From contig CAZPMN010000001.1 in NCBI GenBank assembly GCA_964587835.1, positions 22,232 through 86,231 on the forward strand: a DNA stretch of 64,000 nt. Reading direction: 5' to 3'. This document shows positions 1 through 64,000 of the stretch, piece by piece. The position numbers were made by a program, and so were the translations under genes. Below the pieces are notes generated by a model. That model did not search any database. It saw nothing but the letters and a program-made list of their open reading frames with translations, and was not told the DNA's origin. The stretch comes from an uncultured bacterium (GTDB lineage: Bacteria > Auribacterota > Erginobacteria > Erginobacterales > Erginobacteraceae). Numbering within the stretch: the first letter of the stretch is position 1; every line of letters starts with the position of its first letter.

Positions 1-312
1 CGGGAACGGGGCGTGCCCCTGGAGATCTGTCTGACCAGCAACGTCCAGACCCGGACCGTTCCCGACCTCGCTTCCCACCCGGTCCGGCGTCTTTACGACT
101 ACGGGATCCAACTCTCGCTTAATACCGACGACCCCGCCATCTGCGATACCACCTTCTCCCGGGAACTGCTCCTGGCGATGGAGTATTTCGATTTCAGTCT
201 CGACCAGATCAAGGGACTGATGCTGGGCGCCCTCGACCAGTCGTTTTTCGAGCCTTACCGGAAACAACGAATCCGCGAACGCCTGGAGAAGGAACTGGCC
301 GCCTTTCCATGA
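1..312 (+). CDS. add: Adenosine deaminase family, C-terminal part (5' truncated by window)
   Basis: Frame open from base 1; PLEICLTSN and SLNTDDP motifs. Confidence 0.85.
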   Translation, partial: RERGVPLEICLTSNVQTRTVPDLASHPVRRLYDYGIQLSLNTDDPAICDTTFSRELLLAMEYFDFSLDQIKGLMLGALDQSFFEPYRKQRIRERLEKELAAFP

Positions 313-1319
313 TCCGGTACCTGCTGAAAAGGCTGCTGGTCGCGGTTCCCACCCTGGTCGGCATTACCCTGATCACCTTCATTCTGGTCAAGAATATACC
401 CGGAGACCCGATCCATGCGCTGGTCGGGGAGAGGACCTCGGCCGAGGTGATCGAACGCCACCGGACCCGCCTGGGCCTCGACCGCCCCTTCCTGGTGCAG
501 TACGGAAAATTCCTGGGCAATATCCTGCCCCTTAATATTCCGCCTTGCGTCACCGGGGAAGAGGCCGCCGGCGCGGGACGGCGGATTTCGATCTTCAAGG
601 TTCCCTACCTCGGCCGCTCCTACTTCACCGGCAGCCCGGTCAGCCAGATGATCCTGGAGAAGCTCCCGGCCACCGCCCGACTGGCGCTGGGAGCGATGCT
701 GGTGGCCATCCTCTTCGGTCTCGGACTGGGGATGGTCTCCGCCCTCCGGCCGGGAAGTTTCTGGGACCGCCTCTGTTCCCTGCTCGCCATCGGCGGGATA
801 TCCATCCCGGTCTTCTGGGCCGGCCTGATCCTGATCATCGTTTTCGCCTATCACCTGGGCTGGTTCCCCCCCTCGGGGATGGGTTCCGGGGGGCTGATCT
901 TCCTGGTCCTGCCCGCGATCACTCTCGGATCCCGCTCGGCGGCCTACCTGGCGCGGATCACCCGGACCAGTATGCTGGAAGCCGCCGGGTCCGACCATGT
1001 CATCACCGCTCGAGCCAAGGGTCTCTCCCGCTTCCGGGTGGTCCGACGGCATATCTTCCGCAACTCCCTGATTCCGATCGTGACCCTGGCCGGTCTGGAC
1101 TTCGGCTCCTACCTCAACGGGGCGGTCCTGACCGAGACCATCTTCTCCTGGGACGGAGTGGGGCGGCTGGCGATGAACGCCATCCTCCAGCGGGATTACC
1201 CGGTCATCATCGGCTGCGTCCTTTTCGGAGCGGTCATCTTTGTCGCCGCCAACATCCTGGTCGATCTCTCCTACGCCTTGATCGATCCAAGGATCAGGAT
1301 GGGGAATAGTAATCAGTAA
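309..1319 (+). CDS. Peptide/nickel ABC transporter permease (DppB/OppB type)
   Basis: PGDP N-terminal motif, EAA-like [11 protein letters not shown] loop, multiple TM segments; last residues (NSNQ*) come from the heptamer tract. Confidence 0.9.
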
Positions 1320-1405
1320 TCAGTAAGCAGTAAGCAGTAAGCAGTAAGCGGTAAGCGGTAATCAGTAAGCAGTAAGCAGTGAGCGGTAAGCGGTAAGCAG
1401 TGATC
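1308..1405. repeat. Tandem heptamer tract, 14 units of RGT(A/G)A(G/T)C
   Basis: AGTAATC x2, AGTAAGC x4, GGTAAGC, GGTAATC, AGTAAGC x2, AGTGAGC, GGTAAGC x2, AGTGATC read directly. Confidence 0.97.
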
Positions 1406-2233
1406 AGAACGGTGATGAAGTTCTTGAAAAATAGGAAAATCGCCGCGGCGTCCGCGGTCTTTCTTCTCCTGATGGTTCTGGCGGCGCTGCTGGCCCCGTT
1501 GCTCGCTCCCTTCGATCCGAACGGGATCGACCTCGATCGGGTGAGCCAATCGCCCTCCCGCCGTCACCTCTTCGGGACCGACGAGAAGGGTCGGGATATT
1601 TTCAGCCGGGTCCTCTACGGTGCCCGGCTCTCTCTCCTGATCGGGGGAGCAGCCACCGCCGTCTCCCTGGTCATCGGGGCCGCCGTCGGCCTCCTGGGGG
1701 GATATTTCTCCGGCCCGGTCGATTCCTTCTTCGGGATGATTACGGACATCACCCTGGCCTTCCCCGGACTGCTCCTGGCGATCGGGATCACGATCGTCCT
1801 CCCCCCCGGTCTTCTTTCGGTCCTGGCCGCCCTTTCCCTGGTCGGCTGGTCCTCGATCGCCCGGGTGATCCGGGGAGAGACCCTCTCCCTGAAGCGGCGG
1901 GAGTTCGTGGAGGCGGGGAGAGCGGGGGGAGCTTCCCATTTCCGGATCATGTTTCGCCATCTCCTCCCCAACTGCCTGCCCCTGATCCTGGTGGTGGCCA
2001 GCCTCAAGGTCGGTTCCTTCATTCTCGCCGAGTCGGCGCTCAGTTTCCTTGATCTCGGCGTTCGCCCCCCGGCCGCCGCCTGGGGGTTCATGATCAGCGC
2101 CGGCCGGGAATACCTGAAGACCGCCCCCTGGATTTCCTTCTTCCCCGGCCTGGCCCTGGCCCTGACCGTGATCGCTTGCAACCTGCTCGGTGACGCCGCC
2201 CGGGATTTCCTCGACCCCCGGATGAAGGTGTAG
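1400..2233 (+). CDS. Peptide ABC transporter permease (DppC/OppC type); start may be ATG 1415
   Basis: [46 protein letters not shown]. Confidence 0.9.
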
Positions 2234-2234
2234 G

Positions 2235-4220
2235 ATGTCCCCGGAGAAGAAAAAATACGGTCTGAAACGGATCGCCCCCCGGGTCGAGATCGATTACGAC
2301 AAGGAACTCAACCCCCAGCAGCGGGAGGCGGTGCTCGCCCCCGACGGACCGGCTCTGGTCATCGCCGGGGCCGGGAGCGGGAAGACCCGGATCGTCACCT
2401 ATCGGGTCGCCCATCTTTTAGAGCGGGGTATCCGGCCGGAAGAAATCCTGCTTTTGACCTTTACCAAGAAGGCGGCTGAGGAAATGCTCCGCCGGGTCGG
2501 CGATCTCATCCCGGCCGACCTATCCCGGCTCTGGGGAGGGACCTTCCATCACGTCGGCAACCGGGTTCTGCGGAGGCACGCCGAGCTGCTCGGCTTCCGG
2601 CCGAATTACACCATCCTCGACAAGGAGGATTCCCGGGTTCTTTTGGAGGCTTCGGCCCGGGAGATCGGGATCGACACCCGGGGCAAACTCTTTCCCGGGG
2701 GAAGGGTGCTGACGGAGATCATCGGTTACGGCCGGAACACCGGGATCGAGATCTCCGAGGCGGTGGAAGTCAAGGCCTCCCACTTCAGCGAGCTCTCCAC
2801 CCAGATCGAGCGGGTGGCCAAACGCTACCACCAGCGGAAGCGGGACTTGAACTATCTCGACTTCGACGATCTCCTCCTCTTCTTCGAGGAACTCCTCTCC
2901 CGCCACCCCGAGGTCGCCGATCTTTACCGGGGCCGGTTCAAGCATATCCTGGTCGACGAATACCAGGATACCAACCTCATCCAGGCCCGGATCGTCGACT
3001 TGCTCGGCGGAGGGCATGGAAATATAATGGTGGTGGGGGACGATTCCCAGTCGATTTACTCCTTCCGGGGCGCGCTCTTCCGCAATATCCGCGACTTTCC
3101 CCGCCAGTACCCCGGCTGCCGGACCTTCACGGTGGAGACCAACTATCGCTCCACCCCGGAGATCCTCGGTTTCGCCAACCGGGTGATCCAGCGGGCCGAG
3201 GACTCCTTCCGCAAGACCCTCCGCCCGGTGCAGAGACCGGGAGGACTCCCCGCCCTAATCCAGGTGGGCGACATCTACGAGCAGGCGGACTTTGTCGCCC
3301 AGCGGATCACGGAACTGATCGACGAGGGGACCAACCCCTCGGGGATCGCCGTCCTTTATCGTTCGCATTACCACTCGATGGAGGTCCAGATGGAGCTGGC
3401 CCGGCGAGAGATCCCCTTCACCGTCCGCTCCGGAGTGCGTTTTTTCGAACAGGCCCATATCAAGGACGTTCTCTCCTACCTCAAGGTGATCGACAATCCC
3501 CTCGACGAAATCGCCTGGAAACGGATCCTGGTCCGGCTTCCCCGGATCGGTCCCCGGACGGCGGAGAAGATCTGGGCCGCCCTGCTCCGGATTCCCGAAC
3601 CGTTAACCGGTTTGGGAAAACCACCGGTCTCGGAGATCGTCCCCGCCGGCGCCCGGACGGGGTGGGAGGATTTCCGGACCACCATTGAAAAGTTGCGGGA
3701 ACTCGCTTCCCGGGGGCCCTCCCCGTTGATCGAGGCGGTCCTGGAGAGCGGTTACAATTCCTACCTGAAGAGCCAGTTCGCCAACTACGAGCGCCGCCGG
3801 GAGGATCTTATCCAGCTGGCCCGCTACGCCGCACGCTACGAGGACCTGGAACAGTACCTGGACGAGCTGGCGATGATCGGCGGACTGGCGGTCGAGGAGG
3901 TTGAACCGGGGCTGCCCCGGGAGATGGTAGTGCTCAGTACCGTGCACCAGGCCAAGGGACTGGAGTGGGACGCGGTCTTCTTGATCTGGCTGGCGGAAGG
4001 GAAGTTTCCCGTCGCCGCCAGTTTCGGCGATGCGGCCGCCCTGGAGGAGGAGAGGCGGCTTTTCTATGTGGCCGCCACCCGCTGCCGCCGCGAGCTCTAT
4101 CTGCTCCATCCCCTGAACCAGCGCGGCCATTCCGGCCTGGAGACCCTCCAGAGACCGTCGAGGTTTCTCACCGAACTCCCCCCGGACTGCTATGAGCAAT
4201 GGGAGATATATGATATATAG
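2235..4220 (+). CDS. pcrA: UvrD/PcrA-family ATP-dependent DNA helicase
   Basis: AGAGSGKT Walker A, DEYQDTN, STVHQAKGLEW, EERRLFYVAATR. Confidence 0.9.
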   Translation: MSPEKKKYGLKRIAPRVEIDYDKELNPQQREAVLAPDGPALVIAGAGSGKTRIVTYRVAHLLERGIRPEEILLLTFTKKAAEEMLRRVGDLIPADLSRLWGGTFHHVGNRVLRRHAELLGFRPNYTILDKEDSRVLLEASAREIGIDTRGKLFPGGRVLTEIIGYGRNTGIEISEAVEVKASHFSELSTQIERVAKRYHQRKRDLNYLDFDDLLLFFEELLSRHPEVADLYRGRFKHILVDEYQDTNLIQARIVDLLGGGHGNIMVVGDDSQSIYSFRGALFRNIRDFPRQYPGCRTFTVETNYRSTPEILGFANRVIQRAEDSFRKTLRPVQRPGGLPALIQVGDIYEQADFVAQRITELIDEGTNPSGIAVLYRSHYHSMEVQMELARREIPFTVRSGVRFFEQAHIKDVLSYLKVIDNPLDEIAWKRILVRLPRIGPRTAEKIWAALLRIPEPLTGLGKPPVSEIVPAGARTGWEDFRTTIEKLRELASRGPSPLIEAVLESGYNSYLKSQFANYERRREDLIQLARYAARYEDLEQYLDELAMIGGLAVEEVEPGLPREMVVLSTVHQAKGLEWDAVFLIWLAEGKFPVAASFGDAAALEEERRLFYVAATRCRRELYLLHPLNQRGHSGLETLQRPSRFLTELPPDCYEQWEIYDI

Positions 4221-4307
4221 TCAGGCGGGATCCTGAGGAAACCAGATGAGCCCCCCGGCTCTCGTATCCCGGGGGGGACGGCCGACCGTTAAACCGAGGG
4301 CAAGAGA

Positions 4308-5462
4308 GTGACAACCAGATCCAGAAAAATATTGATCTTCTCCGGCCTCGGACTGCTGGGTCTGCTGGCCTGGATCGGGTTCAATACCAGCCATATCTGG
4401 CGGGATTATCTCTTCGGTCCGCCGGTTCGCTTCCGGGAGAATCGGGAGATCACGGTCGCCCTCTATCCGGGGGGTGCTCCGGTGGCGGCGGTTCTGACCA
4501 ACGACGATTTCTCCGCGGCTACCCCTTTGGAGCTGGTCGAGCGCCTCCGTCGGGTTTTGCAGCAGATGGAGGTTCAGGGGACCTTCTTCGTCATCCCCGA
4601 CCATCTCGGCCAGTACCCCTTGACCGCCGGGAGTCCGGCGGTGGAGATGCTGGAAAAACTCCAGCGGGACGGCCACGAAATCGCCCAGCACGGCTGCTAC
4701 CACTACAGTGAGAAGAACCGGGGACATTCGGTCAAAATGGGAGCGGAGATGGCCTTTCTCTCCGAAGAAGAGCAGTACCGGGTTATCTCCCGGGGCCGCC
4801 AAATTCTGACCGACCTCGGATTTCCTCCCCGGGGGCACCGCAGTCCTTGCTTCTCCGGCAACCGGCGGACCTTCCGGGTCCTTGATCGCCTCGGCTTTCT
4901 CTACGGATCGGACCTCGATCTCCCCCCGACCACCATGAAGACCATTCTATTTCCCTCCCTGAAACGGCGATTGATGTATCCCTCCCATCCGGAGGGCTTA
5001 AGCCTGCTCGAGATTAACTCCCAGACCGATCCCACCGTCAGGGAGAAGAAGGCGGTCAGGGTATTCCGCCGGTACCGGAAGGGGGAAGGGGTTTTCGCCT
5101 TTCTCACCCACCTGCCCGGGATCGCTGAACCGAAGAACCTGCAGCGCCTGGAGCGATTCATCCTGATGCTTAAGGATGAGGGGGCCTGGTTCTGCACGAT
5201 GGCGGAACTGAGCGAATGGTGGACGGCCCGTGAGGCGGTCGTCTTCCGGACCGAGCGGGAAGGGGATACCCTGGTAATCCACTGTGAAAACCTGACCCCC
5301 TACGCTCTCGATGGTCTTCAGATCACCGTCAAGGATCCCGGGTCCCGGCGCTACCGGCTGGTCCCCCGCCCAGCCGGGGAGACCCGGGAAGGAGAGATCC
5401 CCGCTTCCCGGGTGATCTCGGTGACGATACCGGCTCTCACCAGTTATCAACAGTCGGAATAG
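4308..5462 (+). CDS. Membrane-anchored polysaccharide deacetylase (NodB/CE4-like fold)
   Basis: N-terminal TM, NDD, EIAQHGCYH and RSPCF motifs. Confidence 0.7.
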   Translation: MTTRSRKILIFSGLGLLGLLAWIGFNTSHIWRDYLFGPPVRFRENREITVALYPGGAPVAAVLTNDDFSAATPLELVERLRRVLQQMEVQGTFFVIPDHLGQYPLTAGSPAVEMLEKLQRDGHEIAQHGCYHYSEKNRGHSVKMGAEMAFLSEEEQYRVISRGRQILTDLGFPPRGHRSPCFSGNRRTFRVLDRLGFLYGSDLDLPPTTMKTILFPSLKRRLMYPSHPEGLSLLEINSQTDPTVREKKAVRVFRRYRKGEGVFAFLTHLPGIAEPKNLQRLERFILMLKDEGAWFCTMAELSEWWTAREAVVFRTEREGDTLVIHCENLTPYALDGLQITVKDPGSRRYRLVPRPAGETREGEIPASRVISVTIPALTSYQQSE

Positions 5463-5492
5463 AATTCGTCCGCCGGACCGCCGGCTGATGGG

Positions 5493-6047
5493 ATGGATTT
5501 AGTCGACTTCAGGGAGGTCTACGAACGTTACGGCCCGCTGGCCTGGTCGATGATCGCCCGGGTGGGGGTTCCGGAGCGGGACCGGGAAGATGTGTTTATG
5601 GAGTCGTGGGAAGCGGTGTACTCCTCTCGGGAGGCCTTCTCCGGCCGTTCGAGTCTTGCCACCTGGATCGGTAAAATCGTCCGCAACAAGGCGGTCGACC
5701 GGGTCCGGAAGAATGTTTCCCGGCCTCTGGCCGACACCGATCTCCTCCGTCGCGTCGAAGCGGCCCCGGGCAAGGCGGATCCCGGGCCGGGGCGCTCGGC
5801 GGTCCGCCAGGAGGCGAGGGAACTGCTGGATAAATTTCTCCGGGGTCTGCCGGCGGGGAGGAGATTGATCGTCGAACGGTGGCTGGAGGGTATGAGTTAC
5901 CGGGAGATTTCCGTTGAGGTCGCCGCCGTCCGCGGTCGAAAGGCGGATACCAACTATGTGGGCAAGGAACTATATCTGGCCAAGTCCCGGCTGGCGGGGA
6001 TGCTGGCCGCGGCGGGGATAAATTCGCTGGAAGATATCTGGGAATAA
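5493..6047 (+). CDS. ECF sigma-70 family RNA polymerase sigma factor
   Basis: REDVFMESW region 2, FSGRSSLATWIGKIVRNKAVD, EGMSYREI region 4. Confidence 0.85.
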   Translation: MDLVDFREVYERYGPLAWSMIARVGVPERDREDVFMESWEAVYSSREAFSGRSSLATWIGKIVRNKAVDRVRKNVSRPLADTDLLRRVEAAPGKADPGPGRSAVRQEARELLDKFLRGLPAGRRLIVERWLEGMSYREISVEVAAVRGRKADTNYVGKELYLAKSRLAGMLAAAGINSLEDIWE

Positions 6048-6106
6048 ATCCGGTCCCGGATCCGACTGTCAGGTAGGAGCAGGGTCGGAAATATGGGGAT
6101 GCTCTT

Positions 6107-6751
6107 ATGCAGGATCACCCTTCACGAGATATAATCAGCCGCTACCTGGACGGGGAACTCGATCCCGGCTTTGTTTCCCGGCTCGAGGCCCACCTCGAGT
6201 CCTGCCCCCGCTGCCGGAAGGCAGCCCAGGAACTGGAGCGGGCGGGGGATTTTATTCGCCTGGTATCCGCCGCGAATTCTTCCCCCCCCGCCCGCCTTGA
6301 CCGGATGATCAGGGAGAAGTTCGTTCTTCCGATGCCGGAAGTCTTTCTCGGAGTAATTAAATTCAACCTCTCCCGGTCAAATCGGGTTTCCGGGCCAGGA
6401 TCCGGTCCGGCCCCGGCCATTGCCGCCGAACCGCCGGCCGATTATGTTGCCGGTTCGCCCCCCGCCGCTCCCCGCCGCTTCCGCCGGACCTTCTCCGCCG
6501 AGGGGATCACGGCGGCGGTCGAGATATCTCGCCAGGAGGATGGTTCCGCCGCCTGCCGTATTACTATCCGCGACCGGTCGGGAAGACCGATCGACGGGGT
6601 GGAGATCCGGCTGGAGCAGGCCGCCCGCCCGCCTAAGACTGATCTTACCGGCGGGGAAGGCGGGGTCTTCATCACCCATCTCCGCCCCGGTCGCTACTCC
6701 CTGCGGATCGGGTCCGGCCCGACCTACGGCCTGACCCTCGTCCTTAGCTGA
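6107..6751 (+). CDS. Zinc-binding anti-sigma (zf-HC2) with C-terminal carboxypeptidase-regulatory-like beta-sandwich
   Basis: YLDGEL...HLESCPRC (HxxxCxxC); adjacent to ECF; no TM helix seen. Confidence 0.75.
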   Translation: MQDHPSRDIISRYLDGELDPGFVSRLEAHLESCPRCRKAAQELERAGDFIRLVSAANSSPPARLDRMIREKFVLPMPEVFLGVIKFNLSRSNRVSGPGSGPAPAIAAEPPADYVAGSPPAAPRRFRRTFSAEGITAAVEISRQEDGSAACRITIRDRSGRPIDGVEIRLEQAARPPKTDLTGGEGGVFITHLRPGRYSLRIGSGPTYGLTLVLS

Positions 6752-6840
6752 ATTCCGTCAACCGAAAAAGAGAGGGGCAAATGGATTCGGATAAGCTCAG
6801 ACCACAGGCCGTCGTTAGCCGGGAGAGGCTTTTGAGATAA

Positions 6841-7515
6841 ATGAAGAAGGCCAAAGTCATCATCCACAGTTCAGTCAGCCTCGACGGCTCCCTGCTTGGC
6901 TTCGAGGTGGATATGCACACCCACTACGGGATCGTCGCCAGCTACCAGGCCGAGGTCCACCTGGTCGGCTCCAACACCGCTCGGGAGGGCCTGAAGATGT
7001 TCTGTCCCGAGATCCCCCCGGAGGAAGACGGGGACTTCACCAGGCCCGAGCGGGACCGGAAGCTGCCGCTCTGGGTGATCCCGGATACCCGCGGGCAGAT
7101 GCTGGGCCTGCTTCACGTCCTGCGGAGGTTCGAGCTGATCCGGGACATCCTGGTCATCATCTCGAGCGATACCTCGCCGGAATATGTGGATTACCTGCGG
7201 GAGCGCGATTACGGCTTCCGCGTGGTCGACCGGCCGGTCGATTACGGTGAGATTATTGAATTTTTGGCGGCGGAGCATAAGGCGAAGAAGATCCTCACCG
7301 ACACCGGGAAGATCCTCAACTGCATCCTGCTCAACCGCGGCCTGGTTGACGAGGTCAGCCTGCTGGTCCATCCGCTTATCGTCGGGGGAAAGCAGTACCC
7401 TCTCCTGGGAGAAGTGGCCGAGAACATATCCTTGAGCCTGGTCAAGAACGAAGCGATGGGCCCAGACAAGGTCTGGCTGGTTTACCGGGTGGTCAATACT
7501 CAGAGCGACAGATAG
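6841..7515 (+). CDS. RibD C-terminal / dihydrofolate-reductase-like protein
   Basis: HSSVSLDGS start, GLVDEVSLLVHPLIVGG. Confidence 0.75.
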   Translation: MKKAKVIIHSSVSLDGSLLGFEVDMHTHYGIVASYQAEVHLVGSNTAREGLKMFCPEIPPEEDGDFTRPERDRKLPLWVIPDTRGQMLGLLHVLRRFELIRDILVIISSDTSPEYVDYLRERDYGFRVVDRPVDYGEIIEFLAAEHKAKKILTDTGKILNCILLNRGLVDEVSLLVHPLIVGGKQYPLLGEVAENISLSLVKNEAMGPDKVWLVYRVVNTQSDR

Positions 7516-7573
7516 GGGAACTTGTCATAAATAGGAGAGCCTGAGCTTGCCGGGCTGAAAGGGAAAGGAGACG

Positions 7574-7853
7574 ATGGTAGTGACCGAGCGGAAACCGAGA
7601 CAGTATTTTATGGAACATCCCCAGATGGACTTCGAGGTCCAGGTCATCCTGGGCGGCTGCCATTACGGCGCGGCCGACGCCGGGGAAGTTCTGGCCCGGG
7701 CAGTCCCGGGAGGTCTACTAAGCCCTGAGCTGCCCGAGGACGATCGCCCCCTTCACGGCCGCCGAGGGGGCCAACTGGCACTGCCAGCCCAAGGCCCGTG
7801 GGCTTTACGACCAGCGGATGTTCGACTGGCTGGACTCCGTGATGCCGGCCTGA
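7574..7853 (+). pseudogene. Internally deleted alpha/beta-hydrolase relic
   Basis: N-terminus (DFEVQVILGGCHYGAADAGEVLA) joined out of frame to a C-terminus (FWPGQSREVY*ALSCPRT..FTAAEGANWHCQPKARGLYDQRMFDWLDSVMPA*); SD AAGGAG before 7574. Confidence 0.75.
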
Positions 7854-7931
7854 CCGGAACCCGGCCGCAACTAACCCCGGCCGGGAGGCCGGTCTAGGGG
7901 ACTCTGTCAAGATCAACGCTTTCCCGGCTCG

Positions 7932-8986
7932 ATGAGGAAAAACGCAGCAGTCGCGGCCGCGATTCTGGCGGCCCTGATCTGGCTGATCCCCCTCCCGGTC
8001 GAGACGGCCTGGCCGCTCTTCAACTTCCTTGCGATCTACCTCTCCGCCTTCATCCTCTTCCGTCTCCTCGAGGGGGAGAGCGGTTCTCCGAAGGCGGCCG
8101 GGCTGGGGGTCTTCTTCTTTCTCTTCTCCTGGGTCAACGTCCGGTTCGCCTTCTTCTATCCCTTCCAGATCGACTCCGCCTATTTCCTGTTCCTGGTTTT
8201 GGCGTTTTGGTCACTCCTTGGAGAAGGGACGGGCTCTTCCTCTTGTCCCTCTGCCTGGCGGCCCTGACCCGGGAATATTTTCTCGCCCTGATCCCGGCCT
8301 ATTATCTCTGCCGCCGGGAACGTCCGGGAGCGGTCGATCTTCCGGCCCTCCGCCGCACCGTCCTGATCTCCCTCCTCCCCCTGGTTCTGTTTATCCTTCC
8401 CCGGCTGTTGATCGCTCCCGCCAACCGGGATTTCAATTATCTCGCCCACGGCGGGGAGTTTCTCCGGCTCACCGTTATTCACTGGAGGCGGACCCTCTAC
8501 TCTTTCGCCAATATTTACGGGGCATCTCTCTTTATCATCTTCCTCCATCCGCGGACCGTCTTTCGTTACCTGAGGAACCGGTCCGGGGTCGCGGTATATA
8601 TCCCGCTCTGGTTCCTCTTCCTGGTCATCGGGGGGGCCGATCTCGACCGGATCAACTTCATCGGTTTCCCGGTGGTGGCGCTGCTGACCGCGGCGGCGGT
8701 CGCCTCCCGCCCCGATCTCTACCGGAACAAGTTCCTGTTCTCCTACCTCGCCGCCGCCCATCTCCTGCTGATGCGGAACTTCACCCGGATCGGCCCGGAA
8801 CCGGACAACTGGCGGCGGCTCTGGTGGAGTTCGATCAGTTTTATGCCCGAGGAGGTCTTTCGGTCCTACCGCCTGCTGTTTATAGCCCTGCTGGCCGGAT
8901 TTCTCCTCCTGGCCCTTCTGGTCTCCTTCCTCCAGCGCCGCCGGGGCCGTATTTCAACCTTGCCCGACCGGTCCCCCGTGCTATAA
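7932..8986 (+). pseudogene. Frameshifted polytopic membrane protein (GT-C-like), split as 7932-8267 and 8207-8986
   Basis: Two overlapping hydrophobic ORFs that read continuously if the frame shifts near 8215-8225; ALTRE motif after a TM helix. Confidence 0.6.
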
Positions 8987-8987
8987 T
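8979..8987 (+). promoter_or_regulatory. Extended -10 promoter for fba
   Basis: TGCTATAAT about 100 nt upstream of the fba ATG. Confidence 0.6.
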
Positions 8988-9086
8988 GACCGAAAAGTCG
9001 GACAGTTCCGATTGGTCCGGCTCATCAGACTCCCCCGTGCCGGTCCCGTGTTGCCGGCTCAACCAGATCAAGAAAGGAGAAAAACA

Positions 9087-10037
9087 ATGATCGTGTCAAC
9101 CAAGGAGCTCTTCGAGCACGCCTATGGCAACTACGCCCTGGGCGCCTACAACATCAACAACGCCGAGCAGATCATGGGGCTCTTCCAGGGGAATCTGGAC
9201 AGCTCGGCCCCCTTCATCATCCAGATTTCCAAGGGAGCCCGCTCCTACACCGACAAGCGGCTGCTGGAGGCGATGATTCGGGCGGCCGACGAGATCTTCC
9301 CCACCGCCATCTACGCCGTCCACCTCGATCACGGTGACGAGCAGGCCTGTATGGACTGCATCGAGAGCGGTTTCTACAGCTCGGTGATGATCGACGCCAG
9401 TTCGAAGGAGTTCGAGGAGAACATCGCCATCACCAGGCGGGTGGTGGAGGCGGCCCACGCCCGGGGGATTGCCGTGGAGGCCGAATTGGGTACCCTGGGC
9501 GGGGTCGAGGAGCACGTCTCGGTCTCCGAGGAGAACGCCAACCTCACCGATCCGAAGGAAGCCGAGGAATTCGTCAAGCAGACCGGCTGCGATAGTCTGG
9601 CCTGCGCCTTCGGGACCAGCCACGGGGCTTACAAGTTCTCCGGTTCCCAGGGGCTCCATTTCGAGATCATCAGGGGAATCCAGGAACGCCTTGCCGGGTT
9701 CCCGATCGTGATGCACGGCTCCAGCTCCGTTCCCCAGGACGAGGTGAAACGGATCAACGCCGCCGGGGGAGAGCTGAAAGGAGCCAAGGGGGTGGACGAG
9801 GATCAGATCAGCCAGGCGGCGAAGATGGGGGTGACCAAGGTCAACATCGACACCGACGGCCGCCTGGTCTGGTGCCGGGTCCACCGGGAGTACTTCCGGG
9901 ATCATCCCGAGGTCTTTGACCTCCGCAAGCCGGGCGAGGTTTTTATGGGAGAATATGCCAAGTACATCGCTCACAAGAACGAGGTCCTGGGCAGCGCCGG
10001 GCAGCTGGAGGAAGTGCGGAAGATCCTGAAGAAGTAG
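9087..10037 (+). CDS. fba: Class II fructose-1,6-bisphosphate aldolase
   Basis: HLDHG, SSVMIDAS, VEAELG, GTSHGAYK, HGSSSV, KVNIDTD; SD AAGGAG. Confidence 0.95.
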   Translation: MIVSTKELFEHAYGNYALGAYNINNAEQIMGLFQGNLDSSAPFIIQISKGARSYTDKRLLEAMIRAADEIFPTAIYAVHLDHGDEQACMDCIESGFYSSVMIDASSKEFEENIAITRRVVEAAHARGIAVEAELGTLGGVEEHVSVSEENANLTDPKEAEEFVKQTGCDSLACAFGTSHGAYKFSGSQGLHFEIIRGIQERLAGFPIVMHGSSSVPQDEVKRINAAGGELKGAKGVDEDQISQAAKMGVTKVNIDTDGRLVWCRVHREYFRDHPEVFDLRKPGEVFMGEYAKYIAHKNEVLGSAGQLEEVRKILKK

Positions 10038-10057
10038 CCGAACCGGCGGAGGACAAG

Positions 10058-10094
10058 AAAGCCCGGCGGTCCGTGCAGGCGGCGCCGGGCTTTT
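10058..10094 (+). terminator. Rho-independent terminator
   Basis: AAAGCCCGGCG...CGCCGGGCTTTT stem after fba stop. Confidence 0.75.
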
Positions 10095-10158
10095 GGTTCC
10101 ACCAGGCTCGACCGGGGTTGATATATCGGGGAGCAAAGAGTCTCACTGGGATCTGGAG

Positions 10159-10884
10159 ATGAGAAATATTCAAGCCGTTCGGGCCGCCGTTTTTCTGGCG
10201 TTGATGATCCTCCTGGGGTCCTGTGCCGACCGGCCCGCCGCCCGGCCGGAGGAAGATTGGACCGCGGCCCGGAAGCGGATGGTCGACCTGATTAAACGGC
10301 GGGGCATCAGGGACGAAGCGCTGCTCAAGGCGATGATGACCGTCCCCCGCCATCTCTTCATCCCCGAAGGCTACCGGGATACCTGCGACCCTTACGGTGA
10401 TCATCCCTGCCCGATCGGGTACGGACAGACGATCTCCCAGCCCTACATCGTGGCCTATATGACCGAGCGGATGGGGGTCAGGCCGGGGGAGAAGATCCTG
10501 GAGATCGGGACCGGTTCCGGTTACCAGGCCGCGATCCTGGCCGCCCTGGGGGCCGAAGTTTATTCGATCGAGATCGTTCCCGAGCTGGCCGCCCACGCCC
10601 GTCAGGTCCTGACCGCGCAAGGTTTTGACAATGTCCGGGTGCTGGCCGGAGACGGTTACCGCGGGTGGCCGGGGGATATCCTCTTTGACGCCGTGATCGT
10701 CACCGCCGCCCCGAATGAGATACCCGAGAGGCTGGTTGAACAGCTAAAGGACGGAGGGCGGATGATCCTCCCCCTCGGGGACCGGTTTCAGCGTCTGGTG
10801 ATCTGCCGCCAGCGGGGGAAGAAGGTCGAGGTCGAGGAGGACCTTCCGGTTCGCTTTGTTCCCATGGTTCACGGCCGGGAATAA
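10159..10884 (+). CDS. pcm: Protein-L-isoaspartate O-methyltransferase with lipoprotein-like signal
   Basis: VPRHLF, GQTISQPYIVA, LEIGTGSGYQAA, FVPMV; N-terminal LLGSC. Confidence 0.92.
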   Translation: MRNIQAVRAAVFLALMILLGSCADRPAARPEEDWTAARKRMVDLIKRRGIRDEALLKAMMTVPRHLFIPEGYRDTCDPYGDHPCPIGYGQTISQPYIVAYMTERMGVRPGEKILEIGTGSGYQAAILAALGAEVYSIEIVPELAAHARQVLTAQGFDNVRVLAGDGYRGWPGDILFDAVIVTAAPNEIPERLVEQLKDGGRMILPLGDRFQRLVICRQRGKKVEVEEDLPVRFVPMVHGRE

Positions 10885-10914
10885 CCCATCCCCTTATCCG
10901 CAGGAGGGAGTCCG

Positions 10915-11292
10915 ATGAGTTTGAAGATCAGGATGAAGGAGAAGTCTCCCGGGGTCTTCCATCTTGCCCCGATCGGCTCGATCGATACCGCCACCGCCCC
11001 GATCCTGGAAGGGGAAGTCAGCCGGGCGCTGGCCGCTTCCGCCCGGTCGATCGTCCTGGAGATGGGGGGAGTGGAGTACATCAGCAGTATGGGGGTCAGG
11101 GCGGTGATCCGGGCCAGGAAGGAACTGGCCCGACGGGGAGGGCGGTTCGCGCTGGTCGATCTCCCCCCGCCGATCCAGCGGGTCTTCGATATCATCAACG
11201 CCTTGCCCCGGGAAGATATATTCAGCAGCGTCGAGGAAATGGACGCCTACCTGGCCTCGATGCAGAGACAGGTTCGCGAGGGTGGGGAGTAG
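10915..11292 (+). CDS. STAS-domain anti-sigma factor antagonist
   Basis: GSID..TAP, VEYISSMG, size and SD GGAGG. Confidence 0.85.
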   Translation: MSLKIRMKEKSPGVFHLAPIGSIDTATAPILEGEVSRALAASARSIVLEMGGVEYISSMGVRAVIRARKELARRGGRFALVDLPPPIQRVFDIINALPREDIFSSVEEMDAYLASMQRQVREGGE

Positions 11293-11324
11293 GCAGTGGC
11301 AAAATCAAAGCGTCATCGGGCAGA

Positions 11325-12734
11325 ATGATCGAAATCACCTTTCTCGGCGGGGCTCGCTCGGTAACCGGATCCCGATTCCTGGTCCGCGCCGGCGGGGGGA
11401 CATTGCTGGTCGACTGCGGTCTCTTCCAGGAACGGGAGCTTCGCTCCCGGAACTGGGAGGATTTCCCCTTCCCCCCCCGTCAGATCGACGCGGTTGTCCT
11501 CACCCACGCCCACCTCGATCACTGCGGTTACCTCCCGAAACTGGTCCGGGAGGGTTTTGCCGGGGATATTTACTGTACTCCCCCGACGGCGGAAGTGGTG
11601 AAGATCGCCCTGCTTGACTCGGCCAAGATTCACCAGGAAGACGCTGCCTACAAGAAACGCCGCCACCAGAAAGAAGGTCGGCAGGGTCCTTACCCGGAGG
11701 TTCCCCTTTACACGGTCGCCGACGCCGAGGCGGTCTTCCCCCACCTCGTCACCGTCCCCTACCGGAAGGAGGTGGCCGTCTCTCCCCGGGTGAAGCTGAC
11801 CTTCCGAGATGCCGGTCATATCATCGGTTCCGCCCTGGCCGAACTGAAGATCAAAGACGAGGGGGATCCCCAAAGCCTTCTCTTCAGCGGGGATCTGGGC
11901 CGGAAACAGAACCCTCTGCTGGCCAGCCCCGAACCGGTGGAGGAGACTGATTTTCTCTTTCTGGAGTCAACTTACGGGGACCGGCTCCATGAGAGCGCCC
12001 CGGCCGCCCTCGACAAGCTCCGTTCCGTAATTGTGGAGACGGCCGAGCGCGGAGGAAAGGTGGTCATCCCCACCTTCGCCATCGAGCGGGCCCAGGAACT
12101 GCTTTATTTTATCAAGCAGCTTCTGGAGGCGGGAGATATCCCCGCCCTCGACTGTTTTATCGACAGTCCGATGGCGATCGATATCACCGGGATCTACAAC
12201 TCGTTCCCCGACTACCTCAACGGAGATAGCCGGAACCAGTTCTCCGGCGGAGGGTCACCGTTCTCCTTCCCGCTGTTAAATATGACCCGGGAGACGAAGG
12301 ATTCGATCGCCATCAACAGCCACCAGGGCCCGGCGATCATTATGGCGGGGTCGGGGATGTGTACCGGCGGCAGGATCAAGCATCACCTGGTCCAGCAGAT
12401 CTCCCGACCCGAGACGACCATCCTCTTCGTCGGCTACCAGGCACGGGGGACGCTGGGCCGGATCCTCCTGGAGCGACCGCAAAAGGTCCGGATCCTCGGA
12501 CAGGACCGCCTGATCCGGGCCCGGATCGAGCAGATCAACGGCTTTTCCGCCCACGCCGACCGCGACGAAATCGTCAACTGGCTGGGCCGGATAACCCGCG
12601 CTCCAAAACGAGTCTTCGTCGTCCACGGGGAGGAGAAATCCTCCCTGGCCCTGGCCGAAACCATCCAAAACCGTTTCGACTGGGAGACCGTCGTCCCCGC
12701 CTACCAGGAGATCCATATTTTACAGAACAGGTAA
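11325..12734 (+). CDS. MBL-fold beta-CASP ribonuclease
   Basis: DCGLFQ, THAHLDH, AGHIIGS, ESTYGDR, GFSAHAD. Confidence 0.9.
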   Translation: MIEITFLGGARSVTGSRFLVRAGGGTLLVDCGLFQERELRSRNWEDFPFPPRQIDAVVLTHAHLDHCGYLPKLVREGFAGDIYCTPPTAEVVKIALLDSAKIHQEDAAYKKRRHQKEGRQGPYPEVPLYTVADAEAVFPHLVTVPYRKEVAVSPRVKLTFRDAGHIIGSALAELKIKDEGDPQSLLFSGDLGRKQNPLLASPEPVEETDFLFLESTYGDRLHESAPAALDKLRSVIVETAERGGKVVIPTFAIERAQELLYFIKQLLEAGDIPALDCFIDSPMAIDITGIYNSFPDYLNGDSRNQFSGGGSPFSFPLLNMTRETKDSIAINSHQGPAIIMAGSGMCTGGRIKHHLVQQISRPETTILFVGYQARGTLGRILLERPQKVRILGQDRLIRARIEQINGFSAHADRDEIVNWLGRITRAPKRVFVVHGEEKSSLALAETIQNRFDWETVVPAYQEIHILQNR

Positions 12735-12752
12735 TACCTGTTCTGTAAAATA
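12716..12752. repeat. 37-bp perfect palindrome (18-bp arms, 1-nt centre)
   Basis: TATTTTACAGAACAGGTA-A-TACCTGTTCTGTAAAATA. Confidence 0.95.
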
Positions 12753-12770
12753 AGAGCCCGCGCTGCGATC

Positions 12771-13412
12771 ATGGCCGGTCGGGTCGAGATAATCTTAGCC
12801 TCGCGTTCGCCGCGCCGGCAGGCGCTGCTGCGGGCCGCCGGTGTGCCCTTTCTCGCCCGCCCGCTGGCGGTGGCCGAGGTGGAGTATCCCGGTCTCCCCG
12901 TCCGGACCGCCACCGTCAACTCGGAGATGAAGGCGGCCGCGGCCCGGCGGATCTTTCCGGAGCCGGTGATCCTGGGGGCCGACACGGTGGTCTACCTCGA
13001 CCGGATTCTGGGCAAGCCTCCCGACGCCGCCGCGGCCCGGTGGATGCTCACCCATCTCTCCGGCCGGACCCACACCGTTCACACCGCGGTCACCGTCATC
13101 GCCCCCGCCCGTTCCTGGAGCGAGACCCGGGTCGCGGTTTCCCGGGTGACGATGAAGGAGTTTGGTCCAGAGCAGATCGAGGAGTACTTAAGCCGGGTCG
13201 ACCCGCTGGACAAGGCCGGGGGCTATGCCATCCAGGAAGAGGGGGATCTGCTGATCCGCGGGATCGAGGGGTCCCTGACCAATATCATCGGTTTGCCCCT
13301 GAAAATGCTGGCGGAGATGGTCGAGGGCGTTCCGGCAATTCGAGACCTGGCCCGGAGTCTGAGAGTGGCGGCCGAAAGCTACCGGCTCGACTGGCTTGCC
13401 CCGACCGGATAG
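12771..13412 (+). CDS. maf: Maf/YhdE nucleoside-triphosphate pyrophosphatase
   Basis: ILASRSPRR, GADTVV, DKAGGYAIQ, GLP. Confidence 0.9.
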   Translation: MAGRVEIILASRSPRRQALLRAAGVPFLARPLAVAEVEYPGLPVRTATVNSEMKAAAARRIFPEPVILGADTVVYLDRILGKPPDAAAARWMLTHLSGRTHTVHTAVTVIAPARSWSETRVAVSRVTMKEFGPEQIEEYLSRVDPLDKAGGYAIQEEGDLLIRGIEGSLTNIIGLPLKMLAEMVEGVPAIRDLARSLRVAAESYRLDWLAPTG

Positions 13413-13435
13413 GACCGTTCGGGCCTTCAGTCCGG

Positions 13436-14752
13436 TCAACGGGAGAAGGAAATCGGCTGCCCGGTGGAGGAGAGAACCTCCCGCCAGAGTTCGCCCTCGG
13501 GATCGACGTGTTTCCGCCGCGAGATGGTCAGGGGGAGGGGAACGTGGGTGAAGTAGCTGTGCCAGTGGCCGATCAGGAGGTTGGTCTTCCCCGCCATCCC
13601 GGCGTCCACCGCCCGCCGCCCGAGGGCGGCGGCGAACATCGAGTCATTGGCGTTGGCGGGGACCGACCTGATCATATAGCTGGGGTCGATATACTTGAGG
13701 TCGATGGGGATGTTCTTCTCCTGGAAATATTCGATGATCTTGTTCTTGAGAAAGAAACCGATATCCCCTAAACGAAGGTTCCCGGACGCGTCGTAGGTGG
13801 CGGCTTCCTCCTGGTGCTTCATCAGGTCCTGGCCGGCCCCTTCGGCTACCACGATCACCGCGTGATGGCGCCGGTTCAGCCTTTCCTCGAGGAGATTGAA
13901 GAGACCCTTCTCCCCTTCCAGGGTGAAGGGGATCTCCGGGATCAGGCAGAAGTTGGCGTCGTTGGCGGCCAGGGCGGTGAAGCCGGCGATGAACCCCGAC
14001 TGCCGGCCCATCAGCTTGACCAGCCCGACCGCGTTGTAGGCGCTGACGGCCTCGAAGTGGGCGGCGCGGACCGCCTCCCGGGCGATGGTGACGGCGGTGT
14101 CGATTCCGAAGGTCCGGTAGACAAAGCTGATGTCGTTGTCGATGGTTTTGGGGACCCCGACCACGGCGATCTTCAGTTCCCGGCGCCGGACGGCCTCACA
14201 GATGGCATGGTTGCCTTTCTGGGTGCCGTCACCGCCCAGGCTGAAGAGGAGGTTGATCCCGTGACGCTGCAGGGTGTCGACCATCAGTTCGGGATCGACC
14301 GCTCCCCGGGAGGTTCCCAGGGCGGAGCCACCCCGAAGATGGATGTCCTTCACGCCGTCGGGGGTGAGGATGAGCGGTTCCAGGCCGGCCTCGGGGTCGA
14401 GGCCTCTCTGGCCGAACCGGATTCCGAGAATCTTCTTTACCCCGTACTTGTAGTGGAGCTGCATTACGATCGCCCGGATGGCGTCGTTCAGGCCCGGGCA
14501 GAGCCCCCCGCAGGTCATGATCCCGGCGGTCACCTCCCCGGGTTGGAAGTAGATCAGTCGCCGGGGTCCGGCGCTCTCGAAAGCCAGACCCGCCGGCTCG
14601 GGTTCGGCGGCGGGATCGATGGAATAGGGGATGGTGGTGCGGTCGTCGATGAAATTGACGATCCCGTCCCCCCGGACGGTTGAGTACTGGATCGGCGAAG
14701 TTACCTTCGCCTCTCCCAGGCTATCGATGATAAAATCTTCCGGTTTCAGCAT
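13436..14752 (-). CDS. pfkA: ATP-dependent 6-phosphofructokinase (long, spirochaete/plant-like clade)
   Basis: TCGGLCPGLND, GGDGT, PKTIDND, MGRQSGFIA; SD AGGA before ATG 14752. Confidence 0.9.
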   Translation of the reverse strand: MLKPEDFIIDSLGEAKVTSPIQYSTVRGDGIVNFIDDRTTIPYSIDPAAEPEPAGLAFESAGPRRLIYFQPGEVTAGIMTCGGLCPGLNDAIRAIVMQLHYKYGVKKILGIRFGQRGLDPEAGLEPLILTPDGVKDIHLRGGSALGTSRGAVDPELMVDTLQRHGINLLFSLGGDGTQKGNHAICEAVRRRELKIAVVGVPKTIDNDISFVYRTFGIDTAVTIAREAVRAAHFEAVSAYNAVGLVKLMGRQSGFIAGFTALAANDANFCLIPEIPFTLEGEKGLFNLLEERLNRRHHAVIVVAEGAGQDLMKHQEEAATYDASGNLRLGDIGFFLKNKIIEYFQEKNIPIDLKYIDPSYMIRSVPANANDSMFAAALGRRAVDAGMAGKTNLLIGHWHSYFTHVPLPLTISRRKHVDPEGELWREVLSSTGQPISFSR

Positions 14753-14942
14753 GACCTGAGTCCTGAATGGCAACAGGGCCGCCGGGAAACGGCGGTCCGT
14801 CCGCCGCTCACCGGGGCGGTTCCGGGGGACGGGATAAATAGTACCGCAAGCGTCCGCCGCCGGTCGAGAAAATTCCCTCCCCGCAGAGAGAAGAGGGAAG
14901 GCGATAGGGAAGGGGATATGGTTTGGGTCCCGGCCCGGGAGG

Positions 14943-14951
14943 TGCTATAAT
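14943..14951 (+). promoter_or_regulatory. Extended -10 promoter
   Basis: TGCTATAAT upstream of the SD GGAGG of the DUF296 gene. Confidence 0.6.
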
Positions 14952-14989
14952 TTCAGGGCCAAGGTTAAGGATCAGTAAGGGAGGCGGAT

Positions 14990-15430
14990 ATGCAGACCAA
15001 GGGTAAGGTTATTTTACGGCGTCTGGCCCCGGGCGGAGATCTTTTAGAAGAGATCTCCGCTTTGGCCCGCCGGGAGGAAATAAAATGCGGAACCGTCACG
15101 GCGATCGGGGCGGTCCGCCGGGCCCGGATCGGTTACTACGACCAGAAGAGCCGGGTTTACCGGGAGCGGGAACTGGAGGATCCGAGGGAGATCTGCTCCT
15201 GCCTGGGCAATATTTCGCTCCGGGAGGGCGAGATCTTCGTCCACGCCCACGTGGTGCTGGCCGACCGGGAGGGGAAGACACTCGGAGGCCACCTCTGTCC
15301 GGGGACCGAGATCTTCGCCGCCGAGTGCCGGCTCGATGAACTCCTTCTCCGCCCGCCGGAACGCGTTTACGACGAAGAGACCGGACTTTCCCTCTGGCCC
15401 CTGCCGGAAGACGATGGAACTGAAAATTAA
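14990..15430 (+). CDS. PPC/DUF296 domain protein
   Basis: AIGAV, GNIS, HAHVVLAD, GGHL. Confidence 0.85.
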   Translation: MQTKGKVILRRLAPGGDLLEEISALARREEIKCGTVTAIGAVRRARIGYYDQKSRVYRERELEDPREICSCLGNISLREGEIFVHAHVVLADREGKTLGGHLCPGTEIFAAECRLDELLLRPPERVYDEETGLSLWPLPEDDGTEN

Positions 15431-15770
15431 GATCAACCTGGTCAACGAGCGGGATGAGAGCTTCATGGGCGAGGGGTTGGAGGAACTGCTCCGGAGGATA
15501 CAACGCACCGGGTCCATTCATCAGGCCGCCGGGGAGATGGAACTCTCCTACGCCAAGGCATTGAAGATCCTCAATCGCCTGGAAGAAAATCTGGGCGGCC
15601 CGGTTCTGGAGCGGAGCCGGGGAGGACGCGAGCGGGGGGGGGCGACCCTGACCGGCCTGGGGAGGCGGCTGATCCGGGAATACGGATTGCTCCGGGATCG
15701 AATCAGCGGTTACGGCCAGGACCGCTTCGGGGCTTTTCAGAGACACATCGCGGGCAGACGGAGCCAGTAG
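15414..15770 (+). CDS. ModE-like winged-helix regulator (HTH only)
   Basis: GSIHQAAGEMELSYAKA, GG...GGATLT; no MOP domain. Confidence 0.8.
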   Translation: MELKIKINLVNERDESFMGEGLEELLRRIQRTGSIHQAAGEMELSYAKALKILNRLEENLGGPVLERSRGGRERGGATLTGLGRRLIREYGLLRDRISGYGQDRFGAFQRHIAGRRSQ

Positions 15771-15830
15771 GATCCAAAAGCCCTTTCCGGCTCGGGGACC
15801 ACTCCTCCTGAGCCCCGCCCACCGTGGATT

Positions 15831-16757
15831 ATGGAAACGGATAGAGCGCGAGTGGATGGTCGTTGGCGGAGCTGGTTGCGGGTCTCTCGGGCCAATTTCC
15901 TTCCGGTCAGCCTTCTTCCCTTCTGCCTGGGGACCGCCTGGGCTTTCTCCCGCGGCTACCGCGATCCGCTCCTCTTTCTGGTCGGCCTGGCGGGGGCCGG
16001 GGTGGTTCACCTGGCCGCCAACCTTTTCAACGAGTACTGGGATTTCATCTACCGTGCCGACCGGTCCGCGCCGGACCGCTCTCCCCACTACGGCGGATCG
16101 GGGGCGATCCAGGAAGGCGCGGTATCACCCCGGTCGGTACTGACCGCGGCCTGGCTCTTGCTGGCCGTGGCCCTGGGTGCGGGAGCCGTCCTGGCGCTTC
16201 GGGAAGACAACATCCTGATCCTGGTTTTGGTCTGGGCCGGCGCGGCCATCGCTTGGGCCTATACCGCGCCGCCGCTCCGCCTGGTCTACCGAGGTTGGGG
16301 GGAGGCCGCCCTCTGGCTGTCCTTCGGTCCCCTCCTGACCGGCGGCGGATACCTCCTCCCGGCCGGCTCCCTTTCCGGGCCGGCCCTGCTCCTCTCCCTG
16401 GGGCCCGGGTTCGTCATCGCGGCCCTTTTAACGGCGAACGAATTCGGTGACGCCGCCGCCGACCACCGGGCCGGGAAGAGAAACCTGGTGGTCCGGGTGG
16501 GTCGCTCCCGCGCCCTGGTCCTGGTCAAGGTCTTTCTTTTGCTCGCCTATTCCGTTATCCCGGTCGGGCTGCTGACTGGGATCTTTCCCCCACTCTCCCT
16601 GCTGGTTTTCTGCAGTCTCCCCCTGGCCTGGGCGATGGCGGCGGCCCTCGAACGGGGACTCAGGGCCGCGGGGAGTTTCGCCGCCTCCAGCCGCCTGATG
16701 ATCCTGACCTATAACCTCTACCACCTCTTTCTAATCGCGGGGGTCATCCTCTCGTGA
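15831..16757 (+). CDS. menA: 1,4-dihydroxy-2-naphthoate polyprenyltransferase (UbiA family)
   Basis: NLFNEYWD and NEFGDAAAD..GKRNLVVR acidic motifs, YTAPPLRLVYRGWGE, many TMs. Confidence 0.8.
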   Translation: METDRARVDGRWRSWLRVSRANFLPVSLLPFCLGTAWAFSRGYRDPLLFLVGLAGAGVVHLAANLFNEYWDFIYRADRSAPDRSPHYGGSGAIQEGAVSPRSVLTAAWLLLAVALGAGAVLALREDNILILVLVWAGAAIAWAYTAPPLRLVYRGWGEAALWLSFGPLLTGGGYLLPAGSLSGPALLLSLGPGFVIAALLTANEFGDAAADHRAGKRNLVVRVGRSRALVLVKVFLLLAYSVIPVGLLTGIFPPLSLLVFCSLPLAWAMAAALERGLRAAGSFAASSRLMILTYNLYHLFLIAGVILS

Positions 16758-17707
16758 ACCGGGAACCGTCCCCTCAGGCAAAGTCGGCTTTCGACCGGGA
16801 ACTGGCCGCCGCCCTCAGCCCGCCCCATCCCTTCCTTGAATCATTTCGCCGTCAGACGCCGGTTGACGGTGGCAAGCGGCGCCGGGGGGAACTGATTCTG
16901 ATCCTGGGTCGCCTCTTCGCCGTGCCCGAGGCCCGCGCCGCCGCGGCCGCCGCCGCGGTGGAGGTGATCCATCTTGCCTCCTTGATTCACGACGATGTGG
17001 TCGACGGGGCCGTCCGGCGCCGGAGCCGCCCCACCCTGGAATCCCTCCAGGGAACCGGGCCCGCCCTGCTCTACGGTGATCTTCTCTTCAGCCGGGGGAT
17101 CGCGCTCGTCAACCGGCTCCGGGTCCCCGAGTTGACTGATCTCCTCCTCCAGACCGTCTCCGAGGTCTGCGCCGGCGAGATTCTGGAGACCCGGGAACGG
17201 GGAAGCTTCTCCTGGCCGGAAGAAACCTACCTTAAGATCATCGGGCTGAAGACCGCCTCCCTCTTCGATTACTGCGCCCGGGCCCCGGGGCTCCTGGCCG
17301 GGTTCTCTCTCCGGCGCCTGAATGTTTTGGGAAGTTTCGGCCGGAACCTCGGGCTGGCCTACCAGATTGTCGACGACTGTTTGGATTTCTCCCCCGGTCC
17401 CGACCGGCCGGATAAGATGCCCCTGGCCGATCTCCGTAACGGGGTGCCCAACCTCCCCCTCCTCTACGCGGCCCGCGATCTCCGGACGGGAAGAGAGCTG
17501 GGGGGATCCGATTTTTCCCCGCCGCGCCTGGAGCGTCTGGCGGCCCTGATCCGGGAGGGAGGGTTTGTCGACGCGGCCCGGGAGAAGGGTCGGGAATTCG
17601 AGCGCCAAGCCCGCCGGGAGGCGGAGGAGATCAGGAATTGGTTCCCGGCCGGTTCCTTCGCCCCTCTTGATGGGTACCTGAGAAGGTTGAACTCTCGGGG
17701 GGTTTGA
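16754..17707 (+). CDS. Long-chain polyprenyl diphosphate synthase
   Basis: LIHDDVVD and QIVDDCLD motifs, KTASLF; GTGA overlap with menA. Confidence 0.85.
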   Translation: MNREPSPQAKSAFDRELAAALSPPHPFLESFRRQTPVDGGKRRRGELILILGRLFAVPEARAAAAAAAVEVIHLASLIHDDVVDGAVRRRSRPTLESLQGTGPALLYGDLLFSRGIALVNRLRVPELTDLLLQTVSEVCAGEILETRERGSFSWPEETYLKIIGLKTASLFDYCARAPGLLAGFSLRRLNVLGSFGRNLGLAYQIVDDCLDFSPGPDRPDKMPLADLRNGVPNLPLLYAARDLRTGRELGGSDFSPPRLERLAALIREGGFVDAAREKGREFERQARREAEEIRNWFPAGSFAPLDGYLRRLNSRGV

Positions 17708-17742
17708 CTGGCCCAATCCCCTTCGGGGGAGTACTATCGTCC

Positions 17743-18909
17743 ATGATGAAGAAGAAACTGGTCATCGGCGGCGGCGGATTTGCCGGCGTGCGGCTGATCC
17801 GGTCCCTGGGGAGGGCGGGATCCCGTCTGGAGATCACCCTGGTTGATCCCCGCCCCGAGGCGGTCTTCTTACCCCTCCTCCCCGACGTGGTGGCGGGGAA
17901 GGTAAGCCTGGCAAGGCTGCTCTTTCCGCTGGAGGAGTTCTGCCGGAGGCGCGGTGTCGAGTTCGTCAACGCTTCGGCAGTCGGTCTCCCCGACCATCAT
18001 ACCCTCCTCCTCTCCGGGGGCCGCAGACTACCCTTTGACTTCCTGGTCCTGGCCTCCGGCGCCGCACCCGACTTCCACGGGAACCGGGCCGCCGGGGAGT
18101 TTGCCTTTACCCTGGCCGGAAAGGAAGACGCCTTGCGGCTTCGCCGTCGGCTGGGGGAGGTGACGGCCCGGGGATCCGGCCATACCTTCCTGGTGGTCGG
18201 CGGCGGTTATACCGGGGTGGAGACCGCGACCGCGGTGGTCTATGCCGGGCGTCGGGCCGCGTGCTCCGATTCTTCCCCCTTCCGGGTCCGGATCCTGGAG
18301 CTGGCCCCAAAGATTCTCGGCAATCTTCCGGAGGCGATCGCCGCCCCCGCCCGGCGGGAGGTCAGACGCCTGGGGATCGAGGTTTCGACTTCCGTCCGGA
18401 TCGGGGAGATCGGTCCCGGTCGGGTCGAGGTGGATGGGGAAGAGATCCGGGACTGTACCCTGATCTGGTCGGCGGGGATGAAGGCGGCCGACCTGGTCGG
18501 AAAGATGGAATTTCCCCGGGACGGGCAGGGGCGCCTGGAGGTGAAGGAGGATCTCACCCTGCCCGGTGCCGGAAATATCTTCGCCCTCGGCGACGCCGCC
18601 TGTTTCGTCTCCGGGGGGAGTCCGTTGCGGATGGCGGTTCAGTTCTCCTGGGCCCAGGGCGCGCTGACCGCCGCCAATATCCTCCGGCTTCTCAAGGACC
18701 GTCCCTGCCGTCCCTACCGTCCCCGCGATTACGGCTACCTGATCCCCTGCGCCTCGGGGAGAGCCTGGGGGCTCGTGCTCGGGGCCCGGGTATCCGGCCG
18801 CCTGGGCTCCTTGCTCCATTATCTGATCTGCGTCCTGCGGACTCTGAGCTGGAGGAACCGTCTCCTGCTGGCTTTGGAACTGGCGGGTCTGAAACGGACC
18901 CGGGATTGA
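17743..18909 (+). CDS. ndh: Type II NADH dehydrogenase-like FAD oxidoreductase
   Basis: GGGFAG and GGGYTGVE Rossmann motifs, IWSAG, FALGD. Confidence 0.75.
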   Translation: MMKKKLVIGGGGFAGVRLIRSLGRAGSRLEITLVDPRPEAVFLPLLPDVVAGKVSLARLLFPLEEFCRRRGVEFVNASAVGLPDHHTLLLSGGRRLPFDFLVLASGAAPDFHGNRAAGEFAFTLAGKEDALRLRRRLGEVTARGSGHTFLVVGGGYTGVETATAVVYAGRRAACSDSSPFRVRILELAPKILGNLPEAIAAPARREVRRLGIEVSTSVRIGEIGPGRVEVDGEEIRDCTLIWSAGMKAADLVGKMEFPRDGQGRLEVKEDLTLPGAGNIFALGDAACFVSGGSPLRMAVQFSWAQGALTAANILRLLKDRPCRPYRPRDYGYLIPCASGRAWGLVLGARVSGRLGSLLHYLICVLRTLSWRNRLLLALELAGLKRTRD

Positions 18910-18911
18910 CC

Positions 18912-18956
18912 GGTAGCACAGGCGGCTGGTGGCACAGGCGGCCCGCCTGTGCCACC
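18912..18956. repeat. Outlying REP: truncated copy plus perfect 29-bp palindrome
   Basis: GGTAGCACAGGCGGCT then GGTGGCACAGGCG-GCC-CGCCTGTGCCACC. Confidence 0.9.
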
Positions 18957-19044
18957 GATTGCAGGGGTTTATTGGGGATTTCAGATATGGGATCTGTAAG
19001 GAAACAGGCAATGGGAGTTCAACCGGTAAAGGAGGGAGGTTGTC

Positions 19045-19446
19045 ATGCTGAATAAAATATTCGGTCCGGCGGCGGCCTGGGGGCCGTTCTTTCTGCGGGT
19101 GGCGGTCGGGGTGATCTTCGTCGTCCACGGGGCCCAGAAGCTCTTTGGCGCCTTTGATGGTTCTGGGCTGGAGGGCTTCTCTCGGATGATCGCCGGCCTG
19201 GGCCTGCGACCGGCGATGGCCTGGGCTGCGGCGGTGGCCCTGATCGAGTTCGTCGGGGGGATCTTCCTGATCCTGGGGATGATGACTCGGCTGGCCGCCC
19301 TCCTGATCGCCGTGGTGATGGCGGTGGCGGTGATCTTCGTCCACCTTCCGCACGGTTTCTTCGACCTGGAGTTTCCCCTGGTCCTCTTCGCGGCCTCGCT
19401 CTGCCTTCTCCTGACCGGGGGCGGCCGGGCGATGCTGCGGGAATGA
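19045..19446 (+). CDS. DoxX family membrane protein
   Basis: LRVAVGVIFVVHGAQKLFG, EFVGG..LILG..TR. Confidence 0.9.
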   Translation: MLNKIFGPAAAWGPFFLRVAVGVIFVVHGAQKLFGAFDGSGLEGFSRMIAGLGLRPAMAWAAAVALIEFVGGIFLILGMMTRLAALLIAVVMAVAVIFVHLPHGFFDLEFPLVLFAASLCLLLTGGGRAMLRE

Positions 19447-20330
19447 GGATTAGCCGGGGCCGGGAATATTGCCGCCGGGCCGGGGGAGCATTCTGCATCT
19501 TATTGGCCCTCGGCCCCGCCGGGGCGGCGTTTCCGGAGGAAGGATACCGCCGGGTGGAGCTGGAACCCCGGGAGGAGGGAAGCTACCGGGCCCGCTTGCC
19601 GGAACGGGAGGAAGCCCGCTGGAGCGCCCGGTGGGTCCTGGAGAGGGTGGAGGAAGGGCCGCCGGCGGTCTATGCCGTCCGCGACGAGCTGGCGGGGGAG
19701 TTCGGGAGAAAAGACACCCTCCAGACCCGGGTGACCGAGGCCCGTTTCCTCCTCGAAGACGGCCGGATCCGGATGCTTCGAACCGTTCTCACCGTCCGCG
19801 AAGGAGCCGGAGAGATCGTCCGGGTCCTGGAGAAGGATTTCGACCACCGGCTCCGGACCGTCCGGACCGTCGATCTCGATCCCGCCGCCCAGCAAGTCCG
19901 GCGGCAGGAATTCAAGATGGGTGAGGTACTGGTCGACACCAAGGAGATCGTCTCGTACCTTCGGGGTTTCCCCTTTCCGGATTCGTCCGCAGCGGAAGCG
20001 AGTCTCGGCCGGCGGATCGAGTTCAAGCTTCTCAACGAGACCCCCGACACCTACTCGATCCGGGCCGAGTACCAGGGGATCGAGGAGGTGGAGACACCGG
20101 CGGGGACGTTCGCCTGCCATAAGCTGAGGCTGGTTCCCGACCTGGGCATCCTGACCTTTCTCGGCAAGTTGGTCGCCCCCGATCTCTATATGTGGTTTAC
20201 CGTCCACCCCCCGCATTTCTGGGTGAGATACGACGGCCTGGAGGGTGACTTAAAGACCCCCTCCGTCATCTCAGAACTGGTGGATTTCCAAACCTCCGGT
20301 AGCACAGGCGGCTCGCCTGTGATCTGGTAG
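19443..20330 (+). CDS. Secreted hypothetical protein (beta-rich, DUF3108-like)
   Basis: Signal peptide; E.VETPAGTFACHKL motif; ATGA overlap with doxX; stop provided by a REP. Confidence 0.6.
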   Translation: MRISRGREYCRRAGGAFCILLALGPAGAAFPEEGYRRVELEPREEGSYRARLPEREEARWSARWVLERVEEGPPAVYAVRDELAGEFGRKDTLQTRVTEARFLLEDGRIRMLRTVLTVREGAGEIVRVLEKDFDHRLRTVRTVDLDPAAQQVRRQEFKMGEVLVDTKEIVSYLRGFPFPDSSAAEASLGRRIEFKLLNETPDTYSIRAEYQGIEEVETPAGTFACHKLRLVPDLGILTFLGKLVAPDLYMWFTVHPPHFWVRYDGLEGDLKTPSVISELVDFQTSGSTGGSPVIW

Positions 20331-20617
20331 CACAGGCGGCCCGCCTGTGAAGCCGCCAGGCAAATAGGCATTTCGCCCAGGCCGGCGGCCTGGGCCACCA
20401 ATTGCAGGGGGGGGGAGCACAGGCGGTCCGCCTGTGCGAAAAGCTTGGTTGCCTGGTCCTCAACAGGCGAGCCGCCTGTGCTACCGCCATTTTTTCCCTT
20501 TTGCGCACAGGCGAGCCGCCTGTGCTACCGCCATTTTCTCCCTTTTGCGCACAGGCGAGCCGCCTGTGCTACCGCCATTTTTTCCCTTTTGCGCACAGGC
20601 GAGCCGCCTATGCTACC
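20298..20617. repeat. REP cluster downstream of RAYT: 3 forward and 4 reverse copies, the latter as a 44-bp tandem array
   Basis: Consensus GGTAGCACAGGCG-GCT-CGCCTGTG at 20298, 20326, about 20416; reverse copies ending 20485, 20529, 20573, 20617. Confidence 0.95.
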
Positions 20618-20633
20618 GCTACCGCCGGTCGAT

Positions 20634-21128
20634 TTACGGGGAGGCGGGGTCGGCCTGGAAGGCGTTTGGGTTGTGGTGCCACCAGGGGTAGTCCTGCGCG
20701 CTGTTAACCATCCCCGATTTTACCGGGTTGTTATGCATATAATTCAATTTTGCCTGAAATTCGTCCGCGTTCCGGATTATCCGGTCAAAACGTTCATCCT
20801 GCCAGAATTGCCCCGACCGGTTCATTAATTTGTTGATTTTATGCGCCGTGAAGCTTTTGTTGGTGTGCATGATTTCTTTAAGAGAAAAGCAGGTGCCGTC
20901 TTTTTTTCTCGTCGGGGTGATCAAGGCGTGGACGTGGTTGTTCATAACGACAATTGCGTGCAGCAGGTAGCGCTTCCCGTGCCAGAATTTCCAGTTATCC
21001 ATAACTATGGTTCGGGCCGCTGGGGATAGTGCTGCTCCTGTCACACAACGGTAGGTGATGAAATATGTGCAGCCATCCATCTCCCAGTGAGGGAGGTTCC
21101 GGCGGGTGATGGAAATTTTTTCTTTCAT
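20634..21128 (-). mobile_element. rayT: REP-associated tyrosine transposase (RAYT, HUH Y1), 164 aa
   Basis: RRNLPHW, TYFITYR, HUH motif NHVHAL, FWQDERFDRIIR, YMHNNPVK; AT-richer than flanks; REPs on both sides. Confidence 0.92.
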
Positions 21129-21144
21129 AGGGTGATATGCATCC

Positions 21145-21375
21145 CACAGGCGGGCCGCCTGTGCCACCGCCTGTGCCACCGCCTGTGCCACCCCTGGAAT
21201 TGGTGGCACAGGCCGCCGGCCTGTGCGGCACACCAGGCAACCAGGCATCCCCGCAGGCGGGCCGCCTGTGCCACCCCTGGAATTGGTGGCACAGGCCGCT
21301 GGCCTGTGCGGAACACCAGGCTACCAGCACACCAGGCAACCAGGCCTTCCCCACAGGCGGGCCGCCTGCGCTACC
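21145..21375. repeat. REP/REPIN cluster upstream of RAYT
   Basis: REP copies at 21145, 21202, 21252, 21285, 21352; inverted pairs spaced by CCTGGAATT repeated with 83-bp period; 12-bp partial duplications 21169-21192. Confidence 0.93.
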
Positions 21376-22504
21376 GTTCGCCCTCCAGGTCGAGCTTGAC
21401 CGAGAGGAAGCCGAGGAGATCCTTGAGGGTGATGATCCCGGCCAGGCGGCCGTCATCCACAACCAGCAGCCGGCCGTTTCCGGTACGGGTCATCAGACCC
21501 AGGGCGGTAACCGCTTCGGCATCGGGGCTGATGCTGTTCTCCTGCGAACAGGAAGAGGCCAGCTCGCCGACGCGACGGGTCGACCATTGCTCCCGGGGCG
21601 TCTCCTTGACCTGCTTAGTGGTGACGCACCCGGCCAATCGCCCGTTCTCGATCACCGGATACATCTTGAAGTGGTGGCGGTAGACATAGTCGTTGACCAG
21701 TTCTTCCACGGTCGCTTCGGCCGGGACGGTGACCGGCCGTTCGTTCATGAACCTGGCTACCTGCTCACCCTCCAGGGTCTTGCGGATCACCACCTGACGG
21801 TAGGAGGTCTGGGCGGCGGATCTGAGAAAGAGGCCGATCAGGAACCACCAGACCCCGCCGATGAAGTTGCCGGTAATGAAGGTGACCGCCCCGAGGATGA
21901 TCAGGATCGATCCGAACCCGGAGCCGATCCGGGAGGAGATCCGGGTTGCTCTCCGGAGGCTGCCCTGGCCGCGCCAGAGGAGGGCGCGAAGGATTCTCCC
22001 TCCGTCGAGAGGAAAGGCGGGAAGGAGGTTGAATCCGGCCAGGATGAAGTTGATGAAGGCCAGGTAACTGATCACGCCGATAACCGGAACCGGCCACCCG
22101 CCGGCTCGTCCGCCCGCCCGGACCAGGAGGAAGAAGCAGCCGAGGGCGATACTGGCGGCCGGCCCGGCCGCCGCCATCTGCAGTTCGGTCTGCGGGCTGG
22201 TCGGCTCCTCCTCCATCTGGGCCACCCCTCCGAAGATGAACAGGGTGATGCCTTTGATCGGGAGCCCCCGCCGGCGGGCGACCAGCGAGTGGGAAAGTTC
22301 ATGGAGGATGATCGCCAGGAAGAGGCCCAGAGTACCCGCCACCCCCATCCACCAGTAGGCGGAGGTGGAGAGGTCGCCGTAGTAGGCGGGGAAGAGGCCC
22401 CGGGCCAGCGACCAGGTGATCAGGACGGCCAGAATCAGCCAGCTGGGATCGACCTTGACCTCGAAACCGAACAGACGAAATATACGGATGCTCTTCTGAA
22501 ACAT
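21371..22504 (-). CDS. Site-2 (M50) metalloprotease with tandem CBS domains
   Basis: HELSH, FNLLPAFPLDGG, two CBS repeats; SD GGAGG. Confidence 0.92.
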   Translation of the reverse strand: MFQKSIRIFRLFGFEVKVDPSWLILAVLITWSLARGLFPAYYGDLSTSAYWWMGVAGTLGLFLAIILHELSHSLVARRRGLPIKGITLFIFGGVAQMEEEPTSPQTELQMAAAGPAASIALGCFFLLVRAGGRAGGWPVPVIGVISYLAFINFILAGFNLLPAFPLDGGRILRALLWRGQGSLRRATRISSRIGSGFGSILIILGAVTFITGNFIGGVWWFLIGLFLRSAAQTSYRQVVIRKTLEGEQVARFMNERPVTVPAEATVEELVNDYVYRHHFKMYPVIENGRLAGCVTTKQVKETPREQWSTRRVGELASSCSQENSISPDAEAVTALGLMTRTGNGRLLVVDDGRLAGIITLKDLLGFLSVKLDLEGER

Positions 22505-22650
22505 CGGCAACCTCCTGCGGGGAATATTTTCCGGAAAAAATCTTCCGATTCTGTTAATATCTCAGGCAGCTTAAAGCCGCCTGGCGGATATCCTAACATC
22601 CCGGGCGGTAAAAATACAGCAATCTGACCACCAGTCCGGGGACAGCGCCT

Positions 22651-23064
22651 ATGATCAAAAAATGTGTTTTTTATCCGGCCCTTCTGCTCATCCTGACCGG
22701 ATGCGCTTCCTCCCCCGATACGATCGGGGGCTACCAGTCACCGGCCCGGGCCCTGCTCGGGATATGGAGGATGGCCGACGGTTCCGGCGAGGTCGCCTTC
22801 TCCGACGACGGCAGTTACCGGTTCTCCAACCCGGACGGCAGCGGGGGCCGCGCGGAATATCGGGTCCTGGAAGAGGATCTGGAGAAGCGAACCATCCTCA
22901 CCCTGATCCGCTTGCAGGAGTTTGACGGCGAGCCGGTGGAGGAGGAAGTGGAACTGAAGATCGAAGGGCGGTTCGCCCCCAACTACCGGCAGTTCGTGGG
23001 GGCCCTGGTCGACGAAGAAGGACTTGCCACCGGGCCCTTTCGGATGGAGAGAGATGAACAATGA
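22651..23064 (+). CDS. Hypothetical lipoprotein
   Basis: Lipobox LTGC after hydrophobic signal. Confidence 0.65.
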   Translation: MIKKCVFYPALLLILTGCASSPDTIGGYQSPARALLGIWRMADGSGEVAFSDDGSYRFSNPDGSGGRAEYRVLEEDLEKRTILTLIRLQEFDGEPVEEEVELKIEGRFAPNYRQFVGALVDEEGLATGPFRMERDEQ

Positions 23065-23651
23065 AGGGTACGCCAAAGAGTCAGCTTTCGGTCCCGGTTG
23101 AGTACTTTTCTTCCGCCGGCCCGGACCACACCCGGGCAACGGTGATGGCGGCCTGCCGCCGGGCGGGAGAACTGAAGATCAGGGAGGTTCTGGTTGCCAC
23201 CGAGACCGGGCGGACCGCCCTGGCGCTGGCCGACCGGTTCAAGGGGGGCAAGGTGATCGCTGTCAGTTACCACTCCGGAACAGGCGCGCCTTTCGATGAC
23301 CCCCTTCCGCCGCCGGCCCGGCAGGCCCTGGCAAAGAAAGGGGTCGCCATTTTAACCTGCGGTCACGCGTTCAGCGGGGCGGAGAAGGCGGCCGCCAGGA
23401 TCGGGGGAGGCGCCCCCCTGGCCCTGGTCGCCCAGACCCTCCGGCTCTTCGGCCAGGGAACCAAGGTCGCCGTTGAGATAGTCCTGATGGCCGCCGACGC
23501 CGGTCTTCTCTCCGGCCGGGACGTGATCGCCATCGGAGGTACGGCCGCGGGAGCCGACACCGCCCTGGTCATCGCCCCCGCCCACCAGGGGGATATGTTC
23601 TCCCTGCGGGTGAGGGAGATTATCTGCAAGCCGCGGGATTTCGGGGAGTAG
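23061..23651 (+). CDS. Pyruvate-kinase C-terminal-like alpha/beta conserved protein
   Basis: VATETGRTA, LRLFGQGTKVAVEIVLMAADAG, GADTA. Confidence 0.75.
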   Translation: MKGTPKSQLSVPVEYFSSAGPDHTRATVMAACRRAGELKIREVLVATETGRTALALADRFKGGKVIAVSYHSGTGAPFDDPLPPPARQALAKKGVAILTCGHAFSGAEKAAARIGGGAPLALVAQTLRLFGQGTKVAVEIVLMAADAGLLSGRDVIAIGGTAAGADTALVIAPAHQGDMFSLRVREIICKPRDFGE

Positions 23652-23684
23652 CCGCCCCGGCGCCGGAAGGATCCCGTTTAGGCT

Positions 23685-23712
23685 TTGACAGTGGGGCGGA
23701 TTCTGCTATATT
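23685..23712 (+). promoter_or_regulatory. Sigma70 promoter of tRNA-Arg
   Basis: TTGACA-16 nt-TATATT with TG extension. Confidence 0.7.
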
Positions 23713-23732
23713 TTCTTCCCTTTTCCGGTTTC

Positions 23733-23806
23733 GCGCCCGTAGCTCAGATGGATAGAGCGCTTGCCTCCGGAGCAAGAGGTCGCGCGTTCGAATCGCGCCG
23801 GGCGTA
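23733..23806 (+). tRNA. tRNA-Arg (anticodon CCG), CCA not encoded
   Basis: GCGCCCG/CGGGCGT acceptor, TAGCTCAG-TGGATAGAGC D-arm, CTTGC-CTCCGGA-GCAAG, GTTCGAATC T-loop. Confidence 0.95.
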
Positions 23807-23962
23807 TCCTGTGGCGCAGAGCGCAGGGGGCAAAGCGCATGGCGCCCACTTATTCCCCTCCGTTTTTACCCCGCCGGGGGAAGATATTGTTTCTTGCGTT
23901 TTCTCTTTCTGCCGGAATATAATTTTCTCCGATCACCACGTCCCGCCGACGATATAATTAAG

Positions 23963-24733
23963 ATGATGATCAGACCTGACGGAAGAAAGTACGAGGAGTT
24001 AAGGCCGGTGAAGATCGCCCCCGGTTACGTGGAGTTGCCGGCCGGGTCGGCCCTGATCGAACTGGGGAAGACCCGGGTGATTTGCACCGCCTCGGTCGAG
24101 GAGAGGCTTCCCGCCTGGCTCCACCAGGCCCAGTTGAAGAGCCCGGCCAAGAGCGGCTGGATTACCGCCGAGTACTCGATCCTCCCCGGAGCGGGACCCC
24201 GGCGGAAGACGCGGGAAACCACCATGGGAAAAGCCTCGGGGAGGACGATGGAAATCCAACGTCTGATCGGACGTTCTTTCCGGTCGGTCGCCGACCTCTC
24301 CGTCCTCGGCCCCCGGACCGTCTGGGTGGATTGCGACGTCATCCAGGCCGACGGCGGGACCCGGTCGGCGGCGATTACCGGTGGGTTCGTGGCCTTGCTG
24401 ACGGCTCTGCGGGGTCTAAGGGACGAAGGAATCATACCGGAAATTCCCATCCGTCAGCACCTGGCGGCGGTCAGCGTCGGGGTACGGGGAGGGGAGGTAA
24501 TCCTCGATCTCGATTATCTCGAGGACAGCGATGCCGAGGTCGACTGCAACGTGGTAATGACCGAAAACGGCGAACTGGTGGAGGTGCAGGCCACCGGGGA
24601 GAAGAATTCTTTCCCCCGGGATCATCTTGATCTGATGCTTGATTACGCCGCCGCCGGGATCGGTGAACTGATCAAGTTACAGAAAGAAGCCCTGCGACTG
24701 AATTCACCGCCCTCCCGCCCGGAGAAAGACTAG
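23963..24733 (+). CDS. rph: Ribonuclease PH
   Basis: ITAEYSILP, SGRTMEIQRLIGRS, QADGGTR, EVQATGE. Confidence 0.95.
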   Translation: MMIRPDGRKYEELRPVKIAPGYVELPAGSALIELGKTRVICTASVEERLPAWLHQAQLKSPAKSGWITAEYSILPGAGPRRKTRETTMGKASGRTMEIQRLIGRSFRSVADLSVLGPRTVWVDCDVIQADGGTRSAAITGGFVALLTALRGLRDEGIIPEIPIRQHLAAVSVGVRGGEVILDLDYLEDSDAEVDCNVVMTENGELVEVQATGEKNSFPRDHLDLMLDYAAAGIGELIKLQKEALRLNSPPSRPEKD

Positions 24734-24786
24734 ATCCGGCAGCAGAATATTCACGTCTCAGGGACAATCAGAAAGGAGCGCAGACC

Positions 24787-25395
24787 ATGGAAATAGTGGT
24801 GGCCAGCCATAACCCGGGCAAGGTCACAGAGCTCAAGCAACTGCTCGGGGACCTTCCAGTCAGGATTTATTCCTTGGAGGATTTTCCGGAGATGCCGGAG
24901 GTGGAGGAAGACGGGGAAACCTTTCAGGAGAACGCCCTGAAGAAAGCCCGGACGGTCTTTCATGAGACCGGGAAGATCACCCTGGCCGATGACTCCGGGC
25001 TGGAGGTCGACGCCCTCCAGGGAGCCCCCGGCGTCCAGTCGGCCCGATTCGGGGGCGTCGGGCTTACCGATCACGAAAAGAACCTGAAACTGCTGGATAT
25101 GCTCAAGGACGTGAAGGACGAGGAACGGGGCGCAACTTTCCAGTGCTGCCTGGCCATTGTCGGTCCGAAGGGTATGGAGAAGGTGGTCAGCGGCTCGACC
25201 CGAGGATCGATCCTGCGGGAGCCGCGGGGGGGCAGTGGATTCGGGTATGACCCGATCTTTCTCCCCTGCGAGTACGGCCAGACCTTCGCCGAATTATCCC
25301 CTGAGGTTAAGAACCGGATCAGCCACCGGGGAAAGGCCCTGGAGAAAGCCGCCCTCTTCCTGGACGGTTATATCTACTCCGAGACTCACCGGTAA
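24787..25395 (+). CDS. rdgB: Non-canonical purine NTP pyrophosphatase
   Basis: ASHNPGK, ADDSGLEVDAL, GFGYDPIF, SHRGKA; follows rph. Confidence 0.95.
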   Translation: MEIVVASHNPGKVTELKQLLGDLPVRIYSLEDFPEMPEVEEDGETFQENALKKARTVFHETGKITLADDSGLEVDALQGAPGVQSARFGGVGLTDHEKNLKLLDMLKDVKDEERGATFQCCLAIVGPKGMEKVVSGSTRGSILREPRGGSGFGYDPIFLPCEYGQTFAELSPEVKNRISHRGKALEKAALFLDGYIYSETHR

Positions 25396-25561
25396 CTCTT
25401 CGGTGGCGGTACCGGGTTACGGATACGAGATCCGCTTCGGTTCTGGTTGATTCGCCGCCGGCCGATAATCGAACCGGCCTTCCGGCTGTTCCCTCGTCCG
25501 GCGCCGGCTGAAAACGCTTCCCCTCCGCGACCGCGCGCGGCCGCGAATTTTTGTTTTCGCG

Positions 25562-26713
25562 ATGATCTATCTGCTCGCCTTCCTGATGAACATCACCACG
25601 GGGATGCTGATCCTCTGTGGCCCCCTTCTGGCCCTGGAGAAGTTTCAGGCAAATTCGCTTCTGCTCGGTTTTCTCGGTTTCGGTTCGGCGATAGTTTACG
25701 CGCTGGGTTGCGCGGCGAGCGGATTCTGGGTGGACCGTTTCGGTTCCCGGAAGGTTATCACCGCGGCCTGCGCCTTTCTACCGGCGGCCTTCCTCTCGAT
25801 CTTCCTGGTCTCCCGGTACTGGCACCTACTGCTGCTCGCCCTGGCGGTGGGGTTGGGGGCTGCGGTCTTCTGGCCGGCGATGATCCGCTGGCTGGGGGAG
25901 GATGAACGGGCCGACCGCCTTCGGGTCCGGGTGGGGAATTATAACATCGCCGTGATCGGCGGGGTGATGTTCGGTCCCCTCACCGCCGGTTTGCTTTTCC
26001 CGCTCGACCCTCGTCTCCCCTTCGTGGTTTCCGCGGTCCTGATCCTGGCGATCCTGGCCATCTTCCGCTGGGGATACAGACCGCCGCGGGCCGGGGAGAG
26101 GGGTATCCCACCTCCGGCTGCTCCGCCGGAGGACAGCGACCGGACCCGACCCGGATTCGACTATCTCGCCTGGACCGCCAACTTCAGCGCCTGGTTCGCC
26201 ATCGGGACCGCCCAGGCGCTCTTCCCCGAACTGGCCTTGAGGCTCCCCGCCCCGATCAGCGAACGGGCCCTGGGGATTATGATCTCGTTGATTGCGGCCG
26301 GCCAGGTGGGGGTCTTTATCCTGCTTCGCCGATGGCGGGGATGGCATTACAGATACGGTTATCTCCTCCTCTTCCAGCTGCTGGGTTTTGTCGGCCTGTT
26401 GGTCCTGGCTCTCAACAACAACCAGGCTCTCTTCTATGCCGGGTTTCTCGGGATCGGGTTCGCCGGGGGCATGACCTATTTCTCTTCCATCTACTACAGC
26501 GTCCACCAGCAGAAGGAGAAGGGGAAGAAGGGCGGTTTCCACGAATCGTTTCTCGGCCTGGGGGTCGCCCTCGGTCCCCTGGCCGGCGGGTTGGCCGGCC
26601 GGGAACTGGGACTGCGGGCCCCCTACCTGCTCGCCGCCGGAGTCCTGGCGTCCAGTCTCATCCTCCAGGCTTTTCTCCGGCGCCGTTTCGCCCGCCCGCC
26701 GGGACGAAGCTGA
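25562..26713 (+). CDS. MFS transporter
   Basis: GFWVDRFGSRK motif A, about 12 hydrophobic segments. Confidence 0.85.
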   Translation: MIYLLAFLMNITTGMLILCGPLLALEKFQANSLLLGFLGFGSAIVYALGCAASGFWVDRFGSRKVITAACAFLPAAFLSIFLVSRYWHLLLLALAVGLGAAVFWPAMIRWLGEDERADRLRVRVGNYNIAVIGGVMFGPLTAGLLFPLDPRLPFVVSAVLILAILAIFRWGYRPPRAGERGIPPPAAPPEDSDRTRPGFDYLAWTANFSAWFAIGTAQALFPELALRLPAPISERALGIMISLIAAGQVGVFILLRRWRGWHYRYGYLLLFQLLGFVGLLVLALNNNQALFYAGFLGIGFAGGMTYFSSIYYSVHQQKEKGKKGGFHESFLGLGVALGPLAGGLAGRELGLRAPYLLAAGVLASSLILQAFLRRRFARPPGRS

Positions 26714-26747
26714 AGCCCCTGCGGTTGCCGCCGGACCGAGGGGGAGG

Positions 26748-26776
26748 TTGTATTCTCATTCGGCCTTTGATAGGAT
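26748..26776 (+). promoter_or_regulatory. Sigma70 promoter of radA
   Basis: TTGTAT-17 nt-TAGGAT. Confidence 0.55.
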
Positions 26777-26811
26777 ATTTTTCCGGATAAATTTTCGGAG
26801 AAAATTTATTA

Positions 26812-28170
26812 ATGAAGACCGCTTTCTTCTGCCAGGAGTGCGGGTATAAATCGTTGAAGTGGATGGGGCGTTGCCCGGGTTGCGGGTCCTGGAATTCGCT
26901 GGTGGAGGAGACGGTGGTGACGGAGAAGAAGGGAATCCGTTCCCATCCCCGGTGGGAGAAACAGAGACCGCTGCCGATCAGCGAGATCGAGACCCGGTCC
27001 GATATCCGGACCAGGACCGGTTTGCCGGAGTTCGATCGGATCCTGGGGGGCGGGATCGTGGCCGGTTCCCTGGTCCTGGTCGGGGGCGAGCCGGGGATCG
27101 GGAAGTCGACCATCCTGCTTCAGGTCAGCAACGCCCTCGCCGCCGCCGGCCAGACCGTCCTCTATGTCAGCGGGGAGGAGTCGATCCAGCAGTCGAAACT
27201 GCGGGCCGAGCGGCTGGGGGCCTCCTCTTCCGATCTCTATCTGGTATCGGAGACCAACCTCGACCTGATCCTGGAGTATATCCGGGAGGTCGGACCTTAC
27301 CTGGTAGTCATCGACTCGATTCAGACCGCCTTCCATCCGGAAGTGACTTCGGCTCCCGGTTCGATCGCCCAGGTCAGGGAATGCGCTGCCCGGCTCCTGG
27401 TCGCGGCCAAGTCGGAGGGATTCGCCATCTTTCTGGTCGGGCATGTGACCAAGACCGGCTCGATCGCCGGTCCCCGGGTCCTGGAACATATGGTGGATAC
27501 CGTCCTGTACTTCGAGGGGGACCGCCACCACGCCTACCGTATCCTGCGTTCGGTCAAGAACCGCTTCGGTTCCACCGACGAGATCGGAATCTTCCAGATG
27601 ACCGAGGGGGGGTTGCAGGAGGTGAAAAACCCCTCCGAGATCTTCCTCTCCCAGAGGGAGCCGGGGCTGACCGGCTCGGTGGTCGTTCCCTGCCTGGAGG
27701 GGAAACGGCCGATCTTGGTGGAGATCCAGGCCCTGACCGCCTCCACCGGGCTGGCCATCCCCCGCCGCCGGTCGACCGGGATCGACGTCAACCGGGTTCT
27801 GATCCTGCTGGCGGTCCTGGAGCGGCGGGCCGGGTTGAGAGTGGGGGACAAGGACGTCTTCGTCAACGTGGTCGGGGGAGTGAAGATCTCCGAACCGGCG
27901 GCCGACCTCGGGGTGGTGGCGGCGGTGGCTTCCAACGTCAGGAACGCCCCCATCCCCGCCTCGACCGTGATCCTGGGCGAGGTCGGCCTGGGGGGGGAGG
28001 TGCGGGCGGTCAGGCAGATCGAACAGCGGCTGAAGGAAGCGGCTAAGCTCGGTTTCAAACGGGCGATCATTCCCGCCGCCGGCTCGGACGAAATCCCCAA
28101 GATCCGGGGTCTTGAGGTGGTCCCGGTGCGGAAGATCCGGGAGGCGCTGGGAGCGGCGCTGGGGGGGTGA
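26812..28170 (+). CDS. radA: DNA repair protein RadA/Sms
   Basis: CQECG..GRCPGC zinc finger, GEPGIGKST, KNRFG. Confidence 0.97.
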   Translation: MKTAFFCQECGYKSLKWMGRCPGCGSWNSLVEETVVTEKKGIRSHPRWEKQRPLPISEIETRSDIRTRTGLPEFDRILGGGIVAGSLVLVGGEPGIGKSTILLQVSNALAAAGQTVLYVSGEESIQQSKLRAERLGASSSDLYLVSETNLDLILEYIREVGPYLVVIDSIQTAFHPEVTSAPGSIAQVRECAARLLVAAKSEGFAIFLVGHVTKTGSIAGPRVLEHMVDTVLYFEGDRHHAYRILRSVKNRFGSTDEIGIFQMTEGGLQEVKNPSEIFLSQREPGLTGSVVVPCLEGKRPILVEIQALTASTGLAIPRRRSTGIDVNRVLILLAVLERRAGLRVGDKDVFVNVVGGVKISEPAADLGVVAAVASNVRNAPIPASTVILGEVGLGGEVRAVRQIEQRLKEAAKLGFKRAIIPAAGSDEIPKIRGLEVVPVRKIREALGAALGG

Positions 28171-28199
28171 GTAAGCGGTGAGCAGTGAGCAGTGAGCAG
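28170..28199. repeat. Heptamer tract (4 units), left arm
   Basis: AGTAAGC GGTGAGC AGTGAGC AGTGAGC. Confidence 0.9.
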
Positions 28200-28254
28200 G
28201 TCCCGTCCTGATATAGGTTGTCAAGAGAAGAGTAAGACCTCTCCAAATTATAAT

Positions 28255-28432
28255 GTAGCACCCCGTTGGGGTGCTTGGATGGATAAAACCTGATTGCGAG
28301 TTACCCGGGGTTGCCCGTCTAAAGCCGGATCTTCGACACCCCGGGCTATGATGTAAGACGCCGTTGGCGTCATTGCCTTTCACCCCAAAGGGGTGATACG
28401 TCATAGCCCGGCGGCCGGCCGGCTTTAGGCGG
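28255..28432. mobile_element. Nested palindromic non-autonomous (REPIN/MITE-like) element
   Basis: GTAG-footed GCACCCC-GTT-GGGGTGC; GACGCC-GTT-GGCGTC; TCACCCC-AAA-GGGGTGA; long-range IRs 28341-28351/28401-28411 and 28315-28328/28419-28432. Confidence 0.7.
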
Positions 28433-28516
28433 AGAATCGCCGGGGCCTATTGATGCCATTATAATCAATAGAAAGTGACAATTTAAAATCAGGACGTGAC
28501 AGGTGCCGGCCGGCAA

Positions 28517-28546
28517 CTGCTTACTGCTCACTGCTTACTGCTTACT
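28517..28546. repeat. Heptamer tract (4 units), inverted right arm
   Basis: GCTTACT GCTCACT GCTTACT GCTTACT. Confidence 0.9.
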
Positions 28547-28600
28547 TAGTTTTTGATTATCCATATACCATGGTCTTCACTTTATGACCTTGAATTTGCG

Positions 28601-29338
28601 ATGAAAGCGGGAGCAATAATAGTGGCGGCGGGGGAGGGGAGGCGGATGCGGGGACGGGATAAACTCTTCCATCCGCTGGGCCCGGATCCCCTTCTGGCGG
28701 TGACCATCCGGGCTTTTCAGGATCATCCCGGGATCGACGGTATTGTCCTGGTCGCCGGGGACCGGGTCCGGGAACGGTTCCGCAAGGAATTGCTCCCGAG
28801 GTACGGTTTTTCCAAGGTCCTGGCCGAGGTCGCCGGCGGCCGCCGCCGGCAGGGCTCCGTTTACCGCGGGCTCAAGGCCTTCGACCCGCCTCCGGAGCTG
28901 GTTTTGATCCACGATGGCGACCGACCCTTTGTCAGCCAAGAGAATATCTCCGCGGTTTTGGCCGGCGCCTCCTCCGGGGGAGCGATTGCCGCGGTGGCGG
29001 TTAAGGATACTGTGAAAAGAGTGGACTCCGATGGGTTGATCATCGATACTCCGGATCGGCAGCAGCTGCGCCTGGCCCAGACCCCACAGGGTTTCCCCTT
29101 TGCGGTGATTCTGGCCGCCCACGAAAGGGCTCGAGCGGCGGGTTGGGAGGTCACCGACGATGCTGCCCTGGCCGAGGGGGAGGGGATCCGGGTGCGCACG
29201 GTGTCCGGGAGCTACGATAACATCAAGATCACCACCCCGGAGGATCTGCTCCTGGCCGAGACGATCCACTCCCACCGGCAACAGGGTATTGAACCGCAAA
29301 GACGCAAAGAACGCAAAGGATCGCAGAGGGAGATTTAA
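28601..29338 (+). CDS. ispD: 2-C-methyl-D-erythritol 4-phosphate cytidylyltransferase
   Basis: AAGEGRRM, RQGSV, IHDGDRP, AQTPQGF, NIKITTPEDL. Confidence 0.93.
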   Translation: MKAGAIIVAAGEGRRMRGRDKLFHPLGPDPLLAVTIRAFQDHPGIDGIVLVAGDRVRERFRKELLPRYGFSKVLAEVAGGRRRQGSVYRGLKAFDPPPELVLIHDGDRPFVSQENISAVLAGASSGGAIAAVAVKDTVKRVDSDGLIIDTPDRQQLRLAQTPQGFPFAVILAAHERARAAGWEVTDDAALAEGEGIRVRTVSGSYDNIKITTPEDLLLAETIHSHRQQGIEPQRRKERKGSQREI

Positions 29339-29633
29339 AGTACAAGTTCGGGGGTACTATCTATCTGAAATCCGCCGGGTTGTTAAAAGTTCAAGCGTTT
29401 GGAGAAGCGATCCCAATCCTCCCGCCGGGCAATTTGCCTTTTGGCCGGGTGAGTTTGCTTCGTCCCCCTCACTCCGTTCGGGGACCTCGCAATGACCGGA
29501 TTATTGACAATAAATATAATTGCTGGACATACCCTGTCACCTTGCCTGTTCAAAAGCTGTTCGGAACCGGATACTATAAAATTTCCTTTCTTTGCGTTCT
29601 TTGCGTTCTTTGCGTTCTTTGCGTCTTTGCGGT
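29293..29633. mobile_element. Nonamer-repeat inverted-repeat element between ispD and ispF
   Basis: ACCGCAAAGACGCAAAGAACGCAAAG at 29293-29318 and its exact reverse complement at 29608-29633. Confidence 0.75.
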
Positions 29634-29660
29634 GAATATTTTTTCTTCTGAAAGGTAATT

Positions 29661-30140
29661 ATGAGAGTGGGGATCGGATATGACATTCACCGCCTGGTCG
29701 AGGGGCGGAAACTGGTCCTGGGGGGGGTGGAGTTGGAATCCGACCGGGGTCTGCTCGGGCACTCCGATGCCGACGTCCTCACCCACGCGGTCTGCGACGC
29801 CCTGCTGGGTGCGGCCGGGCTGGGGGATATCGGCCGGCATTTTCCCGACACCGACGAGCACTATCGGGGGATCTCCAGCCTGAAGCTGCTGACCGAGGTC
29901 GCGAATATGATCGCGGAAAGAAGGCTCCGGGTCGAGAATATCGACGTCGTCGTGGTCTTAGAACGGCCCAAAATTGCCCCCCTGGCCGGAGAGATGGCCC
30001 AGAACCTGGCCGGGGCGCTGGGGATCGAACCGGAGAGGATCAATATCAAGGCCGCCACCAACGAAAAGCTAGACGCGGTTGGTTCCGGAGAGGCGATCGC
30101 CGCCTGGACGGTCGCCGGGCTGAAAGAGGAAGGAGAGTGA
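29661..30140 (+). CDS. ispF: 2-C-methyl-D-erythritol 2,4-cyclodiphosphate synthase
   Basis: RVGIGYDIH, GHSDADV, GDIGRHFPD. Confidence 0.97.
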   Translation: MRVGIGYDIHRLVEGRKLVLGGVELESDRGLLGHSDADVLTHAVCDALLGAAGLGDIGRHFPDTDEHYRGISSLKLLTEVANMIAERRLRVENIDVVVVLERPKIAPLAGEMAQNLAGALGIEPERINIKAATNEKLDAVGSGEAIAAWTVAGLKEEGE

Positions 30141-31624
30141 TGGCCGACCTTTATCTCTACAATACCAGAACCAGGAAGAAAGAGCTCTTCCAGCCCCTGG
30201 AGCCGGACCGGGTCCGAATGTATGTCTGCGGGGTTACCGTTTACGATTACTGCCATCTCGGTCACGCCCGCTGTTACGTGGCCTTCGACATCGTTCACCG
30301 ATACCTCGAGTATCTCGGTTACCGGGTCACCTACGTTCAGAACATCACCGATCTCGACGACAAACTGATCTCCCGGGCCCGGCAGGAAGGCGGAGGGGGG
30401 GGAATCAAGCAGCGGGTGGCCCGGCTGGCGCAGAAGTTCACCCGAGCCTACTTCGAGGATATGGACCGGCTGAATATCCTCCGCGCCGATGCCTATCCCA
30501 TGGCCACCGCGAATATCCACCGGATGCAGGAGATCATCTCCGTTCTCCTCGAAAAGGGGGTTGCCTACCGGCGGGGAGGGGACGTCTACTTCGAGGTGGC
30601 CGCCTTCCCCGGCTACGGCGAGCTCTCCGGCAAAAAGCCAGAAGACCTGCGGTCGGGGGCCCGGGTGGCGGTGGACGAGAAGAAGAAAAGCCCGCTCGAC
30701 TTCGCCCTCTGGAAAGAAGCGGTGGAGGGAGAGCCGGCCTGGTCCAGCCCCTGGGGCCCGGGGCGCCCCGGCTGGCATATCGAGTGCAGCGCGATGAGCA
30801 TCAAGCTGCTCGGGGAGACCTTCGACATCCACGGGGGCGGCCAGGACCTGGTCTTCCCCCACCACGAGAACGAACGGGCCCAGTCAGAGGCGTTTTCCGG
30901 CAAGCCCTTTGCCCGCTACTGGTTGCACAACGGATTCGTCACCATCAACCAGGAGAAGATGTCAAAGTCGCTGGGCAACGTCTTCAATCTGCGGGATATC
31001 TTCCGGTCCTTCCCCCCCCGGGTGGTCAGGTTCTTCCTCCTCGGCCAGCATTACCGCTCTCCCGTCGACTACAGCGCCGAGGCCCTTCAGGAAGCCGGTC
31101 GGGCCCTCTTCCGAATTGATAATTGTTATGGGATGGCCCGGATGAGCGGAGAGGACATTTTTTCTCTTCCTCCGGATCCGGAGGTTATGAGTAACTTCAA
31201 TGCGGCGATGAGCGATGATTTCAACACCGCCGCCGCCCTGGCCGGTGTTTACAAAATTGTCGAGGAATACTACAAGAACTATCGAAAGCCGAAATGGCCG
31301 GCCGGCTTGCCCTCCCGGCTGTCGGCGGTTAACCAGATCTGCGGCGTGCTCGGGGTCGACCTGGTTGATCCGATCCACGAGCTGCCCCCGATTGCCAGGA
31401 TTTCCGATTACCCGGGATTGGCTGATCGGATCATTAGGGAGAATAAGTTGACCGAGGGGAATCTTCAGGCGCTGGTTTCCTGCCGGGAGTGGGCCCGGCA
31501 AGAGGAGAACTGGGAGCTTTCGGACCGGATCCGCGATTACCTGAAAGAACGGGGGGTGGCGGTAATGGACCGGAAGGGAAAGAGTACCGCCGCGGTTTAT
31601 TACCCAGAACAACTCGACCGGTAA
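30140..31624 (+). CDS. cysS: Cysteine--tRNA ligase
   Basis: CGVTVYDYCHLGH, PGWHIECSAM, HHENE, KMSKS. Confidence 0.97.
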   Translation: MADLYLYNTRTRKKELFQPLEPDRVRMYVCGVTVYDYCHLGHARCYVAFDIVHRYLEYLGYRVTYVQNITDLDDKLISRARQEGGGGGIKQRVARLAQKFTRAYFEDMDRLNILRADAYPMATANIHRMQEIISVLLEKGVAYRRGGDVYFEVAAFPGYGELSGKKPEDLRSGARVAVDEKKKSPLDFALWKEAVEGEPAWSSPWGPGRPGWHIECSAMSIKLLGETFDIHGGGQDLVFPHHENERAQSEAFSGKPFARYWLHNGFVTINQEKMSKSLGNVFNLRDIFRSFPPRVVRFFLLGQHYRSPVDYSAEALQEAGRALFRIDNCYGMARMSGEDIFSLPPDPEVMSNFNAAMSDDFNTAAALAGVYKIVEEYYKNYRKPKWPAGLPSRLSAVNQICGVLGVDLVDPIHELPPIARISDYPGLADRIIRENKLTEGNLQALVSCREWARQEENWELSDRIRDYLKERGVAVMDRKGKSTAAVYYPEQLDR

Positions 31625-31647
31625 TTAAAGCCAGGAGAGCGGAATAA

Positions 31648-31763
31648 CCAATATTCAACAAGGAATATCCAATGAAGAAGGAAAGCCGGTGCGCCATTCG
31701 GCGCGCCCGGCTGGCTGTGCCGCCCTTGGTTATTGGATATTCCTTGTTGGCTGTTGGATATTG
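31648..31763. repeat. AT-rich inverted-repeat element with internal GC hairpin
   Basis: 18-bp perfect IR CAACAAGGAATATCCAAT 31656-31673 / 31732-31749. Confidence 0.8.
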
Positions 31764-31792
31764 AAAAAGGCGAAGAGCCCAAGACTGGCTAA

Positions 31793-31899
31793 GGTTAGGG
31801 TTACGAAGCCCGTATCGGTCAGGGTAACGGTTACGGAAAAACCCGGGCCCGCCTGACCCCTAACCGTAACCGAAACGGGCCTCTTAGCCCTAACCGTAA
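31793..31899. repeat. Hexamer-based (GGTTAG/GGTTAC/GGTAAC) imperfect inverted repeat
   Basis: GGTTAGGG/CCCTAACC, GCCCGT/ACGGGC and GGTCAG/CTGACC arm pairs. Confidence 0.65.
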
Positions 31900-31919
31900 A
31901 AGTTCATTACGGAGGTACA

Positions 31920-32570
31920 ATGAAGGGAACATTCATAACTTTCGAAGGCGGAGAGGGGAGCGGAAAGAGTACCCAGGCCCGGCTCCTGGCCGGATACTTG
32001 AAACAGAAGGGATACGACGTGCTGGCCACCCGGGAACCGGGGGGAACCGAGATCGGGGACGCCATCCGGGCCATCCTCCTCAGCCCGGAATGTTCGGAGA
32101 TGGGGAATGTAACCGAGCTGCTGCTCCTGGCGGCCAGCCGGGCCCAGAATGTCTGCGAAAGGATCAAGCCGGGTCTGGAGAGGGGAGCGGTGGTGATCTG
32201 CGACCGCTTCATCGACAGTACCCTGGCCTACCAGGGCTACGGGCGGAATTTCGATCTCAATCTCCTGGAGGCCCTCAACCGTCTCGCCACCGGTGGAGTT
32301 ACCCCGGACCTGACCATCCTGCTCGATCTGCCGGTGGAGACTGGTTTGCAACGGGCAAAGGATCTCGACAAGCTGGAGTCGAAATCCGGGGAGGGTGACC
32401 GGATCGAGCAGCTGGATATCGAATTTCACCGGCGGTTGAGAAAGGGCTTCCTGGAACTGGCCGCCCGGGAACCGGACCGCTTCCGGGTTCTGGAGATCAC
32501 CGAAGGCATCGAAGCCACCCAGGAGAAAGTGGCGGCCATCGTGGAAGAGTTCTTAGAGGGCCGGGGGTAG
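31920..32570 (+). CDS. tmk: Thymidylate kinase
   Basis: FEGGEGSGKST, TREPGGT, DRFIDSTLAYQG. Confidence 0.97.
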   Translation: MKGTFITFEGGEGSGKSTQARLLAGYLKQKGYDVLATREPGGTEIGDAIRAILLSPECSEMGNVTELLLLAASRAQNVCERIKPGLERGAVVICDRFIDSTLAYQGYGRNFDLNLLEALNRLATGGVTPDLTILLDLPVETGLQRAKDLDKLESKSGEGDRIEQLDIEFHRRLRKGFLELAAREPDRFRVLEITEGIEATQEKVAAIVEEFLEGRG

Positions 32571-32574
32571 CCCG

Positions 32575-33729
32575 GTGCCGTTCGCGATGCTTTGGGAGAC
32601 CGTCCAGGGACAGGCGAGAGCGGTTGACCTTCTCCGGCGGTCGATCAGCCAGGATCGGGTGGTCAGCGGATATCTCTTCACTGGGCCCGAAGGGGTGGGG
32701 AAGTCCCTGGCCGCCACGGTCTTCGCCCAGGCCCTGAACTGTCCGGTCCGGCCCGGCCAGGGTTGCGGGGAATGCCCGGCCTGTCGGGAAATCGCCCAAG
32801 GGGGGTATCCCGATCTCCACCGTCTGACTCCCTCCAGTAAGTCACGGTTGATCACCGTCGACCAGATCCGGGAGATGCGCCGCTCGGTTTATCAGTCCGC
32901 CCGAGGCGATAACTGGAAGATCTTCCTGCTGGAGGAGGCTGATCGGATGAACCTGGCGGCCCAGAACGCCTTCCTCAAAACACTGGAAGAACCCCCGCCG
33001 AAAACGGTTCTGATCCTGATCACGTCCCAGCCGGGACGGCTTCTCTCCACCATCCGGAGCCGCTGCCAAGTGGTTTCCTTCGCCGCCTGGCCTCTGACCT
33101 TGATGAAGCCGTTTATCGAAGAGAGAACCGAACTGTCCGGGGATCAGTGCGCCGTTCTTCACGCTCTCTCCGCCGGCTGTCCCGGCCGGGCGCTCCGCTA
33201 CCATCGCGAAGATATTTTGGAAACCCGCCGGGAGGTTATCGGCCCCCTGTTCGACGGCCCGCCACTCTCCGCCCGGGCGGTTTCCGAACTGGCCGAGACT
33301 TGGCTCGATATCTGTGATCGGATTGGCCGGGCCGCGGGCCGACACTTGAAGAAAGAAGTAACCCGGCGGGATCAGGACCTGGACGCGAGGAGCCGCCAGG
33401 AACTGGAGAAACAGGATAAAGCCCGGATCGCCGCCGCCGAACTGGCTGGGCTGGATCTGATTTTTCAATTGATCTTCATCTGGATACGTGATTTGTTTCT
33501 CTACTCCTCGCTCGGCCCGCCGGCTCCCCTGATCAACCGGGACCTTTCCGACCAGGTGGCCCGCTCGGCCCGGCGGTTCACCGTTGAACGTCTCCGACTG
33601 CTACCGGGAAAGATCGCCGAAAGCCACCGGTGGGCGGTTCGGGCGGTCGGGCGGTCGTCCCGCCGTCTGGTTTTGGAAAATATGCTGATTGAACTCGGTT
33701 TCTGGATCCCCAGCCGTCGGGCCGGGTGA
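32575..33729 (+). CDS. holB: DNA polymerase III delta-prime subunit
   Basis: GPEGVGK, CGECPAC, AQNAFLKTLEEPP, TIRSRC. Confidence 0.92.
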   Translation: MPFAMLWETVQGQARAVDLLRRSISQDRVVSGYLFTGPEGVGKSLAATVFAQALNCPVRPGQGCGECPACREIAQGGYPDLHRLTPSSKSRLITVDQIREMRRSVYQSARGDNWKIFLLEEADRMNLAAQNAFLKTLEEPPPKTVLILITSQPGRLLSTIRSRCQVVSFAAWPLTLMKPFIEERTELSGDQCAVLHALSAGCPGRALRYHREDILETRREVIGPLFDGPPLSARAVSELAETWLDICDRIGRAAGRHLKKEVTRRDQDLDARSRQELEKQDKARIAAAELAGLDLIFQLIFIWIRDLFLYSSLGPPAPLINRDLSDQVARSARRFTVERLRLLPGKIAESHRWAVRAVGRSSRRLVLENMLIELGFWIPSRRAG

Positions 33730-33776
33730 GAGAGAGTCCTTCCGAGAATAGACAATCCGGATCCCGTTTTCCAAAT

Positions 33777-34580
33777 ATGACGACACTGGCTCGAATAAAA
33801 AGACGGTCTCACGGCCGGGACCTTTTCTACCGGATGGAGGGTATCGATCTTCGCGTCGGCGATCACTGTATCGTCGAAGTGGAGAGGGGGGTGGATTACG
33901 GCAAGGTGATGGCCCTGAAGGATGAGGCGGCGGCGGCCGACCAGAAGAAACCACCCAAGCGGGTTATCCGGGTGATGACGGAGAACGATCACCGGGTGGT
34001 GGAGGAGAACCGCCTCGCCGCCGGCCAGGCCTTTGTCACCTGCCACCAGAAGATCGCGGAGAAAAAGATCGCGATGAAACTGGTGACGGCGGAATATTCC
34101 TTCGATCGCAGCCGACTGCTGTTTTACTTTACCGCCGAGGGGAGGGTTGATTTTCGGGAATTGGTCCGGGACTTGGCCGCCATTTTCAAAACCCGGATTG
34201 AGCTGCGGCAGATCGGGGTCAGGGACGAATCGAGGATGCGGGGCGGGATCGGGATCTGCGGGCGGGAACTCTGCTGCAGTTCTTTCATCCGCAAGTTTGA
34301 TCCGGTCAATGTCCGGATGGCCCGGAACCAGCGCCAGCCTCTCGATCCGGAGAAGATTTCCGGAGTCTGCGGGCGGCTCTTCTGTTGCCTGCGTTACGAA
34401 GATGAGTTCTACCGGGAGGCCGGGAAACGGTTCCCCCGGGATGGGGATGAGGTGGAAACTCCCGGAGGCTCGGGCCGGGTGATCGACCTGAATTTCCTCA
34501 CCGAGACTGTGACGGTCGAACTGGAAGAGGACCTGAAACTGGAATTCAAGATCTCGGAGATCAGGCAGAGACGACGGTGA
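33777..34580 (+). CDS. ricT: PSP1/RicT (YaaT) family protein
   Basis: FYFTAEGRVDFRELV, RIELRQIGVRD, GICGRELCC, CGRLFCCL. Confidence 0.92.
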   Translation: MTTLARIKRRSHGRDLFYRMEGIDLRVGDHCIVEVERGVDYGKVMALKDEAAAADQKKPPKRVIRVMTENDHRVVEENRLAAGQAFVTCHQKIAEKKIAMKLVTAEYSFDRSRLLFYFTAEGRVDFRELVRDLAAIFKTRIELRQIGVRDESRMRGGIGICGRELCCSSFIRKFDPVNVRMARNQRQPLDPEKISGVCGRLFCCLRYEDEFYREAGKRFPRDGDEVETPGGSGRVIDLNFLTETVTVELEEDLKLEFKISEIRQRRR

Positions 34581-34635
34581 CTCCCGGCCCGATCAGCCGG
34601 CGTTTCCGGTGCCGGCGCCGGGACCGGGTTTGATT

Positions 34636-36204
34636 ATGAGCGGTAAATACTACATCACCACCCCGATCTATTACGTCAACGACCAGCCGCACATCGGTCA
34701 CGCTTACACCACCATTGCCGCCGATGTTCTGGCCCGATATCACCGGCTGGCCGGCCGAGACGTCCGTTTTCTGACCGGGACCGACGAGCACGGGATCAAG
34801 ATCTGCCGGGCGGCCGGAGAGGAGGGAATTACCCCGGGCCAGCTCGCCGAGCGGGTGGTAGTTCACTTCCGTGATCTCTGGCAGCGGCTGGAGATAAGTT
34901 CCGACGACTTCATCCGTACCAGTCAGGACCGGCATCGTAACCGCGTCCGGGAACTGGTCCGCCAGCTGGTGGACCGGGATCAAATTTATCTCGGCACCTA
35001 CGACGGCTGGTACGATGAGGGCCAGGAGGAGTACGTGACGGAGAACGCCGCCCGGGAAAACGACTATCTCAGCCCGATCAGCGGGCGGCCCCTGGTTCGT
35101 CACCGCGAGGAGAGTTATTTCTTCCGCCTGAGCCGCTGGATCGAACCGTTGATCTCCCATATTGAAGCCCACCCGGAATTCATTCTTCCCGCCAGCCGCC
35201 GGAACGAGGTGCTGAGCAAGCTTCGGCTGGGGGCGGAAGATCTGTGCATCTCGCGCCAGGCGGACAAGCTGATGAATTGGGGTGTCCCGATGCCCAATGA
35301 TCCCCGCTACAGCGTCTATGTCTGGATTGACGCTCTTTCCAATTACGTTACCGCCCTCGGATATCCCCCGCTGGACGACGGAGAGAAAAATCTCTTCCGG
35401 ACCTACTGGCCGGCCGACGTCCATCTGATCGGGAAGGATATTCTCTGGTTTCACGCGGTTTACTGGCCCTGTCTCCTGATGGCTCTCAATCTTCCCCTGC
35501 CGGTTACCGTCTTTGCTCACGGCTGGTGGCTCAATCGAGGCCGGAAGATGTCCAAATCCCTGGGAAATTTCATCTCCCGGGAGAATATCGAGAAGATCTG
35601 TTCCGATCTATCTCCCGATTACTTCCGTTACTTCCTCCTGCGCGTTGTCCGGTTCGGCGATGACGGGAATTTTTCCAGTGAACAGCTCAAGGAGATCTAC
35701 AATACCGAACTGGCCAATGGTATCGGCAACCTGCTCAGCCGGACGGTCAAGATGGTGGAGAAGTATCTCTCCGGAAACGTTCCGCCGGTTCCGGCCGGCG
35801 GGGAGGCGGGCAGGGAAGAAGTTGCCGCCGCCGCCCGGAAGTTGATAGAATCGGTGTCCGTCTGGATGAGCCGGCTGGAGTTCCAGGCCTATCTCGGAGC
35901 CGTCGTCGAGTTGGAGACTGCGGTCAACCGGTATATCGAGGTCAATAAACCTTACGCTCTGGCCCGGGAAAACCCCTCCTCACCCCGGCTGGCGGAGATT
36001 CTCGGAAACTGTGCCGAGGCGGTTCGGATAATTCTCCTCCATCTGCTGCCGGTGATGCCGGAAAAGGCGAGAGAGGGACTGGAAGCGCTGGGAGTCGATA
36101 CTGGTGGGGATGGCGAATTTGCCTATCCTCCGCGCTGGGGAGGGTACCGGTGGAGACGTCCGGTTAAAAAGGGGCGCCCCCTCTTCCCCCGGTGTGAAAT
36201 TTAA
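34636..36204 (+). CDS. metG: Methionine--tRNA ligase (short form)
   Basis: TPIYYVN, HIGH, YVWIDAL, KMSKS; no C-terminal tRNA-binding domain. Confidence 0.95.
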   Translation: MSGKYYITTPIYYVNDQPHIGHAYTTIAADVLARYHRLAGRDVRFLTGTDEHGIKICRAAGEEGITPGQLAERVVVHFRDLWQRLEISSDDFIRTSQDRHRNRVRELVRQLVDRDQIYLGTYDGWYDEGQEEYVTENAARENDYLSPISGRPLVRHREESYFFRLSRWIEPLISHIEAHPEFILPASRRNEVLSKLRLGAEDLCISRQADKLMNWGVPMPNDPRYSVYVWIDALSNYVTALGYPPLDDGEKNLFRTYWPADVHLIGKDILWFHAVYWPCLLMALNLPLPVTVFAHGWWLNRGRKMSKSLGNFISRENIEKICSDLSPDYFRYFLLRVVRFGDDGNFSSEQLKEIYNTELANGIGNLLSRTVKMVEKYLSGNVPPVPAGGEAGREEVAAAARKLIESVSVWMSRLEFQAYLGAVVELETAVNRYIEVNKPYALARENPSSPRLAEILGNCAEAVRIILLHLLPVMPEKAREGLEALGVDTGGDGEFAYPPRWGGYRWRRPVKKGRPLFPRCEI

Positions 36205-36225
36205 AGCATCAACCAGGTTAAGAAA

Positions 36226-37182
36226 ATGATTATGCTGACCGGCGGGGCCGGGTTCATCGGCTCCCACCTGACCCCGGCCCTTTTGGAATCGGGCCATCGG
36301 ATCGTTATAGTCGACGATTTCAACGACTATTACGCTCCGGCCCGCAAACGGGCCAACCTGCAGGGAATTATCAATCATCCCCACCTCGAGGTGGTGGAGG
36401 CCGATATCCGCGATCGGGAGACGATGGAAGATCTCTTCGCTCGTTATCGGTTCTCGGCCGTAATTCACTTGGCCGCGCGCGCCGGAGTCCGCCCGTCCCT
36501 TGCCCGACCGCTTCTTTACCAGGATGTCAACGTGGGCGGGACCCTGGTTCTCCTGGAAGCGGCCCGGAAGGCGGGGACGGGAAAATTCATCTTTGCCTCG
36601 TCTTCCTCGGTCTACGGGGACTGCCCCCGGATGCCTCTGAGGGAGGATGAGCCGGACCTGGAGCCGGTTTCACCCTACGGCCTGACCAAGCTGACCGGAG
36701 AACACGTCTGCCGGGTCTTTCACCGGCAGTACGGGATCCGGATCGCCGCCCTGAGATTCTTCACCGTCTTCGGTCCCCGCCAGCGCCCGGATATGGCCAT
36801 TCATCTTTTCAGTCGTCGGATTATCTCCGGAGAGGAGATCCCAGTTTACGGCGACGGTTCTTCCCGGCGGGATTACACCTATATTGACGATATCATCTCC
36901 GGAATCCGGTCCGCCCTGGAGGCCGATCTGGATTTCGAGGTTTTTAACCTGGGTGGCGGCCATTCCATATCCTTGCTGGGGCTGATTACCCTTCTGGGGG
37001 AGAAACTGGGACGCCGTCCGGTTCTTAAGCATTATCCCTTTCAGCCCGGCGATGTGGTCGCTACCCTGGCCGATGTCTCCAAGGCCCGGCGGATGCTTGG
37101 TTACCGCCCGGCCACCTCGCTCTCCCGAGGACTGGACGCCTTCATAGATTGGTTTAATTACCAGGAGGCATCCCCGGTATGA
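36226..37182 (+). CDS. NAD-dependent nucleotide-sugar epimerase (UDP-glucuronate 4-epimerase-like)
   Basis: TGGAGFIG, HLAARAGVR, YGLTK, RFFTVFGPRQRPDMA. Confidence 0.88.
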   Translation: MIMLTGGAGFIGSHLTPALLESGHRIVIVDDFNDYYAPARKRANLQGIINHPHLEVVEADIRDRETMEDLFARYRFSAVIHLAARAGVRPSLARPLLYQDVNVGGTLVLLEAARKAGTGKFIFASSSSVYGDCPRMPLREDEPDLEPVSPYGLTKLTGEHVCRVFHRQYGIRIAALRFFTVFGPRQRPDMAIHLFSRRIISGEEIPVYGDGSSRRDYTYIDDIISGIRSALEADLDFEVFNLGGGHSISLLGLITLLGEKLGRRPVLKHYPFQPGDVVATLADVSKARRMLGYRPATSLSRGLDAFIDWFNYQEASPV

Positions 37183-39578
37183 ATCTATCCGGAAGCAGGA
37201 TAGTTCCCTCCCTGGTTCTGCTGGCGGCTTTGCTGGGAGGATGGATCACGATCCCTGGTCCCGTCGGCGCCCGGGACTGTCCCACCTGCCCGGATCCGAC
37301 CCCCGCCTCCCAGATGGAGTATTTATGGCCCGGCGCCCCGGATCCCGTCTCCCGATCCTGGTCGGAGGCCTCCGTGGAATCGAGTCCCACCCCGGCTTCC
37401 ACCGTGCCGAAACGGTTGGCCGTTCCGTCTCCCTCGCCGAAGCCGGCGGCCATCGTCTGCCGAGGGGACCGGCTCCGCTACCGGGACGGGGGAAAGGTTA
37501 TCACTGCCGAGGGAAACGTCCGGATTGGATACAAGGATGTCCTCCTGACCGCCGACCAGGCCACCGTCTACGTGGAGAGAAAAGAAGCCTACGCCTCCGG
37601 GAACGTGACCCTGACCCGGGGGGATAACGTGATTCACAGCGACAAGATCAGGTACGATTTTCTCACCGAAGAGGGGATCCTGGCCCCCGGGAGCGGATTT
37701 TATGAACCCTGGTATGGCTGGTCCGAGACCCTGGAAACGGAAGGAAATCAGAAGATGATGTTTTACGGGGGTGCCGCCAGCACCTGCGACGAGGATGAGC
37801 CACACTACCGACTGGAGGCGGCGGAACTGGTGATCTATCCCGAGGACCATCTGGTGGCCCGCAACGTGACCTTTTACCTCGGCGATGTCCCCATTCTCTG
37901 GCTGCCCTGGTTCCGCCGTTCTCTCAAGAGCGACTGCCGCGGTTTTTTCCTCTACCCCGGCTACCGGGGTAAGTGGGGTTTCTTCTTTCTCTCCGGCTAT
38001 CATTGGTGCGTCCCCGGGCTCAGTACCACCTTCCATCTTGACTACCGCCAGCGCCGGGGTTGGGCCTACGGACTCGACGGTAACTTCTATCCGGGGCGGG
38101 CGGGGGTGGGGGAGTGGCAGACCTATTACCTAAAGGACGAGGAATATGAGAACGAGGCCGAAGAGACCCTTGAGAAGGAAAGGTACCTGGCCGAGTTCCG
38201 ATACCGCCAGCCCCTGCCTTACCAGATCGGAAGTTATATCGCCCTCAGTTACGCCAGCGATTCCACGATCCGCAAGGACTTCTTTCGCCAGGAGTACGAC
38301 GCCGACGCTCAGCCGAAATCCTACGCCTACCTCAGCCGGAGGTGGAAGGATATCTTCCTCAGCCTGGAGGTACAGCCCCGGGTAAATGACTTCGAATGGT
38401 TGACCGAGAGGCTGCCGGAGGCGAAACTCCAGATTCAGGAATTCCAGATCAGCGAGAGTGATTTCTACTACCAGGGGGAGAACTCATATTCCTACCTGAC
38501 CAAGAAGAGACCCGAACGGTCATCTTCCCTCTATGAATCCGGCCGGTTTGATACCTATCACCGATTGAGCTACTCTCGGAAGTTTTTCGGTTGGTTGAAC
38601 ATCCTCCCCTCCACCTCCCTCCGCTATGACTTTTATTCCCGCGGGCCCGCCCGTCCGAGCGAGTCCGCCCCCGATTCGGATAATGGCTCCGCCGACGATC
38701 CGACGGCTCCGTCTCCCATCCCCACCCCGGAACCTTCCGAGGAGCGGGACCTCTGGCGGCGGACTTTCTCCGCTGGCCTCGAGGTAACCACCGATATCTA
38801 TGGGCTCTTTCCTGTTCAATCCCAGTGGCTGGAGATCGACCAACTCCGCCACGTCATCACTCCCTCGGTCAACTATATCTTCACCGACAACCCCACCGTC
38901 CCCACCGACGAAATCTACCAGTTCGACAGTATCGATAGGATAGGGCGAACGAACTACTTCCTCCTCAAACTGCGCAATCGACTGCAGACCAAGAGGGGAG
39001 AAGGTGACCGAGGTGGCGATCAAGATGACGAAATCGAAGGAATCGAGGAGGGGCTGGCCAAAGAGGAGGCGGCTTCCAAGAGCAGCTGGACCCTGGTCGA
39101 TTTGATTATCGCCACTCCCCTCTATACCCGTCCGGATAAGGATAACCAAGGCCAGCTGATCGGCGATTTTGATGGCCGGCTGACGATCCAGCCCTATTCC
39201 TGGATCGGTCTCAACCTCGATCTCGCCTACAACAGCTACGACAACCGATTCCTGAACGATACCCTGGACCTCTGGATCAGGCCGGAAGATGATTGGTGGG
39301 TAACTTTCTCCCACAATTACCGTTACGGAAGGGACCGGAACCAGCTCTCCGCGGAGGTCTACCTCCGGATCAACCCGGTCTGGGCCTTCCAGGTCTACAG
39401 TCGTTACGATACCCTGAGAGGGGGGTTCGAGGAGGAATCATTCAAGATCTTCCGGGATTTCCACTGCTGGAGCGCGTCCCTCGAGTACGAGCGGCAGGAG
39501 GATGAGGACGATTACTCCTTCCTCCTCACCTTCTGGATCAAGGCCTTCTCCCAGGCCCCCCTCCGCCTGAGCAACTAA
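37179..39578 (+). CDS. lptD: LptD-like LPS-assembly outer-membrane protein
   Basis: Signal peptide, OstA-like AEGNVRI/ASGNVTL, STCD..PHY, long Tyr/Trp-rich beta-barrel. Confidence 0.8.
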   Translation: MNLSGSRIVPSLVLLAALLGGWITIPGPVGARDCPTCPDPTPASQMEYLWPGAPDPVSRSWSEASVESSPTPASTVPKRLAVPSPSPKPAAIVCRGDRLRYRDGGKVITAEGNVRIGYKDVLLTADQATVYVERKEAYASGNVTLTRGDNVIHSDKIRYDFLTEEGILAPGSGFYEPWYGWSETLETEGNQKMMFYGGAASTCDEDEPHYRLEAAELVIYPEDHLVARNVTFYLGDVPILWLPWFRRSLKSDCRGFFLYPGYRGKWGFFFLSGYHWCVPGLSTTFHLDYRQRRGWAYGLDGNFYPGRAGVGEWQTYYLKDEEYENEAEETLEKERYLAEFRYRQPLPYQIGSYIALSYASDSTIRKDFFRQEYDADAQPKSYAYLSRRWKDIFLSLEVQPRVNDFEWLTERLPEAKLQIQEFQISESDFYYQGENSYSYLTKKRPERSSSLYESGRFDTYHRLSYSRKFFGWLNILPSTSLRYDFYSRGPARPSESAPDSDNGSADDPTAPSPIPTPEPSEERDLWRRTFSAGLEVTTDIYGLFPVQSQWLEIDQLRHVITPSVNYIFTDNPTVPTDEIYQFDSIDRIGRTNYFLLKLRNRLQTKRGEGDRGGDQDDEIEGIEEGLAKEEAASKSSWTLVDLIIATPLYTRPDKDNQGQLIGDFDGRLTIQPYSWIGLNLDLAYNSYDNRFLNDTLDLWIRPEDDWWVTFSHNYRYGRDRNQLSAEVYLRINPVWAFQVYSRYDTLRGGFEEESFKIFRDFHCWSASLEYERQEDEDDYSFLLTFWIKAFSQAPLRLSN

Positions 39579-39601
39579 CCCCGCCCCCCCCATATTTCTG
39601 A

Positions 39602-39864
39602 ACCGCAAAGAACGCAAAGATCCGAAGGATTTAAACCACAGAGGACACAGAGAGCACAGAGCAGCGGGCGAATACCTGGGTTGAAAATCAGGGGGAGCGA
39701 GCTACTCTCGCTCCCCCGCTAAGATAATCCAGATCGGAAAAGATAGTTTTCCGAGCTCGGATTCTCTTCGCGGGGGGCTCGGGATCTTCGATCCCGGCCC
39801 CCTGATTTTCAACCCAGGTATTCCCGGCCTTGGCGGCCCTTTGCGTTCTTTGCGTCTTTGCGGT
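39602..39864. mobile_element. Composite MITE-like element: nonamer arms enclosing a 154-bp element with 26-bp perfect TIRs
   Basis: GAATACCTGGGTTGAAAATCAGGGGG 39670-39695 and reverse complement 39798-39823; internal hairpins; outer ACCGCAAAGAACGCAAAG / CTTTGCGTTCTTTGCGTCTTTGCGGT. Confidence 0.8.
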
Positions 39865-39875
39865 GAATGATTTTT

Positions 39876-41957
39876 TCAGCTCTCCCGGCGGGCAGCGACG
39901 ATTTCCTCGGCCAGGGTGTAGGGTACCGCCTCGTAGTGCTCGAAGTGCATTGAGAAGTCGGCCTTGCCGCTGGTGATGGTCCGTAGTTCGGTGGAGTATC
40001 CGAACATCTGAGAGAGGGGGACCATCCCGGAGATCACCGCCGTCTTTCCCTTGGTTTCCATCCGAACGATCCTGCCCCGTTTGGCACCGAGGGAACCGGT
40101 GACCGCTCCCAGATACTCGTCCGGTGCGGTGATCTCAATATTCATCACCGGTTCCAGCAAACGTAACCCCGCCTTCCGACAGGCGTCCCGGAAACCGGCG
40201 GCGGCACAGGTCCGGAAGGCCTGCTCCGATGAGTCGACCTCGTGGGCGGAGCCGTCCACCAGGAAAAATTTGACATCGATCATCGGGAATCCGCTGTAGG
40301 GTCCCTTGGCCATTGCATCCAGGACTCCCCGCTCAACCGCCGGGATATACTCCCGGGGAACCCGGCCTCCTCGAACCTCGTTTTCAAACTGGAACCCGGC
40401 GCCCGAGCGGTTCGGCTCGATCCGGAATTCGATATGGGCATACTGGCCGTGTCCCCCGGTCTGCTTGACATGCTTGTGGACGTGTTCGCACGACCCCAGG
40501 ATTGTTTCCCGGTAAGCGACTTGAGGAGCGCCGGATTCCACATTGACGTCGAATTCCCGGCGGAGCCGATCGAGAATAACGTCCAGGTGGAGTTCCCCCA
40601 TCCCGGAAATGACCACCTCGTCGGTCTCCTGGTCGGTCCGGATGACGAAGGTGGGGTCTTCGTCCGAGAGGCGGGAGAGGGCTTTGGAGAGGCGGTCCCG
40701 GTCGACAGTGCTCTCCGGTTTGACCGCGACCCCGATAACCGGGATGGGAAATTCGATTGACTCCAGAACGATCGGGTGGTTTTTGCTGCAGATGGTATCT
40801 CCGGTCCGGGTTTCGCTCATCCCGACCACCGCTCCCACGCCACCGGCCCGGAGTTCCTCCACCGCAATTTGCTTGTTGGCGTGCATCTCGAAGAGCCTTC
40901 CCACCCGCTGATCTATGCCCCGGGTGGAGTTGTGGTAGCTCTCCCCCGCCCGGAGTATCCCGGAGTAAACCCGCAGATAGAGCAGCTTCCCCATATGTTT
41001 GTCGGCGGTGATCTTGAAGGCGAGGGCCGCCAGAGGGGCGTCGTCTTTCGGATGACGGATGATCTCGCTGTCTTCCTCGTCCAGGGTCCCGATGACCGGG
41101 GGAAGATCGGCTGGGGAAGGGAGGTAGTTGACGATGGAGTCGAGGAGGAAGCGGATCCCCTTGTTTTTGAAGGCCGCCCCGCAAAGGACGGGTATTACCT
41201 TTCCGGCAATTGTGGTATTGCGCAGGGCGCGAACGATTTCAGCTTTCTGAGGAGTTTCGCCGTTGACAAATTTCTCCATCAGACTCTCGTCCTCTTCGCT
41301 GATCTTTTCGATCAAAAGCGCCCGGGCCTCTTCGGCCTGCCCTTGCATATCGGTGGGGATTTCGTCTTCCCGAGGAAGGGCCAATCCGCCGTTTTCCTGA
41401 TAATAGATCGCCCTCATCTCCACCAGGTCGATGATTCCCTTAAAATCCGCCTCCGCCCCGATCGGGATGGCGATCGGAACCGCATTGGCCCCCAATTCCT
41501 GCCGGATTTCGGAGATCACACCCGCAAAATCAGCCCCTGCCCGGTCCATCTTGTTGATAAACGCCAGCCGGGGTACCGAGTATTTTTCCGCCTGGCGCCA
41601 GACCGTCTCGGATTGGGGCTGGACCCCGCCCACGGCGCAGAAGAGAGCGATGGTGCCGTCCAGGACCCGGAGCGATCTCTCCACCTCCGCCGTGAAGTCG
41701 ACGTGTCCGGGGGTGTCGATGATGTTGATTCGATGCCCCTTCCAGTAGGTGGTGGTGGCGGCGGAGGTGATGGTAATTCCCCGTTCCTGTTCCTGAATCA
41801 TCCAGTCCATGGCGGCTTTCCCGTCGTGAACCTCTCCGATCTTGTGGCTCTTGCCCGTGTAAAATAAAATCCGCTCGGTGACGGTAGTCTTGCCGGCGTC
41901 GATATGGGCGGTCAGGCCGATATTGCGGATATTGCCGATTGGAAAAATATCACTCAT
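39876..41957 (-). CDS. fusA: Elongation factor G, stand-alone copy
   Basis: [32 protein letters not shown]. Confidence 0.95.
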
Positions 41958-41962
41958 AATTA

Positions 41963-42090
41963 CCTATTCTCTATTCCCTATTACTGCTCACTGCTCACTG
42001 ATTACTACTCACTGATTACTGCTCACTAATTACTAATTACTGATTACTGATTACTGATTACTGATTACTGATTACTGATTACTGATTACT
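41963..42090. repeat. Heptamer tract, 16 units (7 perfect GATTACT) plus CTATT-type units
   Basis: GATTACT/GCTCACT/AATTACT units 41979-42090; same family as 1308-1405 on the opposite strand. Confidence 0.97.
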
Positions 42091-42275
42091 ACTACCCATT
42101 CCCCACGCGAAAAGTCCGCCACCATATAGATTAATCCGTTAAATGCAAGCACTATTTGTCTCCAAGCCATCCTGAACCAGACAAAGGGCGGGGAGAACTA
42201 ACATGTCCGGGCCGGCTATTGGGCGGAAATAATTGACCTTGTCTTACTCGCGGTCATCCTCTATTTTTAATCACC

Positions 42276-43073
42276 ATGAAAGCCGCCGCCTATTTTATTT
42301 CCGACGCCCACCTCGGCCTGCGAATTGCCGGGGGAGAGGGGAGAGAAGCCGCCCTGCTGAACTTTCTGGCCGGGATCACCCCGCGGGCCGGCCAGCTGTT
42401 CATCGTGGGAGATCTTTTCGACTTCTGGATCGAGTACCGCCGGGCGATTCGGCCCGATTATTTCCCGGTGTTATCCGCTCTCTACGACCTTGTCCGTTCG
42501 GGTACCGAAATCCACTACTGTCTAGGCAACCACGACTTTGCCATTGGTCCCTTTATCGAGCGGACGATCGGAATCAAGGTCCATCGGGCGGGGTATCAAG
42601 GGCTCGTCCAGGGAAGACGGATCTACGTTACTCACGGCGATGAACTTCGCGACAGTGATCGGGCCAACCAGGTTCTTCGCCGGATTTTGCGAAATCGGGT
42701 TCTCCAGGCTTTCTACCGGACTCTTCATCCCGATATTGGCGTTGCCCTCGGCGAGTTCTTTTCTCGGCTGAGCCGGAACTGCCTGATCACCGATCCTTCC
42801 CCGGAGATCCTGGCGGACTACCGTCAGGCGGCGGGCCAGCAGCTGTCCCGGGGTAACGAGATCGTGGTCGCCGGCCATACCCACGTTCCGGAATTGAGCG
42901 ATCTGCCCGGCGGGAGGTACTGCAATACCGGCAACTGGATCCGTCGATACACTTTCGCGCTGATGGAAAAAGGAGAGATCAGCCTGCAAACCTACTCCCC
43001 CCCGCCCCCGGCGCGTGCGGATTCGGCGATCACCGATCACGCCGAGGGAGCGAACCCCCGGAATTCAAGATGA
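42276..43073 (+). CDS. lpxH: UDP-2,3-diacylglucosamine hydrolase
   Basis: ISDAHLG, GDLFDFW, GNHD, HGD, GHTH, NTGNW. Confidence 0.85.
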   Translation: MKAAAYFISDAHLGLRIAGGEGREAALLNFLAGITPRAGQLFIVGDLFDFWIEYRRAIRPDYFPVLSALYDLVRSGTEIHYCLGNHDFAIGPFIERTIGIKVHRAGYQGLVQGRRIYVTHGDELRDSDRANQVLRRILRNRVLQAFYRTLHPDIGVALGEFFSRLSRNCLITDPSPEILADYRQAAGQQLSRGNEIVVAGHTHVPELSDLPGGRYCNTGNWIRRYTFALMEKGEISLQTYSPPPPARADSAITDHAEGANPRNSR

Positions 43074-44125
43074 TAAAAGCCCTGTTTTGTTTTCGCCGTG
43101 TGTCCGTCCAACTGCTGTGCCTGTTTCTGATGCTTGCCTCCTTTCCCCTATGGGCGTCCGATTCGACGCAATGGGGGAGGGTGGAGGATGACCGCGGGAC
43201 CTTTGATGTGGAGATCACAGTCGGCCGGGTAACCCGGATTGAGGGATCGGTAGAGGAGACGATCCGCCCCTACTATGAGCAGATCGGGCAGGATACGCCC
43301 GGGGAAAGCTATAGCCTCGACGATCTGGGGCTGGACGGAAAGCAGACCACCTTTGGCGGGCGGATCGAGAAGAGATGGAAATATCTCACGCTTGGTTTCG
43401 GCGGTTTTTATTACAACCCCTCGGCCGAGGCCACTGCGATTCAGGACTATTACATCGGGATCGACGATAAGATCGAGTACCGGGGAGAAGAGTATGAATA
43501 TCTAATGATCCCGGAGGGGCAAGCGTTCTCGGCCGATCTGAAGACGGCATTCTGCGAACTGAGCCTTTTAGTCACTCCGGCGACCATCGCCCCCCTGCCG
43601 GATTTTGAATTTCTTCCATTCCTCTATCTCGGGGTGGTTGGTGTTTTCGGCAGCTACGATATCGACGCCGGGCCCCCGAGGGGGACGGTATCCTACGAGA
43701 ATCCGCCCCGGGAGTATGTGGTCGGGGGGCGTAGCGACGGCTGGACGGGAGCGGGGGTTCCGGCCGTCGGACTGGGCGGAGAGGTGCGGATCGGGCCTCC
43801 CGACGGCCTGCGGTTGACGGCGCGGGCCTGTTATTCCCTCTTTCGTTACGACGGGTCCACGGACTACATCCCGATCTCCATCCGGCACGAGAAGCGTCTC
43901 GACCTTGATTACGACAGTTTTTCCGGCCGGGCCCGGCTGGAATTTCCCCTTTCAGAGAAGGCCGATCTCTTCTTCGGGGTTTCCTACACTTATCTCAAGC
44001 TGGACGGTGACGCCACCGCCACCGATAAGGAACCGGAGGAGATCGAAGAGTTGCGGGAGAAGTACGACAAGAAGCTCTATTTCGAGATGGTGGAACTGCA
44101 CGCCTTTACCGGCTTGAGCTTCTGA
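43070..44125 (+). CDS. Hypothetical outer-membrane beta-barrel protein
   Basis: Signal peptide, alternating beta pattern, C-terminal GLSF. Confidence 0.65.
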   Translation: MIKALFCFRRVSVQLLCLFLMLASFPLWASDSTQWGRVEDDRGTFDVEITVGRVTRIEGSVEETIRPYYEQIGQDTPGESYSLDDLGLDGKQTTFGGRIEKRWKYLTLGFGGFYYNPSAEATAIQDYYIGIDDKIEYRGEEYEYLMIPEGQAFSADLKTAFCELSLLVTPATIAPLPDFEFLPFLYLGVVGVFGSYDIDAGPPRGTVSYENPPREYVVGGRSDGWTGAGVPAVGLGGEVRIGPPDGLRLTARACYSLFRYDGSTDYIPISIRHEKRLDLDYDSFSGRARLEFPLSEKADLFFGVSYTYLKLDGDATATDKEPEEIEELREKYDKKLYFEMVELHAFTGLSF

Positions 44126-44229
44126 CCCGGCCCGCTCGCCGGGATGTTTTGCCCGGCTGAAAGGATAAAATGGGCTGGTCGCCCCGTTTCTGACCTTCCC
44201 GCGTCCCGCTGTCTCACGTTTTCTCGTGT

Positions 44230-45081
44230 ATGAAGAAGAAGGTGACCATCGATAGTTCAGGATTGCCTCGGGCCCTGACCATCGCCGGCTCCGACTCCGG
44301 GGGCGGGGCGGGGATTCAGGCCGACCTCAAGACCTTCCTCTCCTTGGGGGTTTTCGGAGCCACCGCCCTGACAGCGGTCACCGCCCAGGATACCCGGGGG
44401 GTGAGAGAGTTCTCCCTGATATCCCCCCGGCTGCTCGGAGCCCAGATCGACGCGGTGATGGAAGATATCGCTCCGTCAGCGGTCAAGACCGGGATGCTGG
44501 GGGGAGCGGGAATCATCGAGACTGTGGTCCGGAAGGTGGCCGAGCATGACATAACCCGGCTGGTCGTCGATCCGGTGATGGCGGCCACCTCCGGGGACCG
44601 GTTGCTGCGTTCCGGGGCGGAGGAGAAACTTATAAACCTCCTGCTTCCGGCGGCGCTGATTGTCACCCCCAATCTTGATGAAGCCGGCCTCCTGGCCGGG
44701 TTCCCAGTCACCGACCGGAGGTCGATGCGCCGGGCGGCCCGGGCGATCCGCGCTCTGGGGCCCCGCTACGTGGTGGTCAAGGGCGGCCACCGGCGCCGGG
44801 ATGCCGACGATCTTCTCTTCGACGGTCGGGAGATGTTCTTCCTCCCCTCTCCCCGCCTGACCGGGGAGAATCTCCACGGAACCGGCTGTACCCTGTCGGC
44901 GGCGATCACCGCGTTTCTCGCCCGGGGTTTTCCGCCCCGGGAAGCGGTCATATCCGCCAAGAATTATATGGTCGCGGCCCTGAAAAACCCCTTGCATCCC
45001 GGCCGTGGCTCGGCGGTAGTCGACTGGTCAGCCGGCGGCAGGGGTGAATATCCGGTGGCAACTCCCCGGGAGAGGCGGTAG
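44230..45081 (+). CDS. thiD: Hydroxymethylpyrimidine/phosphomethylpyrimidine kinase
   Basis: IAGSDSGGGAGIQADLKT, VKTGML, HGTGCTLS. Confidence 0.95.
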   Translation: MKKKVTIDSSGLPRALTIAGSDSGGGAGIQADLKTFLSLGVFGATALTAVTAQDTRGVREFSLISPRLLGAQIDAVMEDIAPSAVKTGMLGGAGIIETVVRKVAEHDITRLVVDPVMAATSGDRLLRSGAEEKLINLLLPAALIVTPNLDEAGLLAGFPVTDRRSMRRAARAIRALGPRYVVVKGGHRRRDADDLLFDGREMFFLPSPRLTGENLHGTGCTLSAAITAFLARGFPPREAVISAKNYMVAALKNPLHPGRGSAVVDWSAGGRGEYPVATPRERR

Positions 45082-45174
45082 AATAAAATAAATCGACCGG
45101 GATCGGGTCTACCCCACCGCAACTAACACCGGGGCCCGCATCCCCGGATAAAGAGCAAACCCCAGGGAAGGATT

Positions 45175-45678
45175 ATGACCATTATGCCGATCAAGATTTA
45201 CGGGACCCCGGTCCTGCGGGAGAAAGCCCGTCCGGTTGAAGGGATCGATGACGGGGTTCTGGACCTGATCCGCCGGATGACGGAGAGCCTCTACTATCAT
45301 CAGGGCCTGGGACTGGCCGCCAACCAGGTCGGGGTGGCGACCCGGCTCTTCCTGGCCGACGAGGGGAAAGGACTGAAAATATTTCTCAACCCCGTAATCC
45401 TGGAGCGGACAGGGAGGGTGGCCGGAGAGGAAGGCTGCCTCAGTTTCCCCGAAGTCTTTGTGGAGATACCCCGGGCGGAGTCGCTGCTGGTGGAGTACCT
45501 CGACGAGAAAGAGGAGGTTCGGAGAATGGAGGCGGAGGGCCTGCTGGCCCGGATCATCCAGCATGAATACGATCACCTGGAGGGGGTTTTGATCTGTGAC
45601 CGGGCCGGATTCATCGCTTCCCGGATGATCAGAGGGAAGCTGAAAAAGCTGAAAAAGCGGTCCCGGGAATCTATGTGA
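45175..45678 (+). CDS. def: Peptide deformylase
   Basis: GLGLAANQVG, EGCLS, QHEYDHLEG. Confidence 0.97.
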   Translation: MTIMPIKIYGTPVLREKARPVEGIDDGVLDLIRRMTESLYYHQGLGLAANQVGVATRLFLADEGKGLKIFLNPVILERTGRVAGEEGCLSFPEVFVEIPRAESLLVEYLDEKEEVRRMEAEGLLARIIQHEYDHLEGVLICDRAGFIASRMIRGKLKKLKKRSRESM

Positions 45679-45724
45679 TTTAATTTCCCTGCCGTCGCCC
45701 GGCAAATTATTGGGGAGGAAGTTA

Positions 45725-46519
45725 ATGGCGGAGTCTTTACCGAAGGCGGGACAAGCGCCTTTCCTTTCCGTGGTCATCCCGGCCTACAACGAGGAATCGC
45801 GCTTGCCGGCTACTCTGGATCGGATCGCGGAATACCTCCGGGGACAGTCCTATCCCTACGAGGTGATCGTGGTCAGCGACGGCAGCCGGGACTCGACGGC
45901 CGCCGTCGCCCAAAGCTGGCGACCGGAGGGTTTCCCGCTCGAGGTCGTCGACCGGAAGGAGAACCGGGGCAAGGGCTATACGGTCCGGGAAGGAGCGGCC
46001 CGGGCCCGGGGTGAGCGCATCCTCTTCTCTGACGCCGATCTCTCTACCCCGATTGAGGAAGTGGAAAAGTTCCTTCCTTTTTTTCGGCAGGGTTACGAGA
46101 TCGTGATCGGTTCCCGTTCGCTGAAAGATTCGAATATCCTGGTCCGGCAGCCGTTTTACCGGGAACTGATGGGGCGGGTATTCAACCGGCTGGTCCGGAT
46201 CCTGGCGGTCCCGGATATCGCCGATACCCAGTGCGGGTTCAAATGCTTTTCCCGGCGCGCGGCGGACGGGATCTTCCCCCGCTGCCGGATCGACGGGTTC
46301 AGTTTCGATGTTGAAATTCTTTTTCTGGCCCGCCGTCTCGGACTGGCGGTCCGGGAGGTACCGGTCAGATGGCGGAACGCCCCCGGCAGTTCGATCAGCC
46401 CAGCGCGCGATTCCCTGCTGATGCTGGTCGACATCATCCGGGTGCGGGTTTACGCCCTCCTCCGGTCCTATCCGGCGGAGGTGTCTTCAGCAAACCATAT
46501 ACCGGGGGATATCTCCTGA
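45725..46519 (+). CDS. GT2 polyprenol/dolichol-phosphate hexosyltransferase
   Basis: VVIPAYNE, NRGKG, DADLSTP, DTQCGFK, FSFDVE. Confidence 0.85.
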   Translation: MAESLPKAGQAPFLSVVIPAYNEESRLPATLDRIAEYLRGQSYPYEVIVVSDGSRDSTAAVAQSWRPEGFPLEVVDRKENRGKGYTVREGAARARGERILFSDADLSTPIEEVEKFLPFFRQGYEIVIGSRSLKDSNILVRQPFYRELMGRVFNRLVRILAVPDIADTQCGFKCFSRRAADGIFPRCRIDGFSFDVEILFLARRLGLAVREVPVRWRNAPGSSISPARDSLLMLVDIIRVRVYALLRSYPAEVSSANHIPGDIS

Positions 46520-46557
46520 CGGACAGGGATGGGTGGAGAGCAAGATCCGGGGATAAT

Positions 46558-48819
46558 ATGCGGATAAAATGGTTGAGCTGCACCATCCCCCTGGCTGTCG
46601 CCCTGATCTTGCGGCTGATTTTCTTGGCCGAAATCAAGGGTACTCCGGAGTTCTCTCATCCCGGCCTGGACGCGGCCTACCATATCTACTGGGCCCGGGG
46701 TCTGGCCGAGGGGGACTGGACTGATTTCGAGGGAAGGGAGGACCCTCAGCTCTACCGCTTCCCCTATTACCGTCCGCCCGGCTACGCTTTCTTCCTCGCC
46801 CTGATCTTCAAGCTTTGCGGTGACGGTCCGGTCTGTCCCCGGCTCTTCCAGTTCGCCCTGGGACTGGGATCGGTCTGGATGGTGGGATGGCTGGCCCGGC
46901 GTTTCTTCGATCGCCGGACCGGATTACTGGCGGCCCTGGGGACGGCGGTTTATTGGATCTTCATCTACTATGAAGGAGAGCTGGTTGGGGTGGCCGGTTC
47001 GGTCTTTCTTATCCTCCTCTTCACCTGTCTCCTGGTTTGCGCCGCCACCCCCCGGAGTTTTACCACTTACCTGCCGGCAGGATTGGCGCTTGGTCTGCTC
47101 TCGCTCTTCCGCCCCAACGCCTTGCTGTTCATCCCCCCGGCCGCCCTCTGGGCTGCCTGGCCGGTCCGCCGCGTTTCGGAATCCCGGCGGCTGGGGACGG
47201 CGGCTGGGGGTCTCCTTTTCGGGGCGGCCATAGTGGTTCTTCCGGTGACCATCCGGAATTACGCGGTCTCCGGAGAGATAATCCCGATTGCGACCAACGC
47301 CGGGATCAGTTTCGGGGTGGCTAACAACGAGTTGAGCGACGGGACTACCCATTTCATCCCCGGAATCGGCAATATCGGCAGTCCTTTTGACTGGCCCCGG
47401 ATCGTCCGGAAGCTGGAAATCGCCCAGGGTCGTCCCCTCGGTCACGGAGAGGCCTCGAATTACCTCACCCGTCGGGCCCTGAGATACGCCCTCGAATCTC
47501 CGGGGCAATTCCTCCGGCTGACCGGCCGCAAGGCGCTTCTCTTCTGGGGTCCGAGGGAGATTCGGAATTTGAGAGAAGTTTATTACGCTCGAATTAACTC
47601 CCCCTTGCTGCGCCTCCTGCCCGGCAACTTTCCGCTGATTCTGGCCCTGGCGCTCCTGGGCGGGATAATGATCCTCGGATTTCCCGCGGCCAATCGCGGG
47701 TCGGGGGAGAGGAGGGGGGCCGCTCTGATCGTGCTCCTGGCTTTGGTGTATTTTCTCTCGATGCTACCCTTTGCCGCCGGTGCCCGCTACCGGGTTCCGG
47801 TGATTCCTTATCTGATCATCCTGTCGGCGTCGGCGGTCCGGAAGGCAGGCGCTCTCTTTGCGGCCCGGCGCTGGCTCCCCGCCCTGGGTGTCGTCGGCGC
47901 CGGGACGGCGCTTTACCTTCTCTGCTCGCTTAACCCCACCGGTTTTCAGCCCTCCTTGGAGAAGTGGCACTACGACCGAGGTCTGGCCCGGTTGGAGGCG
48001 GGGCAATGGGAGGAAGCAGTTTTGGAATTCGATCGAGCGATCGCCTTGGAATCTGGATACGCCTCGGCTTATGTCAATCGCGGGGTTGCCCTCCAGAAAG
48101 CTGGAAAGTTCGCTCTGGCGGCGGAATCATACCACCGGGCGCTCCAGCTGGAGCCCGCTTCTCTTCCCGCCTTGAAGAACCTGGCCGACCTTCTCCTGGA
48201 GGAGGGGAAGCCGGAAGAAGCCTTCTCCCTTTATCGCCGGGCTCTCTCCACCGGCCCGGAGCATTCCGCTATCGCCGTCGACCTGGCCCGGGCTCTGGCC
48301 GGAGAAGGGAAGACGGCGGAGGCGATCGGGGTTTACCTGGATATTCTCCGCGCACGCCCGGATAGCCCCTCGGCCCGGTTGGGACTGGGCAATCTGCTCC
48401 TGGAAGGGGGCGATACCCACGCCGCCCTTCAGGAGTACCGGGCGGCACTGAAGGTTAACCCGCATTCGGTGGTGGCCCGCTATAACCTGGCCAATGCCCT
48501 GATCGCGGAGGGTCGGATCGAGGAGGGGATCGCCGAGTACCGGGAGGTCCTCCGGCGGGAGCCCGGCCATCGTGATACTCACAATAACCTGGGAGCTCAG
48601 CTGGCCGCGCGGGGGGAACTGGATTCGGCTCTGAAGCAGTTCGAGGCCGCGATCGCCAGCGACCCCGGCGACCCGGCCGGATATTTCAACCGGGGGATAG
48701 TTCTGATCAGGCTCGGCCGGCCGGGGGAGGCGAGACGCGACCTGGAGAAGACCCTGGAGTTAAGCCCGGACTATGACCCGGCCCGCCGGGCCTTGCGGAT
48801 GGTGGAGGGGGGCAAATGA
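46558..48819 (+). CDS. GT-C (ArnT/PMT-like) membrane glycosyltransferase with C-terminal TPR array
   Basis: LDAAYH acidic loop, YYRPPGY, about 11 TMs, about 7 TPRs. Confidence 0.75.
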   Translation: MRIKWLSCTIPLAVALILRLIFLAEIKGTPEFSHPGLDAAYHIYWARGLAEGDWTDFEGREDPQLYRFPYYRPPGYAFFLALIFKLCGDGPVCPRLFQFALGLGSVWMVGWLARRFFDRRTGLLAALGTAVYWIFIYYEGELVGVAGSVFLILLFTCLLVCAATPRSFTTYLPAGLALGLLSLFRPNALLFIPPAALWAAWPVRRVSESRRLGTAAGGLLFGAAIVVLPVTIRNYAVSGEIIPIATNAGISFGVANNELSDGTTHFIPGIGNIGSPFDWPRIVRKLEIAQGRPLGHGEASNYLTRRALRYALESPGQFLRLTGRKALLFWGPREIRNLREVYYARINSPLLRLLPGNFPLILALALLGGIMILGFPAANRGSGERRGAALIVLLALVYFLSMLPFAAGARYRVPVIPYLIILSASAVRKAGALFAARRWLPALGVVGAGTALYLLCSLNPTGFQPSLEKWHYDRGLARLEAGQWEEAVLEFDRAIALESGYASAYVNRGVALQKAGKFALAAESYHRALQLEPASLPALKNLADLLLEEGKPEEAFSLYRRALSTGPEHSAIAVDLARALAGEGKTAEAIGVYLDILRARPDSPSARLGLGNLLLEGGDTHAALQEYRAALKVNPHSVVARYNLANALIAEGRIEEGIAEYREVLRREPGHRDTHNNLGAQLAARGELDSALKQFEAAIASDPGDPAGYFNRGIVLIRLGRPGEARRDLEKTLELSPDYDPARRALRMVEGGK

Positions 48820-50516
48820 GGAAACTATTTTTCTATCCCGCCCTGCTGATTACGGCGGCGGTCGTTCTGGTTTACCTGAATAGTTTCTCCGGCGATTTCG
48901 TCTTCGATGACGAGGCGGCGATCGTCCGCAACCCCCATCTCTCCCGGATCTGGCCGCCCCGGGCCGCGTTGGCCGCCCCGCCGGACAGCCCGCTGCGCGA
49001 CCGGCCGGTGGTCAGCTTTTCCTTCTCCCTGAACCGGGTCTTGACCGGGCCTTCCCCGGGCTCCTTCCACGCCGGCAACCTGCTGATCCACCTGGCGTCG
49101 GCACTGCTGCTCTTCGGCATTCTCCGGCGCACCTTTTCTTCCCCCCGTTTTCCCGAGCGCTACCGCCGAGCCGGCGACGCCCTGGCTCTTGCTGCCACCC
49201 TCATCTGGGCGGTGCACCCGCTCCAGACCCAGGCCGTCACCTACCTGACCCAGCGCTGCGAGTCCCTGATGGGGTTCTTCTTCCTGGGGACGCTCTATGC
49301 CTTCATCCGGTCGTCGGCCTCTCCCCGGCCCCGTTTCTGGTTCGTCCTTTCCGTCATTAGCTGCGGGCTGGGGATGGGGTCTAAGGCAGTGATGGTCACC
49401 GCACCCCCGTTAGTCCTCTTTTATGATCGGGTCTTTGTCGCCTCCGGCTGGAGGCAACTCTGGAGGAGACGCCACTGGTATTACCTTGGCCTTTTTCTCA
49501 CCCTGACCGTCCAGGCGGCCTTGCTCCTGACCACCTCCTACGAGGATATCAAGACTCATCATCCCCTGGAATACGGTCTGAGCCAGTTCGGGGTGATCGC
49601 TCATTACCTCCGCCTGGCCTTGCTTCCCCACCCGCTCTGCCTCGACTATCACTGGTTGCCGGCCAGGGGTGCGGGGGAGATCTGGGCCGGGATGTTGCTC
49701 ATCCTCGGTCTGCTGGTTCTCATCGTCTTCGCCTGGCGAAAATTTCCCCCGCTCGGTTTTGCCGGACTCTGGTTCTTCCTCATCCTTGCTCCCACCTCGT
49801 CCGTCCTCCCGCTGGAAGACCTTGCCTTCGAGCACCGGATGTACCTGCCCCTGGCCGCCCTCGCCATCCTCGGGGTCGCGGGGGGCTTCGAGTTGCTCCG
49901 GCGGCTTGGGCCCCGCTCACCCGGGTTCCGAAATTTCTGGGGGGGCTTCTTCGTCCTGCTCGTCGTAATCCTGCTCGGCGGTCTGACCGTGATGCGCAAT
50001 CGGGATTATCATACGGCGGAGGGGATGTGGGAGAAAGTGCTCGAGCTCCGGCCGCATAATCCCCGGGCTTATAACAGCCTGGGAAATATCGTCCTCAAGG
50101 CCGGAGATCCATCCCGGGCGGAGAGACTCTATCGCCGGGCGATCGCCGTCTCTCCCCATTACCAGGCGGCCAATTACAATCTGGCCAACCTTCTGGCCGG
50201 GAAGGGGGAGACGGAGACGGCGATCGCGTATTACCGCCGGACCCTGGAGATCAACCCCGCCGCGGTGGAGGTTCACAACAACCTGGGGATAGCCCTCTAC
50301 TCGATTGGTAAGGTCGAGCAGGCCCGCGGCCATTTCCGGACCGCCCTGGATATCGACCCCCGGGATCCCGCCGCCCACTACAATCTGGGGCTGCTCCTGC
50401 TCAATGAAGGGGATCCCCGCGCCGCCCTGTCTTACCTGGAGCGGGCCCAAGAACTCCGTCCCGATCACCCCCCCATCTTTCAGGCGCTGGCGGAGACGCG
50501 CCGGCGCCTCAGGTAA
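48816..50516 (+). CDS. TMTC-like GT-C glycosyltransferase with TPRs
   Basis: DFVFDDEAAIVRN, RPVVSFSF, AVHPLQTQAV..QRCE, AFEHRMYLP, TPRs; ATGA overlap. Confidence 0.8.
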   Translation: MRKLFFYPALLITAAVVLVYLNSFSGDFVFDDEAAIVRNPHLSRIWPPRAALAAPPDSPLRDRPVVSFSFSLNRVLTGPSPGSFHAGNLLIHLASALLLFGILRRTFSSPRFPERYRRAGDALALAATLIWAVHPLQTQAVTYLTQRCESLMGFFFLGTLYAFIRSSASPRPRFWFVLSVISCGLGMGSKAVMVTAPPLVLFYDRVFVASGWRQLWRRRHWYYLGLFLTLTVQAALLLTTSYEDIKTHHPLEYGLSQFGVIAHYLRLALLPHPLCLDYHWLPARGAGEIWAGMLLILGLLVLIVFAWRKFPPLGFAGLWFFLILAPTSSVLPLEDLAFEHRMYLPLAALAILGVAGGFELLRRLGPRSPGFRNFWGGFFVLLVVILLGGLTVMRNRDYHTAEGMWEKVLELRPHNPRAYNSLGNIVLKAGDPSRAERLYRRAIAVSPHYQAANYNLANLLAGKGETETAIAYYRRTLEINPAAVEVHNNLGIALYSIGKVEQARGHFRTALDIDPRDPAAHYNLGLLLLNEGDPRAALSYLERAQELRPDHPPIFQALAETRRRLR

Positions 50517-50544
50517 TCGCTGGCCCGAGGCTGGTGGCTTGAAC

Positions 50545-50573
50545 TTGACAGTGGGTTCGCCTGAAGCTATATT
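50545..50573 (+). promoter_or_regulatory. Sigma70 promoter
   Basis: TTGACA-17 nt-TATATT. Confidence 0.7.
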
Positions 50574-50648
50574 ACCAAGAACAGGTTCAAGCGAACCGCA
50601 AATATTCCCGGCGATAATATCAGGGGTGTTTTCCCGGGCAAACTAATT

Positions 50649-52469
50649 ATGTTCAGAATGTTCGTCATCCTGGCTCCGGCCCTGATCATCACGGCGCCCT
50701 CCCTGACCGCCGCTCCCTTTGATCTGAGGGCGGTGCTGGCCGACGCCCCCTTAAGCATCAACTCGGTGGCCGCGGACGAGAACCGGATCTACGGTGCCGG
50801 GGGTGACGGTACCCTCTATGCCTGGGCGAAATCCGACTTCTCCCTCCAGACGGAGCTCCCTCTTGCCGACACCTATCTCAACTCGGTCTCGGTCTCCAGT
50901 GGTTCGCTTCTGGCCGGATCATCCAACGGCCTGGTCTATCTGCTGGACCGTGTCTCTTTCTCACTGCAGACGGTCCTCGATCCGGCCGGGGGGCCGATCT
51001 ATTCGGTTTTCGCCGACGGCGATTTCGTTTACGCGGCCAGCGGCGACTCGGCCCTCTACATCTGGAACCGGGCTGTCCTCTCTTTCAACCGGGCGCTTGA
51101 TGATTGTGCCGATGTGCTCAACGCCGTCTATGCCGATGGGGATTACATTTACGGGGCCGGGGAGGACGGCTATCTCTATGTCTGGTCCCGATCCACCTTC
51201 TCCCTCCTCCACCGTCTGGAGGGGGAAGAAGGATTTTTGGGTGTCTTCGCCGACGGCGAGCACCTCTACGGGGCGAACAAGGACGGACGGGTTTACCTCT
51301 GGAGCCGGCCGGGGTTCGGATTCTTCTCTTACCTGGACGGACCCGGCGACTGGATGGCCTCGGTCTACAGCCGGGAGAGGTTTCTCTTCGGGGCCAACGA
51401 CGACGACACTGTCCGGGTCTGGAACCGGGCCGCCCTCTTCTTCATCGCTGATCTGCTCGGGCCGGCCGACTGGATGAACTCGGTCGCCGCCGATGAGACG
51501 TACATTTACGGTGCTGCGACCGACGGCAACGTCTATGTCTGGGAGCAGGGACCGCCGACCTCACCCACCCCGACACCTTCCCTGACTCCGGTTCCTACCG
51601 CCACCCCGAGCGCCACCCCTTCGCCGGAACCGACCGCCGAGCCCACCGCGGCCCCCACCTACGCTCCCACCCCGGATCCTCCCCGCAGCCCCACCCCGGT
51701 TCCGGTTCCTTCCTGGCTGGTCCTGGGAGGGAATGACTACGACGGGGACGGCACCGCCGACCGGGCGGTTTTCGACTCCAGCCGGGGCCGCTGGTCGATC
51801 GATTTGAGTTCGGGTTCGAGCCCGCTGGTGGAGTACTTCGGCCGCGCGGGAGATCTCCCCGTCCCCGGGGATTATCGGGGCGACGGGACTACCGCCCTGG
51901 GGGTCTACCGCCCCGCCACCGGTCTCTGGTCGGTCCGCGGGGTCAGCCGGTGGTATTTCGGCCGCCACGGAGATCTTCCGGTTCCCTCGGATTACACCGG
52001 CGACGGCCTGACCGACCTGGGGATCTTCCGGCCGTCCACCGGGTTGTGGGCGATCCGGGGGGTGACCCGGTTCTATTACGGCCGGACCGGCGACCTCCCG
52101 GTCCCCGGGCGATACTCCGGCGAGGGGACCGCCGTGCCGGCCGTCTTCCGTTCCGCCTCCGGACTCTGGGCGGCCCGGGGGTTGACCCGCCGTTACTACG
52201 GCCGCCCGGGCGACTTCCCGGCTCCCGCCGATTATAACGGCGACGGATCCGCCGACTTCGGGATCTACCGTTCCGCGGGCGGATTCTGGGCGGTCGCCGG
52301 CCTGACTCGGGCTTACTTCGGCACCGCGGGAGATTTCCCCCAGCCGGCGGATTATTCCGGTGGAGGAACGAGCGCGATCTCGATCTACCGTCCCACCAGC
52401 GGTCTGTGGGCGATCCGGGGCCAGACCCGGGCTTACTGGGGCGGACCCGGCTACACTCCCCTGCGCTAA
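50649..52469 (+). CDS. Secreted 7-bladed WD40-like propeller + Pro/Thr linker + six FG-GAP-like repeats
   Basis: Signal peptide; 7 repeats of about 40 aa (SV.AD..IYGA..DG.VYVW); PTPTP linker; 6 x DYxGDG..R..GLW..RG.TR.Y.G. Confidence 0.85.
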   Translation: MFRMFVILAPALIITAPSLTAAPFDLRAVLADAPLSINSVAADENRIYGAGGDGTLYAWAKSDFSLQTELPLADTYLNSVSVSSGSLLAGSSNGLVYLLDRVSFSLQTVLDPAGGPIYSVFADGDFVYAASGDSALYIWNRAVLSFNRALDDCADVLNAVYADGDYIYGAGEDGYLYVWSRSTFSLLHRLEGEEGFLGVFADGEHLYGANKDGRVYLWSRPGFGFFSYLDGPGDWMASVYSRERFLFGANDDDTVRVWNRAALFFIADLLGPADWMNSVAADETYIYGAATDGNVYVWEQGPPTSPTPTPSLTPVPTATPSATPSPEPTAEPTAAPTYAPTPDPPRSPTPVPVPSWLVLGGNDYDGDGTADRAVFDSSRGRWSIDLSSGSSPLVEYFGRAGDLPVPGDYRGDGTTALGVYRPATGLWSVRGVSRWYFGRHGDLPVPSDYTGDGLTDLGIFRPSTGLWAIRGVTRFYYGRTGDLPVPGRYSGEGTAVPAVFRSASGLWAARGLTRRYYGRPGDFPAPADYNGDGSADFGIYRSAGGFWAVAGLTRAYFGTAGDFPQPADYSGGGTSAISIYRPTSGLWAIRGQTRAYWGGPGYTPLR

Positions 52470-52556
52470 GTCCCGTTTTCCCAACGAATTACCGGGCCCG
52501 ACCCAGCTCGGGTTCCCTGTCCTGTTTGATCCTGCCCTTGCCTCCCGTGGTCTCGC

Positions 52557-52613
52557 AACCCGGCATATATTGCCTACTTATCGCCCAAGTAGGCAATATA
52601 TGCCGGGTTTTTC
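52557..52613. terminator. 23-bp perfect hairpin with T-tail
   Basis: AACCCGGCATATATTGCCTACTT-ATCGCCC-AAGTAGGCAATATATGCCGGGTT followed by TTT. Confidence 0.7.
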
Positions 52614-52910
52614 TCTATCAGCAAACACTTTCTCCTCCAGTTAGGAACAGACTGCCGTGCGCAGACAGTGCTTTGAGTTTCGAAGCCAGAAATTTTCGTG
52701 ATAGGAGGGGATATTCGCCGGATAAATGGGAGTAAAGCAGGAGGATTTTAAAAGCTGGCATGGTAATTGCTGATAATGTGGTCAAGAAGAAATTGTCCGA
52801 TCAAAAGCAATGGATCATCCGTTTTGGGAGAAGAGTTCTGAAGAAAAAAATCGTTCAATTTTCCGCATGGAAGGTGAGCGGGTATCCGAAATTAGCAGTC
52901 TAAGGATCTA

Positions 52911-55900
52911 ATGTTCAAACTGGAAAACAAATTGTTCGCGGTTATCTCGGCCGTAATGCTCCTGGGGTTGCTCCCGGCCGGTCCGGTCCAGGGTGGCAAC
53001 CCGGACGCCGGGTTGCGGATCGAGGTTCTGACCGCCTACAATTTCATCGTCGACTCCAATGTCGAGTCGCCCTCCACCTACGCCCCCCGGGCGGCTTACA
53101 TTGAGGCCAGGATCTGGAACGACGGTGCCACCGATCTGACCGACGTTACGGCTTACGTCGGGAATTACTCCGCCGGTACCCCGGGTGTCTATCCCTCCCG
53201 TTCCCACCCTGACCTGGTCGGACCGCTTCCCGGCGGGGAGTTCGCCCTCACCCACGAAGGGGGAACCCTGGGGACCGCCGACGCCACCAGGTACCTCGGC
53301 ACCATTCCCGCCGGGGACTATATCCCGGTCTACTGGCTGATCAGCTACCCCAACCTGGACGAGAACGGGGACTCGGTCACCGGAGGATCCAATCCCGACG
53401 ACGACCTCTACCTTTACTACGACATCTGGGCGGCCGCAGACGACGGGGGGGCCCCGCTGGAAGCCGACGTCACTCGGAAGGTGACGATGCGCAGCTGCAT
53501 CAGCGCGATGTCCAACAAGATCTTCCCCAACACCGCCAACAAGGTTCCCGAGGAGTACCAAGAGTTGCTGGAGAAGTACGCCCCGGAGTGGAACTTCAAC
53601 CCGGAGGACGGATCGACCGGGACCAAGATCAGGACCGAGGGGGTCTGGTACGATCTGGGCAACGTCACCGGGGGTTTTGACAACGACGGCGACCTGGTCC
53701 CCGACCAGAATGCCTGGCTGCAGCCGGTCGGCGACGCCAACCAGTTCGATGCCGGGGCCTTTCGGTTGGCCAAGACCTACGCCCTGATCATTGTCAAGCT
53801 CAAGAGCGGGGGCGAACTGGTGATCGAGGCCGAGGACCAGCTCTACTTCCCCAACCTCCCCGACAACAACGGGGTGGTCGGCCTGGTCCGCTACGATTTT
53901 CAGGTCCTCCAGCAGGGAGCCTCCTCGCAGATGACACCCTACCAGATGGCGGCCTCGGGGAATGACAACGAGAAGTTCAACGGGGATTACGGGGCCGCCC
54001 TGGGGGAGGGTTTGGTCTCGGAACCCTCCCAGCTCACCCTGGAGAAGAGCGGTGCCGCGGCTGCCGCCCCGGGCGAGGAAATCGAATACAGCATAGCCTT
54101 CGAGAACACCGGCGCCGTAACCGTGGGAGATCCTTTGACCGGGGGTCCGCTGGTCATTCAGGATTCGATCCCTGAGGGCGCGGTTTACGTGGCCTTCTCC
54201 GCCGCCACCGACAACACCCTCCCGGATGGGGTCTCGTCCTACACGATCCTCTACTCGACCGACGGAACCGCTTGGCTGGATGGGGAGCCGTCCCCCGCCA
54301 GCGCGGTGACGGATATCCAGTGGTGGTTGAGCGACGCTCTAAACCCGTCGGCGGGCGGAACCGTCACCTTCTCGGTCGAGGTGGACGACCCGGCGTTCGG
54401 CCCGCTGGTGACCAACTCCGCGGGCTTGAGTTTTGGCGGGACCGCGGCCTTTATGAACGACACCGCTTTGACCCTGATCTCGGGAAACAACCGGCTCGGG
54501 GACACGGTTTTCCAGGACGACGGGGCCGGATTCGATTACGCCAACTGGGTTCGGGATACCGGTGAGGACGGGATTGAGGGGGTGGTTGTCACCCTTTACT
54601 ACGATACCAATGGGGATGAAGCCGTCGACTCCTCTGACTTCGTGATCGGGACGGAGGTCACCGACAGCTCCGGCTGGTACGAGTTCAGCGACCTCTTTGA
54701 CGGTGACTACCTGGCGGTAGTGAGCGCTTCCGACCCCAATCTGCCCGAGGGCTACTCCCCGACCTCCCCGACGGTTCAGGCCGCCGACCTTGACTCGGCG
54801 ATGACCGACCCCAACCCGGTGGTTGACCTCGACGCCGACTTCGGCTTCGCTCCCGCCCTGGTCGTGGAGAAGTCCCTGGTCGGCTCCTCGCCGGTTTACG
54901 AAGGTGACGATTTCTCCTACCAGGTTACGGTGGCCAACAACCATCCCGGGACCGGGGGAGGGGGGAGCGGCTCGGTAACCGTCACCAGCTACGCCACCGC
55001 CCGCGACACCGCCAAAGACTCCGGGACCGACTGGGCCGACCAGAGCAATGCCCTGGGCGAACCGGACGACGTTGAGGCGGTCTGCACGGTCGGCAACAAC
55101 GTTGATTCGATGGGCGTGACCGGCTTCAGCGGCAGCGAGGTCGGGGAGATCACCCAGGCCCAGGTCCGGGTACTCACCCGCAGTGACAACCCCGACAACC
55201 ATAGTTTCTTTTTCTATGTCTATCTCTGGCTCCCGGGTGCCGCCTCCGGAATCGAGATCGGATCCTACGACGAGATCTCGCTGGTGGACGGCTGGGATGG
55301 TTATCTCAGCTTTGATGTCACCGCGGCGACAGACTGGACCTGGGATACCGTGGCCGCCTCCTCGATCCAGTTTTCGGCCCAGAAGTCGGGGGGACCGGGG
55401 GGGAACCTGATCTACGTCGACTCAGTGGATTTTCGGCTGACCTCGGACGTCGAGTATCCCCCGGTCACCGACTCCAACACCCTCTCCCCGGCCCCCCTCC
55501 AGGATATCTACGACGCCTCTCTGATGACCTTTGTCTCCGCCGACCCCGCCCCCTCGTCCTTCAGCGTGGAGAGCGGGGTGGGGACCATCGATTGGGACGA
55601 CCTCGGCCCGATTTACCCGGGCGGCGAGAGCGCGGTGACGGTATATTTCACCGCCCTGGAGCCGCCCGGCAACGACTTCACCACGATGACCAACACCGCC
55701 CTGGTCGAGTGGGCCACCTTCAGCAACGGGGTGGCGGCCAACGCCGGTTCCGACCAGGCCGTGGCCGACCTCTACTCGACCGGATCGATCGGAGATTTCG
55801 TCTGGCGCGACCTCGATGGGGACGGGGTTCAGGACGGGGGTGGCGAGACCGGGATCGCCTCCGTGACCGTGGAGCTGACCCCGCCGGCGGGCGTTGACCT

Positions 55901-58900
55901 CGGCAACGGGGACGGTCAGCCCATCACCACCGTCACCGGCAGCGACGGTTTCTACCTCTTTTCCGGGCTCCGGTCCACCGGCACCTACACCGTGGCCGTC
56001 CTCACCTCCACCCTGCCGGGGGGGACGGGGAGCAACACCTACGACGAGGACGACGGGACGGTCAGCCCGGACAGCCAGGCAGTCGTGGTGCTCGGTCTCG
56101 ACGGTGACGGTCCCGAAGACCACCTGACCGCCGATTTCGGTTACCGGGACCTGCAGGCCCTGATCACGGGGACGGCCTGGAACGACGTTGACCGGGACGG
56201 GGCGGCCGCGGCCGAGACCGGGGAGCCTCTCCTTTCCGGAGTGACGGTCGAACTTTACGACAGCGGGATGAGTCTGCTCGATACCACCACCGCCGCCGCC
56301 GACGGGACCTTCTCCTTCTTAAGCGACTTCAACGGCACCTACACCGTGAAGGTCATCACCGGCACCGGTCAGCTCTCCGGCGACTGGACCGCCTCCTACG
56401 ACTCCGACGGCCTGGCCACCCTCGACCTGGTCTCCGTCAGCGTTCCCGCCGGGGGGTTGGGGGAGGCCGATTTTAGCTACTACGAAACCGGCGATTACGA
56501 TATCGGGGACACCGTCTTCTACGACTGGAACGGCGACGGCGACCAGGATGTGGGCGAGGAGGGGATCCCCTCGGTCACCCTGCGCCTCTACCGTGACATC
56601 AGCGCCAACGGTATCTACGATGCCGGGACCGATCCCCTGGTGGCCGCGGATACCACCGATACCGACGGCAACTATCTCTTCGAATCCTTGCCGGCGGGGA
56701 ACTACGTGGTCAAGGTCGATCACGACTCCGCCGGCCTGCCCGACTCCTACAACCTCACCGCCGACCCCTCGGGGGCGGCCGACGGGGAGGGGTCCTCGAC
56801 CATCCTCGCCGCCGACGATCTCGACCAGGATTTCGGCTATCAGCCCACCGGGACCGGTTCGATCGGCGACACGGTCTGGCGCGACCTCGACGGCGATGGC
56901 CTCCAGTCGGGGTTCGGGGAGACCGGTATCCCCGACATCACCGTCACCCTCCAGGCGGACTTCAACGGCGACGGCACCTACGTCACCCTGGAGACCGCGG
57001 TCACCGACGCCTCGGGTCGGTACCTCTTCACCGATCTGCCCGACGGCGATTACCGGGTGGTCGTCGACACCTCGGACTCCGACCTTCCGGAGGACGCCTT
57101 CGGTTACGCCTGGTCACCGATCACCGCCGTGACCGATGACGTGACCATCTCCTCCGGCTCCACCGACCTGACCGCCGACTTTGGTTTCGCCCCGCTCGCC
57201 GCCGTCGGCGACACCATCTTCTGGGACGTCAACGAGAACGGGACCCAGGACGGCAATGAGGACGGGGTGGAGGGGGCCGTGATCGAACTTTATACCGACA
57301 CCGACGGGGACGGTTACTACAGCGCCGGGGACGTCCTCTTCTCCACCGCCACCACCGACGCGGATGGGATCTACCTCTTCTCCGGCCTGGCCGCGGATGA
57401 TTACGTGGTCTTTGTGGCCCAGACCGGGGTTCTGGCCGGAGCAATCCTCTCCGCCGACCCGGAGAACGACGGCCTGCCCTGTTCCGACCTCGAGGCGGTG
57501 GGTTGCGACGGTGAGACCGGGATCGACCTGGCCATCGGCCAGAACTTCATGGGCGCGGACTTTGGGTATCTCCCCTCAGGGGGGAGGCTGGGCGGGACGG
57601 TCTGGATCGACTTCGACGACGATGGGGTGGTGGACGAGGACGAGGTCGCGATCCCCTTCGTCCAGGTCGAGCTCTACAGCGGCGCGTCCCTGATTGCCAC
57701 GTCGACGACCGATGAGAACGGGGACTATCTCTTTTACGGACTGGCTGACGGGACCTATCAGGTGGTGGTCCGGACCGACCTGGACTTCCCCGATGGTATG
57801 ACCCAGACCGCCGATCCGGATGGAAGCCTGGACGATACGGCCCAGGACGTGGTTCTCTCCGGGGGGACGGTCACCACGATCGACGGCGCTTCCTGGACCG
57901 CCGGGGACCTGGAGATTAACTTCGGCTACCGCTTCGCCGGCGACAACACCCTCTCCGGCACCATCGGTCTCGACGGCGAGACCCCAGACGGCGTGCTCGG
58001 TTCCGGGACTTCCGGCGTGAACTCCGACGAGGTGGCTTTCGAGGGGGTGAAGGTTTACGCCTATCTCTGGCACGACTCCGACGAGGACGGGGTGATCGAT
58101 CCGGGAGAGGCCGAGATGCTCGCCAGCACCGAGACCGATTCCAGCGGGGATTACTCCTTCACCGGTTTAGCCGAGGGTGAAGAGGGGGACTACTACATCG
58201 TTTCGATGACTCCCCCGCTGGCCAGGCTCGAGTTGACCACCACCGTCTCCGACACCCCGGCCGTGATCCTGGAGGAGACGACCGACAGCCAGGGCTACAG
58301 CACCGGAGTCTACCAGGTCGTCCCCATCCCGCCGCTGGGGTCGACCACCAACCTCGACTTCGCCTTTGTCTCGGCGGCGGACTACGACTTCGGCGATCTT
58401 CCCGAGGAGTACGCCACCTCGCTCCCCAACGGGCCCCGCCACGCGGTCAAGGTTATCCCCGACCTCTACCTGGGATCCCAGGTCGATGTCGAGGGCAACG
58501 GGCTGCCCGACTCGGCCGCCGAGGGGGACGATCTGGACAACCTCGACGACGAGGATGGGGTCTCCCTGGTCGGGTTCTGGAACGAGGGGACCGGCGGCGG
58601 GGAGCTCGAGTTGACGGTGAGGGCGGGGTCGGGCTGGCTGGTCGCCTTCATCGACTTCGACGGCAACGGTACCCTGACCGGCTCCGGCGAGATGATCGCC
58701 AGCCAGTTTGTCTCCGAGACCGGAGGCGTCGCCTCCGACGGGGTTTACAGCCTCAGCCTCGACATCCCCGACGACAGCCTGGCCGATGATACCACCACTC
58801 TTTACGGCCGCTTCCGCCTCCTTTCCCGGGAACCACTCTTCCCGGAACTCTCCACCGGGGGGGAGGCGGATGACGGCGAGGTCGAGGACCACCTCTGGGT

Positions 58901-61900
58901 CCTCAACGCCATCCGGGGTACCGTCTACCTGGACAGCGACCTGGACAACGTCTTTTCGGCCGGGGATACCACCCTGGCCGGGGTGATCGTCCGGCTCTAC
59001 GACTCTTCGGATAACCTCCTGCTCTCGACCGTGACCGATGGATCCGGTGATTACGCCTTCCTCCGCGTCCCCGACGGCGATTACGAAGTCAGGATGACCG
59101 TCCCCGACAGCGCCGCCGCCCTGACCGACGCCGACGGCGCCGGTAACGGGGCCGACCTGATCGAGGTGACCCTGGCCGGGGCGAGCGCCTACGATCGGGA
59201 CTTCCTCCTCGACACCGGAGCCTCCCGAGCGGGGATCAGCGGGACGGTTTACGCCGACAGCGACGGGGACTTGGCCTTCTCCGGAGGCGACACCACCCAG
59301 GCCGGGGTCCCGATCCTCCTCTATCGCGACATCAACGGGGATGGGGTGGCGGACGAGAACGAGCTGGTCGAGTCGACCGCCACCGACCCCGACGGGGACT
59401 ACAGCTTCCCCGACCTGCCCGACGGGGACTACCTGGTGGTGATGGAGACCCCGGCGGGGGCGGGTGGCATCACCGACGCCGACGGGACCGGCAACGGTCC
59501 CGGCCTGATCGAAGTGACCCTGGCCGGGGTGAACATAACTGATCGGGATTTCCTGATCGATACCGGCTCCGACCTGGGAGCCCTGGGCGGCCGGGTCTGG
59601 CTGGACGAGAACTCCGACGGGATCGAGAACGCCGGAGAAGCCGGGGTGGGCAACGTGACGGTGGAGCTCTACGACGAGACCGGGACCATTCTCCTGGCCG
59701 AGACCCTGACCGACACCGAGGGGCGCTACCTCTTCCCCGACCTGGTCCTGGCCGATTATCTGGTCAAGATCGACTCCGCCGGGATGGCGGCTGATCTGGC
59801 CGCCAACCCGACCGCCGACCCCGACGGGATAACCACCGCCCACCAGGCCGACGTCTCCGTCTCCTCGGTCACCGGGATCCTGGACGCCGACTTCGGCTAC
59901 AACTGGGCCCCCACCGCCGACGTGACCGGGAACACCAACGAGGGAGCCATCGGCGACCGGGTCTGGGTCGACAGCGACGGCGACGGGCTCCAGGACCCGG
60001 GGGAGCCGGGACTGTCCGGGATCACCGTGGAGCTGAACTACGACTCCGACGGCGACGGGACCATCGACGCCCTCTGGGCTTCTTCCACCACCTCCGCCGA
60101 TGGGGGTTACGTCTTCACGAGTCTGCCGGCCGGAATCTACGAGGTTGAGATTAACGGGGGGTCAGCCCCCTCCGGTTACACCCTGACCGGGGATCCGGAC
60201 GGAACTTCGGACAACCGGACCACCACCCCACTTGTCCTGGCGCCGGGCGACGTCTACGTCAACGCCGATTTCGGCTACCAGCCCTCGGCGGAAAGCACCG
60301 TCTCCGGAACGGTCTACTGGGACGTCGATGCCGACTCCGACTTCAACGCCGCCACCGGGGACTCCGGCGTTCCCGGCGTGACCGTGGCCCTGTACAACGA
60401 CTCCGACGAGGTGATCGCCGCCACCCTGACCGATTCCGACGGCGGTTACTCCTTCACCGGCCTGCCGGCGGGGGACTACATGATCTGGATCAACGACACC
60501 GAAAACCTCCTCGGTTCCGGGTACCAAATCGAGGATCCGGACGCCTCTGTGGACGCTCTCCACACGGTAACCGTTAACGGGACTGCTTTCTACACGAGCA
60601 ACGACTTCGGCTACGCTCCTGACGGCCACGCCGCCGGCAAGGGCCTGATCGGGGAGACGGTCTTTCTCGACCGGGATGGCGACGACGCCTTCGACCCGGG
60701 GGAGGGGGTCCAGGGGGTGGCGGTGGAGCTATACGACGATCTCGACGTCCTCCTGGCCGAGACCGTCACCGACGCCAACGGCGACTATTTCTTCGGGGGA
60801 CTCGATGACGGGGACTATGTGGTGAAGGTGGATGCCTCCACCCTGCCTTCCTCCGGAGCGGGACTGAGCAACTCGGTCGATCCGGACGGCGGCGACGGGG
60901 ATGAGTCGGAGGTGACGATCAGCTCCGCCAACCTCGACCTCGACCAGGACTTCGGCTACGAGGCGACCACCCCCGGCCAGATCAGCGGGATGTTCTGGGA
61001 GGATCTTGACGCCGACGGAACCCTGGATGGTTCCGAAACCGGTCGCTTCTCCGGGGTGACGGTGATTCTGAAAGACAGCGCCGGCAACGTGGTGGGGTCA
61101 ACTGCCACCGACGGGGACGGGGAGTACTCGTTCGCCGGACTCGGAGCCGGGACCTACTCGGTCGACGTCACCGACGACGCCAAACCGCTCAACGGGCACT
61201 GGCACTCGTCGGGGACGGCCGGAGTCTCCGGTGAGAGCCAGGCCGATCTTTACACGGTTACGGTCAGCGCCGGCGGCAGTTCCACGGTTGACTTCGGGTA
61301 CTACGTCCTCCCCGCCGCCATCGGCGACTTCGTCTGGGACGACCTCAACCGCAACGGGATCCAGCAGGACGGCGAGCCGGGGATCGAGAGCGCCTGGGTG
61401 ACCCTGACCGTGGCCTGGCCGGACAGCAGCTCGACCCTGGTCGCCTTCTCCACCGACAGCCAGGGGAGCTATCGGTTCGACAACCTGCTCCTCGACGAGA
61501 ATTTCACCGGTCTGGGTTCGGGAGAGCCGTTACACACGGTCGGTTTCTCCGCCCTGACCGGTTACACCTCGACCTTGGTCGACGTCGGGAGCGACGACAG
61601 CCTCGACTCCGACGGCCTCGAGGTAATCGCGTCTCCGGTCCAGGGAAGTTACGACGATACCTACGACTCCGGGTTCTACGTCCCGGGGGCGCCGACCCCG
61701 ATCCCGACGGCCACCCCCTCGGTCACCCCCACGCCCTCCGTTACACCCACTCCTTCCGTGACCCCGACTCCGACGGCCTCGGTGACGCCAACCCCGTCGG
61801 TGACTCCGACCCCGAGCCCGTCGGTCACCCCTCCGCCGACGTCGACTCCAACCCCAGTCGGCTACAAGACGCCCACGGCCACGCCTACCCGCCCCCCGGA

Positions 61901-64000
61901 CTGCGTCGACCTCATCCCCTCCGGGGCCGGCTCGTCCACCCAATGGACGGTCCAGGGAGCCTCCGCCAACTGGGCGGCCGTTACCTCCGACGATGGGAAT
62001 TTCAGCTACGTCTATACCGCGACCAACGGGAATATCGACCGCTACGGGATGGAACTCTTTCCATCCGGGGGCAAGATCGCCGTGGTCGAGGCGTTCTTCC
62101 GCGCCCGGAACACCACCGGCCAGCAGTTGCTGATGGGGATGGGGATCAATGTCGGCGGGGTGGATTACCTGGTGAGCGGGATCGATACCACCGCTGCTTA
62201 CTCCCTATACGGCGGCGAGACGGATTCCCTGGCCTGGCTCAACAATCCGGCTACGGGATCGCCCTGGACGCCTTCGGAAGTTGACGGTATCCAGACCGTG
62301 ATCCAGCACCAGCAGTCGCAATCGCGGACGGCCCAGGTGACAGAGGTCTACCTGACGGTCTGCTACTGGGCTACCCCGACCCCGTCCGTGACCCCGACGC
62401 CCTCGGTTACCCCGACCCCCTCGGCGACCCCGACCTCCTCGATGACCCCGACTCCGTCCGTCACGCCCAGTCCGTATGAATACAAGTCGCCCACGCCCCC
62501 GCCAACGGCGACCCCGACCCCAGCCGACTATAAGACCTCCACCCCGACGGTCACCCCCTCGGTTACCCCGACCCCGGAGGGATACAAGACCCCCACCCCG
62601 ACCCCGTCCGTGACCCCGACCCCGAACGGCTTTATGACCCCGACGCCCACCCCCTCGACCACCCCGAGCGCCACCCCCACGCCCCAGCCGGCCTTCCTGG
62701 GGAACTTCGTCTGGAACGACCGGAACAAGAATGGGATCCAGGACGGGAGCGAGACAGGGATCGGCGGGGTGGTGGTCAGTCTCTTCCGGAGCGACGATAC
62801 CTTCGTTCGCTACCGAACCACCAACGCCAGCGGGTTCTACTCCTTCAGCGATGTCCCGGTAGGGGACTACTACCTGGAGTTCTCCGGTCTCCCGGGCGGT
62901 TACTTCTTCAGCCCCGCCAACCGCGGCGGCGACGGGGCCCTGGACAGCGATCCGGCTATGGCCACCGGGAAGACGGGAACCATAACCCTCGAGCCGGCGG
63001 AGGCGGACTACACCTGGGACGCCGGGATCTACACCGTCCCCGACAAGTGCTTCGATGTCCAGCGTTTCTCCCTCCAGTCCGGGGAGACGGACAGCACCGG
63101 TCTGACCGAGACCGGACTCGAGGTCTCGACCAACCTGGCCGGGGAGGGGGCGCTGGCGGTCTTCGCCTCTTTCGGTGCGGAGATGCTCACCGGGACGGCG
63201 ACCGGAGCCTGGGCGCTCTCGATGGACGATACCTGGTCGAGTCAAACCATCCGACGTTACCTCGAGCCGGTGCCCGACCAGGTGACTTCAGGTGCCCTGC
63301 ACATCTTCGACTCGTTGTCGCCGGGTGTGCACACCGCCAAACTCCTCCACGCCACCAGTAACGCGGTTATGCCTCTCCGGACGCTTAATGCCGACCTGGT
63401 GGTCTTTCCCCTGGTCAGCGCCGACGGGATTACCGTCCTCAACCACAATCAGGTCATTCTCGGATCGACTGGGGAGACCACCACGTCCGATACCCTGACT
63501 GATGTTGCTGGACTAACCGCCACCTTTAATCTGGAAACTACCGGTCGGGTCTTCGTGGCGGCAGTCCTCAGTGGGGAGGCCGTGGCCGGTGGAATTATGA
63601 CCGGAACTTGGGACCTCCAGGTGGACGACCAAACGGTCGGCCAGAGTACGAGGCAATTCCTCTCCGGGACGGGTGGCCTGGAAACAGTCACCCTGTTCGG
63701 TCTCTCTGAAGATCTCTCTTGGGGAAGCCATACCGCCACCGTACGTCACGCCACGAACACCGGAACCATGAAGACCTCGAATGGTACCCTGATTGCTATT
63801 GCTCTCAGCGCCGCCGGCTCAGAGAATTCGAAATTTTCCCTCCCCGCTAGCAAGAATGGCACGTTCAATGGCGAGACTGGGACTTCCTTTACTGAACTCA
63901 CCTCCGTTCCTGGGGGCTATTCCCCTCTCTACGTATCGGACAAAGATCAGATTATGGTCGCGGCTAGCTTTACCGTTAAGGGTGGTTTAGGGGCGTCCGG
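52911..64000 (+). CDS. Giant secreted adhesin/surface protein, over 3690 aa, 3' end beyond window
   Basis: ATG 52911 after TAAGGA; signal peptide; same frame checked at 58440, 61680, 63000 and 63960; two DUF11-like domains, about 17 SdrD-B/Cna-B-like repeats (GD.VW.D.DGDG...DFG), GEVED-type region (DFGDLP..LYLG..DDEDG..DDGEVED), two Pro/Thr linkers. Confidence 0.9.

Follow-up and report, generated by a model that had tools for sequence, protein, structure and literature searches.

Tandem-repeat-armed hairpins at gene junctions of an uncultured bacterium: possible long-lived, gene-less elements of intervening-sequence type

Short tandem repeats recur at several gene junctions of a 64,000-nucleotide stretch of DNA from an uncultured sediment bacterium (hereafter the window), many of them as inverted arms, and the question they raise is whether they represent mobile units, regulatory punctuation of the host, or mere slippage. 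A first-pass annotation made from the sequence took them to be empty shells or preferred landing sites of a mobile unit with degenerate microsatellite ends, a proposal considered here by examination of the arrays themselves, of the equivalent junctions in relatives, and of similar arms elsewhere.

Tandem arrays and hairpins in the window

Tandem 6–9-mers were present at seven junctions within positions 1308–42090, and TRF together with an inverted-repeat scan recovered every array that the first-pass annotation had placed there. The arrays were confirmed as real and far above chance expectation: two consecutive RGTRAKC units gave 28 matches in the window as against 0.01 by chance, CGCAAAGNNCGCAAAG gave six as against 0.03, and two consecutive GGTTAS units gave seven as against 0.46. 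Inside the heptamers, CAGT did not vary. At five of the seven sites the arrays formed inverted pairs which, in MFE folds, served as the basal stem of hairpins of 130–400 nt (z −5.6 to −13.1), whereas those of dppB|dppC and the fusA leader were single, and the inverted arrangement originally described therefore holds for the five sites alone. The paired arms measured 26–39 nt and were 82–100% complementary (perfectly so over 26 nt at two loci in the inverted-repeat scan), dimensions in keeping with the terminal stem of ~20–30 bp of an IVS-like element. Dispersed copies were represented in the window by two nonamer and three heptamer loci and in the source metagenome by an arm word depth 10–20 times that of genes, a multi-copy pattern shared with MITEs, and the tandem 7-mers, being intergenic, adjoining the upstream stop and often arranged as convergent pairs, resembled repeats of the STRR and Xanthomonas type (PMC4692102).

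The junction genes encode DppB/C-like permeases, RadA, IspD, IspF, CysS and Tmk, all of which had been named correctly at the outset; those flanking the arrays are housekeeping genes, whereas a phase-variation repeat would, by its copy number, switch a neighbouring surface or adaptive gene. The nearest named proteins to those of the window, at 60–71% identity, came from MAGs of the PVC group and Ca. Auribacterota, and a Geobacter origin, suggested at first by the style of the repeats, was discarded accordingly. The window contained no rRNA, only a tRNA reached the gathering score in an Rfam search, junction matches to Rfam were exclusively sub-threshold and at chance level, and megablast of the region against plasmids returned no matches.

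The first of the single arrays, a run of ~13–14 heptamers detected by TRF (AGTAAKC: AGTAAGC, GGTAAGC or AGTAATC), fills the dppB|dppC junction on the plus strand (1308–1405), with the dppB stop (TAA, 1317–1319) inside it and the dppC ATG at 1415. The second, on the minus strand directly upstream of the fusA start (41959–42093), consists of three AGGGAAT-type units followed by 16 of AGTAATC/AGTGAGC type (ATTACTG × 16 at 41980–42090 by TRF), and is likely to be the 5′ leader of fusA. The unit number at orthologous dppB|dppC junctions was 2, 5, 5 and 13, with drift in the unit sequence, and the fusA leader of relatives contained (AGGGAAT)5–8 or nothing. Judged by these comparisons, both arrays behave as ordinary microsatellites undergoing gradual slippage and drift, the very behaviour that the first-pass annotation had named as refuting its mobile-unit reading.

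At radA|ispD, the inverted-repeat scan and folding identified a left heptamer arm of AGTGAGC type on the plus strand (28170–28208), the first unit of which adjoins the radA stop (TGA, 28168–28170), and a right heptamer arm on the minus strand (28508–28546), succeeded by TTAGTTTTTG and by the ispD ATG at 28604. These arms, 39 nt long, 85% complementary and 299 nt apart, accommodate in their loop a nested palindromic insert (28209–28507), recognised from the fold and from other copies, that has its own inner inverted repeat (28200–28225/28476–28501) and a structured core (~28290–28440); the hairpin folded with an MFE of −213.7 (z −13.1). Other copies exhibited joints omitting 248 and 105 nt, and a homologue of the core was located at another junction in a relative (L281, 5835–6300).

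The left nonamer arm of ispD|ispF, GAACCGCAAAGACGCAAAGAACGCAAAGG (29291–29328, plus strand; inverted-repeat scan and translation), is read through by ispD and supplies the 15 C-terminal residues of its product, the stop lying at 29336–29338; with the dppB and radA stops also falling within the first units of their arrays, the statement that the repeats occur only between genes could not be upheld. The right nonamer arm on the minus strand, identified by the inverted-repeat scan, comprises five TTCTTTGCG units ending in GCGGTGAA and extends with its T-run (29639–29645) over 29586–29645, after which come an SD sequence and the ispF ATG at 29661. The CGCAAAGAA arms (29291–29328/29586–29636) were 100% complementary over 26 nt. 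Within the hairpin interior (29329–29585), which is in part conserved among relatives, lie a promoter-like site on the plus strand (29492–29520) and, directly before the right arm, a conserved AT-rich TATAAAAT box; because these amount to a single 10/12 consensus match and one conserved AT box, we go no further than to infer a possible promoter within a putative terminator loop.

Two hairpins occupy cysS|tmk. The first (31643–31762; inverted-repeat scan and fold) has AATATCCAA-type arms (31643–31681/31724–31762) and a GC-rich apical hairpin, and its other copies have different loops; the second (31787–31900; repeat count and fold), with GGTTAS hexamer arms, was kept in the relative L006 and missing in the relative L002. 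At the convergent lptD|fusA junction, a left nonamer arm of CGCAAAGAA on the plus strand (39600–39621; repeat scan) faces a minus-strand right nonamer arm, CTTTGCGTTCTTTGCGTCTTTGCGGTGAA with its T-run (39839–39876, the array itself being 39839–39867). Between them, TRF, the inverted-repeat scan and folding (z −11.0) delineated nested content (39637–39823) made up of a CACAGAGRA array (39637–39661) and a perfect 26-nt inner inverted repeat (39670–39695/39798–39823) enclosing further hairpins. The right end of this element and that of ispD|ispF were 97% identical over 39 nt, a likeness reaching past the repeat itself.

The same junctions in relatives

In five related species, with IspD sequences 73–78% identical to that of the window, most arms recurred at the corresponding junction, and on this comparative evidence most arms are old and have long stood at fixed junctions. 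Presence or absence varied at some junctions only, namely ispF|cysS, cysS|tmk, uvrD|pda and, for the 299-bp insert, radA|ispD, with the result that the comparison of orthologous junctions proposed by the first-pass annotation bore out its expectation at these places but not for the majority of arms. The ispD|ispF junction, previously described as tight, had a gap of 188–240 bp in every relative. Its right arm was identical at 28–31 of 32 nt (88–97%) across the five species, flanking coding DNA being 73–80% identical. In one relative (L130) both arms read CGCGGAG in place of the CGCAAAG of the others, a compensatory change. Arm positions covaried, with pairing of 96–100% for most of those listed as variable, figures inflated by a detector that demanded 21 complementary bases of 26.

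No direct repeat accompanied 99 of 124 elements inspected for target-site duplications, the flanks instead extending the inverted repeat (TTC/GAA), and this check, also proposed at the outset, thus went against a mobile unit and against membership of the MITEs. Nor did an autonomous partner of the kind associated with MITEs emerge, gene-bearing copies encoding GxxExxY or IVS proteins and no known transposase. Searches by tblastn with GxxExxY and four-helix-bundle seeds detected no cargo gene in the window or in ~260 kb of relatives, and window elements, in the interiors of which only short ORFs were present, held no remnants of one; any trans-acting mobiliser is consequently hypothetical. Recent mobile insertion is accordingly only partly supported as an account of the arrays, being weakened by the lack of target duplications and by the sharing of arms, with slippage, among five species.

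Arms elsewhere and the genes that they enclose

An exact 23-nt piece of the nonamer arm was recovered from more than 118 stretches of DNA representing more than ten phyla. Among paired elements elsewhere, 68 of 77 were of 67–255 bp and devoid of an ORF, and with gene-less hairpins far outnumbering gene-bearing ones the description of the former as empty shells or landing sites was a fair one. An association of such arms with GxxExxY and four-helix-bundle genes, mentioned in the first-pass annotation, was substantiated: arms surrounded 55 of 72 metagenomic GxxExxY (PD-(D/E)XK) genes as against 1 of 111 controls, GxxExxY genes (TIGR04256/PF13366) lay exactly between nonamer-type arms at five loci (L053, L114, L035, L070 and L026), and a PF05635 four-helix-bundle gene lay between AGGATTCA arms at another (L027). 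On cyanobacterial plasmids, 5 of 6 four-helix-bundle (23S-IVS protein) genes, as counted from plasmid records, adjoined heptamer arrays. When 1.8 Mb of retrieved loci were searched iteratively with a four-helix-bundle profile, the seed alone was returned. The expected shared cargo therefore exists elsewhere but not in the window or the ~260 kb searched.

The nonamer arms of the window were identical to the cassette arms of L053 and L035, the nonamers being the one window family to have tandem RCRRAG-type arms; their right ends (29631–29636 and 39862–39867) read GGTGAA, and their left ends GAACC, not TCACC. The tight and specific linkage of RCRRAG arms to one gene family argues that arms and gene travel together. 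Any tie of the other families (heptamer, AATATCCAA and GGTTAS) to cargo genes is by analogy only. Since CAGTGAG, CACAGAG, CGCAGAG and CGCAAAG units were all found as arms of the one GxxExxY family, the 7-mer and 9-mer families may be related, contrary to the original claim.

Interpretation and related systems

Given the structure, distribution, gene association, persistence and absent target duplication of the elements as observed above, we consider it somewhat better than an even chance (roughly 0.55) that the arrays are long-lived, gene-less hairpin elements of IVS type, members of a widespread class that act as nests for palindromic inserts and operate as RNA stems. Each arm consists of about three or more tandem units of 7–9 nt, in the nonamer form (T)TCACC-[RCRRAG+2]n … GGTGAA, an architecture that elsewhere encloses GxxExxY and 23S-IVS four-helix-bundle genes and forms the 23S rRNA intervening sequence. 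In this PVC-group-like lineage the hairpins have long been fixed at junctions, adjoining or overlapping the upstream stop; they evolve by slippage of units, changes on one arm being matched on the other, and their loops have come to harbour further palindromic inserts. Co-transcribed with the operon, the arms could pair as a stem of 22–39 bp, serving as an RNase III-type processing site and/or, where a T-run follows in the lineage, as a terminator or 3′ stabiliser; insertion would thus do little harm, and the hairpins may have been co-opted as cistron punctuation. Spread might be effected by the cargo nuclease in trans or by recombination between arms.

That the hairpins act as RNA stems, whether RNase III sites or terminators, is probable. 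In a tailed-phage group, CAGTRAT hairpins occupied 11 of the 13 junctions of a structural operon, and the presence of heptamer hairpins like those of the window at almost all phage junctions argues for a role in expression rather than for mere debris. A T-run lay 3′ of the right arm in all five lineage copies, as against 20 of 119 elsewhere; loops were of 100–300 nt, with short-loop versions in L002 and L006, and a consensus terminator scan called none of the hairpins. Folding favoured the sense strand in 10 of 12 co-directional bacterial junctions, which are not mutually independent; at 6 of 9 phage junctions it was the antisense strand that folded better. Phage T7 has RNase III processing hairpins between its genes, and these inter-cistron hairpins of a long transcript are the closest parallel to the heptamer hairpins of the phage contigs, although the T7 sites are unique sequences whereas the arms of window and phage are microsatellites.

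A broader reading, which we hold only tentatively and with some doubt, treats microsatellite-armed hairpin cassettes as a distinct class of mobile element in many phyla and in phages, copies with GxxExxY or four-helix-bundle (S23p/Avd-like) genes being autonomous and gene-less ones, by far the commoner, their non-autonomous derivatives or targets. Insertion would proceed without target duplication, preferably into hairpin loops, and the arms would render the insert removable or harmless in RNA, as with the 23S IVS, and hence tolerated; cyanobacterial STRRs, Xanthomonas heptamers, Geobacter "regulator sites" and rRNA IVSs would then be one phenomenon.

The rival that survives best, although we judge it unlikely, is that the hairpins are host-encoded, non-mobile punctuation (sites for lineage-specific DNA- or RNA-binding factors, or terminator or processing hairpins that shield adjoining cistrons from one another) on which selfish genes merely land. 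Consistent with this are the recurrence of one family at a given junction across five species, arms that change more slowly than coding DNA, the invariant heptamer CAGT and its prevalence at phage junctions, the uniform T-run, and the promoter-like site plus TATAAAAT box of the ispD|ispF loop; moreover, Aklujkar 2009 took the Geobacter pairs to be global-regulator sites, and Rehm 2015 reported Xanthomonas repeats at conserved loci near stops with no link to mobile elements. Vertical descent, however, cannot give near-identical 23-nt arms in more than ten phyla, and presence/absence at several junctions and the tie between RCRRAG arms and one gene family also count against this rival.

An improbable alternative is that these are ordinary microsatellites that arose and expanded independently by replication slippage within AT-poor intergenic DNA, share neither origin nor function, and are paired by accident. 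The unit counts at dppB|dppC, the variable or missing fusA-leader array and the strain-dependent heptamer number in Coxiella all fit it, but for paired arms it is already contradicted by perfect 26-nt complementarity at two loci, 39-nt near-identical ends that continue beyond the repeat, compensatory changes on both arms, arms identical across phyla, and the gene-family association. Still less probable is an effect of non-B DNA on replication or recombination, as proposed for Xanthomonas and Nostoc heptamers: GGGAATC repeats form G-quadruplexes (Rehm 2015), the fusA leader of window and relatives includes AGGGAAT-type units, and long perfect inverted repeats could extrude cruciforms, but the main units (AGTAAGC, CGCAAAGAA, AATATCCAA and GGTTAS) lack G-tracts. 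Logan contigs broke inside arms, with alternative continuations there, and it is accordingly the original assembly that supplies the links across the arms; that these links are false joins of a metagenome-assembled genome is nevertheless scarcely credible, given that contigs of an independent run (X1) tiled 26800–32600 with no differences and had left arms contiguous with their genes, and that synteny and arm families recurred at the same junctions in five independently assembled relatives.

Gene-less IVS-type hairpins, the reading preferred here, have among their closest counterparts the 23S IVSs of Coxiella, Leptospira and Salmonella, which share a terminal inverted-repeat stem of ~28 bp, heptamer arms in Coxiella, and a loop that may hold a PF05635 gene. 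The Coxiella IVS, with a 28-bp terminal stem incorporating two or three tandem GACAGAT heptamers, variable in number between strains, encloses S23p and is cut by RNase III within the stem (PMC4990558). IVSs interrupt helix 25 or 45 of 23S rRNA, whereas the elements of the window separate protein-coding genes, have no ORF, hold other palindromic inserts in their loops, and are only proposed to undergo RNase III cleavage.

Similar repeat pairs are known from Xanthomonas, Nostoc and Geobacter, in accounts that did not make the connection to cargo genes and the IVS shown here. The GGGAATC and GGGGAYT (STRR) tandem 7-mers of Xanthomonas and Nostoc, respectively, are 89–93% intergenic and lie near or overlap the upstream stop, with 70–75 convergent pairs per genome in Xanthomonas at loci conserved between species (PMC4692102). 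Their units, rich in G, were interpreted as forming G-quadruplexes and as having no connection to mobile DNA, whereas those of the window are not G-rich and include 6- and 9-mers. Classes 1–3 of the "global regulator binding sites" of Geobacter metallireducens are opposite-strand pairs, each of three to five tandem 7–9-mers, intergenic, present in dozens per genome and variable in pair distance (PMC2700814); they differ in unit sequence, were interpreted as IHF/HU sites with no hairpin or cargo link, and have ISGme8/9 inserted beside them. REP/REPIN–RAYT systems likewise feature abundant, gene-less intergenic hairpin doublets that persist at orthologous loci without target duplications, REPINs presumably being mobilised in trans by a single dedicated gene (RAYT). 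However, REPs are species-specific imperfect palindromes and RAYT is of IS200/IS605 type (Y1 HUH), whereas the window arms are tandem repeats for which the candidate partners, in a putative role only, are PD-(D/E)XK and four-helix-bundle proteins.

In practical terms, the arms break short-read assemblies and lengthen or shorten called genes, as with the tail of IspD; they may also mark sites of RNA processing, and a shared heptamer could tie an uncultured phage group to heptamer-carrying hosts. Were the broader, unifying reading true, STRRs, GGGAATC repeats, Geobacter pairs and 23S IVSs would share an architecture and perhaps a mechanism, and a testable role would be available for the GxxExxY and "four helix bundle / S23 ribosomal protein" families, which are very common yet functionless on paper.

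Arrays and hairpins at gene junctions of the window

The arrays that the first-pass annotation had placed at gene junctions were all recovered there by Tandem Repeats Finder and an inverted-repeat scan, the surrounding gene identities matched those previously given, and the counts confirmed far exceeded those expected from shuffled sequence: 28 matches versus 0.01 for two successive RGTRAKC heptamers, 6 versus 0.03 for the nonamer-arm pattern and 7 versus 0.46 for two successive GGTTAS hexamers. About 14 AGTAAKC heptamers (1308-1405) fill the dppB|dppC junction, and about 19 heptamers on the minus strand (41959-42093) immediately precede the fusA start codon. At radA|ispD, AGTGAGC-type arms (28170-28208 and 28508-28546) enclose 299 nt; CGCAAAGAA arms enclose 257 nt at ispD|ispF (29291-29328 and 29586-29636) and 217 nt at the convergent lptD|fusA junction (39600-39621 and 39839-39867), the latter pair also enclosing a CACAGAGRA array and a perfect 26-nt inner inverted repeat. 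Two successive hairpins occupy cysS|tmk, the first with AATATCCAA-type arms (31643-31762) and the second with GGTTAS arms (31787-31900). All inverted pairs were predicted to fold into large hairpins with the arms as basal stem (z = -13.1, -5.6, -11.0 and -8.5).

The first array units contain the stop codons of dppB and radA. The ancestral ispD stop has been lost in the window, where 15 residues (EPQRRKERKGSQREI) are translated through the arm, whereas IspD of the relatives terminates at ...RRQK. Contigs from an independent run tiled 26800-32600 with zero differences; they stop within arms, and the depth of arm words, 10-20 times that of the genes, indicated that the arm families are multi-copy in the source community.

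Several other repeats were recorded in the same stretch. Clustered GC-rich REP-like palindromes (GGTAGCACAGGCGGnCCGCCTGTGC; 18924-18956, 20297-20619 and 21145-21375), including a 44-bp unit repeated 3.6 times, are unrelated to the microsatellite arms. No more than 7 nt past a tRNA-Arg(CCG) gene lies a degenerate array of GGCGCAG heptamers (23813-23845; gene and array together, 23733-23845), perhaps a degraded arm from the superfamily of the window arms. A perfect 23-nt palindrome (52557-52609) precedes an ORF of more than 3600 codons (52911-64000) that runs off the window end and carries proline/threonine-rich repeats of 18-48 nt at 61.7-62.7 kb, and the preceding gene carries 120-nt repeats (51833-52270). 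A short 'GTCATTGCGAGG...'-type hairpin motif in the ispD|ispF interior (29460-29500), found also in other community contigs, e.g. at the loose end of X2 at 31765, is another small dispersed palindrome nested in hairpin loops.

Orthologous junctions in related species

The proteins of the window, which derives from an uncultured sediment bacterium, were closest among named sequences to those of 'PVC group', Ca. Auribacterota and Ca. Aureabacteria MAGs (60-71% identity). In syntenic loci from related species whose IspD is 73-78% identical to that of the window, nonamer arms were present at ispD|ispF in five of five species and at lptD|fusA in every related locus read. The nonamer right arm was 88-97% identical among species, compared with 73-80% for flanking coding DNA, and in one of them (L130) a change from CGCAAAG to CGCGGAG affected both arms together. 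Heptamer number at orthologous dppB|dppC junctions was 2, 5, 5 and 13, with drifting unit sequence; the fusA leader contains (AGGGAAT)5-8 in two relatives, none in a third, and in the window three AGGGAAT-type units plus sixteen AGTAATC-type units. The ispF and cysS genes overlap in the window, and a 172-bp hexamer-armed hairpin is present at that junction in one relative (L002); cysS|tmk carries two, one or no hairpins according to species.

At radA|ispD, two relatives (L002 and L006) have a short-loop heptamer hairpin followed by T-runs, a third (L004) has one array of three units only, and in the window the loop is filled by a 299-bp palindromic insert, a homologue of whose core occupies another junction, uvrD|pda, in a further relative (L281, 5835-6300). 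The ends of the insert (28200-28507) are themselves inverted, and its core, made up of several hairpins (CCCGGGCTATGATGT...ACGTCATAGCCCGG), is conserved; the insert gave no match in an Rfam search, and may represent either a small mobile element or an RNA gene. One and the same insert of ~30 nt (CCTTCGACTTCGCTCAGGATCTTCGAC) interrupts the nonamer left arm at different junctions in two species (L009, ~10700-10745; L128, ~7535-7570), and is similar to the very small dispersed repeats known from cyanobacteria.

The junctions of the relatives thus show three behaviours, namely persistence, slippage, and presence/absence with nesting. The hairpins of the window lineage are old, stay at fixed junctions and evolve by compensated slippage, a behaviour closer to that of REPIN-type long-term residents than to recent insertions. 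Recent presence/absence as the main mode was not supported.

Arms around GxxExxY, four-helix-bundle and phage genes

A 23-nt piece of the nonamer arm was matched exactly in more than 118 stretches, those among the matches listed representing Chloroflexota, Acidobacteriota, Cyanobacteriota (including cultured Calothrix and Dulcicalothrix), Pseudomonadota, Planctomycetota, Thermodesulfobacteriota, Nitrospinota, Armatimonadota, Bacteroidota, Latescibacterota and Bacillota. Among these listed matches, 68 of the 77 paired elements were ORF-less hairpins of 67-255 bp. In five loci (L053, L114, L035, L070 and L026), a gene of ~126 residues lies between the arms: it starts a few bases past the left arm, which provides its AAGGA Shine-Dalgarno sequence, and stops a few bases short of the right arm. 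Its product is a GxxExxY protein (TIGR04256, E = 1e-48; PF13366, PD-(D/E)XK). A metagenome scan with an alignment of such arm-enclosed proteins returned 80 loci, and inverted arms flanked 55 of the 72 GxxExxY genes with both flanks available, as against 1 of 111 displaced controls.

All these arms took the form TTCACC, about three RCRRAG-type 8-9-mers, and GGTGAA, the units being CGCAAAG, CGCAGAG, CACAGAG, CACGGAG, CGCGGAG, CGCCGAG, CACGAAG and CAGTGAG/CAATGAG. Since all of them serve as arms of GxxExxY genes, the window nonamer and CACAGAG families belong to one superfamily, with which the CAGTGAG heptamer may have a relationship; the initial view that 7-mer and 9-mer families are unrelated is not supported on present evidence. 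Full cassettes frequently contain, immediately within their tandem-repeat arms, an additional inner pair of small hairpins, whose conserved loops read TGAGAGG on the upstream side of the gene and CCTCTCA on its downstream side (L208, L218, L265, L248 and L210).

Across 126 elements, selected by a detector demanding 21 of 26 complementary bases, variable arm positions covaried, with 96-100% pairing at most of them. No target-site duplication was seen, 99 of 124 elements having none, and element flanks often prolong the inverted repeat. Nonamer-armed GxxExxY proteins were 54-73% identical among themselves, so that the arms, which do not differ between phyla, are better conserved than the proteins they enclose. 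Vertical descent cannot explain such arms, which therefore either travel with the genes or are maintained by a partner specific for their sequence.

Arms around four-helix-bundle genes were likewise found, which confirms the statement of the first-pass annotation for both gene families. A gene for a PF05635 (23S rRNA-intervening-sequence) protein lies between AGGATTCA and CTTGAATC arms at one locus (L027), and of six genes of this type inspected on plasmids from cultured cyanobacteria, five adjoin heptamer arrays. In Nostoc edaphicum (L285, pNe_5) these are inverted GGGAGTA x8 and TCCCTAC x5, between nrdB and nrdA; Geminocystis has AAAGGGA/TCCCTTT and N. punctiforme GGAGTCA; in Pseudanabaena galeata (L284, pPg_01), (AAAAGCT)17 and (AAAAGCC)10 stand in direct orientation between cas6 and cas4; and PCC 7120 has CTCTGCC on one side only. 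In L284 and L285 the gene and its arrays are lodged inside otherwise functional gene pairs.

The heptamer pattern was also matched in 59 viral-contig stretches, among them a recurrent tailed-phage group of GC 0.57-0.63 (L189, IMGVR_UViG_3300044824_000335; L154; L152; and ~15 more within L137-L195) with PHROG matches to tape measure, tail, tail assembly and methyltransferase proteins. Long hairpins occupy 11 of 13 junctions in one 14-kb phage stretch, in the order stop codon, left arm, loop, right arm, Shine-Dalgarno sequence and ATG, without a T-run; the arm units are CAGTRAT, CAGTGAT or CAGTGGC, and the predicted helices extend over 27-84 base pairs. Such a load in a structural operon suggests a role in expression, the alternative being extraordinarily invasive elements. 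The unit is that of the window arrays, making either a host link or a phage expression device possible.

Relation to known repeats and proposed origin

The Coxiella 23S IVS, which contains S23p, has a 28-bp terminal stem with 2-3 tandem GACAGAT heptamers, strain-variable in number, and is cleaved by RNase III inside the stem (PMC4990558). Heptamers GGGAATC and GGGGAYT in Xanthomonas and Nostoc are 89-93% intergenic, near or overlapping the upstream stop, form 70-75 convergent pairs at conserved loci, and were interpreted as G-quadruplex formers (Rehm et al. 2015; PMC4692102). Aklujkar et al. (2009; PMC2700814) listed, for Geobacter metallireducens, putative IHF/HU sites consisting of paired tandem 7-9-mers on opposite strands. 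Since other bacteria have the architecture too, where it goes by different names, the window does not represent a categorically new case.

The evidence best supports an assignment of the window elements, as gene-less members, to an IVS-type class of hairpins with microsatellite arms. Neither GxxExxY nor four-helix-bundle genes were found in the window or in ~260 kb of relatives searched. The original interpretation is partly supported: the idea of empty shells or landing sites and the link to cargo genes are borne out, and target duplications, recent presence/absence as the main mode and, on present evidence, unrelatedness of the 7-mer and 9-mer families are not. Insertion would proceed into the loops of pre-existing hairpins, a route that would fit the absent target duplications, the palindromic flanks and the Russian-doll nesting at 28170-28546 and 39600-39867. 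By analogy with the IVS, stems of 22-39 bp should be RNase III substrates. A T-run lies 3' of the right arm in five of five copies of the window lineage, compared with 20 of 119 elsewhere, so that termination or stabilisation of the upstream message may be a further role of the hairpins. Within the ispD|ispF loop, a promoter-like site (29492-29520) together with a conserved TATAAAAT box hints that ispF might be restarted from inside the loop.

A link of the repeats to the IVS or to GxxExxY or four-helix-bundle genes is absent from PMC4990558, PMC4692102 and PMC2700814, and GxxExxY received only passing mentions, in three papers, in the literature searched. The link among those repeat descriptions, both gene families, the rRNA IVS and the phage group appears to be undescribed, and is testable.

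Follow-up and report, generated by a model that had tools for sequence, protein, structure and literature searches.

The locus at positions 18912-21375 of the analysed window (the whole 64,000-nucleotide stretch of DNA) is very probably a REPtron, in which a RAYT (TnpA-REP) gene, carried on the chromosome, inherited vertically and present once in the 64 kb, lies within clusters of cognate REPs. Judged by motifs only, against the subclass scheme of PMC6006769, it would be of the known class-2 RAYT type and closest to subclass 2.4 or 2.7. The RAYT locus is an ordinary further example of a system type already described, and it leaves the understanding of how RAYT/REP systems work as it is. With it, the known range of these systems comes to include an uncultured lineage of the PVC group that is related to Ca. 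Auribacterota. The locus is also a compact, well-resolved REPtron from outside Proteobacteria, in which two REP subtypes occur together with BIME-like arrays and double-foot copies. The assignment of the host to this poorly studied PVC-group lineage was supported, in agreement with the earlier note, which had spoken of a poorly studied lineage.

The RAYT ORF is intact and of the HUH/Tyr (Y1) nuclease type. The REP_Tyr_transpos profile NF047646 matched the protein with 94.7 bits (cut-off 80) over profile positions 4-146 of 146, while the IS200 model NF033573 reached 14.8 bits (cut-off 55) and Pfam Y1_Tnp gave a weak match of 22 bits (cut-off 23). E. coli TnpA-REP (PDB 4ER8) was the best sequence match in PDB, and also the best Foldseek match of the AF2 model (pLDDT 87.4), with a TM of 0.69 and an E of 2e-8; the IS200, IS608 and ISDra2 transposases were the next fold matches (TM 0.45-0.52). 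Both histidines of the HUH motif H65-V66-H67, which aligns with HMH of 4ER8, were invariant among 17 homologues (alignment A1), as were Y130, N134 and P135 of the catalytic tyrosine motif Y-M-H-N-N134-P135. Y130 and N134 align with E. coli Y115 and N119 (E. coli numbering checked against PMC6006769), and an NLPHW motif is located at the N-terminus. The E. coli GTAG-foot contacts W94, Q95, E100, H101 and R104 correspond in the 4ER8 alignment to W109, Q110, D115, R116 and R119, all invariant or nearly so among the same homologues. The E to D and H to R replacements at such contact positions have been described for TnpAY1 subclasses 2.5 and 2.7 (PMC6006769). Hence, as far as profiles, motifs and the predicted fold can tell, the 164-aa ORF was confirmed as a RAYT and not an IS200 TnpA, as the earlier note had proposed.

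An autonomous IS200/IS605-type insertion sequence, with ends that are palindromic by chance, is effectively refuted as an explanation of the locus. Such elements (IS608, ISDra2) do have the HUH/Y1 fold in common with the RAYT, their enzymes recognise ssDNA hairpins with a 5' guide tetranucleotide, and the Pfam Y1_Tnp score lies just below its cut-off. However, they are multi-copy, carry Y-x-x-x-Q, have distinct left and right ends and are often accompanied by tnpB, and none of these features was found here. The IS200 HMM score is far below its cut-off, the RAYT motif is Y-x-x-x-N-P (PMC6006769), one copy of the gene is present in the 64-kb window, no adjacent tnpB was found, the same REP family occurs on both sides of the gene, and its position is syntenic across relatives. 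The earlier note had held that grouping with IS200/IS605 and distinct ends would overturn its reading; profile, motif and ends all argue against this grouping.

Each REP unit consists of a 9-bp perfect stem, a 3-nt loop and a 5' GT(A/G)G foot. Two subtypes were distinguished, namely A with the stem CACAGGCG and B with the stem CACAGGCC and a conserved AATT-GGTGG lead, and they alternate in inverted orientation to give REPIN-like pairs and BIME-like tandem arrays (Table 1). The palindrome GCACAGGCGnnnCGCCTGTG, with up to 2 mismatches, was found at 13 sites in the window, all within 18932-21371, and at none in 100 dinucleotide-preserving shuffles of the window, which bears out the estimate of about 13 footed palindromes in the earlier note. 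Likewise, the foot-plus-half-stem GGTRGCACAGGC was observed 18 times against 0.31 expected. Twelve REP copies surround the RAYT gene within 300 bp on either side, and the outlying copies reported after ndh were found directly behind the NDH-2 stop. The degenerate B-type copy and the 12-bp half-REP repeats at 21155-21196 come in addition to this count. No second palindrome family was present in the 64-kb window.

Table 1. Features of the RAYT locus (window positions; dG of folded ssDNA)
Feature	Position	Strand	Details
Outlying REPs directly after NDH-2 stop	18912-18956		truncated A copy 18912-18927, then double-foot A copy
Double-foot A copy GGTGG-CACAGGCGGCCCGCCTGTG-CCACC	18928-18956		hairpin dG -17.2 kcal/mol
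Two direct A-type REPs	20298-20321, 20326-20349	plus	
Degenerate B-type REP	20376-20399	minus	
Inverted A/A pair, REPIN-like	20413-20436, 20462-20485	plus (GGGAG foot), minus	dG -27.8 kcal/mol, z -5.3
44-bp tandem array	20463-20619	minus	3.6 units, 97% identity, directly 3' of RAYT gene
RAYT (TnpA-REP) gene	20634-21128	minus	164 aa; ATG 21126-21128, TAA 20634-20636
A-type REP immediately 5' of RAYT start	21145-21168	minus	
12-bp repeats, foot + 5' half-stem (GGTGGCACAGGC)	region 21145-21196	minus	3 copies, before A REP
Two BIME-like units	21199-21375		83-bp period; B-type REP facing A-type REP in each
B-type REPs of BIME-like units	21202-21225, 21285-21308	plus	
A-type REPs of BIME-like units	21252-21275, 21352-21375	minus	

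Folding indicated that the REPs form stable hairpins as ssDNA. In the sense of Bertels & Rainey (2011), a REPIN consists of two inverted REPs that are separated by a short spacer and can fold together into a single long hairpin. The REPIN-like inverted pairs claimed in the earlier note were indeed present in the REPtron-like cluster: three such pairs (20413/20462, 21202/21252 and 21285/21352) give long ssDNA hairpins, and the first two folded end to end, the second with a dG of -27.6 kcal/mol, close to that of the first. One A-type REP plus a T-rich linker, oriented like the RAYT gene, makes up the unit of the 44-bp array. The repeats also reach into neighbouring reading frames. The DUF3108-like ORF (19443-20330) spans the first of the two direct A REPs and ends at a TAG within the second one's foot, and its orthologue on contig L122 ends 9 codons sooner; the M50/CBS peptidase gene (21371-22510, minus) owes both its final codon and its TAG stop to the foot of the last REP. 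Promoter and terminator scans gave nothing over background. The sole Rfam hit in the window was a tRNA.

Sequences of the same organism were available as Logan contigs of 2.5-4.7 kb, reached via neighbouring genes. Among them, contig L535 (SRR8186049), derived from independent short reads, has REPs at 18932 and 20298-20485 and ends inside the tandem REP array. Because this contig reproduces the copies independently, the repeats in the window are not an assembly artefact.

An orthologous RAYT with 80% amino acid identity occupies the same position in a common gene order (M50-CBS, RAYT, DUF3108-like, DoxX, NDH-2, polyprenyl synthase, UbiA). Against this orthologue the dN/dS of the RAYT is 0.27, within the 0.14-0.32 of the neighbouring genes, and its dS is 0.39 compared with 0.5-0.8. 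From the synteny and the neighbour-like dN/dS, the RAYT is therefore vertically inherited and under selection. A recent horizontal island, that is, a REP-RAYT-REP unit from a lower-GC donor, seems very unlikely. The GC content of the gene (50.5%, where the window has 62.5% and the flanks 64-66%) would fit such an arrival, as would the nearest RAYTs outside the lineage, which belong to Binatia and Schekmanbacteria (55-56% identity) and not to other PVC members (41%). However, the syntenic orthologue and its dS mean that any acquisition is older than that split. Moreover, the GC of the RAYT is below that of the host in every clade member checked; low GC thus characterises the family as a whole and does not point to a recent arrival. 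No exact match to the 164-aa protein was found in public assemblies, and no RAYT closer than 41% identity was found among GTDB species representatives.

Readings differ on how far the REPs have spread. Outside the RAYT locus, neither the other 61.5 kb of the window nor the 3.7 kb to its left contained a REP, so genome-wide dispersal in this organism is unproven. A quiescent, local-only system is a possible but on the whole doubtful reading, according to which the RAYT is kept for a host function, REPs sit essentially only around the gene, and arrays change by slippage or recombination and not by RAYT-driven transposition. The empty 61.5 kb and 3.7 kb agree with it, as do the head-to-tail arrays with tandem periods of 12, 16, 44 and 83 bp, the half-REP duplications with junctions at differing positions, and the scarcity of 16-mers flanking Group 4 RAYTs, about 14 per replicon (PMC5581495). 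On the other side, A/B arrays occur on 6 or more contigs of the related MAGs PWXJ01, JAVCCZ01 and CAYXKT01, some of them at loci that have nothing to do with the RAYT, and the RAYT is under purifying selection. In addition, a contig (GC 0.65) from the metagenome of the closest orthologue, perhaps but not certainly of the same organism, has a double-foot singleton that takes up the space between two convergent genes. The earlier note had regarded restriction of the copies to this locus as fatal to its proposal; this restriction holds for the 64-kb window and the 3.7 kb to its left, but not for the related MAGs with their other loci.

The earlier description of the system as active or recently active was overstated, although arrays do vary among relatives. 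Each of the three orthologous intergenic sites compared has a different number of REPs, relatives carry arrays at orthologous sites that are empty in this window, and the 83-bp B(+)/A(-) unit occurs twice in the window, 5 times on contig L292 and about 4 times on contig L296. Identity among the copies is no sign of recent activity, since this 24-mer is also found in other phyla. The tandem periods fit slippage as well as enzyme action, and for much of the local array growth in the window replication slippage is the simpler explanation.

For the REPtron reading, the steps of a mechanism can be proposed by homology to TnpA-REP of E. coli, Stenotrophomonas and Marinomonas. The RAYT would bind the folded REP hairpin on single-stranded DNA and read the foot through W109, Q110, D115, R116 and R119. 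Y130, together with a metal held by H65 and H67, would then cleave next to the REP, and the strands would be rejoined. Over evolutionary time, such cleavage and rejoining might seed, remove and rearrange REPs.

Like the present locus, the E. coli K-12 REPtron (TnpA-REP/YafM, 4ER8; Y/Z REPs, BIMEs) has inverted pairs of two subtypes flanking the gene, alternating subtypes in tandem mosaic arrays, and the foot directly 5' of the stem. The E. coli protein, however, is only 19% identical in the structural alignment, and its REPs are longer, imperfect, bulged palindromes, whereas those found here have 9-bp perfect stems and 3-nt loops. E. coli contains several hundred dispersed REPs, in contrast to the lack of any copy outside the locus in 61.5 kb here.

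Subclass 2.4 (Bertels Group 4) and 2.7 REPtrons (Quentin et al. 2018, PMC6006769) are more similar. They have in common with this locus N-H-V-H (D-H-V-H in relatives), W-Q and Y-[IM]-x-N-N-P, the E100 to D and H101 to R replacements at the GTAG-contact positions, long canonical GT[AG]G-footed palindromes including double-foot copies (here the copy behind NDH-2), a low-copy gene, and a family scattered over many non-proteobacterial phyla. Many subclass 2.4 members have a REP inside the gene, whereas this RAYT has none inserted, and the host phylum is outside the sample of that study. The REPtrons of Stenotrophomonas maltophilia and Marinomonas sp. MWYL1 (Corneloup et al. 2021, PMC8266576) also use short perfect hairpins and a GTAG foot, although their RAYTs belong to another subclass (2.5, Group 3) and their hosts are Gammaproteobacteria in which REPs are very abundant. 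In these systems the foot tolerates substitutions and the loop bases matter (PMC8266576), in keeping with the mixture of GTAG and GTGG feet at this locus and with upper stems and loops that differ between its subtypes. The occurrence of both feet together, highlighted in the earlier note, was observed but is not new, since canonical REPs are defined by a GT[AG]G foot (PMC6006769) and REP families dominated by GTGG are known (PMC3733652).

The repeats can hardly be called the RAYT's own family, as had been suggested. In Binatia, Schekmanbacteria and Phycisphaerae, relatives of the RAYT with 41-56% identity are flanked by REPs that have this foot and stem base, and those with 47-56% identity again show the order foot-hairpin / gene / hairpin-foot. 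Among the matches listed, many MAGs from several phyla contain the exact REP 24-mer at scattered places. Per-genome REP counts from both collection scans are lower bounds. Plasmid records contained RAYT relatives of at most 36% identity only, and viral contigs contained REPs and no RAYT. The REP stem was absent from the supplements of the Di Nocera paper (GTAG-1 to GTAG-24 families).

The foot and stem base GT[AG]G-CACAGGC...GCCTGTG is kept by the whole clade, down to about 40% identity and in no fewer than five or six phyla, and its RAYTs are markedly AT-richer than their hosts. We therefore offer, tentatively and as a rather unlikely proposal, that over long periods the unit is still passed as a whole from phylum to phylum, yet within lineages behaves like a chromosomal gene that is fixed and under selection. 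Such cross-phylum movement of REP-RAYT-REP units, if true, would qualify the picture of RAYTs as strictly vertical and domesticated. The same pattern could instead reflect a code of protein-DNA recognition so rigid that it has stayed frozen from a time before the phyla diverged. Comparison offers the more useful lead, in that one REP design is found across phyla and close relatives have orthologous sites with and without arrays. The clade is hence a reasonable test case for the co-evolution of RAYT specificity with REP sequence and for a possible horizontal spread of REPtrons.

A B-type probe was rejected as a lineage-specific marker, because its strict version was abundant in soil metagenomes and present in a Binatia MAG; the degenerate version also matched chance GC-rich palindromes in Actinobacteria. 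On sequence comparison, only the alternating A/B arrays appear to mark this lineage.

The 164-aa protein matched the NCBIfam model for REP-associated tyrosine transposases over the whole profile (94.7 bits, cut-off 80), while its Pfam Y1_Tnp score was slightly below threshold. E. coli TnpA-REP (4ER8) was the sole match in a PDB sequence search. It also ranked first (E 2e-8, TM 0.69) when the AlphaFold model of the protein (pLDDT 87.4) was used for a structure search, followed by the IS200, IS608 and ISDra2 transposases (TM 0.45-0.52). The protein is thus a RAYT, as the earlier note had proposed. An IS200/IS605 element is effectively excluded, because the IS200 model gave 14.8 bits (cut-off 55), no second RAYT was found within the window, and neither tnpB nor another transposition gene adjoins the RAYT.

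Residues N11-L-P-H-W15, Y22, F23, T25, H65, H67, K91, E112, R119, Y130, N134 and P135 were invariant across 17 aligned homologues, H65 and H67 being the HUH motif. In the alignment with 4ER8, Y130 and N134 corresponded to E. coli Y115 and N119, and W109, Q110, D115, R116 and R119 to residues contacting the GTAG foot. The residue numbering is consistent with Quentin et al. 2018 (PMC6006769), where Y-x-x-x-N-P is the signature of class 2 (TnpA-REP) and Y-x-x-x-Q that of IS200. Judged by motifs alone (N-H-V-H, W-Q, Y-[IM]-x-N-N-P, E100 -> D and H101 -> R), the protein would fit subclass 2.4 or 2.7 of that study. The RAYT family is very large, numbering 9,854 representative clusters with E of 1e-3 or lower, 71 of them at 1e-30 or better.

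With up to two mismatches allowed, the palindrome GCACAGGCGnnnCGCCTGTG had 13 occurrences across the 64-kb window, all within 18932-21371, and none in shuffled window sequence. The foot-plus-half-stem GGTRGCACAGGC was observed 18 times against 0.31 expected. The earlier note was correct on the position (18912-21375), the copy number, the inverted pairs and the outlying copies after ndh. The repeats were reproduced by the independent Logan contig L535 (same organism), which breaks off within the tandem array, and are therefore real sequence. No further repeated palindrome family was found within the window.

Two REP subtypes were distinguished. Type A consists of GT(A/G)G, the stem CACAGGCG, a 3-nt loop GSY and then CGCCTGTG, and type B of (CCYTGSAATT)GGTGG, CACAGGCC, GCY and then GGCCTGTG. 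As single-stranded DNA, the REPs fold into 9-13 bp hairpins (dG -11 to -17 kcal/mol). There are three REPIN-like inverted pairs, two of which fold end to end at about -28 kcal/mol. Three genes, encoding DoxX, a DUF3108-like protein and the RAYT, lie between the NDH-2 and M50/CBS peptidase genes.

Layout of the RAYT/REP locus and other features (window coordinates unless marked L122, the locus of the orthologous lineage)
Feature	Position	Strand	Order on gene strand	Remark
Beta-CASP/MBL ribonuclease gene	11325-12734	+
NDH-2 gene	17704-18909	+
DoxX gene	19045-19446	+
DUF3108-like gene	19443-20330	+
M50/CBS peptidase gene	21371-22510	-
tRNA gene	23733-23806	+
BIME-like units, two	21375-21199		1	A facing B; 83-bp period
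Foot + half-stem repeats, three			2	12 bp
Single A copy			3	17 nt upstream of RAYT ATG
RAYT gene (164-aa ORF)	20634-21128	-	4
Tandem array			5	44 bp; 4 A copies, 97% identity
Inverted A copy, degenerate B copy, two inverted A copies			6
'Double-foot' A copy and adjoining truncated copy			7	1.4 kb further on
Partial REP duplications	18912-18942, 21155-21196, 20617-20626
Partial REP duplications	L122 4898-4939, 5689-5730

In both lineages, full copies are accompanied by partial duplications in which the foot and a portion of the hairpin recur every 12, 16 or 19 nt, with junctions at varying points of the hairpin. Such duplications may have arisen by slippage across hairpins, or may be traces of cleavage and joining that were aborted.

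All features of the locus fit published descriptions. GTAG-tagged REPs are known from the PVC superphylum, Chloroflexi and Cyanobacteria, and in Opitutus terrae most elements of one family carry GTGG instead of GTAG (Di Nocera et al. 2013, PMC3733652). Canonical REPs are defined by a GT[AG]G foot; double-foot REPs have been described, as have REPtrons with several REP subfamilies each and a patchy distribution ascribed to horizontal transfer and loss (Quentin et al. 2018, PMC6006769). Hence the mix of GTAG and GTGG feet within one family, pointed out in the earlier note, is not new. Low-abundance flanking repeats characterize Group 4 RAYTs (Bertels et al. 2017, PMC5581495), and RAYTs of perfect-palindrome REPs tolerate foot changes and need loop bases (Corneloup et al. 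2021, PMC8266576).

The gene order of the window (M50-CBS, RAYT, DUF3108-like, DoxX, NDH-2, polyprenyl synthase, UbiA) recurs around a RAYT at 78-80% identity (P0003), whose contigs reach 432 kb. Between the two lineages the RAYT showed dN/dS 0.27 (dN 0.10), and seven neighbouring genes 0.14-0.32 (dN 0.10-0.25). The conserved gene order and a RAYT dN/dS within its neighbours' range show vertical inheritance and purifying selection.

Two host genes terminate within REPs. A GGTAG foot supplies the TAG stop of the M50/CBS gene (...GER-TAG, 21371-21375). The DUF3108-like ORF runs through one REP to stop at the foot of the next, with a REP-encoded 11-codon tail (...GSTGGSPVIW; 20298-20330); in its L122 orthologue, a 1-nt frame difference already places the stop at the first foot.

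Restriction of the copies to one locus, which the earlier note regarded as speaking against an active or recently active system, was what we observed locally: no REPs lie beyond the RAYT locus in the rest of the window or 3.7 kb past its left edge. For the lineage as a whole, dispersal is evident. The window EF-G was 83% identical to that of 'PVC group bacterium AnMBR.bin469' and 81% to that of 'uncultured bacterium binchicken_co88_438', the rest being at about 70% or less. Alternating A/B arrays were also present in three MAGs: binchicken_co88_438, 'PVC group bacterium CSSed11_89' and Ca. Erginobacter occultus (phylum Ca. Auribacterota). These matches place the host within or close to Auribacterota, as part of an uncultured lineage of the PVC group. 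In CSSed11_89, at least six contigs bear arrays, and four of these have no relation to the RAYT region; a REP cluster also separates the polyprenyl synthase and NDH-2 genes, which overlap in the window. In Ca. Erginobacter and binchicken_co88_438, arrays adjoin the orthologue of ORF 9012-10037; in the window, nothing but a plain terminator-like hairpin stands beside this ORF. Copy numbers among the window, L122 and CSSed11_89 were unequal at three orthologous intergenic sites, with 1.5, 4 and 7 copies respectively at the DoxX/NDH-2 site. Thus, REPs are gained and lost in this lineage. For head-to-tail arrays, slippage fits equally well as enzyme action. In the closest orthologue's metagenome and a sister sample, contigs were found on which two convergent genes lie 36 bp apart and a double-foot singleton takes up the space between them; these contigs may come from another organism than that orthologue's.

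Contrary to the earlier note, the REPs are not the enzyme's own family, since the design recurs in several phyla. The exact 24-mer GGTRGCACAGGCGnnnCGCCTGTG was found in at least 120 stretches of GTDB representative genomes. The matches listed include MAGs of Phycisphaerae, Desulfobaccales, Chloroflexota, Verrucomicrobiota and Acidobacteriota, often on 3-4 contigs per MAG or at far-apart sites on one 6-Mb scaffold. RAYT relatives are flanked alike (GGTGG-CACAG(G/C)C...G(C/G)CTGTG, gene, hairpin-CCACC) at 55% (Ca. Binatia MAG), 56% (Ca. Schekmanbacteria), 47% (GCA_040960995.1) and 41% identity (Phycisphaerae), with variation among their REPs confined to the upper stem and loop. Called termini carry REP-encoded peptides (G-T-G-x-x-P-V) in 18 of the 33 database homologues nearest to this protein.

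On soil metagenome contigs (L389-L508, GC 0.58-0.61), singletons of the strict B-type 23-mer GTGGCACAGGCCGCTGGCCTGTG are very common; in one Ca. Binatia MAG (JBGPOI01, L284-L359) the 23-mer is spread over at least 11 contigs. This MAG also encodes a 55%-identical RAYT and holds a sister system, much more dispersed. Twenty viral-contig stretches in IMG/VR (L514-L533, GC 0.58-0.70) carry the 24-mer, none with a RAYT relative, and may be prophage or host-derived regions. Many close RAYT representatives sit inside predicted proteins of 400-1340 aa (P0137, P0139, P0146, P0157, P0169 and others), which are either genuine fusions or the product of ORF calls wrongly extended through GC-rich REP arrays.

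The low GC of the window RAYT (50.5%; window 62.5%) was considered as a sign of recent arrival and rejected. RAYT GC was below that of the host locus in every clade member checked (window, L060, L122, L510, L512), the RAYT/host pairs being 0.505/0.625 (window), 0.53/0.66, 0.52/0.66, 0.38/0.63 and 0.49/0.58, and it persists even where synteny shows long residence. Therefore, low GC is a family trait. Repeated transfer, selection for low expression and avoidance of REP-like structure are possible causes. The one lead worth pursuing is that the REP design stays constant across phyla and that the RAYT genes are persistently AT-rich.

Elsewhere in the window, the beta-CASP/MBL product had 'type VII CRISPR-associated Cas14' as its best NCBIfam match; as the score was far under the cut-off (407 versus 800 bits), the enzyme is probably of a generic RNase J/CPSF-like kind. 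The single tRNA gene was the sole Rfam match in the window at the gathering threshold.

Follow-up and report, generated by a model that had tools for sequence, protein, structure and literature searches.

Analysis of a 64-kb stretch of DNA (hereafter the window) from an uncultured bacterium of the PVC group points to a compact gene block, def-GT2-GT-C A-GT-C B, which we interpret, with a probability of about 0.58, as a conserved module for periplasmic glycosylation that draws on a lipid-linked single sugar. The block combines a candidate lipid-sugar synthase with two different membrane glycosyltransferases of the GT-C type, each carrying C-terminal TPRs, and the second of these, GT-C B, is by profile comparison a genuine homologue of the animal TMTC1-4 proteins over the whole GT-C domain. 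To our knowledge, TMTC-type O-mannosylation is known from animals only. The activity that we consider most likely for the bacterial module would be a polyprenyl-phosphate-hexose-dependent protein O-glycosylation in the periplasm.

Gene order and the adjacent surface proteins

The window encodes GT2, GT-C A, GT-C B and two secreted proteins, P4 and P5, all on the + strand. The gene for peptide deformylase, def (45175..45678, + strand; PF01327, E 1.6e-41), lies directly 5' of GT2 and probably belongs to the same transcription unit. GT2 (45725..46519, + strand; PF00535, E 1.5e-31) specifies a candidate polyprenyl-phosphate-hexose synthase of 264 aa, and is followed by GT-C A (46558..48819, + strand), in which a PMT_2/ArnT-like membrane domain precedes the TPRs, and GT-C B (48816..50516, + strand), which combines its GT-C domain with about five TPRs. 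Direct reading of the sequence confirmed that the two GT-C genes share an ATGA overlap at 48816-48819. A sigma-70-like promoter (50545..50573, + strand; TTGACA-17-TATATT, 11 of 12 matches) stands ahead of P4 (50649..52469, + strand), after which comes an intrinsic terminator (52560..52606, + strand) comprised of a 20-bp stem with nine GC pairs and a T tract. Since this strong terminator separates P4 from P5 (52911..64000, + strand, open at the window end), the region comprises three transcription units. The presence of LptD, encoded at 37179-39578, supports a diderm cell plan, periplasm included, for the host. An earlier note on this DNA, made from the sequence alone, had described the co-oriented genes, the ATGA coupling of the GT-Cs, the separate promoter of the surface genes at 50545 and the diderm host, and these descriptions were borne out, with each element at its place.

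P4 and P5 are candidate substrates only. P4 contains a signal peptide, an N-terminal WD40/PQQ-like beta-propeller recognized by Pfam, a PT (Pro/Thr) linker of about 50 aa at approximately 51543-51704 (P 38%, T 23%, S 10%) and an FG-GAP/VCBS-like C-terminal repeat module that is common to more than 800 secreted proteins. The giant P5, which exceeds 3696 aa, contains a series of SdrD_B-type beta-sandwich repeats at 54498-63017 (SdrD_B, E 9e-238), counted as 16 by Pfam and as 17 by a self-built HMM, along with two PT linkers at 61680-61901 (74 aa) and 62361-62693 (111 aa). Genuine PT linkers in the window are restricted to these two proteins. The count of about 17 Ig-like repeats in the earlier note holds for P5; P4, made up of propeller, linker and FG-GAP-like module, is not an Ig-repeat-rich protein. 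The linkers and the beta-sandwich repeats make the two proteins plausible targets of the enzymes.

Relationships of the three enzymes

Searches of the PDB recovered the Pyrococcus furiosus DPMS (5mlz, E 2.8e-21) as the best solved relative of GT2, followed by GtrB (5ekp, 1.6e-17) and ArnC (3e-15), in keeping with its prior description as a polyprenol-P-sugar synthase. Its predicted GT-A domain is homologous to those of DPMS, GtrB and ArnC, all of which are polyprenyl-phosphate glycosyltransferases. Matches to the NCBIfam equivalogs were all at or below 65 bits against cut-offs of 182-700 (e.g. 62.8 bits for the ArnC model, with a cut-off of 529) and assign no single sugar specificity. The GT2 orthologues in the related loci L001, L002 and L005 score 399-461 bits. 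No hydrophobic or membrane segment was found in GT2, a candidate soluble or monotopic enzyme.

When the GT-C B profile was compared by hhalign with 12 sequences of animal TMTC1-4 (PMC7801869, Additional file 1), the match had a probability of 99.9% (E 2.4e-33, 348 columns, 26% identity), as against 0.3% for the ArnT control, in support of the suggestion in the earlier note that this protein is TMTC-like. With the animal enzymes, which are the ER O-mannosyltransferases for cadherins (CAZy GT105), GT-C B aligns across the entire 11-helix domain (aa 1-385; 48816-49970); it shares their DD, RP and HPxHTExV...GRxD/E motifs and agrees with them in part at the K, D(W/Y) and E.R.Y positions. The sequence stretches singled out earlier are all present, namely FVFDD (aa 28-32), HPLQTQAV (aa 134-141) and EHRMYLP (aa 339-345). 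Within the bacterial family, two alignments (50 and 44 sequences) show the DD, RP, HPxxTxxV...RxE, K, D(Y/W) and E.R.Y positions to be invariant or nearly so; D31, D32, R63, H134, P135, E149, K190, R341 and Y343 are invariant in the set of 44, and D277 is invariant in alignment A1. Certain features nevertheless set GT-C B apart from the TMTCs and count against the proposed module. The Pfam TMTC_DUF1736 segment, which covers the TM7-TM8 loop, has no match in GT-C B at E up to 10 and is recovered in only one of 44 members of the family (E 0.022), with no counterpart of the TMTC 'DNPA' stretch in the alignment of GT-C B. Further, of the KE(T/Q)xxT motif the Lys (K190) is invariant, but the Glu, a modelled metal ligand, is replaced by Ala in GT-C B and is variable across the family. 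The two remaining ligand motifs agree in part: D277-Y278 stands in place of D-W, and the residues of ERxxY are kept as E339, R341 and Y343, the Arg lying one position away from its place in the TMTCs.

Both GT-C proteins were modelled with AF2 at high confidence (pLDDT 93.2 for GT-C A and 93.9 for GT-C B). In the model of GT-C B a TPR superhelix follows the last membrane helix, consistent with the matches to TPR_1 and TPR_2 (E 1e-33 and 1e-30; about aa 390-562), and the TMTC alignment places this domain on the predicted non-cytoplasmic side. The TPR arrays of both proteins find their best structural match in the TPR superhelix of OGT. The best 50 Foldseek matches of either model in the PDB are all TPR proteins, which filled the lists and leave the membrane-domain folds uninformed. 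Single-sequence PDB searches with either membrane domain recovered nothing at E up to 10; a full-length alignment profile of GT-C B recovered TPR proteins only, and its membrane-only profile had no match. The top partial matches in NCBIfam, PilW, PrsT and Tgl, are TPR lipoproteins of pilus, secretin and EPS assembly. They raise the alternative that the GT-C/TPR proteins are inactive as transferases and, anchored in the membrane by one part, use their TPRs as chaperones of exported proteins or in the assembly of these; yet these matches concern the TPR part only, and with catalytic-type residues (DD, R/E, K, E.R.Y) invariant across dozens of diverged sequences and the genes co-conserved with a donor synthase we regard such a role as very improbable.

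GT-C A appears to represent a PMT_2/ArnT-like family separate from GT-C B. Its membrane domain spans about aa 1-467 (46558-47958) and retains a near-invariant Asp (D38) in the first loop. PF02366 (PMT) and MIR have no match in either GT-C, the sole Pfam match outside the TPRs being PMT_2 (PF13231; E 8e-12 in GT-C A and 6e-8 in GT-C B). The earlier note had described GT-C A as ArnT/PMT-like with TPRs, of which we count about eight. In hhalign comparisons GT-C A gave 37% with ArnT and 0.5% with the TMTCs, and ArnT (5ezm) is the only solved structure matched by its membrane-domain profile. The comparison places GT-C B with the TMTCs rather than with ArnT. That the only solved relative of GT-C A is a lipid A modifier counts against the module as we interpret it, although the match is weak.

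One might accordingly suppose that the GT-Cs modify a non-protein acceptor, such as lipid A or LPS core, O-antigen, peptidoglycan or exopolysaccharide, in the manner of ArnT and the Gtr enzymes, with the TPRs serving as scaffolds. Beyond the ArnT match, such a possibility could draw on the JGI label 'ArnT-like' for relatives of GT-C A, the resemblance of GT2 to ArnC and GtrB as well as to DPMS, weak matches to GtrII in 3/44 members of the B family, and the L006/L007 array, whose immediate neighbors on the other strand are ADP-heptose genes. However, the match of GT-C A to ArnT is weak (E 2.9e-4, 23 bits) and involves the generic PMT_2 core alone, and it is non-discriminating because the TMTCs (PMC7801869) and TfpW likewise have ArnT as their nearest solved structure. 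Neither the 10 upstream ORFs (32575-45678) nor the downstream region contain arnA/B/D-like genes, and GT-C B sides with the TMTCs by a wide gap in hhalign. Moreover, we know of no characterised TPR-bearing GT-C with a lipid or glycan acceptor. We consider a non-protein acceptor distinctly unlikely.

Conservation of the enzyme block and its neighborhood

Four further lineages of Auribacterota type retain the enzyme block. The order thiD-def-GT2-[GT-C/TPR array] is kept in L001, L002-4 and L005, with def-GT2 directly visible in L001, L002 and L005; the array is also kept in L006/7, where the retrieved sequence starts within it. GT-C A is always directly 5' of GT-C B, and the two genes overlap in L001 (by 4 nt) and in L002 (by 1 nt). 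The grouping of the three enzymes as a module, put forward in the earlier note, is hence upheld by their conserved, co-oriented arrangement in related lineages. Outside Auribacterota most B-type arrays are without a GT2 close by, a point against the module as we interpret it.

The same loci give a different picture for the surface proteins. What lies downstream of the related blocks varies each time (DnaK/GroEL, EF-P/EF-G, SpoU or HldE), an SdrD_B neighbor is absent from all 85 related loci, and P5 has no matches among them, so that P4 and P5 are not a conserved part of the enzyme system. Their adjacency is a feature of this genome. The earlier note had named a lack of conserved linkage to surface proteins as evidence against its proposal, and at the orthologous loci of the four lineages the linkage is indeed lacking. 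The proteins downstream of the block in L001 proved unrelated to P4, and a 30-aa P4-like relic in L005 was discounted as a trace of ancestral linkage on account of the wide occurrence of the P4 C-terminal module.

These results bear on the view that the enzymes are dedicated to the adjacent P4 and P5, with the linkers and SdrD_B repeats as physiological substrates and the gene order as a reflection of this. P4 and P5 lie immediately 3' on the same strand as the sole genes with genuine PT linkers in the window, and in eukaryotes TMTC and TMEM260 act on beta-sandwich domains (PMC10214176). PT-linker proteins also occur beside GT-C genes elsewhere: in L005 an additional A-type paralogue has a secreted one immediately 3' of it, in L088 the gene of a 1444-aa protein with four PT linkers, and that of a P4-like protein, come directly after a co-oriented TMTC-like GT-C/TPR gene (96 bits), and in L094 a PMT_2 GT-C and a GT4 adjoin a PT-linker protein. 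These GT-Cs are non-orthologous to those of the block, and the pattern is suggestive only of a possible looser functional link. Against a dedicated system stand the unrelated housekeeping genes downstream of the orthologous blocks, the promoter and terminator that P4 and P5 have of their own, and the frequency in the lineage of exoprotein genes with the P4 module, by reason of which chance adjacency is plausible. Likewise, in the reverse look-ups, whose counts (n=7) are too small for significance, 2/7 loci (L090 and L092) have no gene for a GT-C or TPR enzyme nearby, L089 and L091 represent one orthologous locus with a sulfatase-TPR fusion only, and L093 starts at a contig end. A system dedicated to P4 and P5 is consequently unlikely.

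Proposed pathway and its parallels

The donor, topology and protein acceptor that we infer for the module yield the following scheme. On the cytoplasmic side of the inner membrane, GT2 would take a hexose from a nucleotide sugar and attach it to polyprenyl phosphate, and the lipid-sugar would be flipped by a factor encoded outside the operon, which contains GT2, GT-C A and GT-C B only, with neither a flippase gene nor a match to a GtrA-like family. This absence of a flippase gene counts against the module. The two GT-Cs, both predicted to bear an Asp in the first periplasmic loop and to hold their TPR superhelix in the periplasm, could then use the lipid-sugar as donor, and the TPRs would most likely select protein acceptors for glycosylation on Ser/Thr, by analogy with TMTC1-4, TMEM260 and TfpW. 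A protein acceptor is favored because the TPR-bearing GT-Cs of known function, i.e. TMTC, TMEM260 and TfpW, are all protein-directed (PMC7801869, PMC10214176, bioRxiv 10.1101/2020.04.19.049825).

Comparison with these and other systems brings out both shared logic and differences. TMTC1-4 resemble GT-C B in their C-terminal TPR domain and in the presence of several paralogues per genome, but they operate in the ER with a dolichyl carrier, whereas GT-C B presumably acts in the periplasm with a polyprenyl carrier, has fewer TPRs and is translationally coupled to a second, unrelated GT-C. TMEM260, which O-mannosylates IPT domains, is comparable to GT-C A at the level of broad architecture only, the TPRs or TPR-like part lying C-terminal to a PMT_2 core; the paper on it mentions distant bacterial homologues (PMC10214176). 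Pseudomonas aeruginosa TfpW, the pilin O-arabinosylation enzyme, is described as a GT-C of the inner membrane that has a DDx motif, 11 predicted helices and, in the periplasm, a C-terminal TPR domain; it uses a polyprenyl-phosphate sugar donor and a protein acceptor. Its gene adjoins that of its substrate in a conserved linkage, whereas the linkage here is unconserved and no pilin gene is present. Actinobacterial Ppm1/Pmt (GT2 and GT39) share the logic of a lipid-sugar synthase paired with a GT-C, which in their case attaches sugars to Ser/Thr within Pro/Thr-rich stretches of exported proteins, and the Ppm1 catalytic domain, like GT2, is without membrane segments. The present system differs in having TPRs in place of PMT (PF02366) and MIR domains, a diderm host and two distinct GT-Cs. 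ArnC/ArnT, of lipid A Ara4N modification, and GtrA/GtrB/GtrX similarly pair a GT2 lipid-sugar synthase with a PMT_2-type GT-C, but ArnT and the Gtr enzymes are without the TPRs of GT-C A and GT-C B, and the block has no arn or O-antigen context.

Full-length prokaryotic TMTC homologues were already noted, as uncharacterised proteins, in a 2021 sequence analysis (PMC7801869); what is new here is the hhalign result that makes GT-C B a genuine homologue of animal TMTC1-4. Our literature search found no characterised bacterial TMTC-like or PMT_2+TPR enzymes, no PVC glycoproteomes and no studies of glycosylation in Auribacterota. In this locus such a homologue shares a compact, conserved operon with two partners, a candidate donor synthase and another GT-C that bears TPRs, and the three genes offer a minimal set to reconstitute. 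A more sweeping proposal, which we advance tentatively and consider rather doubtful, is that TMTC homologues, a PMT_2/TPR partner and a DPM1-like synthase constitute a widespread periplasmic O-hexosylation system of PVC and other environmental bacteria, acting on PT linkers and/or beta-sandwich repeats, such as those of P4 and P5, and representing a prokaryotic counterpart, possibly the ancestor, of animal cadherin O-mannosylation. If exoproteins are indeed glycosylated in this manner, environmental diderms would prove to have a major protein modification system that has gone unrecognised, and the origin of the animal pathway could be traced.

The B family is a very large one: at an E cut-off of 1e-3 it numbers 45,147 clusters, formed at 50% identity. 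Its members form tandem arrays of 2-7 paralogues, reaching seven in Verrucomicrobiota and Planctomycetota, an expansion as expected for substrate-specific isoenzymes. A third paralogue, P0153, is found on a 2.8-kb contig.

The enzyme block and its relation to TMTC

Downstream of a set of housekeeping genes (holB, metG, an epimerase, LptD, EF-G, thiD and def, the last at 45175-45678 on the forward strand, PF01327), the same strand encodes GT2 (45725-46519, 264 aa; PF00535, E 1.5e-31), a candidate polyprenyl-phosphate-sugar synthase, followed by two membrane glycosyltransferases with TPRs. The first of these, GT-C A (46558-48819, 753 aa, forward), combines a PMT_2 membrane domain with about eight TPRs, and the second, GT-C B (48816-50516, 566 aa, forward), a PMT_2-type membrane domain with about five; read from the sequence, the stop of the former and the start of the latter share an ATGA. 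The nearest relatives of both, at 55-75% identity, come from MAGs labeled 'PVC group', Candidatus Auribacterota, Euphemobacter and Erginobacter. A third such gene, P0153, is recorded on the 181,545-bp source contig beyond the window; it is of the A type, with 49% identity across the membrane domain.

A PDB search recovered the dolichol-phosphate-mannose synthase of P. furiosus (5mlz, E 2.8e-21) as the best solved relative of GT2, with GtrB and ArnC next; all three put a sugar on polyprenyl phosphate. Regarding sugar specificity, no NCBIfam equivalog model came anywhere close to its cut-off. A search of GT2 for a hydrophobic segment found none, as in human DPM1 and the catalytic domain of Ppm1.

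Inspection of GT-C B confirmed the three motifs, FVFDD, HPLQTQAV and EHRMYLP, on which the earlier note had called it TMTC-like, i.e. akin to the animal ER protein O-mannosyltransferases TMTC1-4. Pfam DUF1736, the TMTC signature domain, has no match in GT-C B and was matched by only one of 44 family members (E 0.022), and the membrane domain has no match in the PDB by sequence or by profile. Hence, we chose a profile-profile comparison, using an alignment of the N-terminal domains of animal TMTC1-4 published with PMC7801869 (Additional file 1). Here hhalign aligned the GT-C B family with TMTC at a probability of 99.9% (E 2.4e-33, 348 columns, 26% identity; GT-C B 17-377 on TMTC 6-401), as against 0.3% (E 0.23) with ArnT, which upholds the label. 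The TMTC ligand motifs are DD, RP, HPxHTExV...RxD/E, KE, D-W and ERxxY (PMC7801869). They correspond to residues of GT-C B that are invariant or nearly so in the bacterial family: D31 and D32; R63 and P64; H134, P135, R147 and E149; K190 for the Lys of KE; D277-Y278, with Tyr for Trp; and E339, R341 and Y343, the Arg being shifted by one position. Two elements are absent from GT-C B, namely the Glu of the KE motif and, in the TM7-TM8 loop, the DNPA stretch. Taken together, the alignment and the mapped motifs, less these two elements, indicate that GT-C B is a genuine bacterial homologue of the TMTCs whose DUF1736 loop has diverged.

The comparison of GT-C A with GT-C B gave 1.4% in hhalign, indicating that they belong to separate families. 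In Pfam the membrane domain of GT-C A matches PMT_2 only; its profile matches ArnT (5ezm) weakly (E 2.9e-4), and hhalign gave a probability of 37% (E 3.6e-4) with ArnT and 0.5% (E 0.12) with TMTC. ArnT is also the nearest solved structure for the TMTCs (PMC7801869) and for TfpW (bioRxiv 10.1101/2020.04.19.049825), so the match is no specific pointer to lipid A. The family alignment reveals a near-invariant Asp, D38, in the first loop of GT-C A. AF2 models of GT-C B and GT-C A were confident, at pLDDT values of 93.9 and 93.2; the Foldseek matches listed for both (top 50 in the PDB) were all TPR proteins, the TPR domain of OGT first, which is informative for the TPR part only.

Conservation of the block and its downstream neighbors

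We compared synteny in four other Auribacterota-type lineages. The order thiD-def-GT2 followed by two to six GT-C/TPR genes is kept in L001 (GT-C B 73% identical), in Euphemobacter frigidus (L002-4) and in a PVC MAG (L005); in a further relative (L006/7) the array is kept, the available sequence beginning within it. In all four the GT-C B orthologue is immediately preceded by an A-type gene, and the two overlap in L001 and L002. The genes downstream differ: two small proteins and then DnaK/GroES/GroEL in L001, EF-P and EF-G in E. frigidus, an opposite-strand SpoU methylase in L005, and HldE with an epimerase, again on the opposite strand, in L006/7. The small L001 proteins are unrelated to P4. 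GT-C B-type frames directly after GT2 are broken in two relatives, as a 120-aa N-terminal piece in L002 (2870-3232) and a split gene in L005 (2360-4962), suggesting that the arrays of paralogues have partly decayed or were misassembled.

Scanning the species representatives of GTDB yielded 79 further loci with GT-C B homologues, mostly from Verrucomicrobiota, Planctomycetota and Omnitrophota. Many are tandem arrays, reaching seven TMTC-like paralogues in each of a Verrucomicrobia MAG (L022, 375-17946) and a Planctomycetota MAG (L047, 3258-18258), and at least five separate loci occur in a single genome, MFD01231.bin.2.4. Among the loci compared, a GT2 orthologue beside the array is found in Auribacterota only.

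In the window, the block is followed, as the earlier note had described, by genes for two secreted proteins with Pro/Thr-rich (PT) linkers. P4 (50649-52469, forward) begins after a 132-nt spacer that contains a putative forward-strand promoter at 50545 (near-consensus TTGACA-17-TATATT). The putative intrinsic terminator between P4 and P5 (52560-52606) has an unusually long perfect hairpin, with a 20-bp stem, a 7-nt loop and a T tract. P5 starts at 52911 on the forward strand and runs past the window end (>3696 aa). The description of both as Ig-like-repeat proteins holds for P5, but P4 is instead a propeller protein: behind its signal peptide lie a WD40/PQQ-like propeller, some 50 aa of PT linker (38% P, 23% T, 10% S) and, at the C-terminus, a repeat module resembling FG-GAP. 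P5 contains a 74-aa and a 111-aa PT linker together with 17 SdrD_B-type repeats by a self-built HMM (16 by Pfam; 54498-63017) with the common core TxTDxxGxYxF. One Thr is kept in 94% of the repeats, with Ser or Thr at both positions before it in 65%, and these residues may be candidate glycosites.

An SdrD_B-type neighbor was found at none of the 85 related loci, and neither was a match to P5. Together with the differing downstream genes, this identifies the enzyme block as the conserved unit, with P4 and P5 outside it. Thus, the conserved linkage to surface proteins, by which the earlier note had proposed to judge a system dedicated to them, does not hold.

Full-length prokaryotic TMTC homologues in poorly characterized bacteria were already reported in 2021 (PMC7801869), and JGI annotation names some GT-C B relatives 'protein O-mannosyl-transferase'; our literature search for a characterized bacterial member of the family found none. 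This analysis adds the quantitative homology of GT-C B with TMTC, the conserved operon in which a TMTC homologue is joined by another GT-C/TPR protein and by a DPM1-like synthase, the tandem arrays, and the family's size (45,147 clusters at E <= 1e-3; 5,737 at E <= 1e-30).

A predicted periplasmic pathway

The most economical reading would be a periplasmic glycosylation pathway supplied by a polyprenyl-phosphate monosaccharide, in a cell whose diderm envelope is indicated by the upstream LptD gene. Proteins are favored as the acceptors by analogy, given the placement of GT-C B in the TMTC family, the TPR superhelices on both enzymes, and the fact that the characterized TPR-bearing GT-Cs, TMTC1-4, TMEM260 and TfpW, all act on proteins (PMC7801869, PMC10214176, bioRxiv 10.1101/2020.04.19.049825). 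The conserved overlapping gene pair suggests that GT-C A and GT-C B work together, possibly as a heteromer like the PMT dimers. The locus thus offers a compact system for learning the function of bacterial TMTC homologues.

PT-linker exoproteins beside other GT-C genes

PT linkers are encoded beside GT-C genes at more than one of the fetched loci. An additional A-type paralogue in L005 is directly followed by the gene for a secreted protein of metallo-beta-lactamase fold that carries PT linkers. The C-terminal module of P4 (51705-52469), an FG-GAP/VCBS-like repeat region of about 240 aa ending in ...GLWAIRGQTRAYWGGPGYTPLR, was used for a reverse look-up of the neighborhoods of seven P4-like proteins (L088-L094). 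In L088 (3140-14075) a sulfatase gene precedes a TMTC-like GT-C/TPR gene that has the KE and ERxxY motifs and scores 96 bits against the GT-C B profile; directly downstream on the same strand come genes for a protein of 1444 aa with four PT linkers, for a P4-like one and for one of 616 aa. In L094 a PMT_2 GT-C and a GT4 adjoin a PT-linker protein of 922 aa. A single orthologous locus, present in two genomes, is represented by L089 and L091, where a divergently oriented fusion of a sulfatase-family domain (PF00884) to TPRs (5697-7685 and 7780-9792, respectively) lies beside P4-like exoproteins; it would be a further TPR-bearing periplasmic modifying enzyme in such a setting. No GT-C or TPR-enzyme gene occurs near the P4-like protein in L090 and L092, and L093 begins at a contig end. 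Given the few loci and the uncertain per-genome GT-C counts, we make no claim of enrichment, and the recurrent adjacency is a lead, not a finding.

The module itself is common to more than 800 secreted proteins, mainly from PVC/Auribacterota, attached to unrelated heads such as cellulase, GH38, C1/C25 peptidase and MBL domains; hence, such genes are common in the lineage. It seems to be a widespread device for C-terminal anchoring or sorting. In L005 (15480-15602) the last repeat of the module survives in decayed form.
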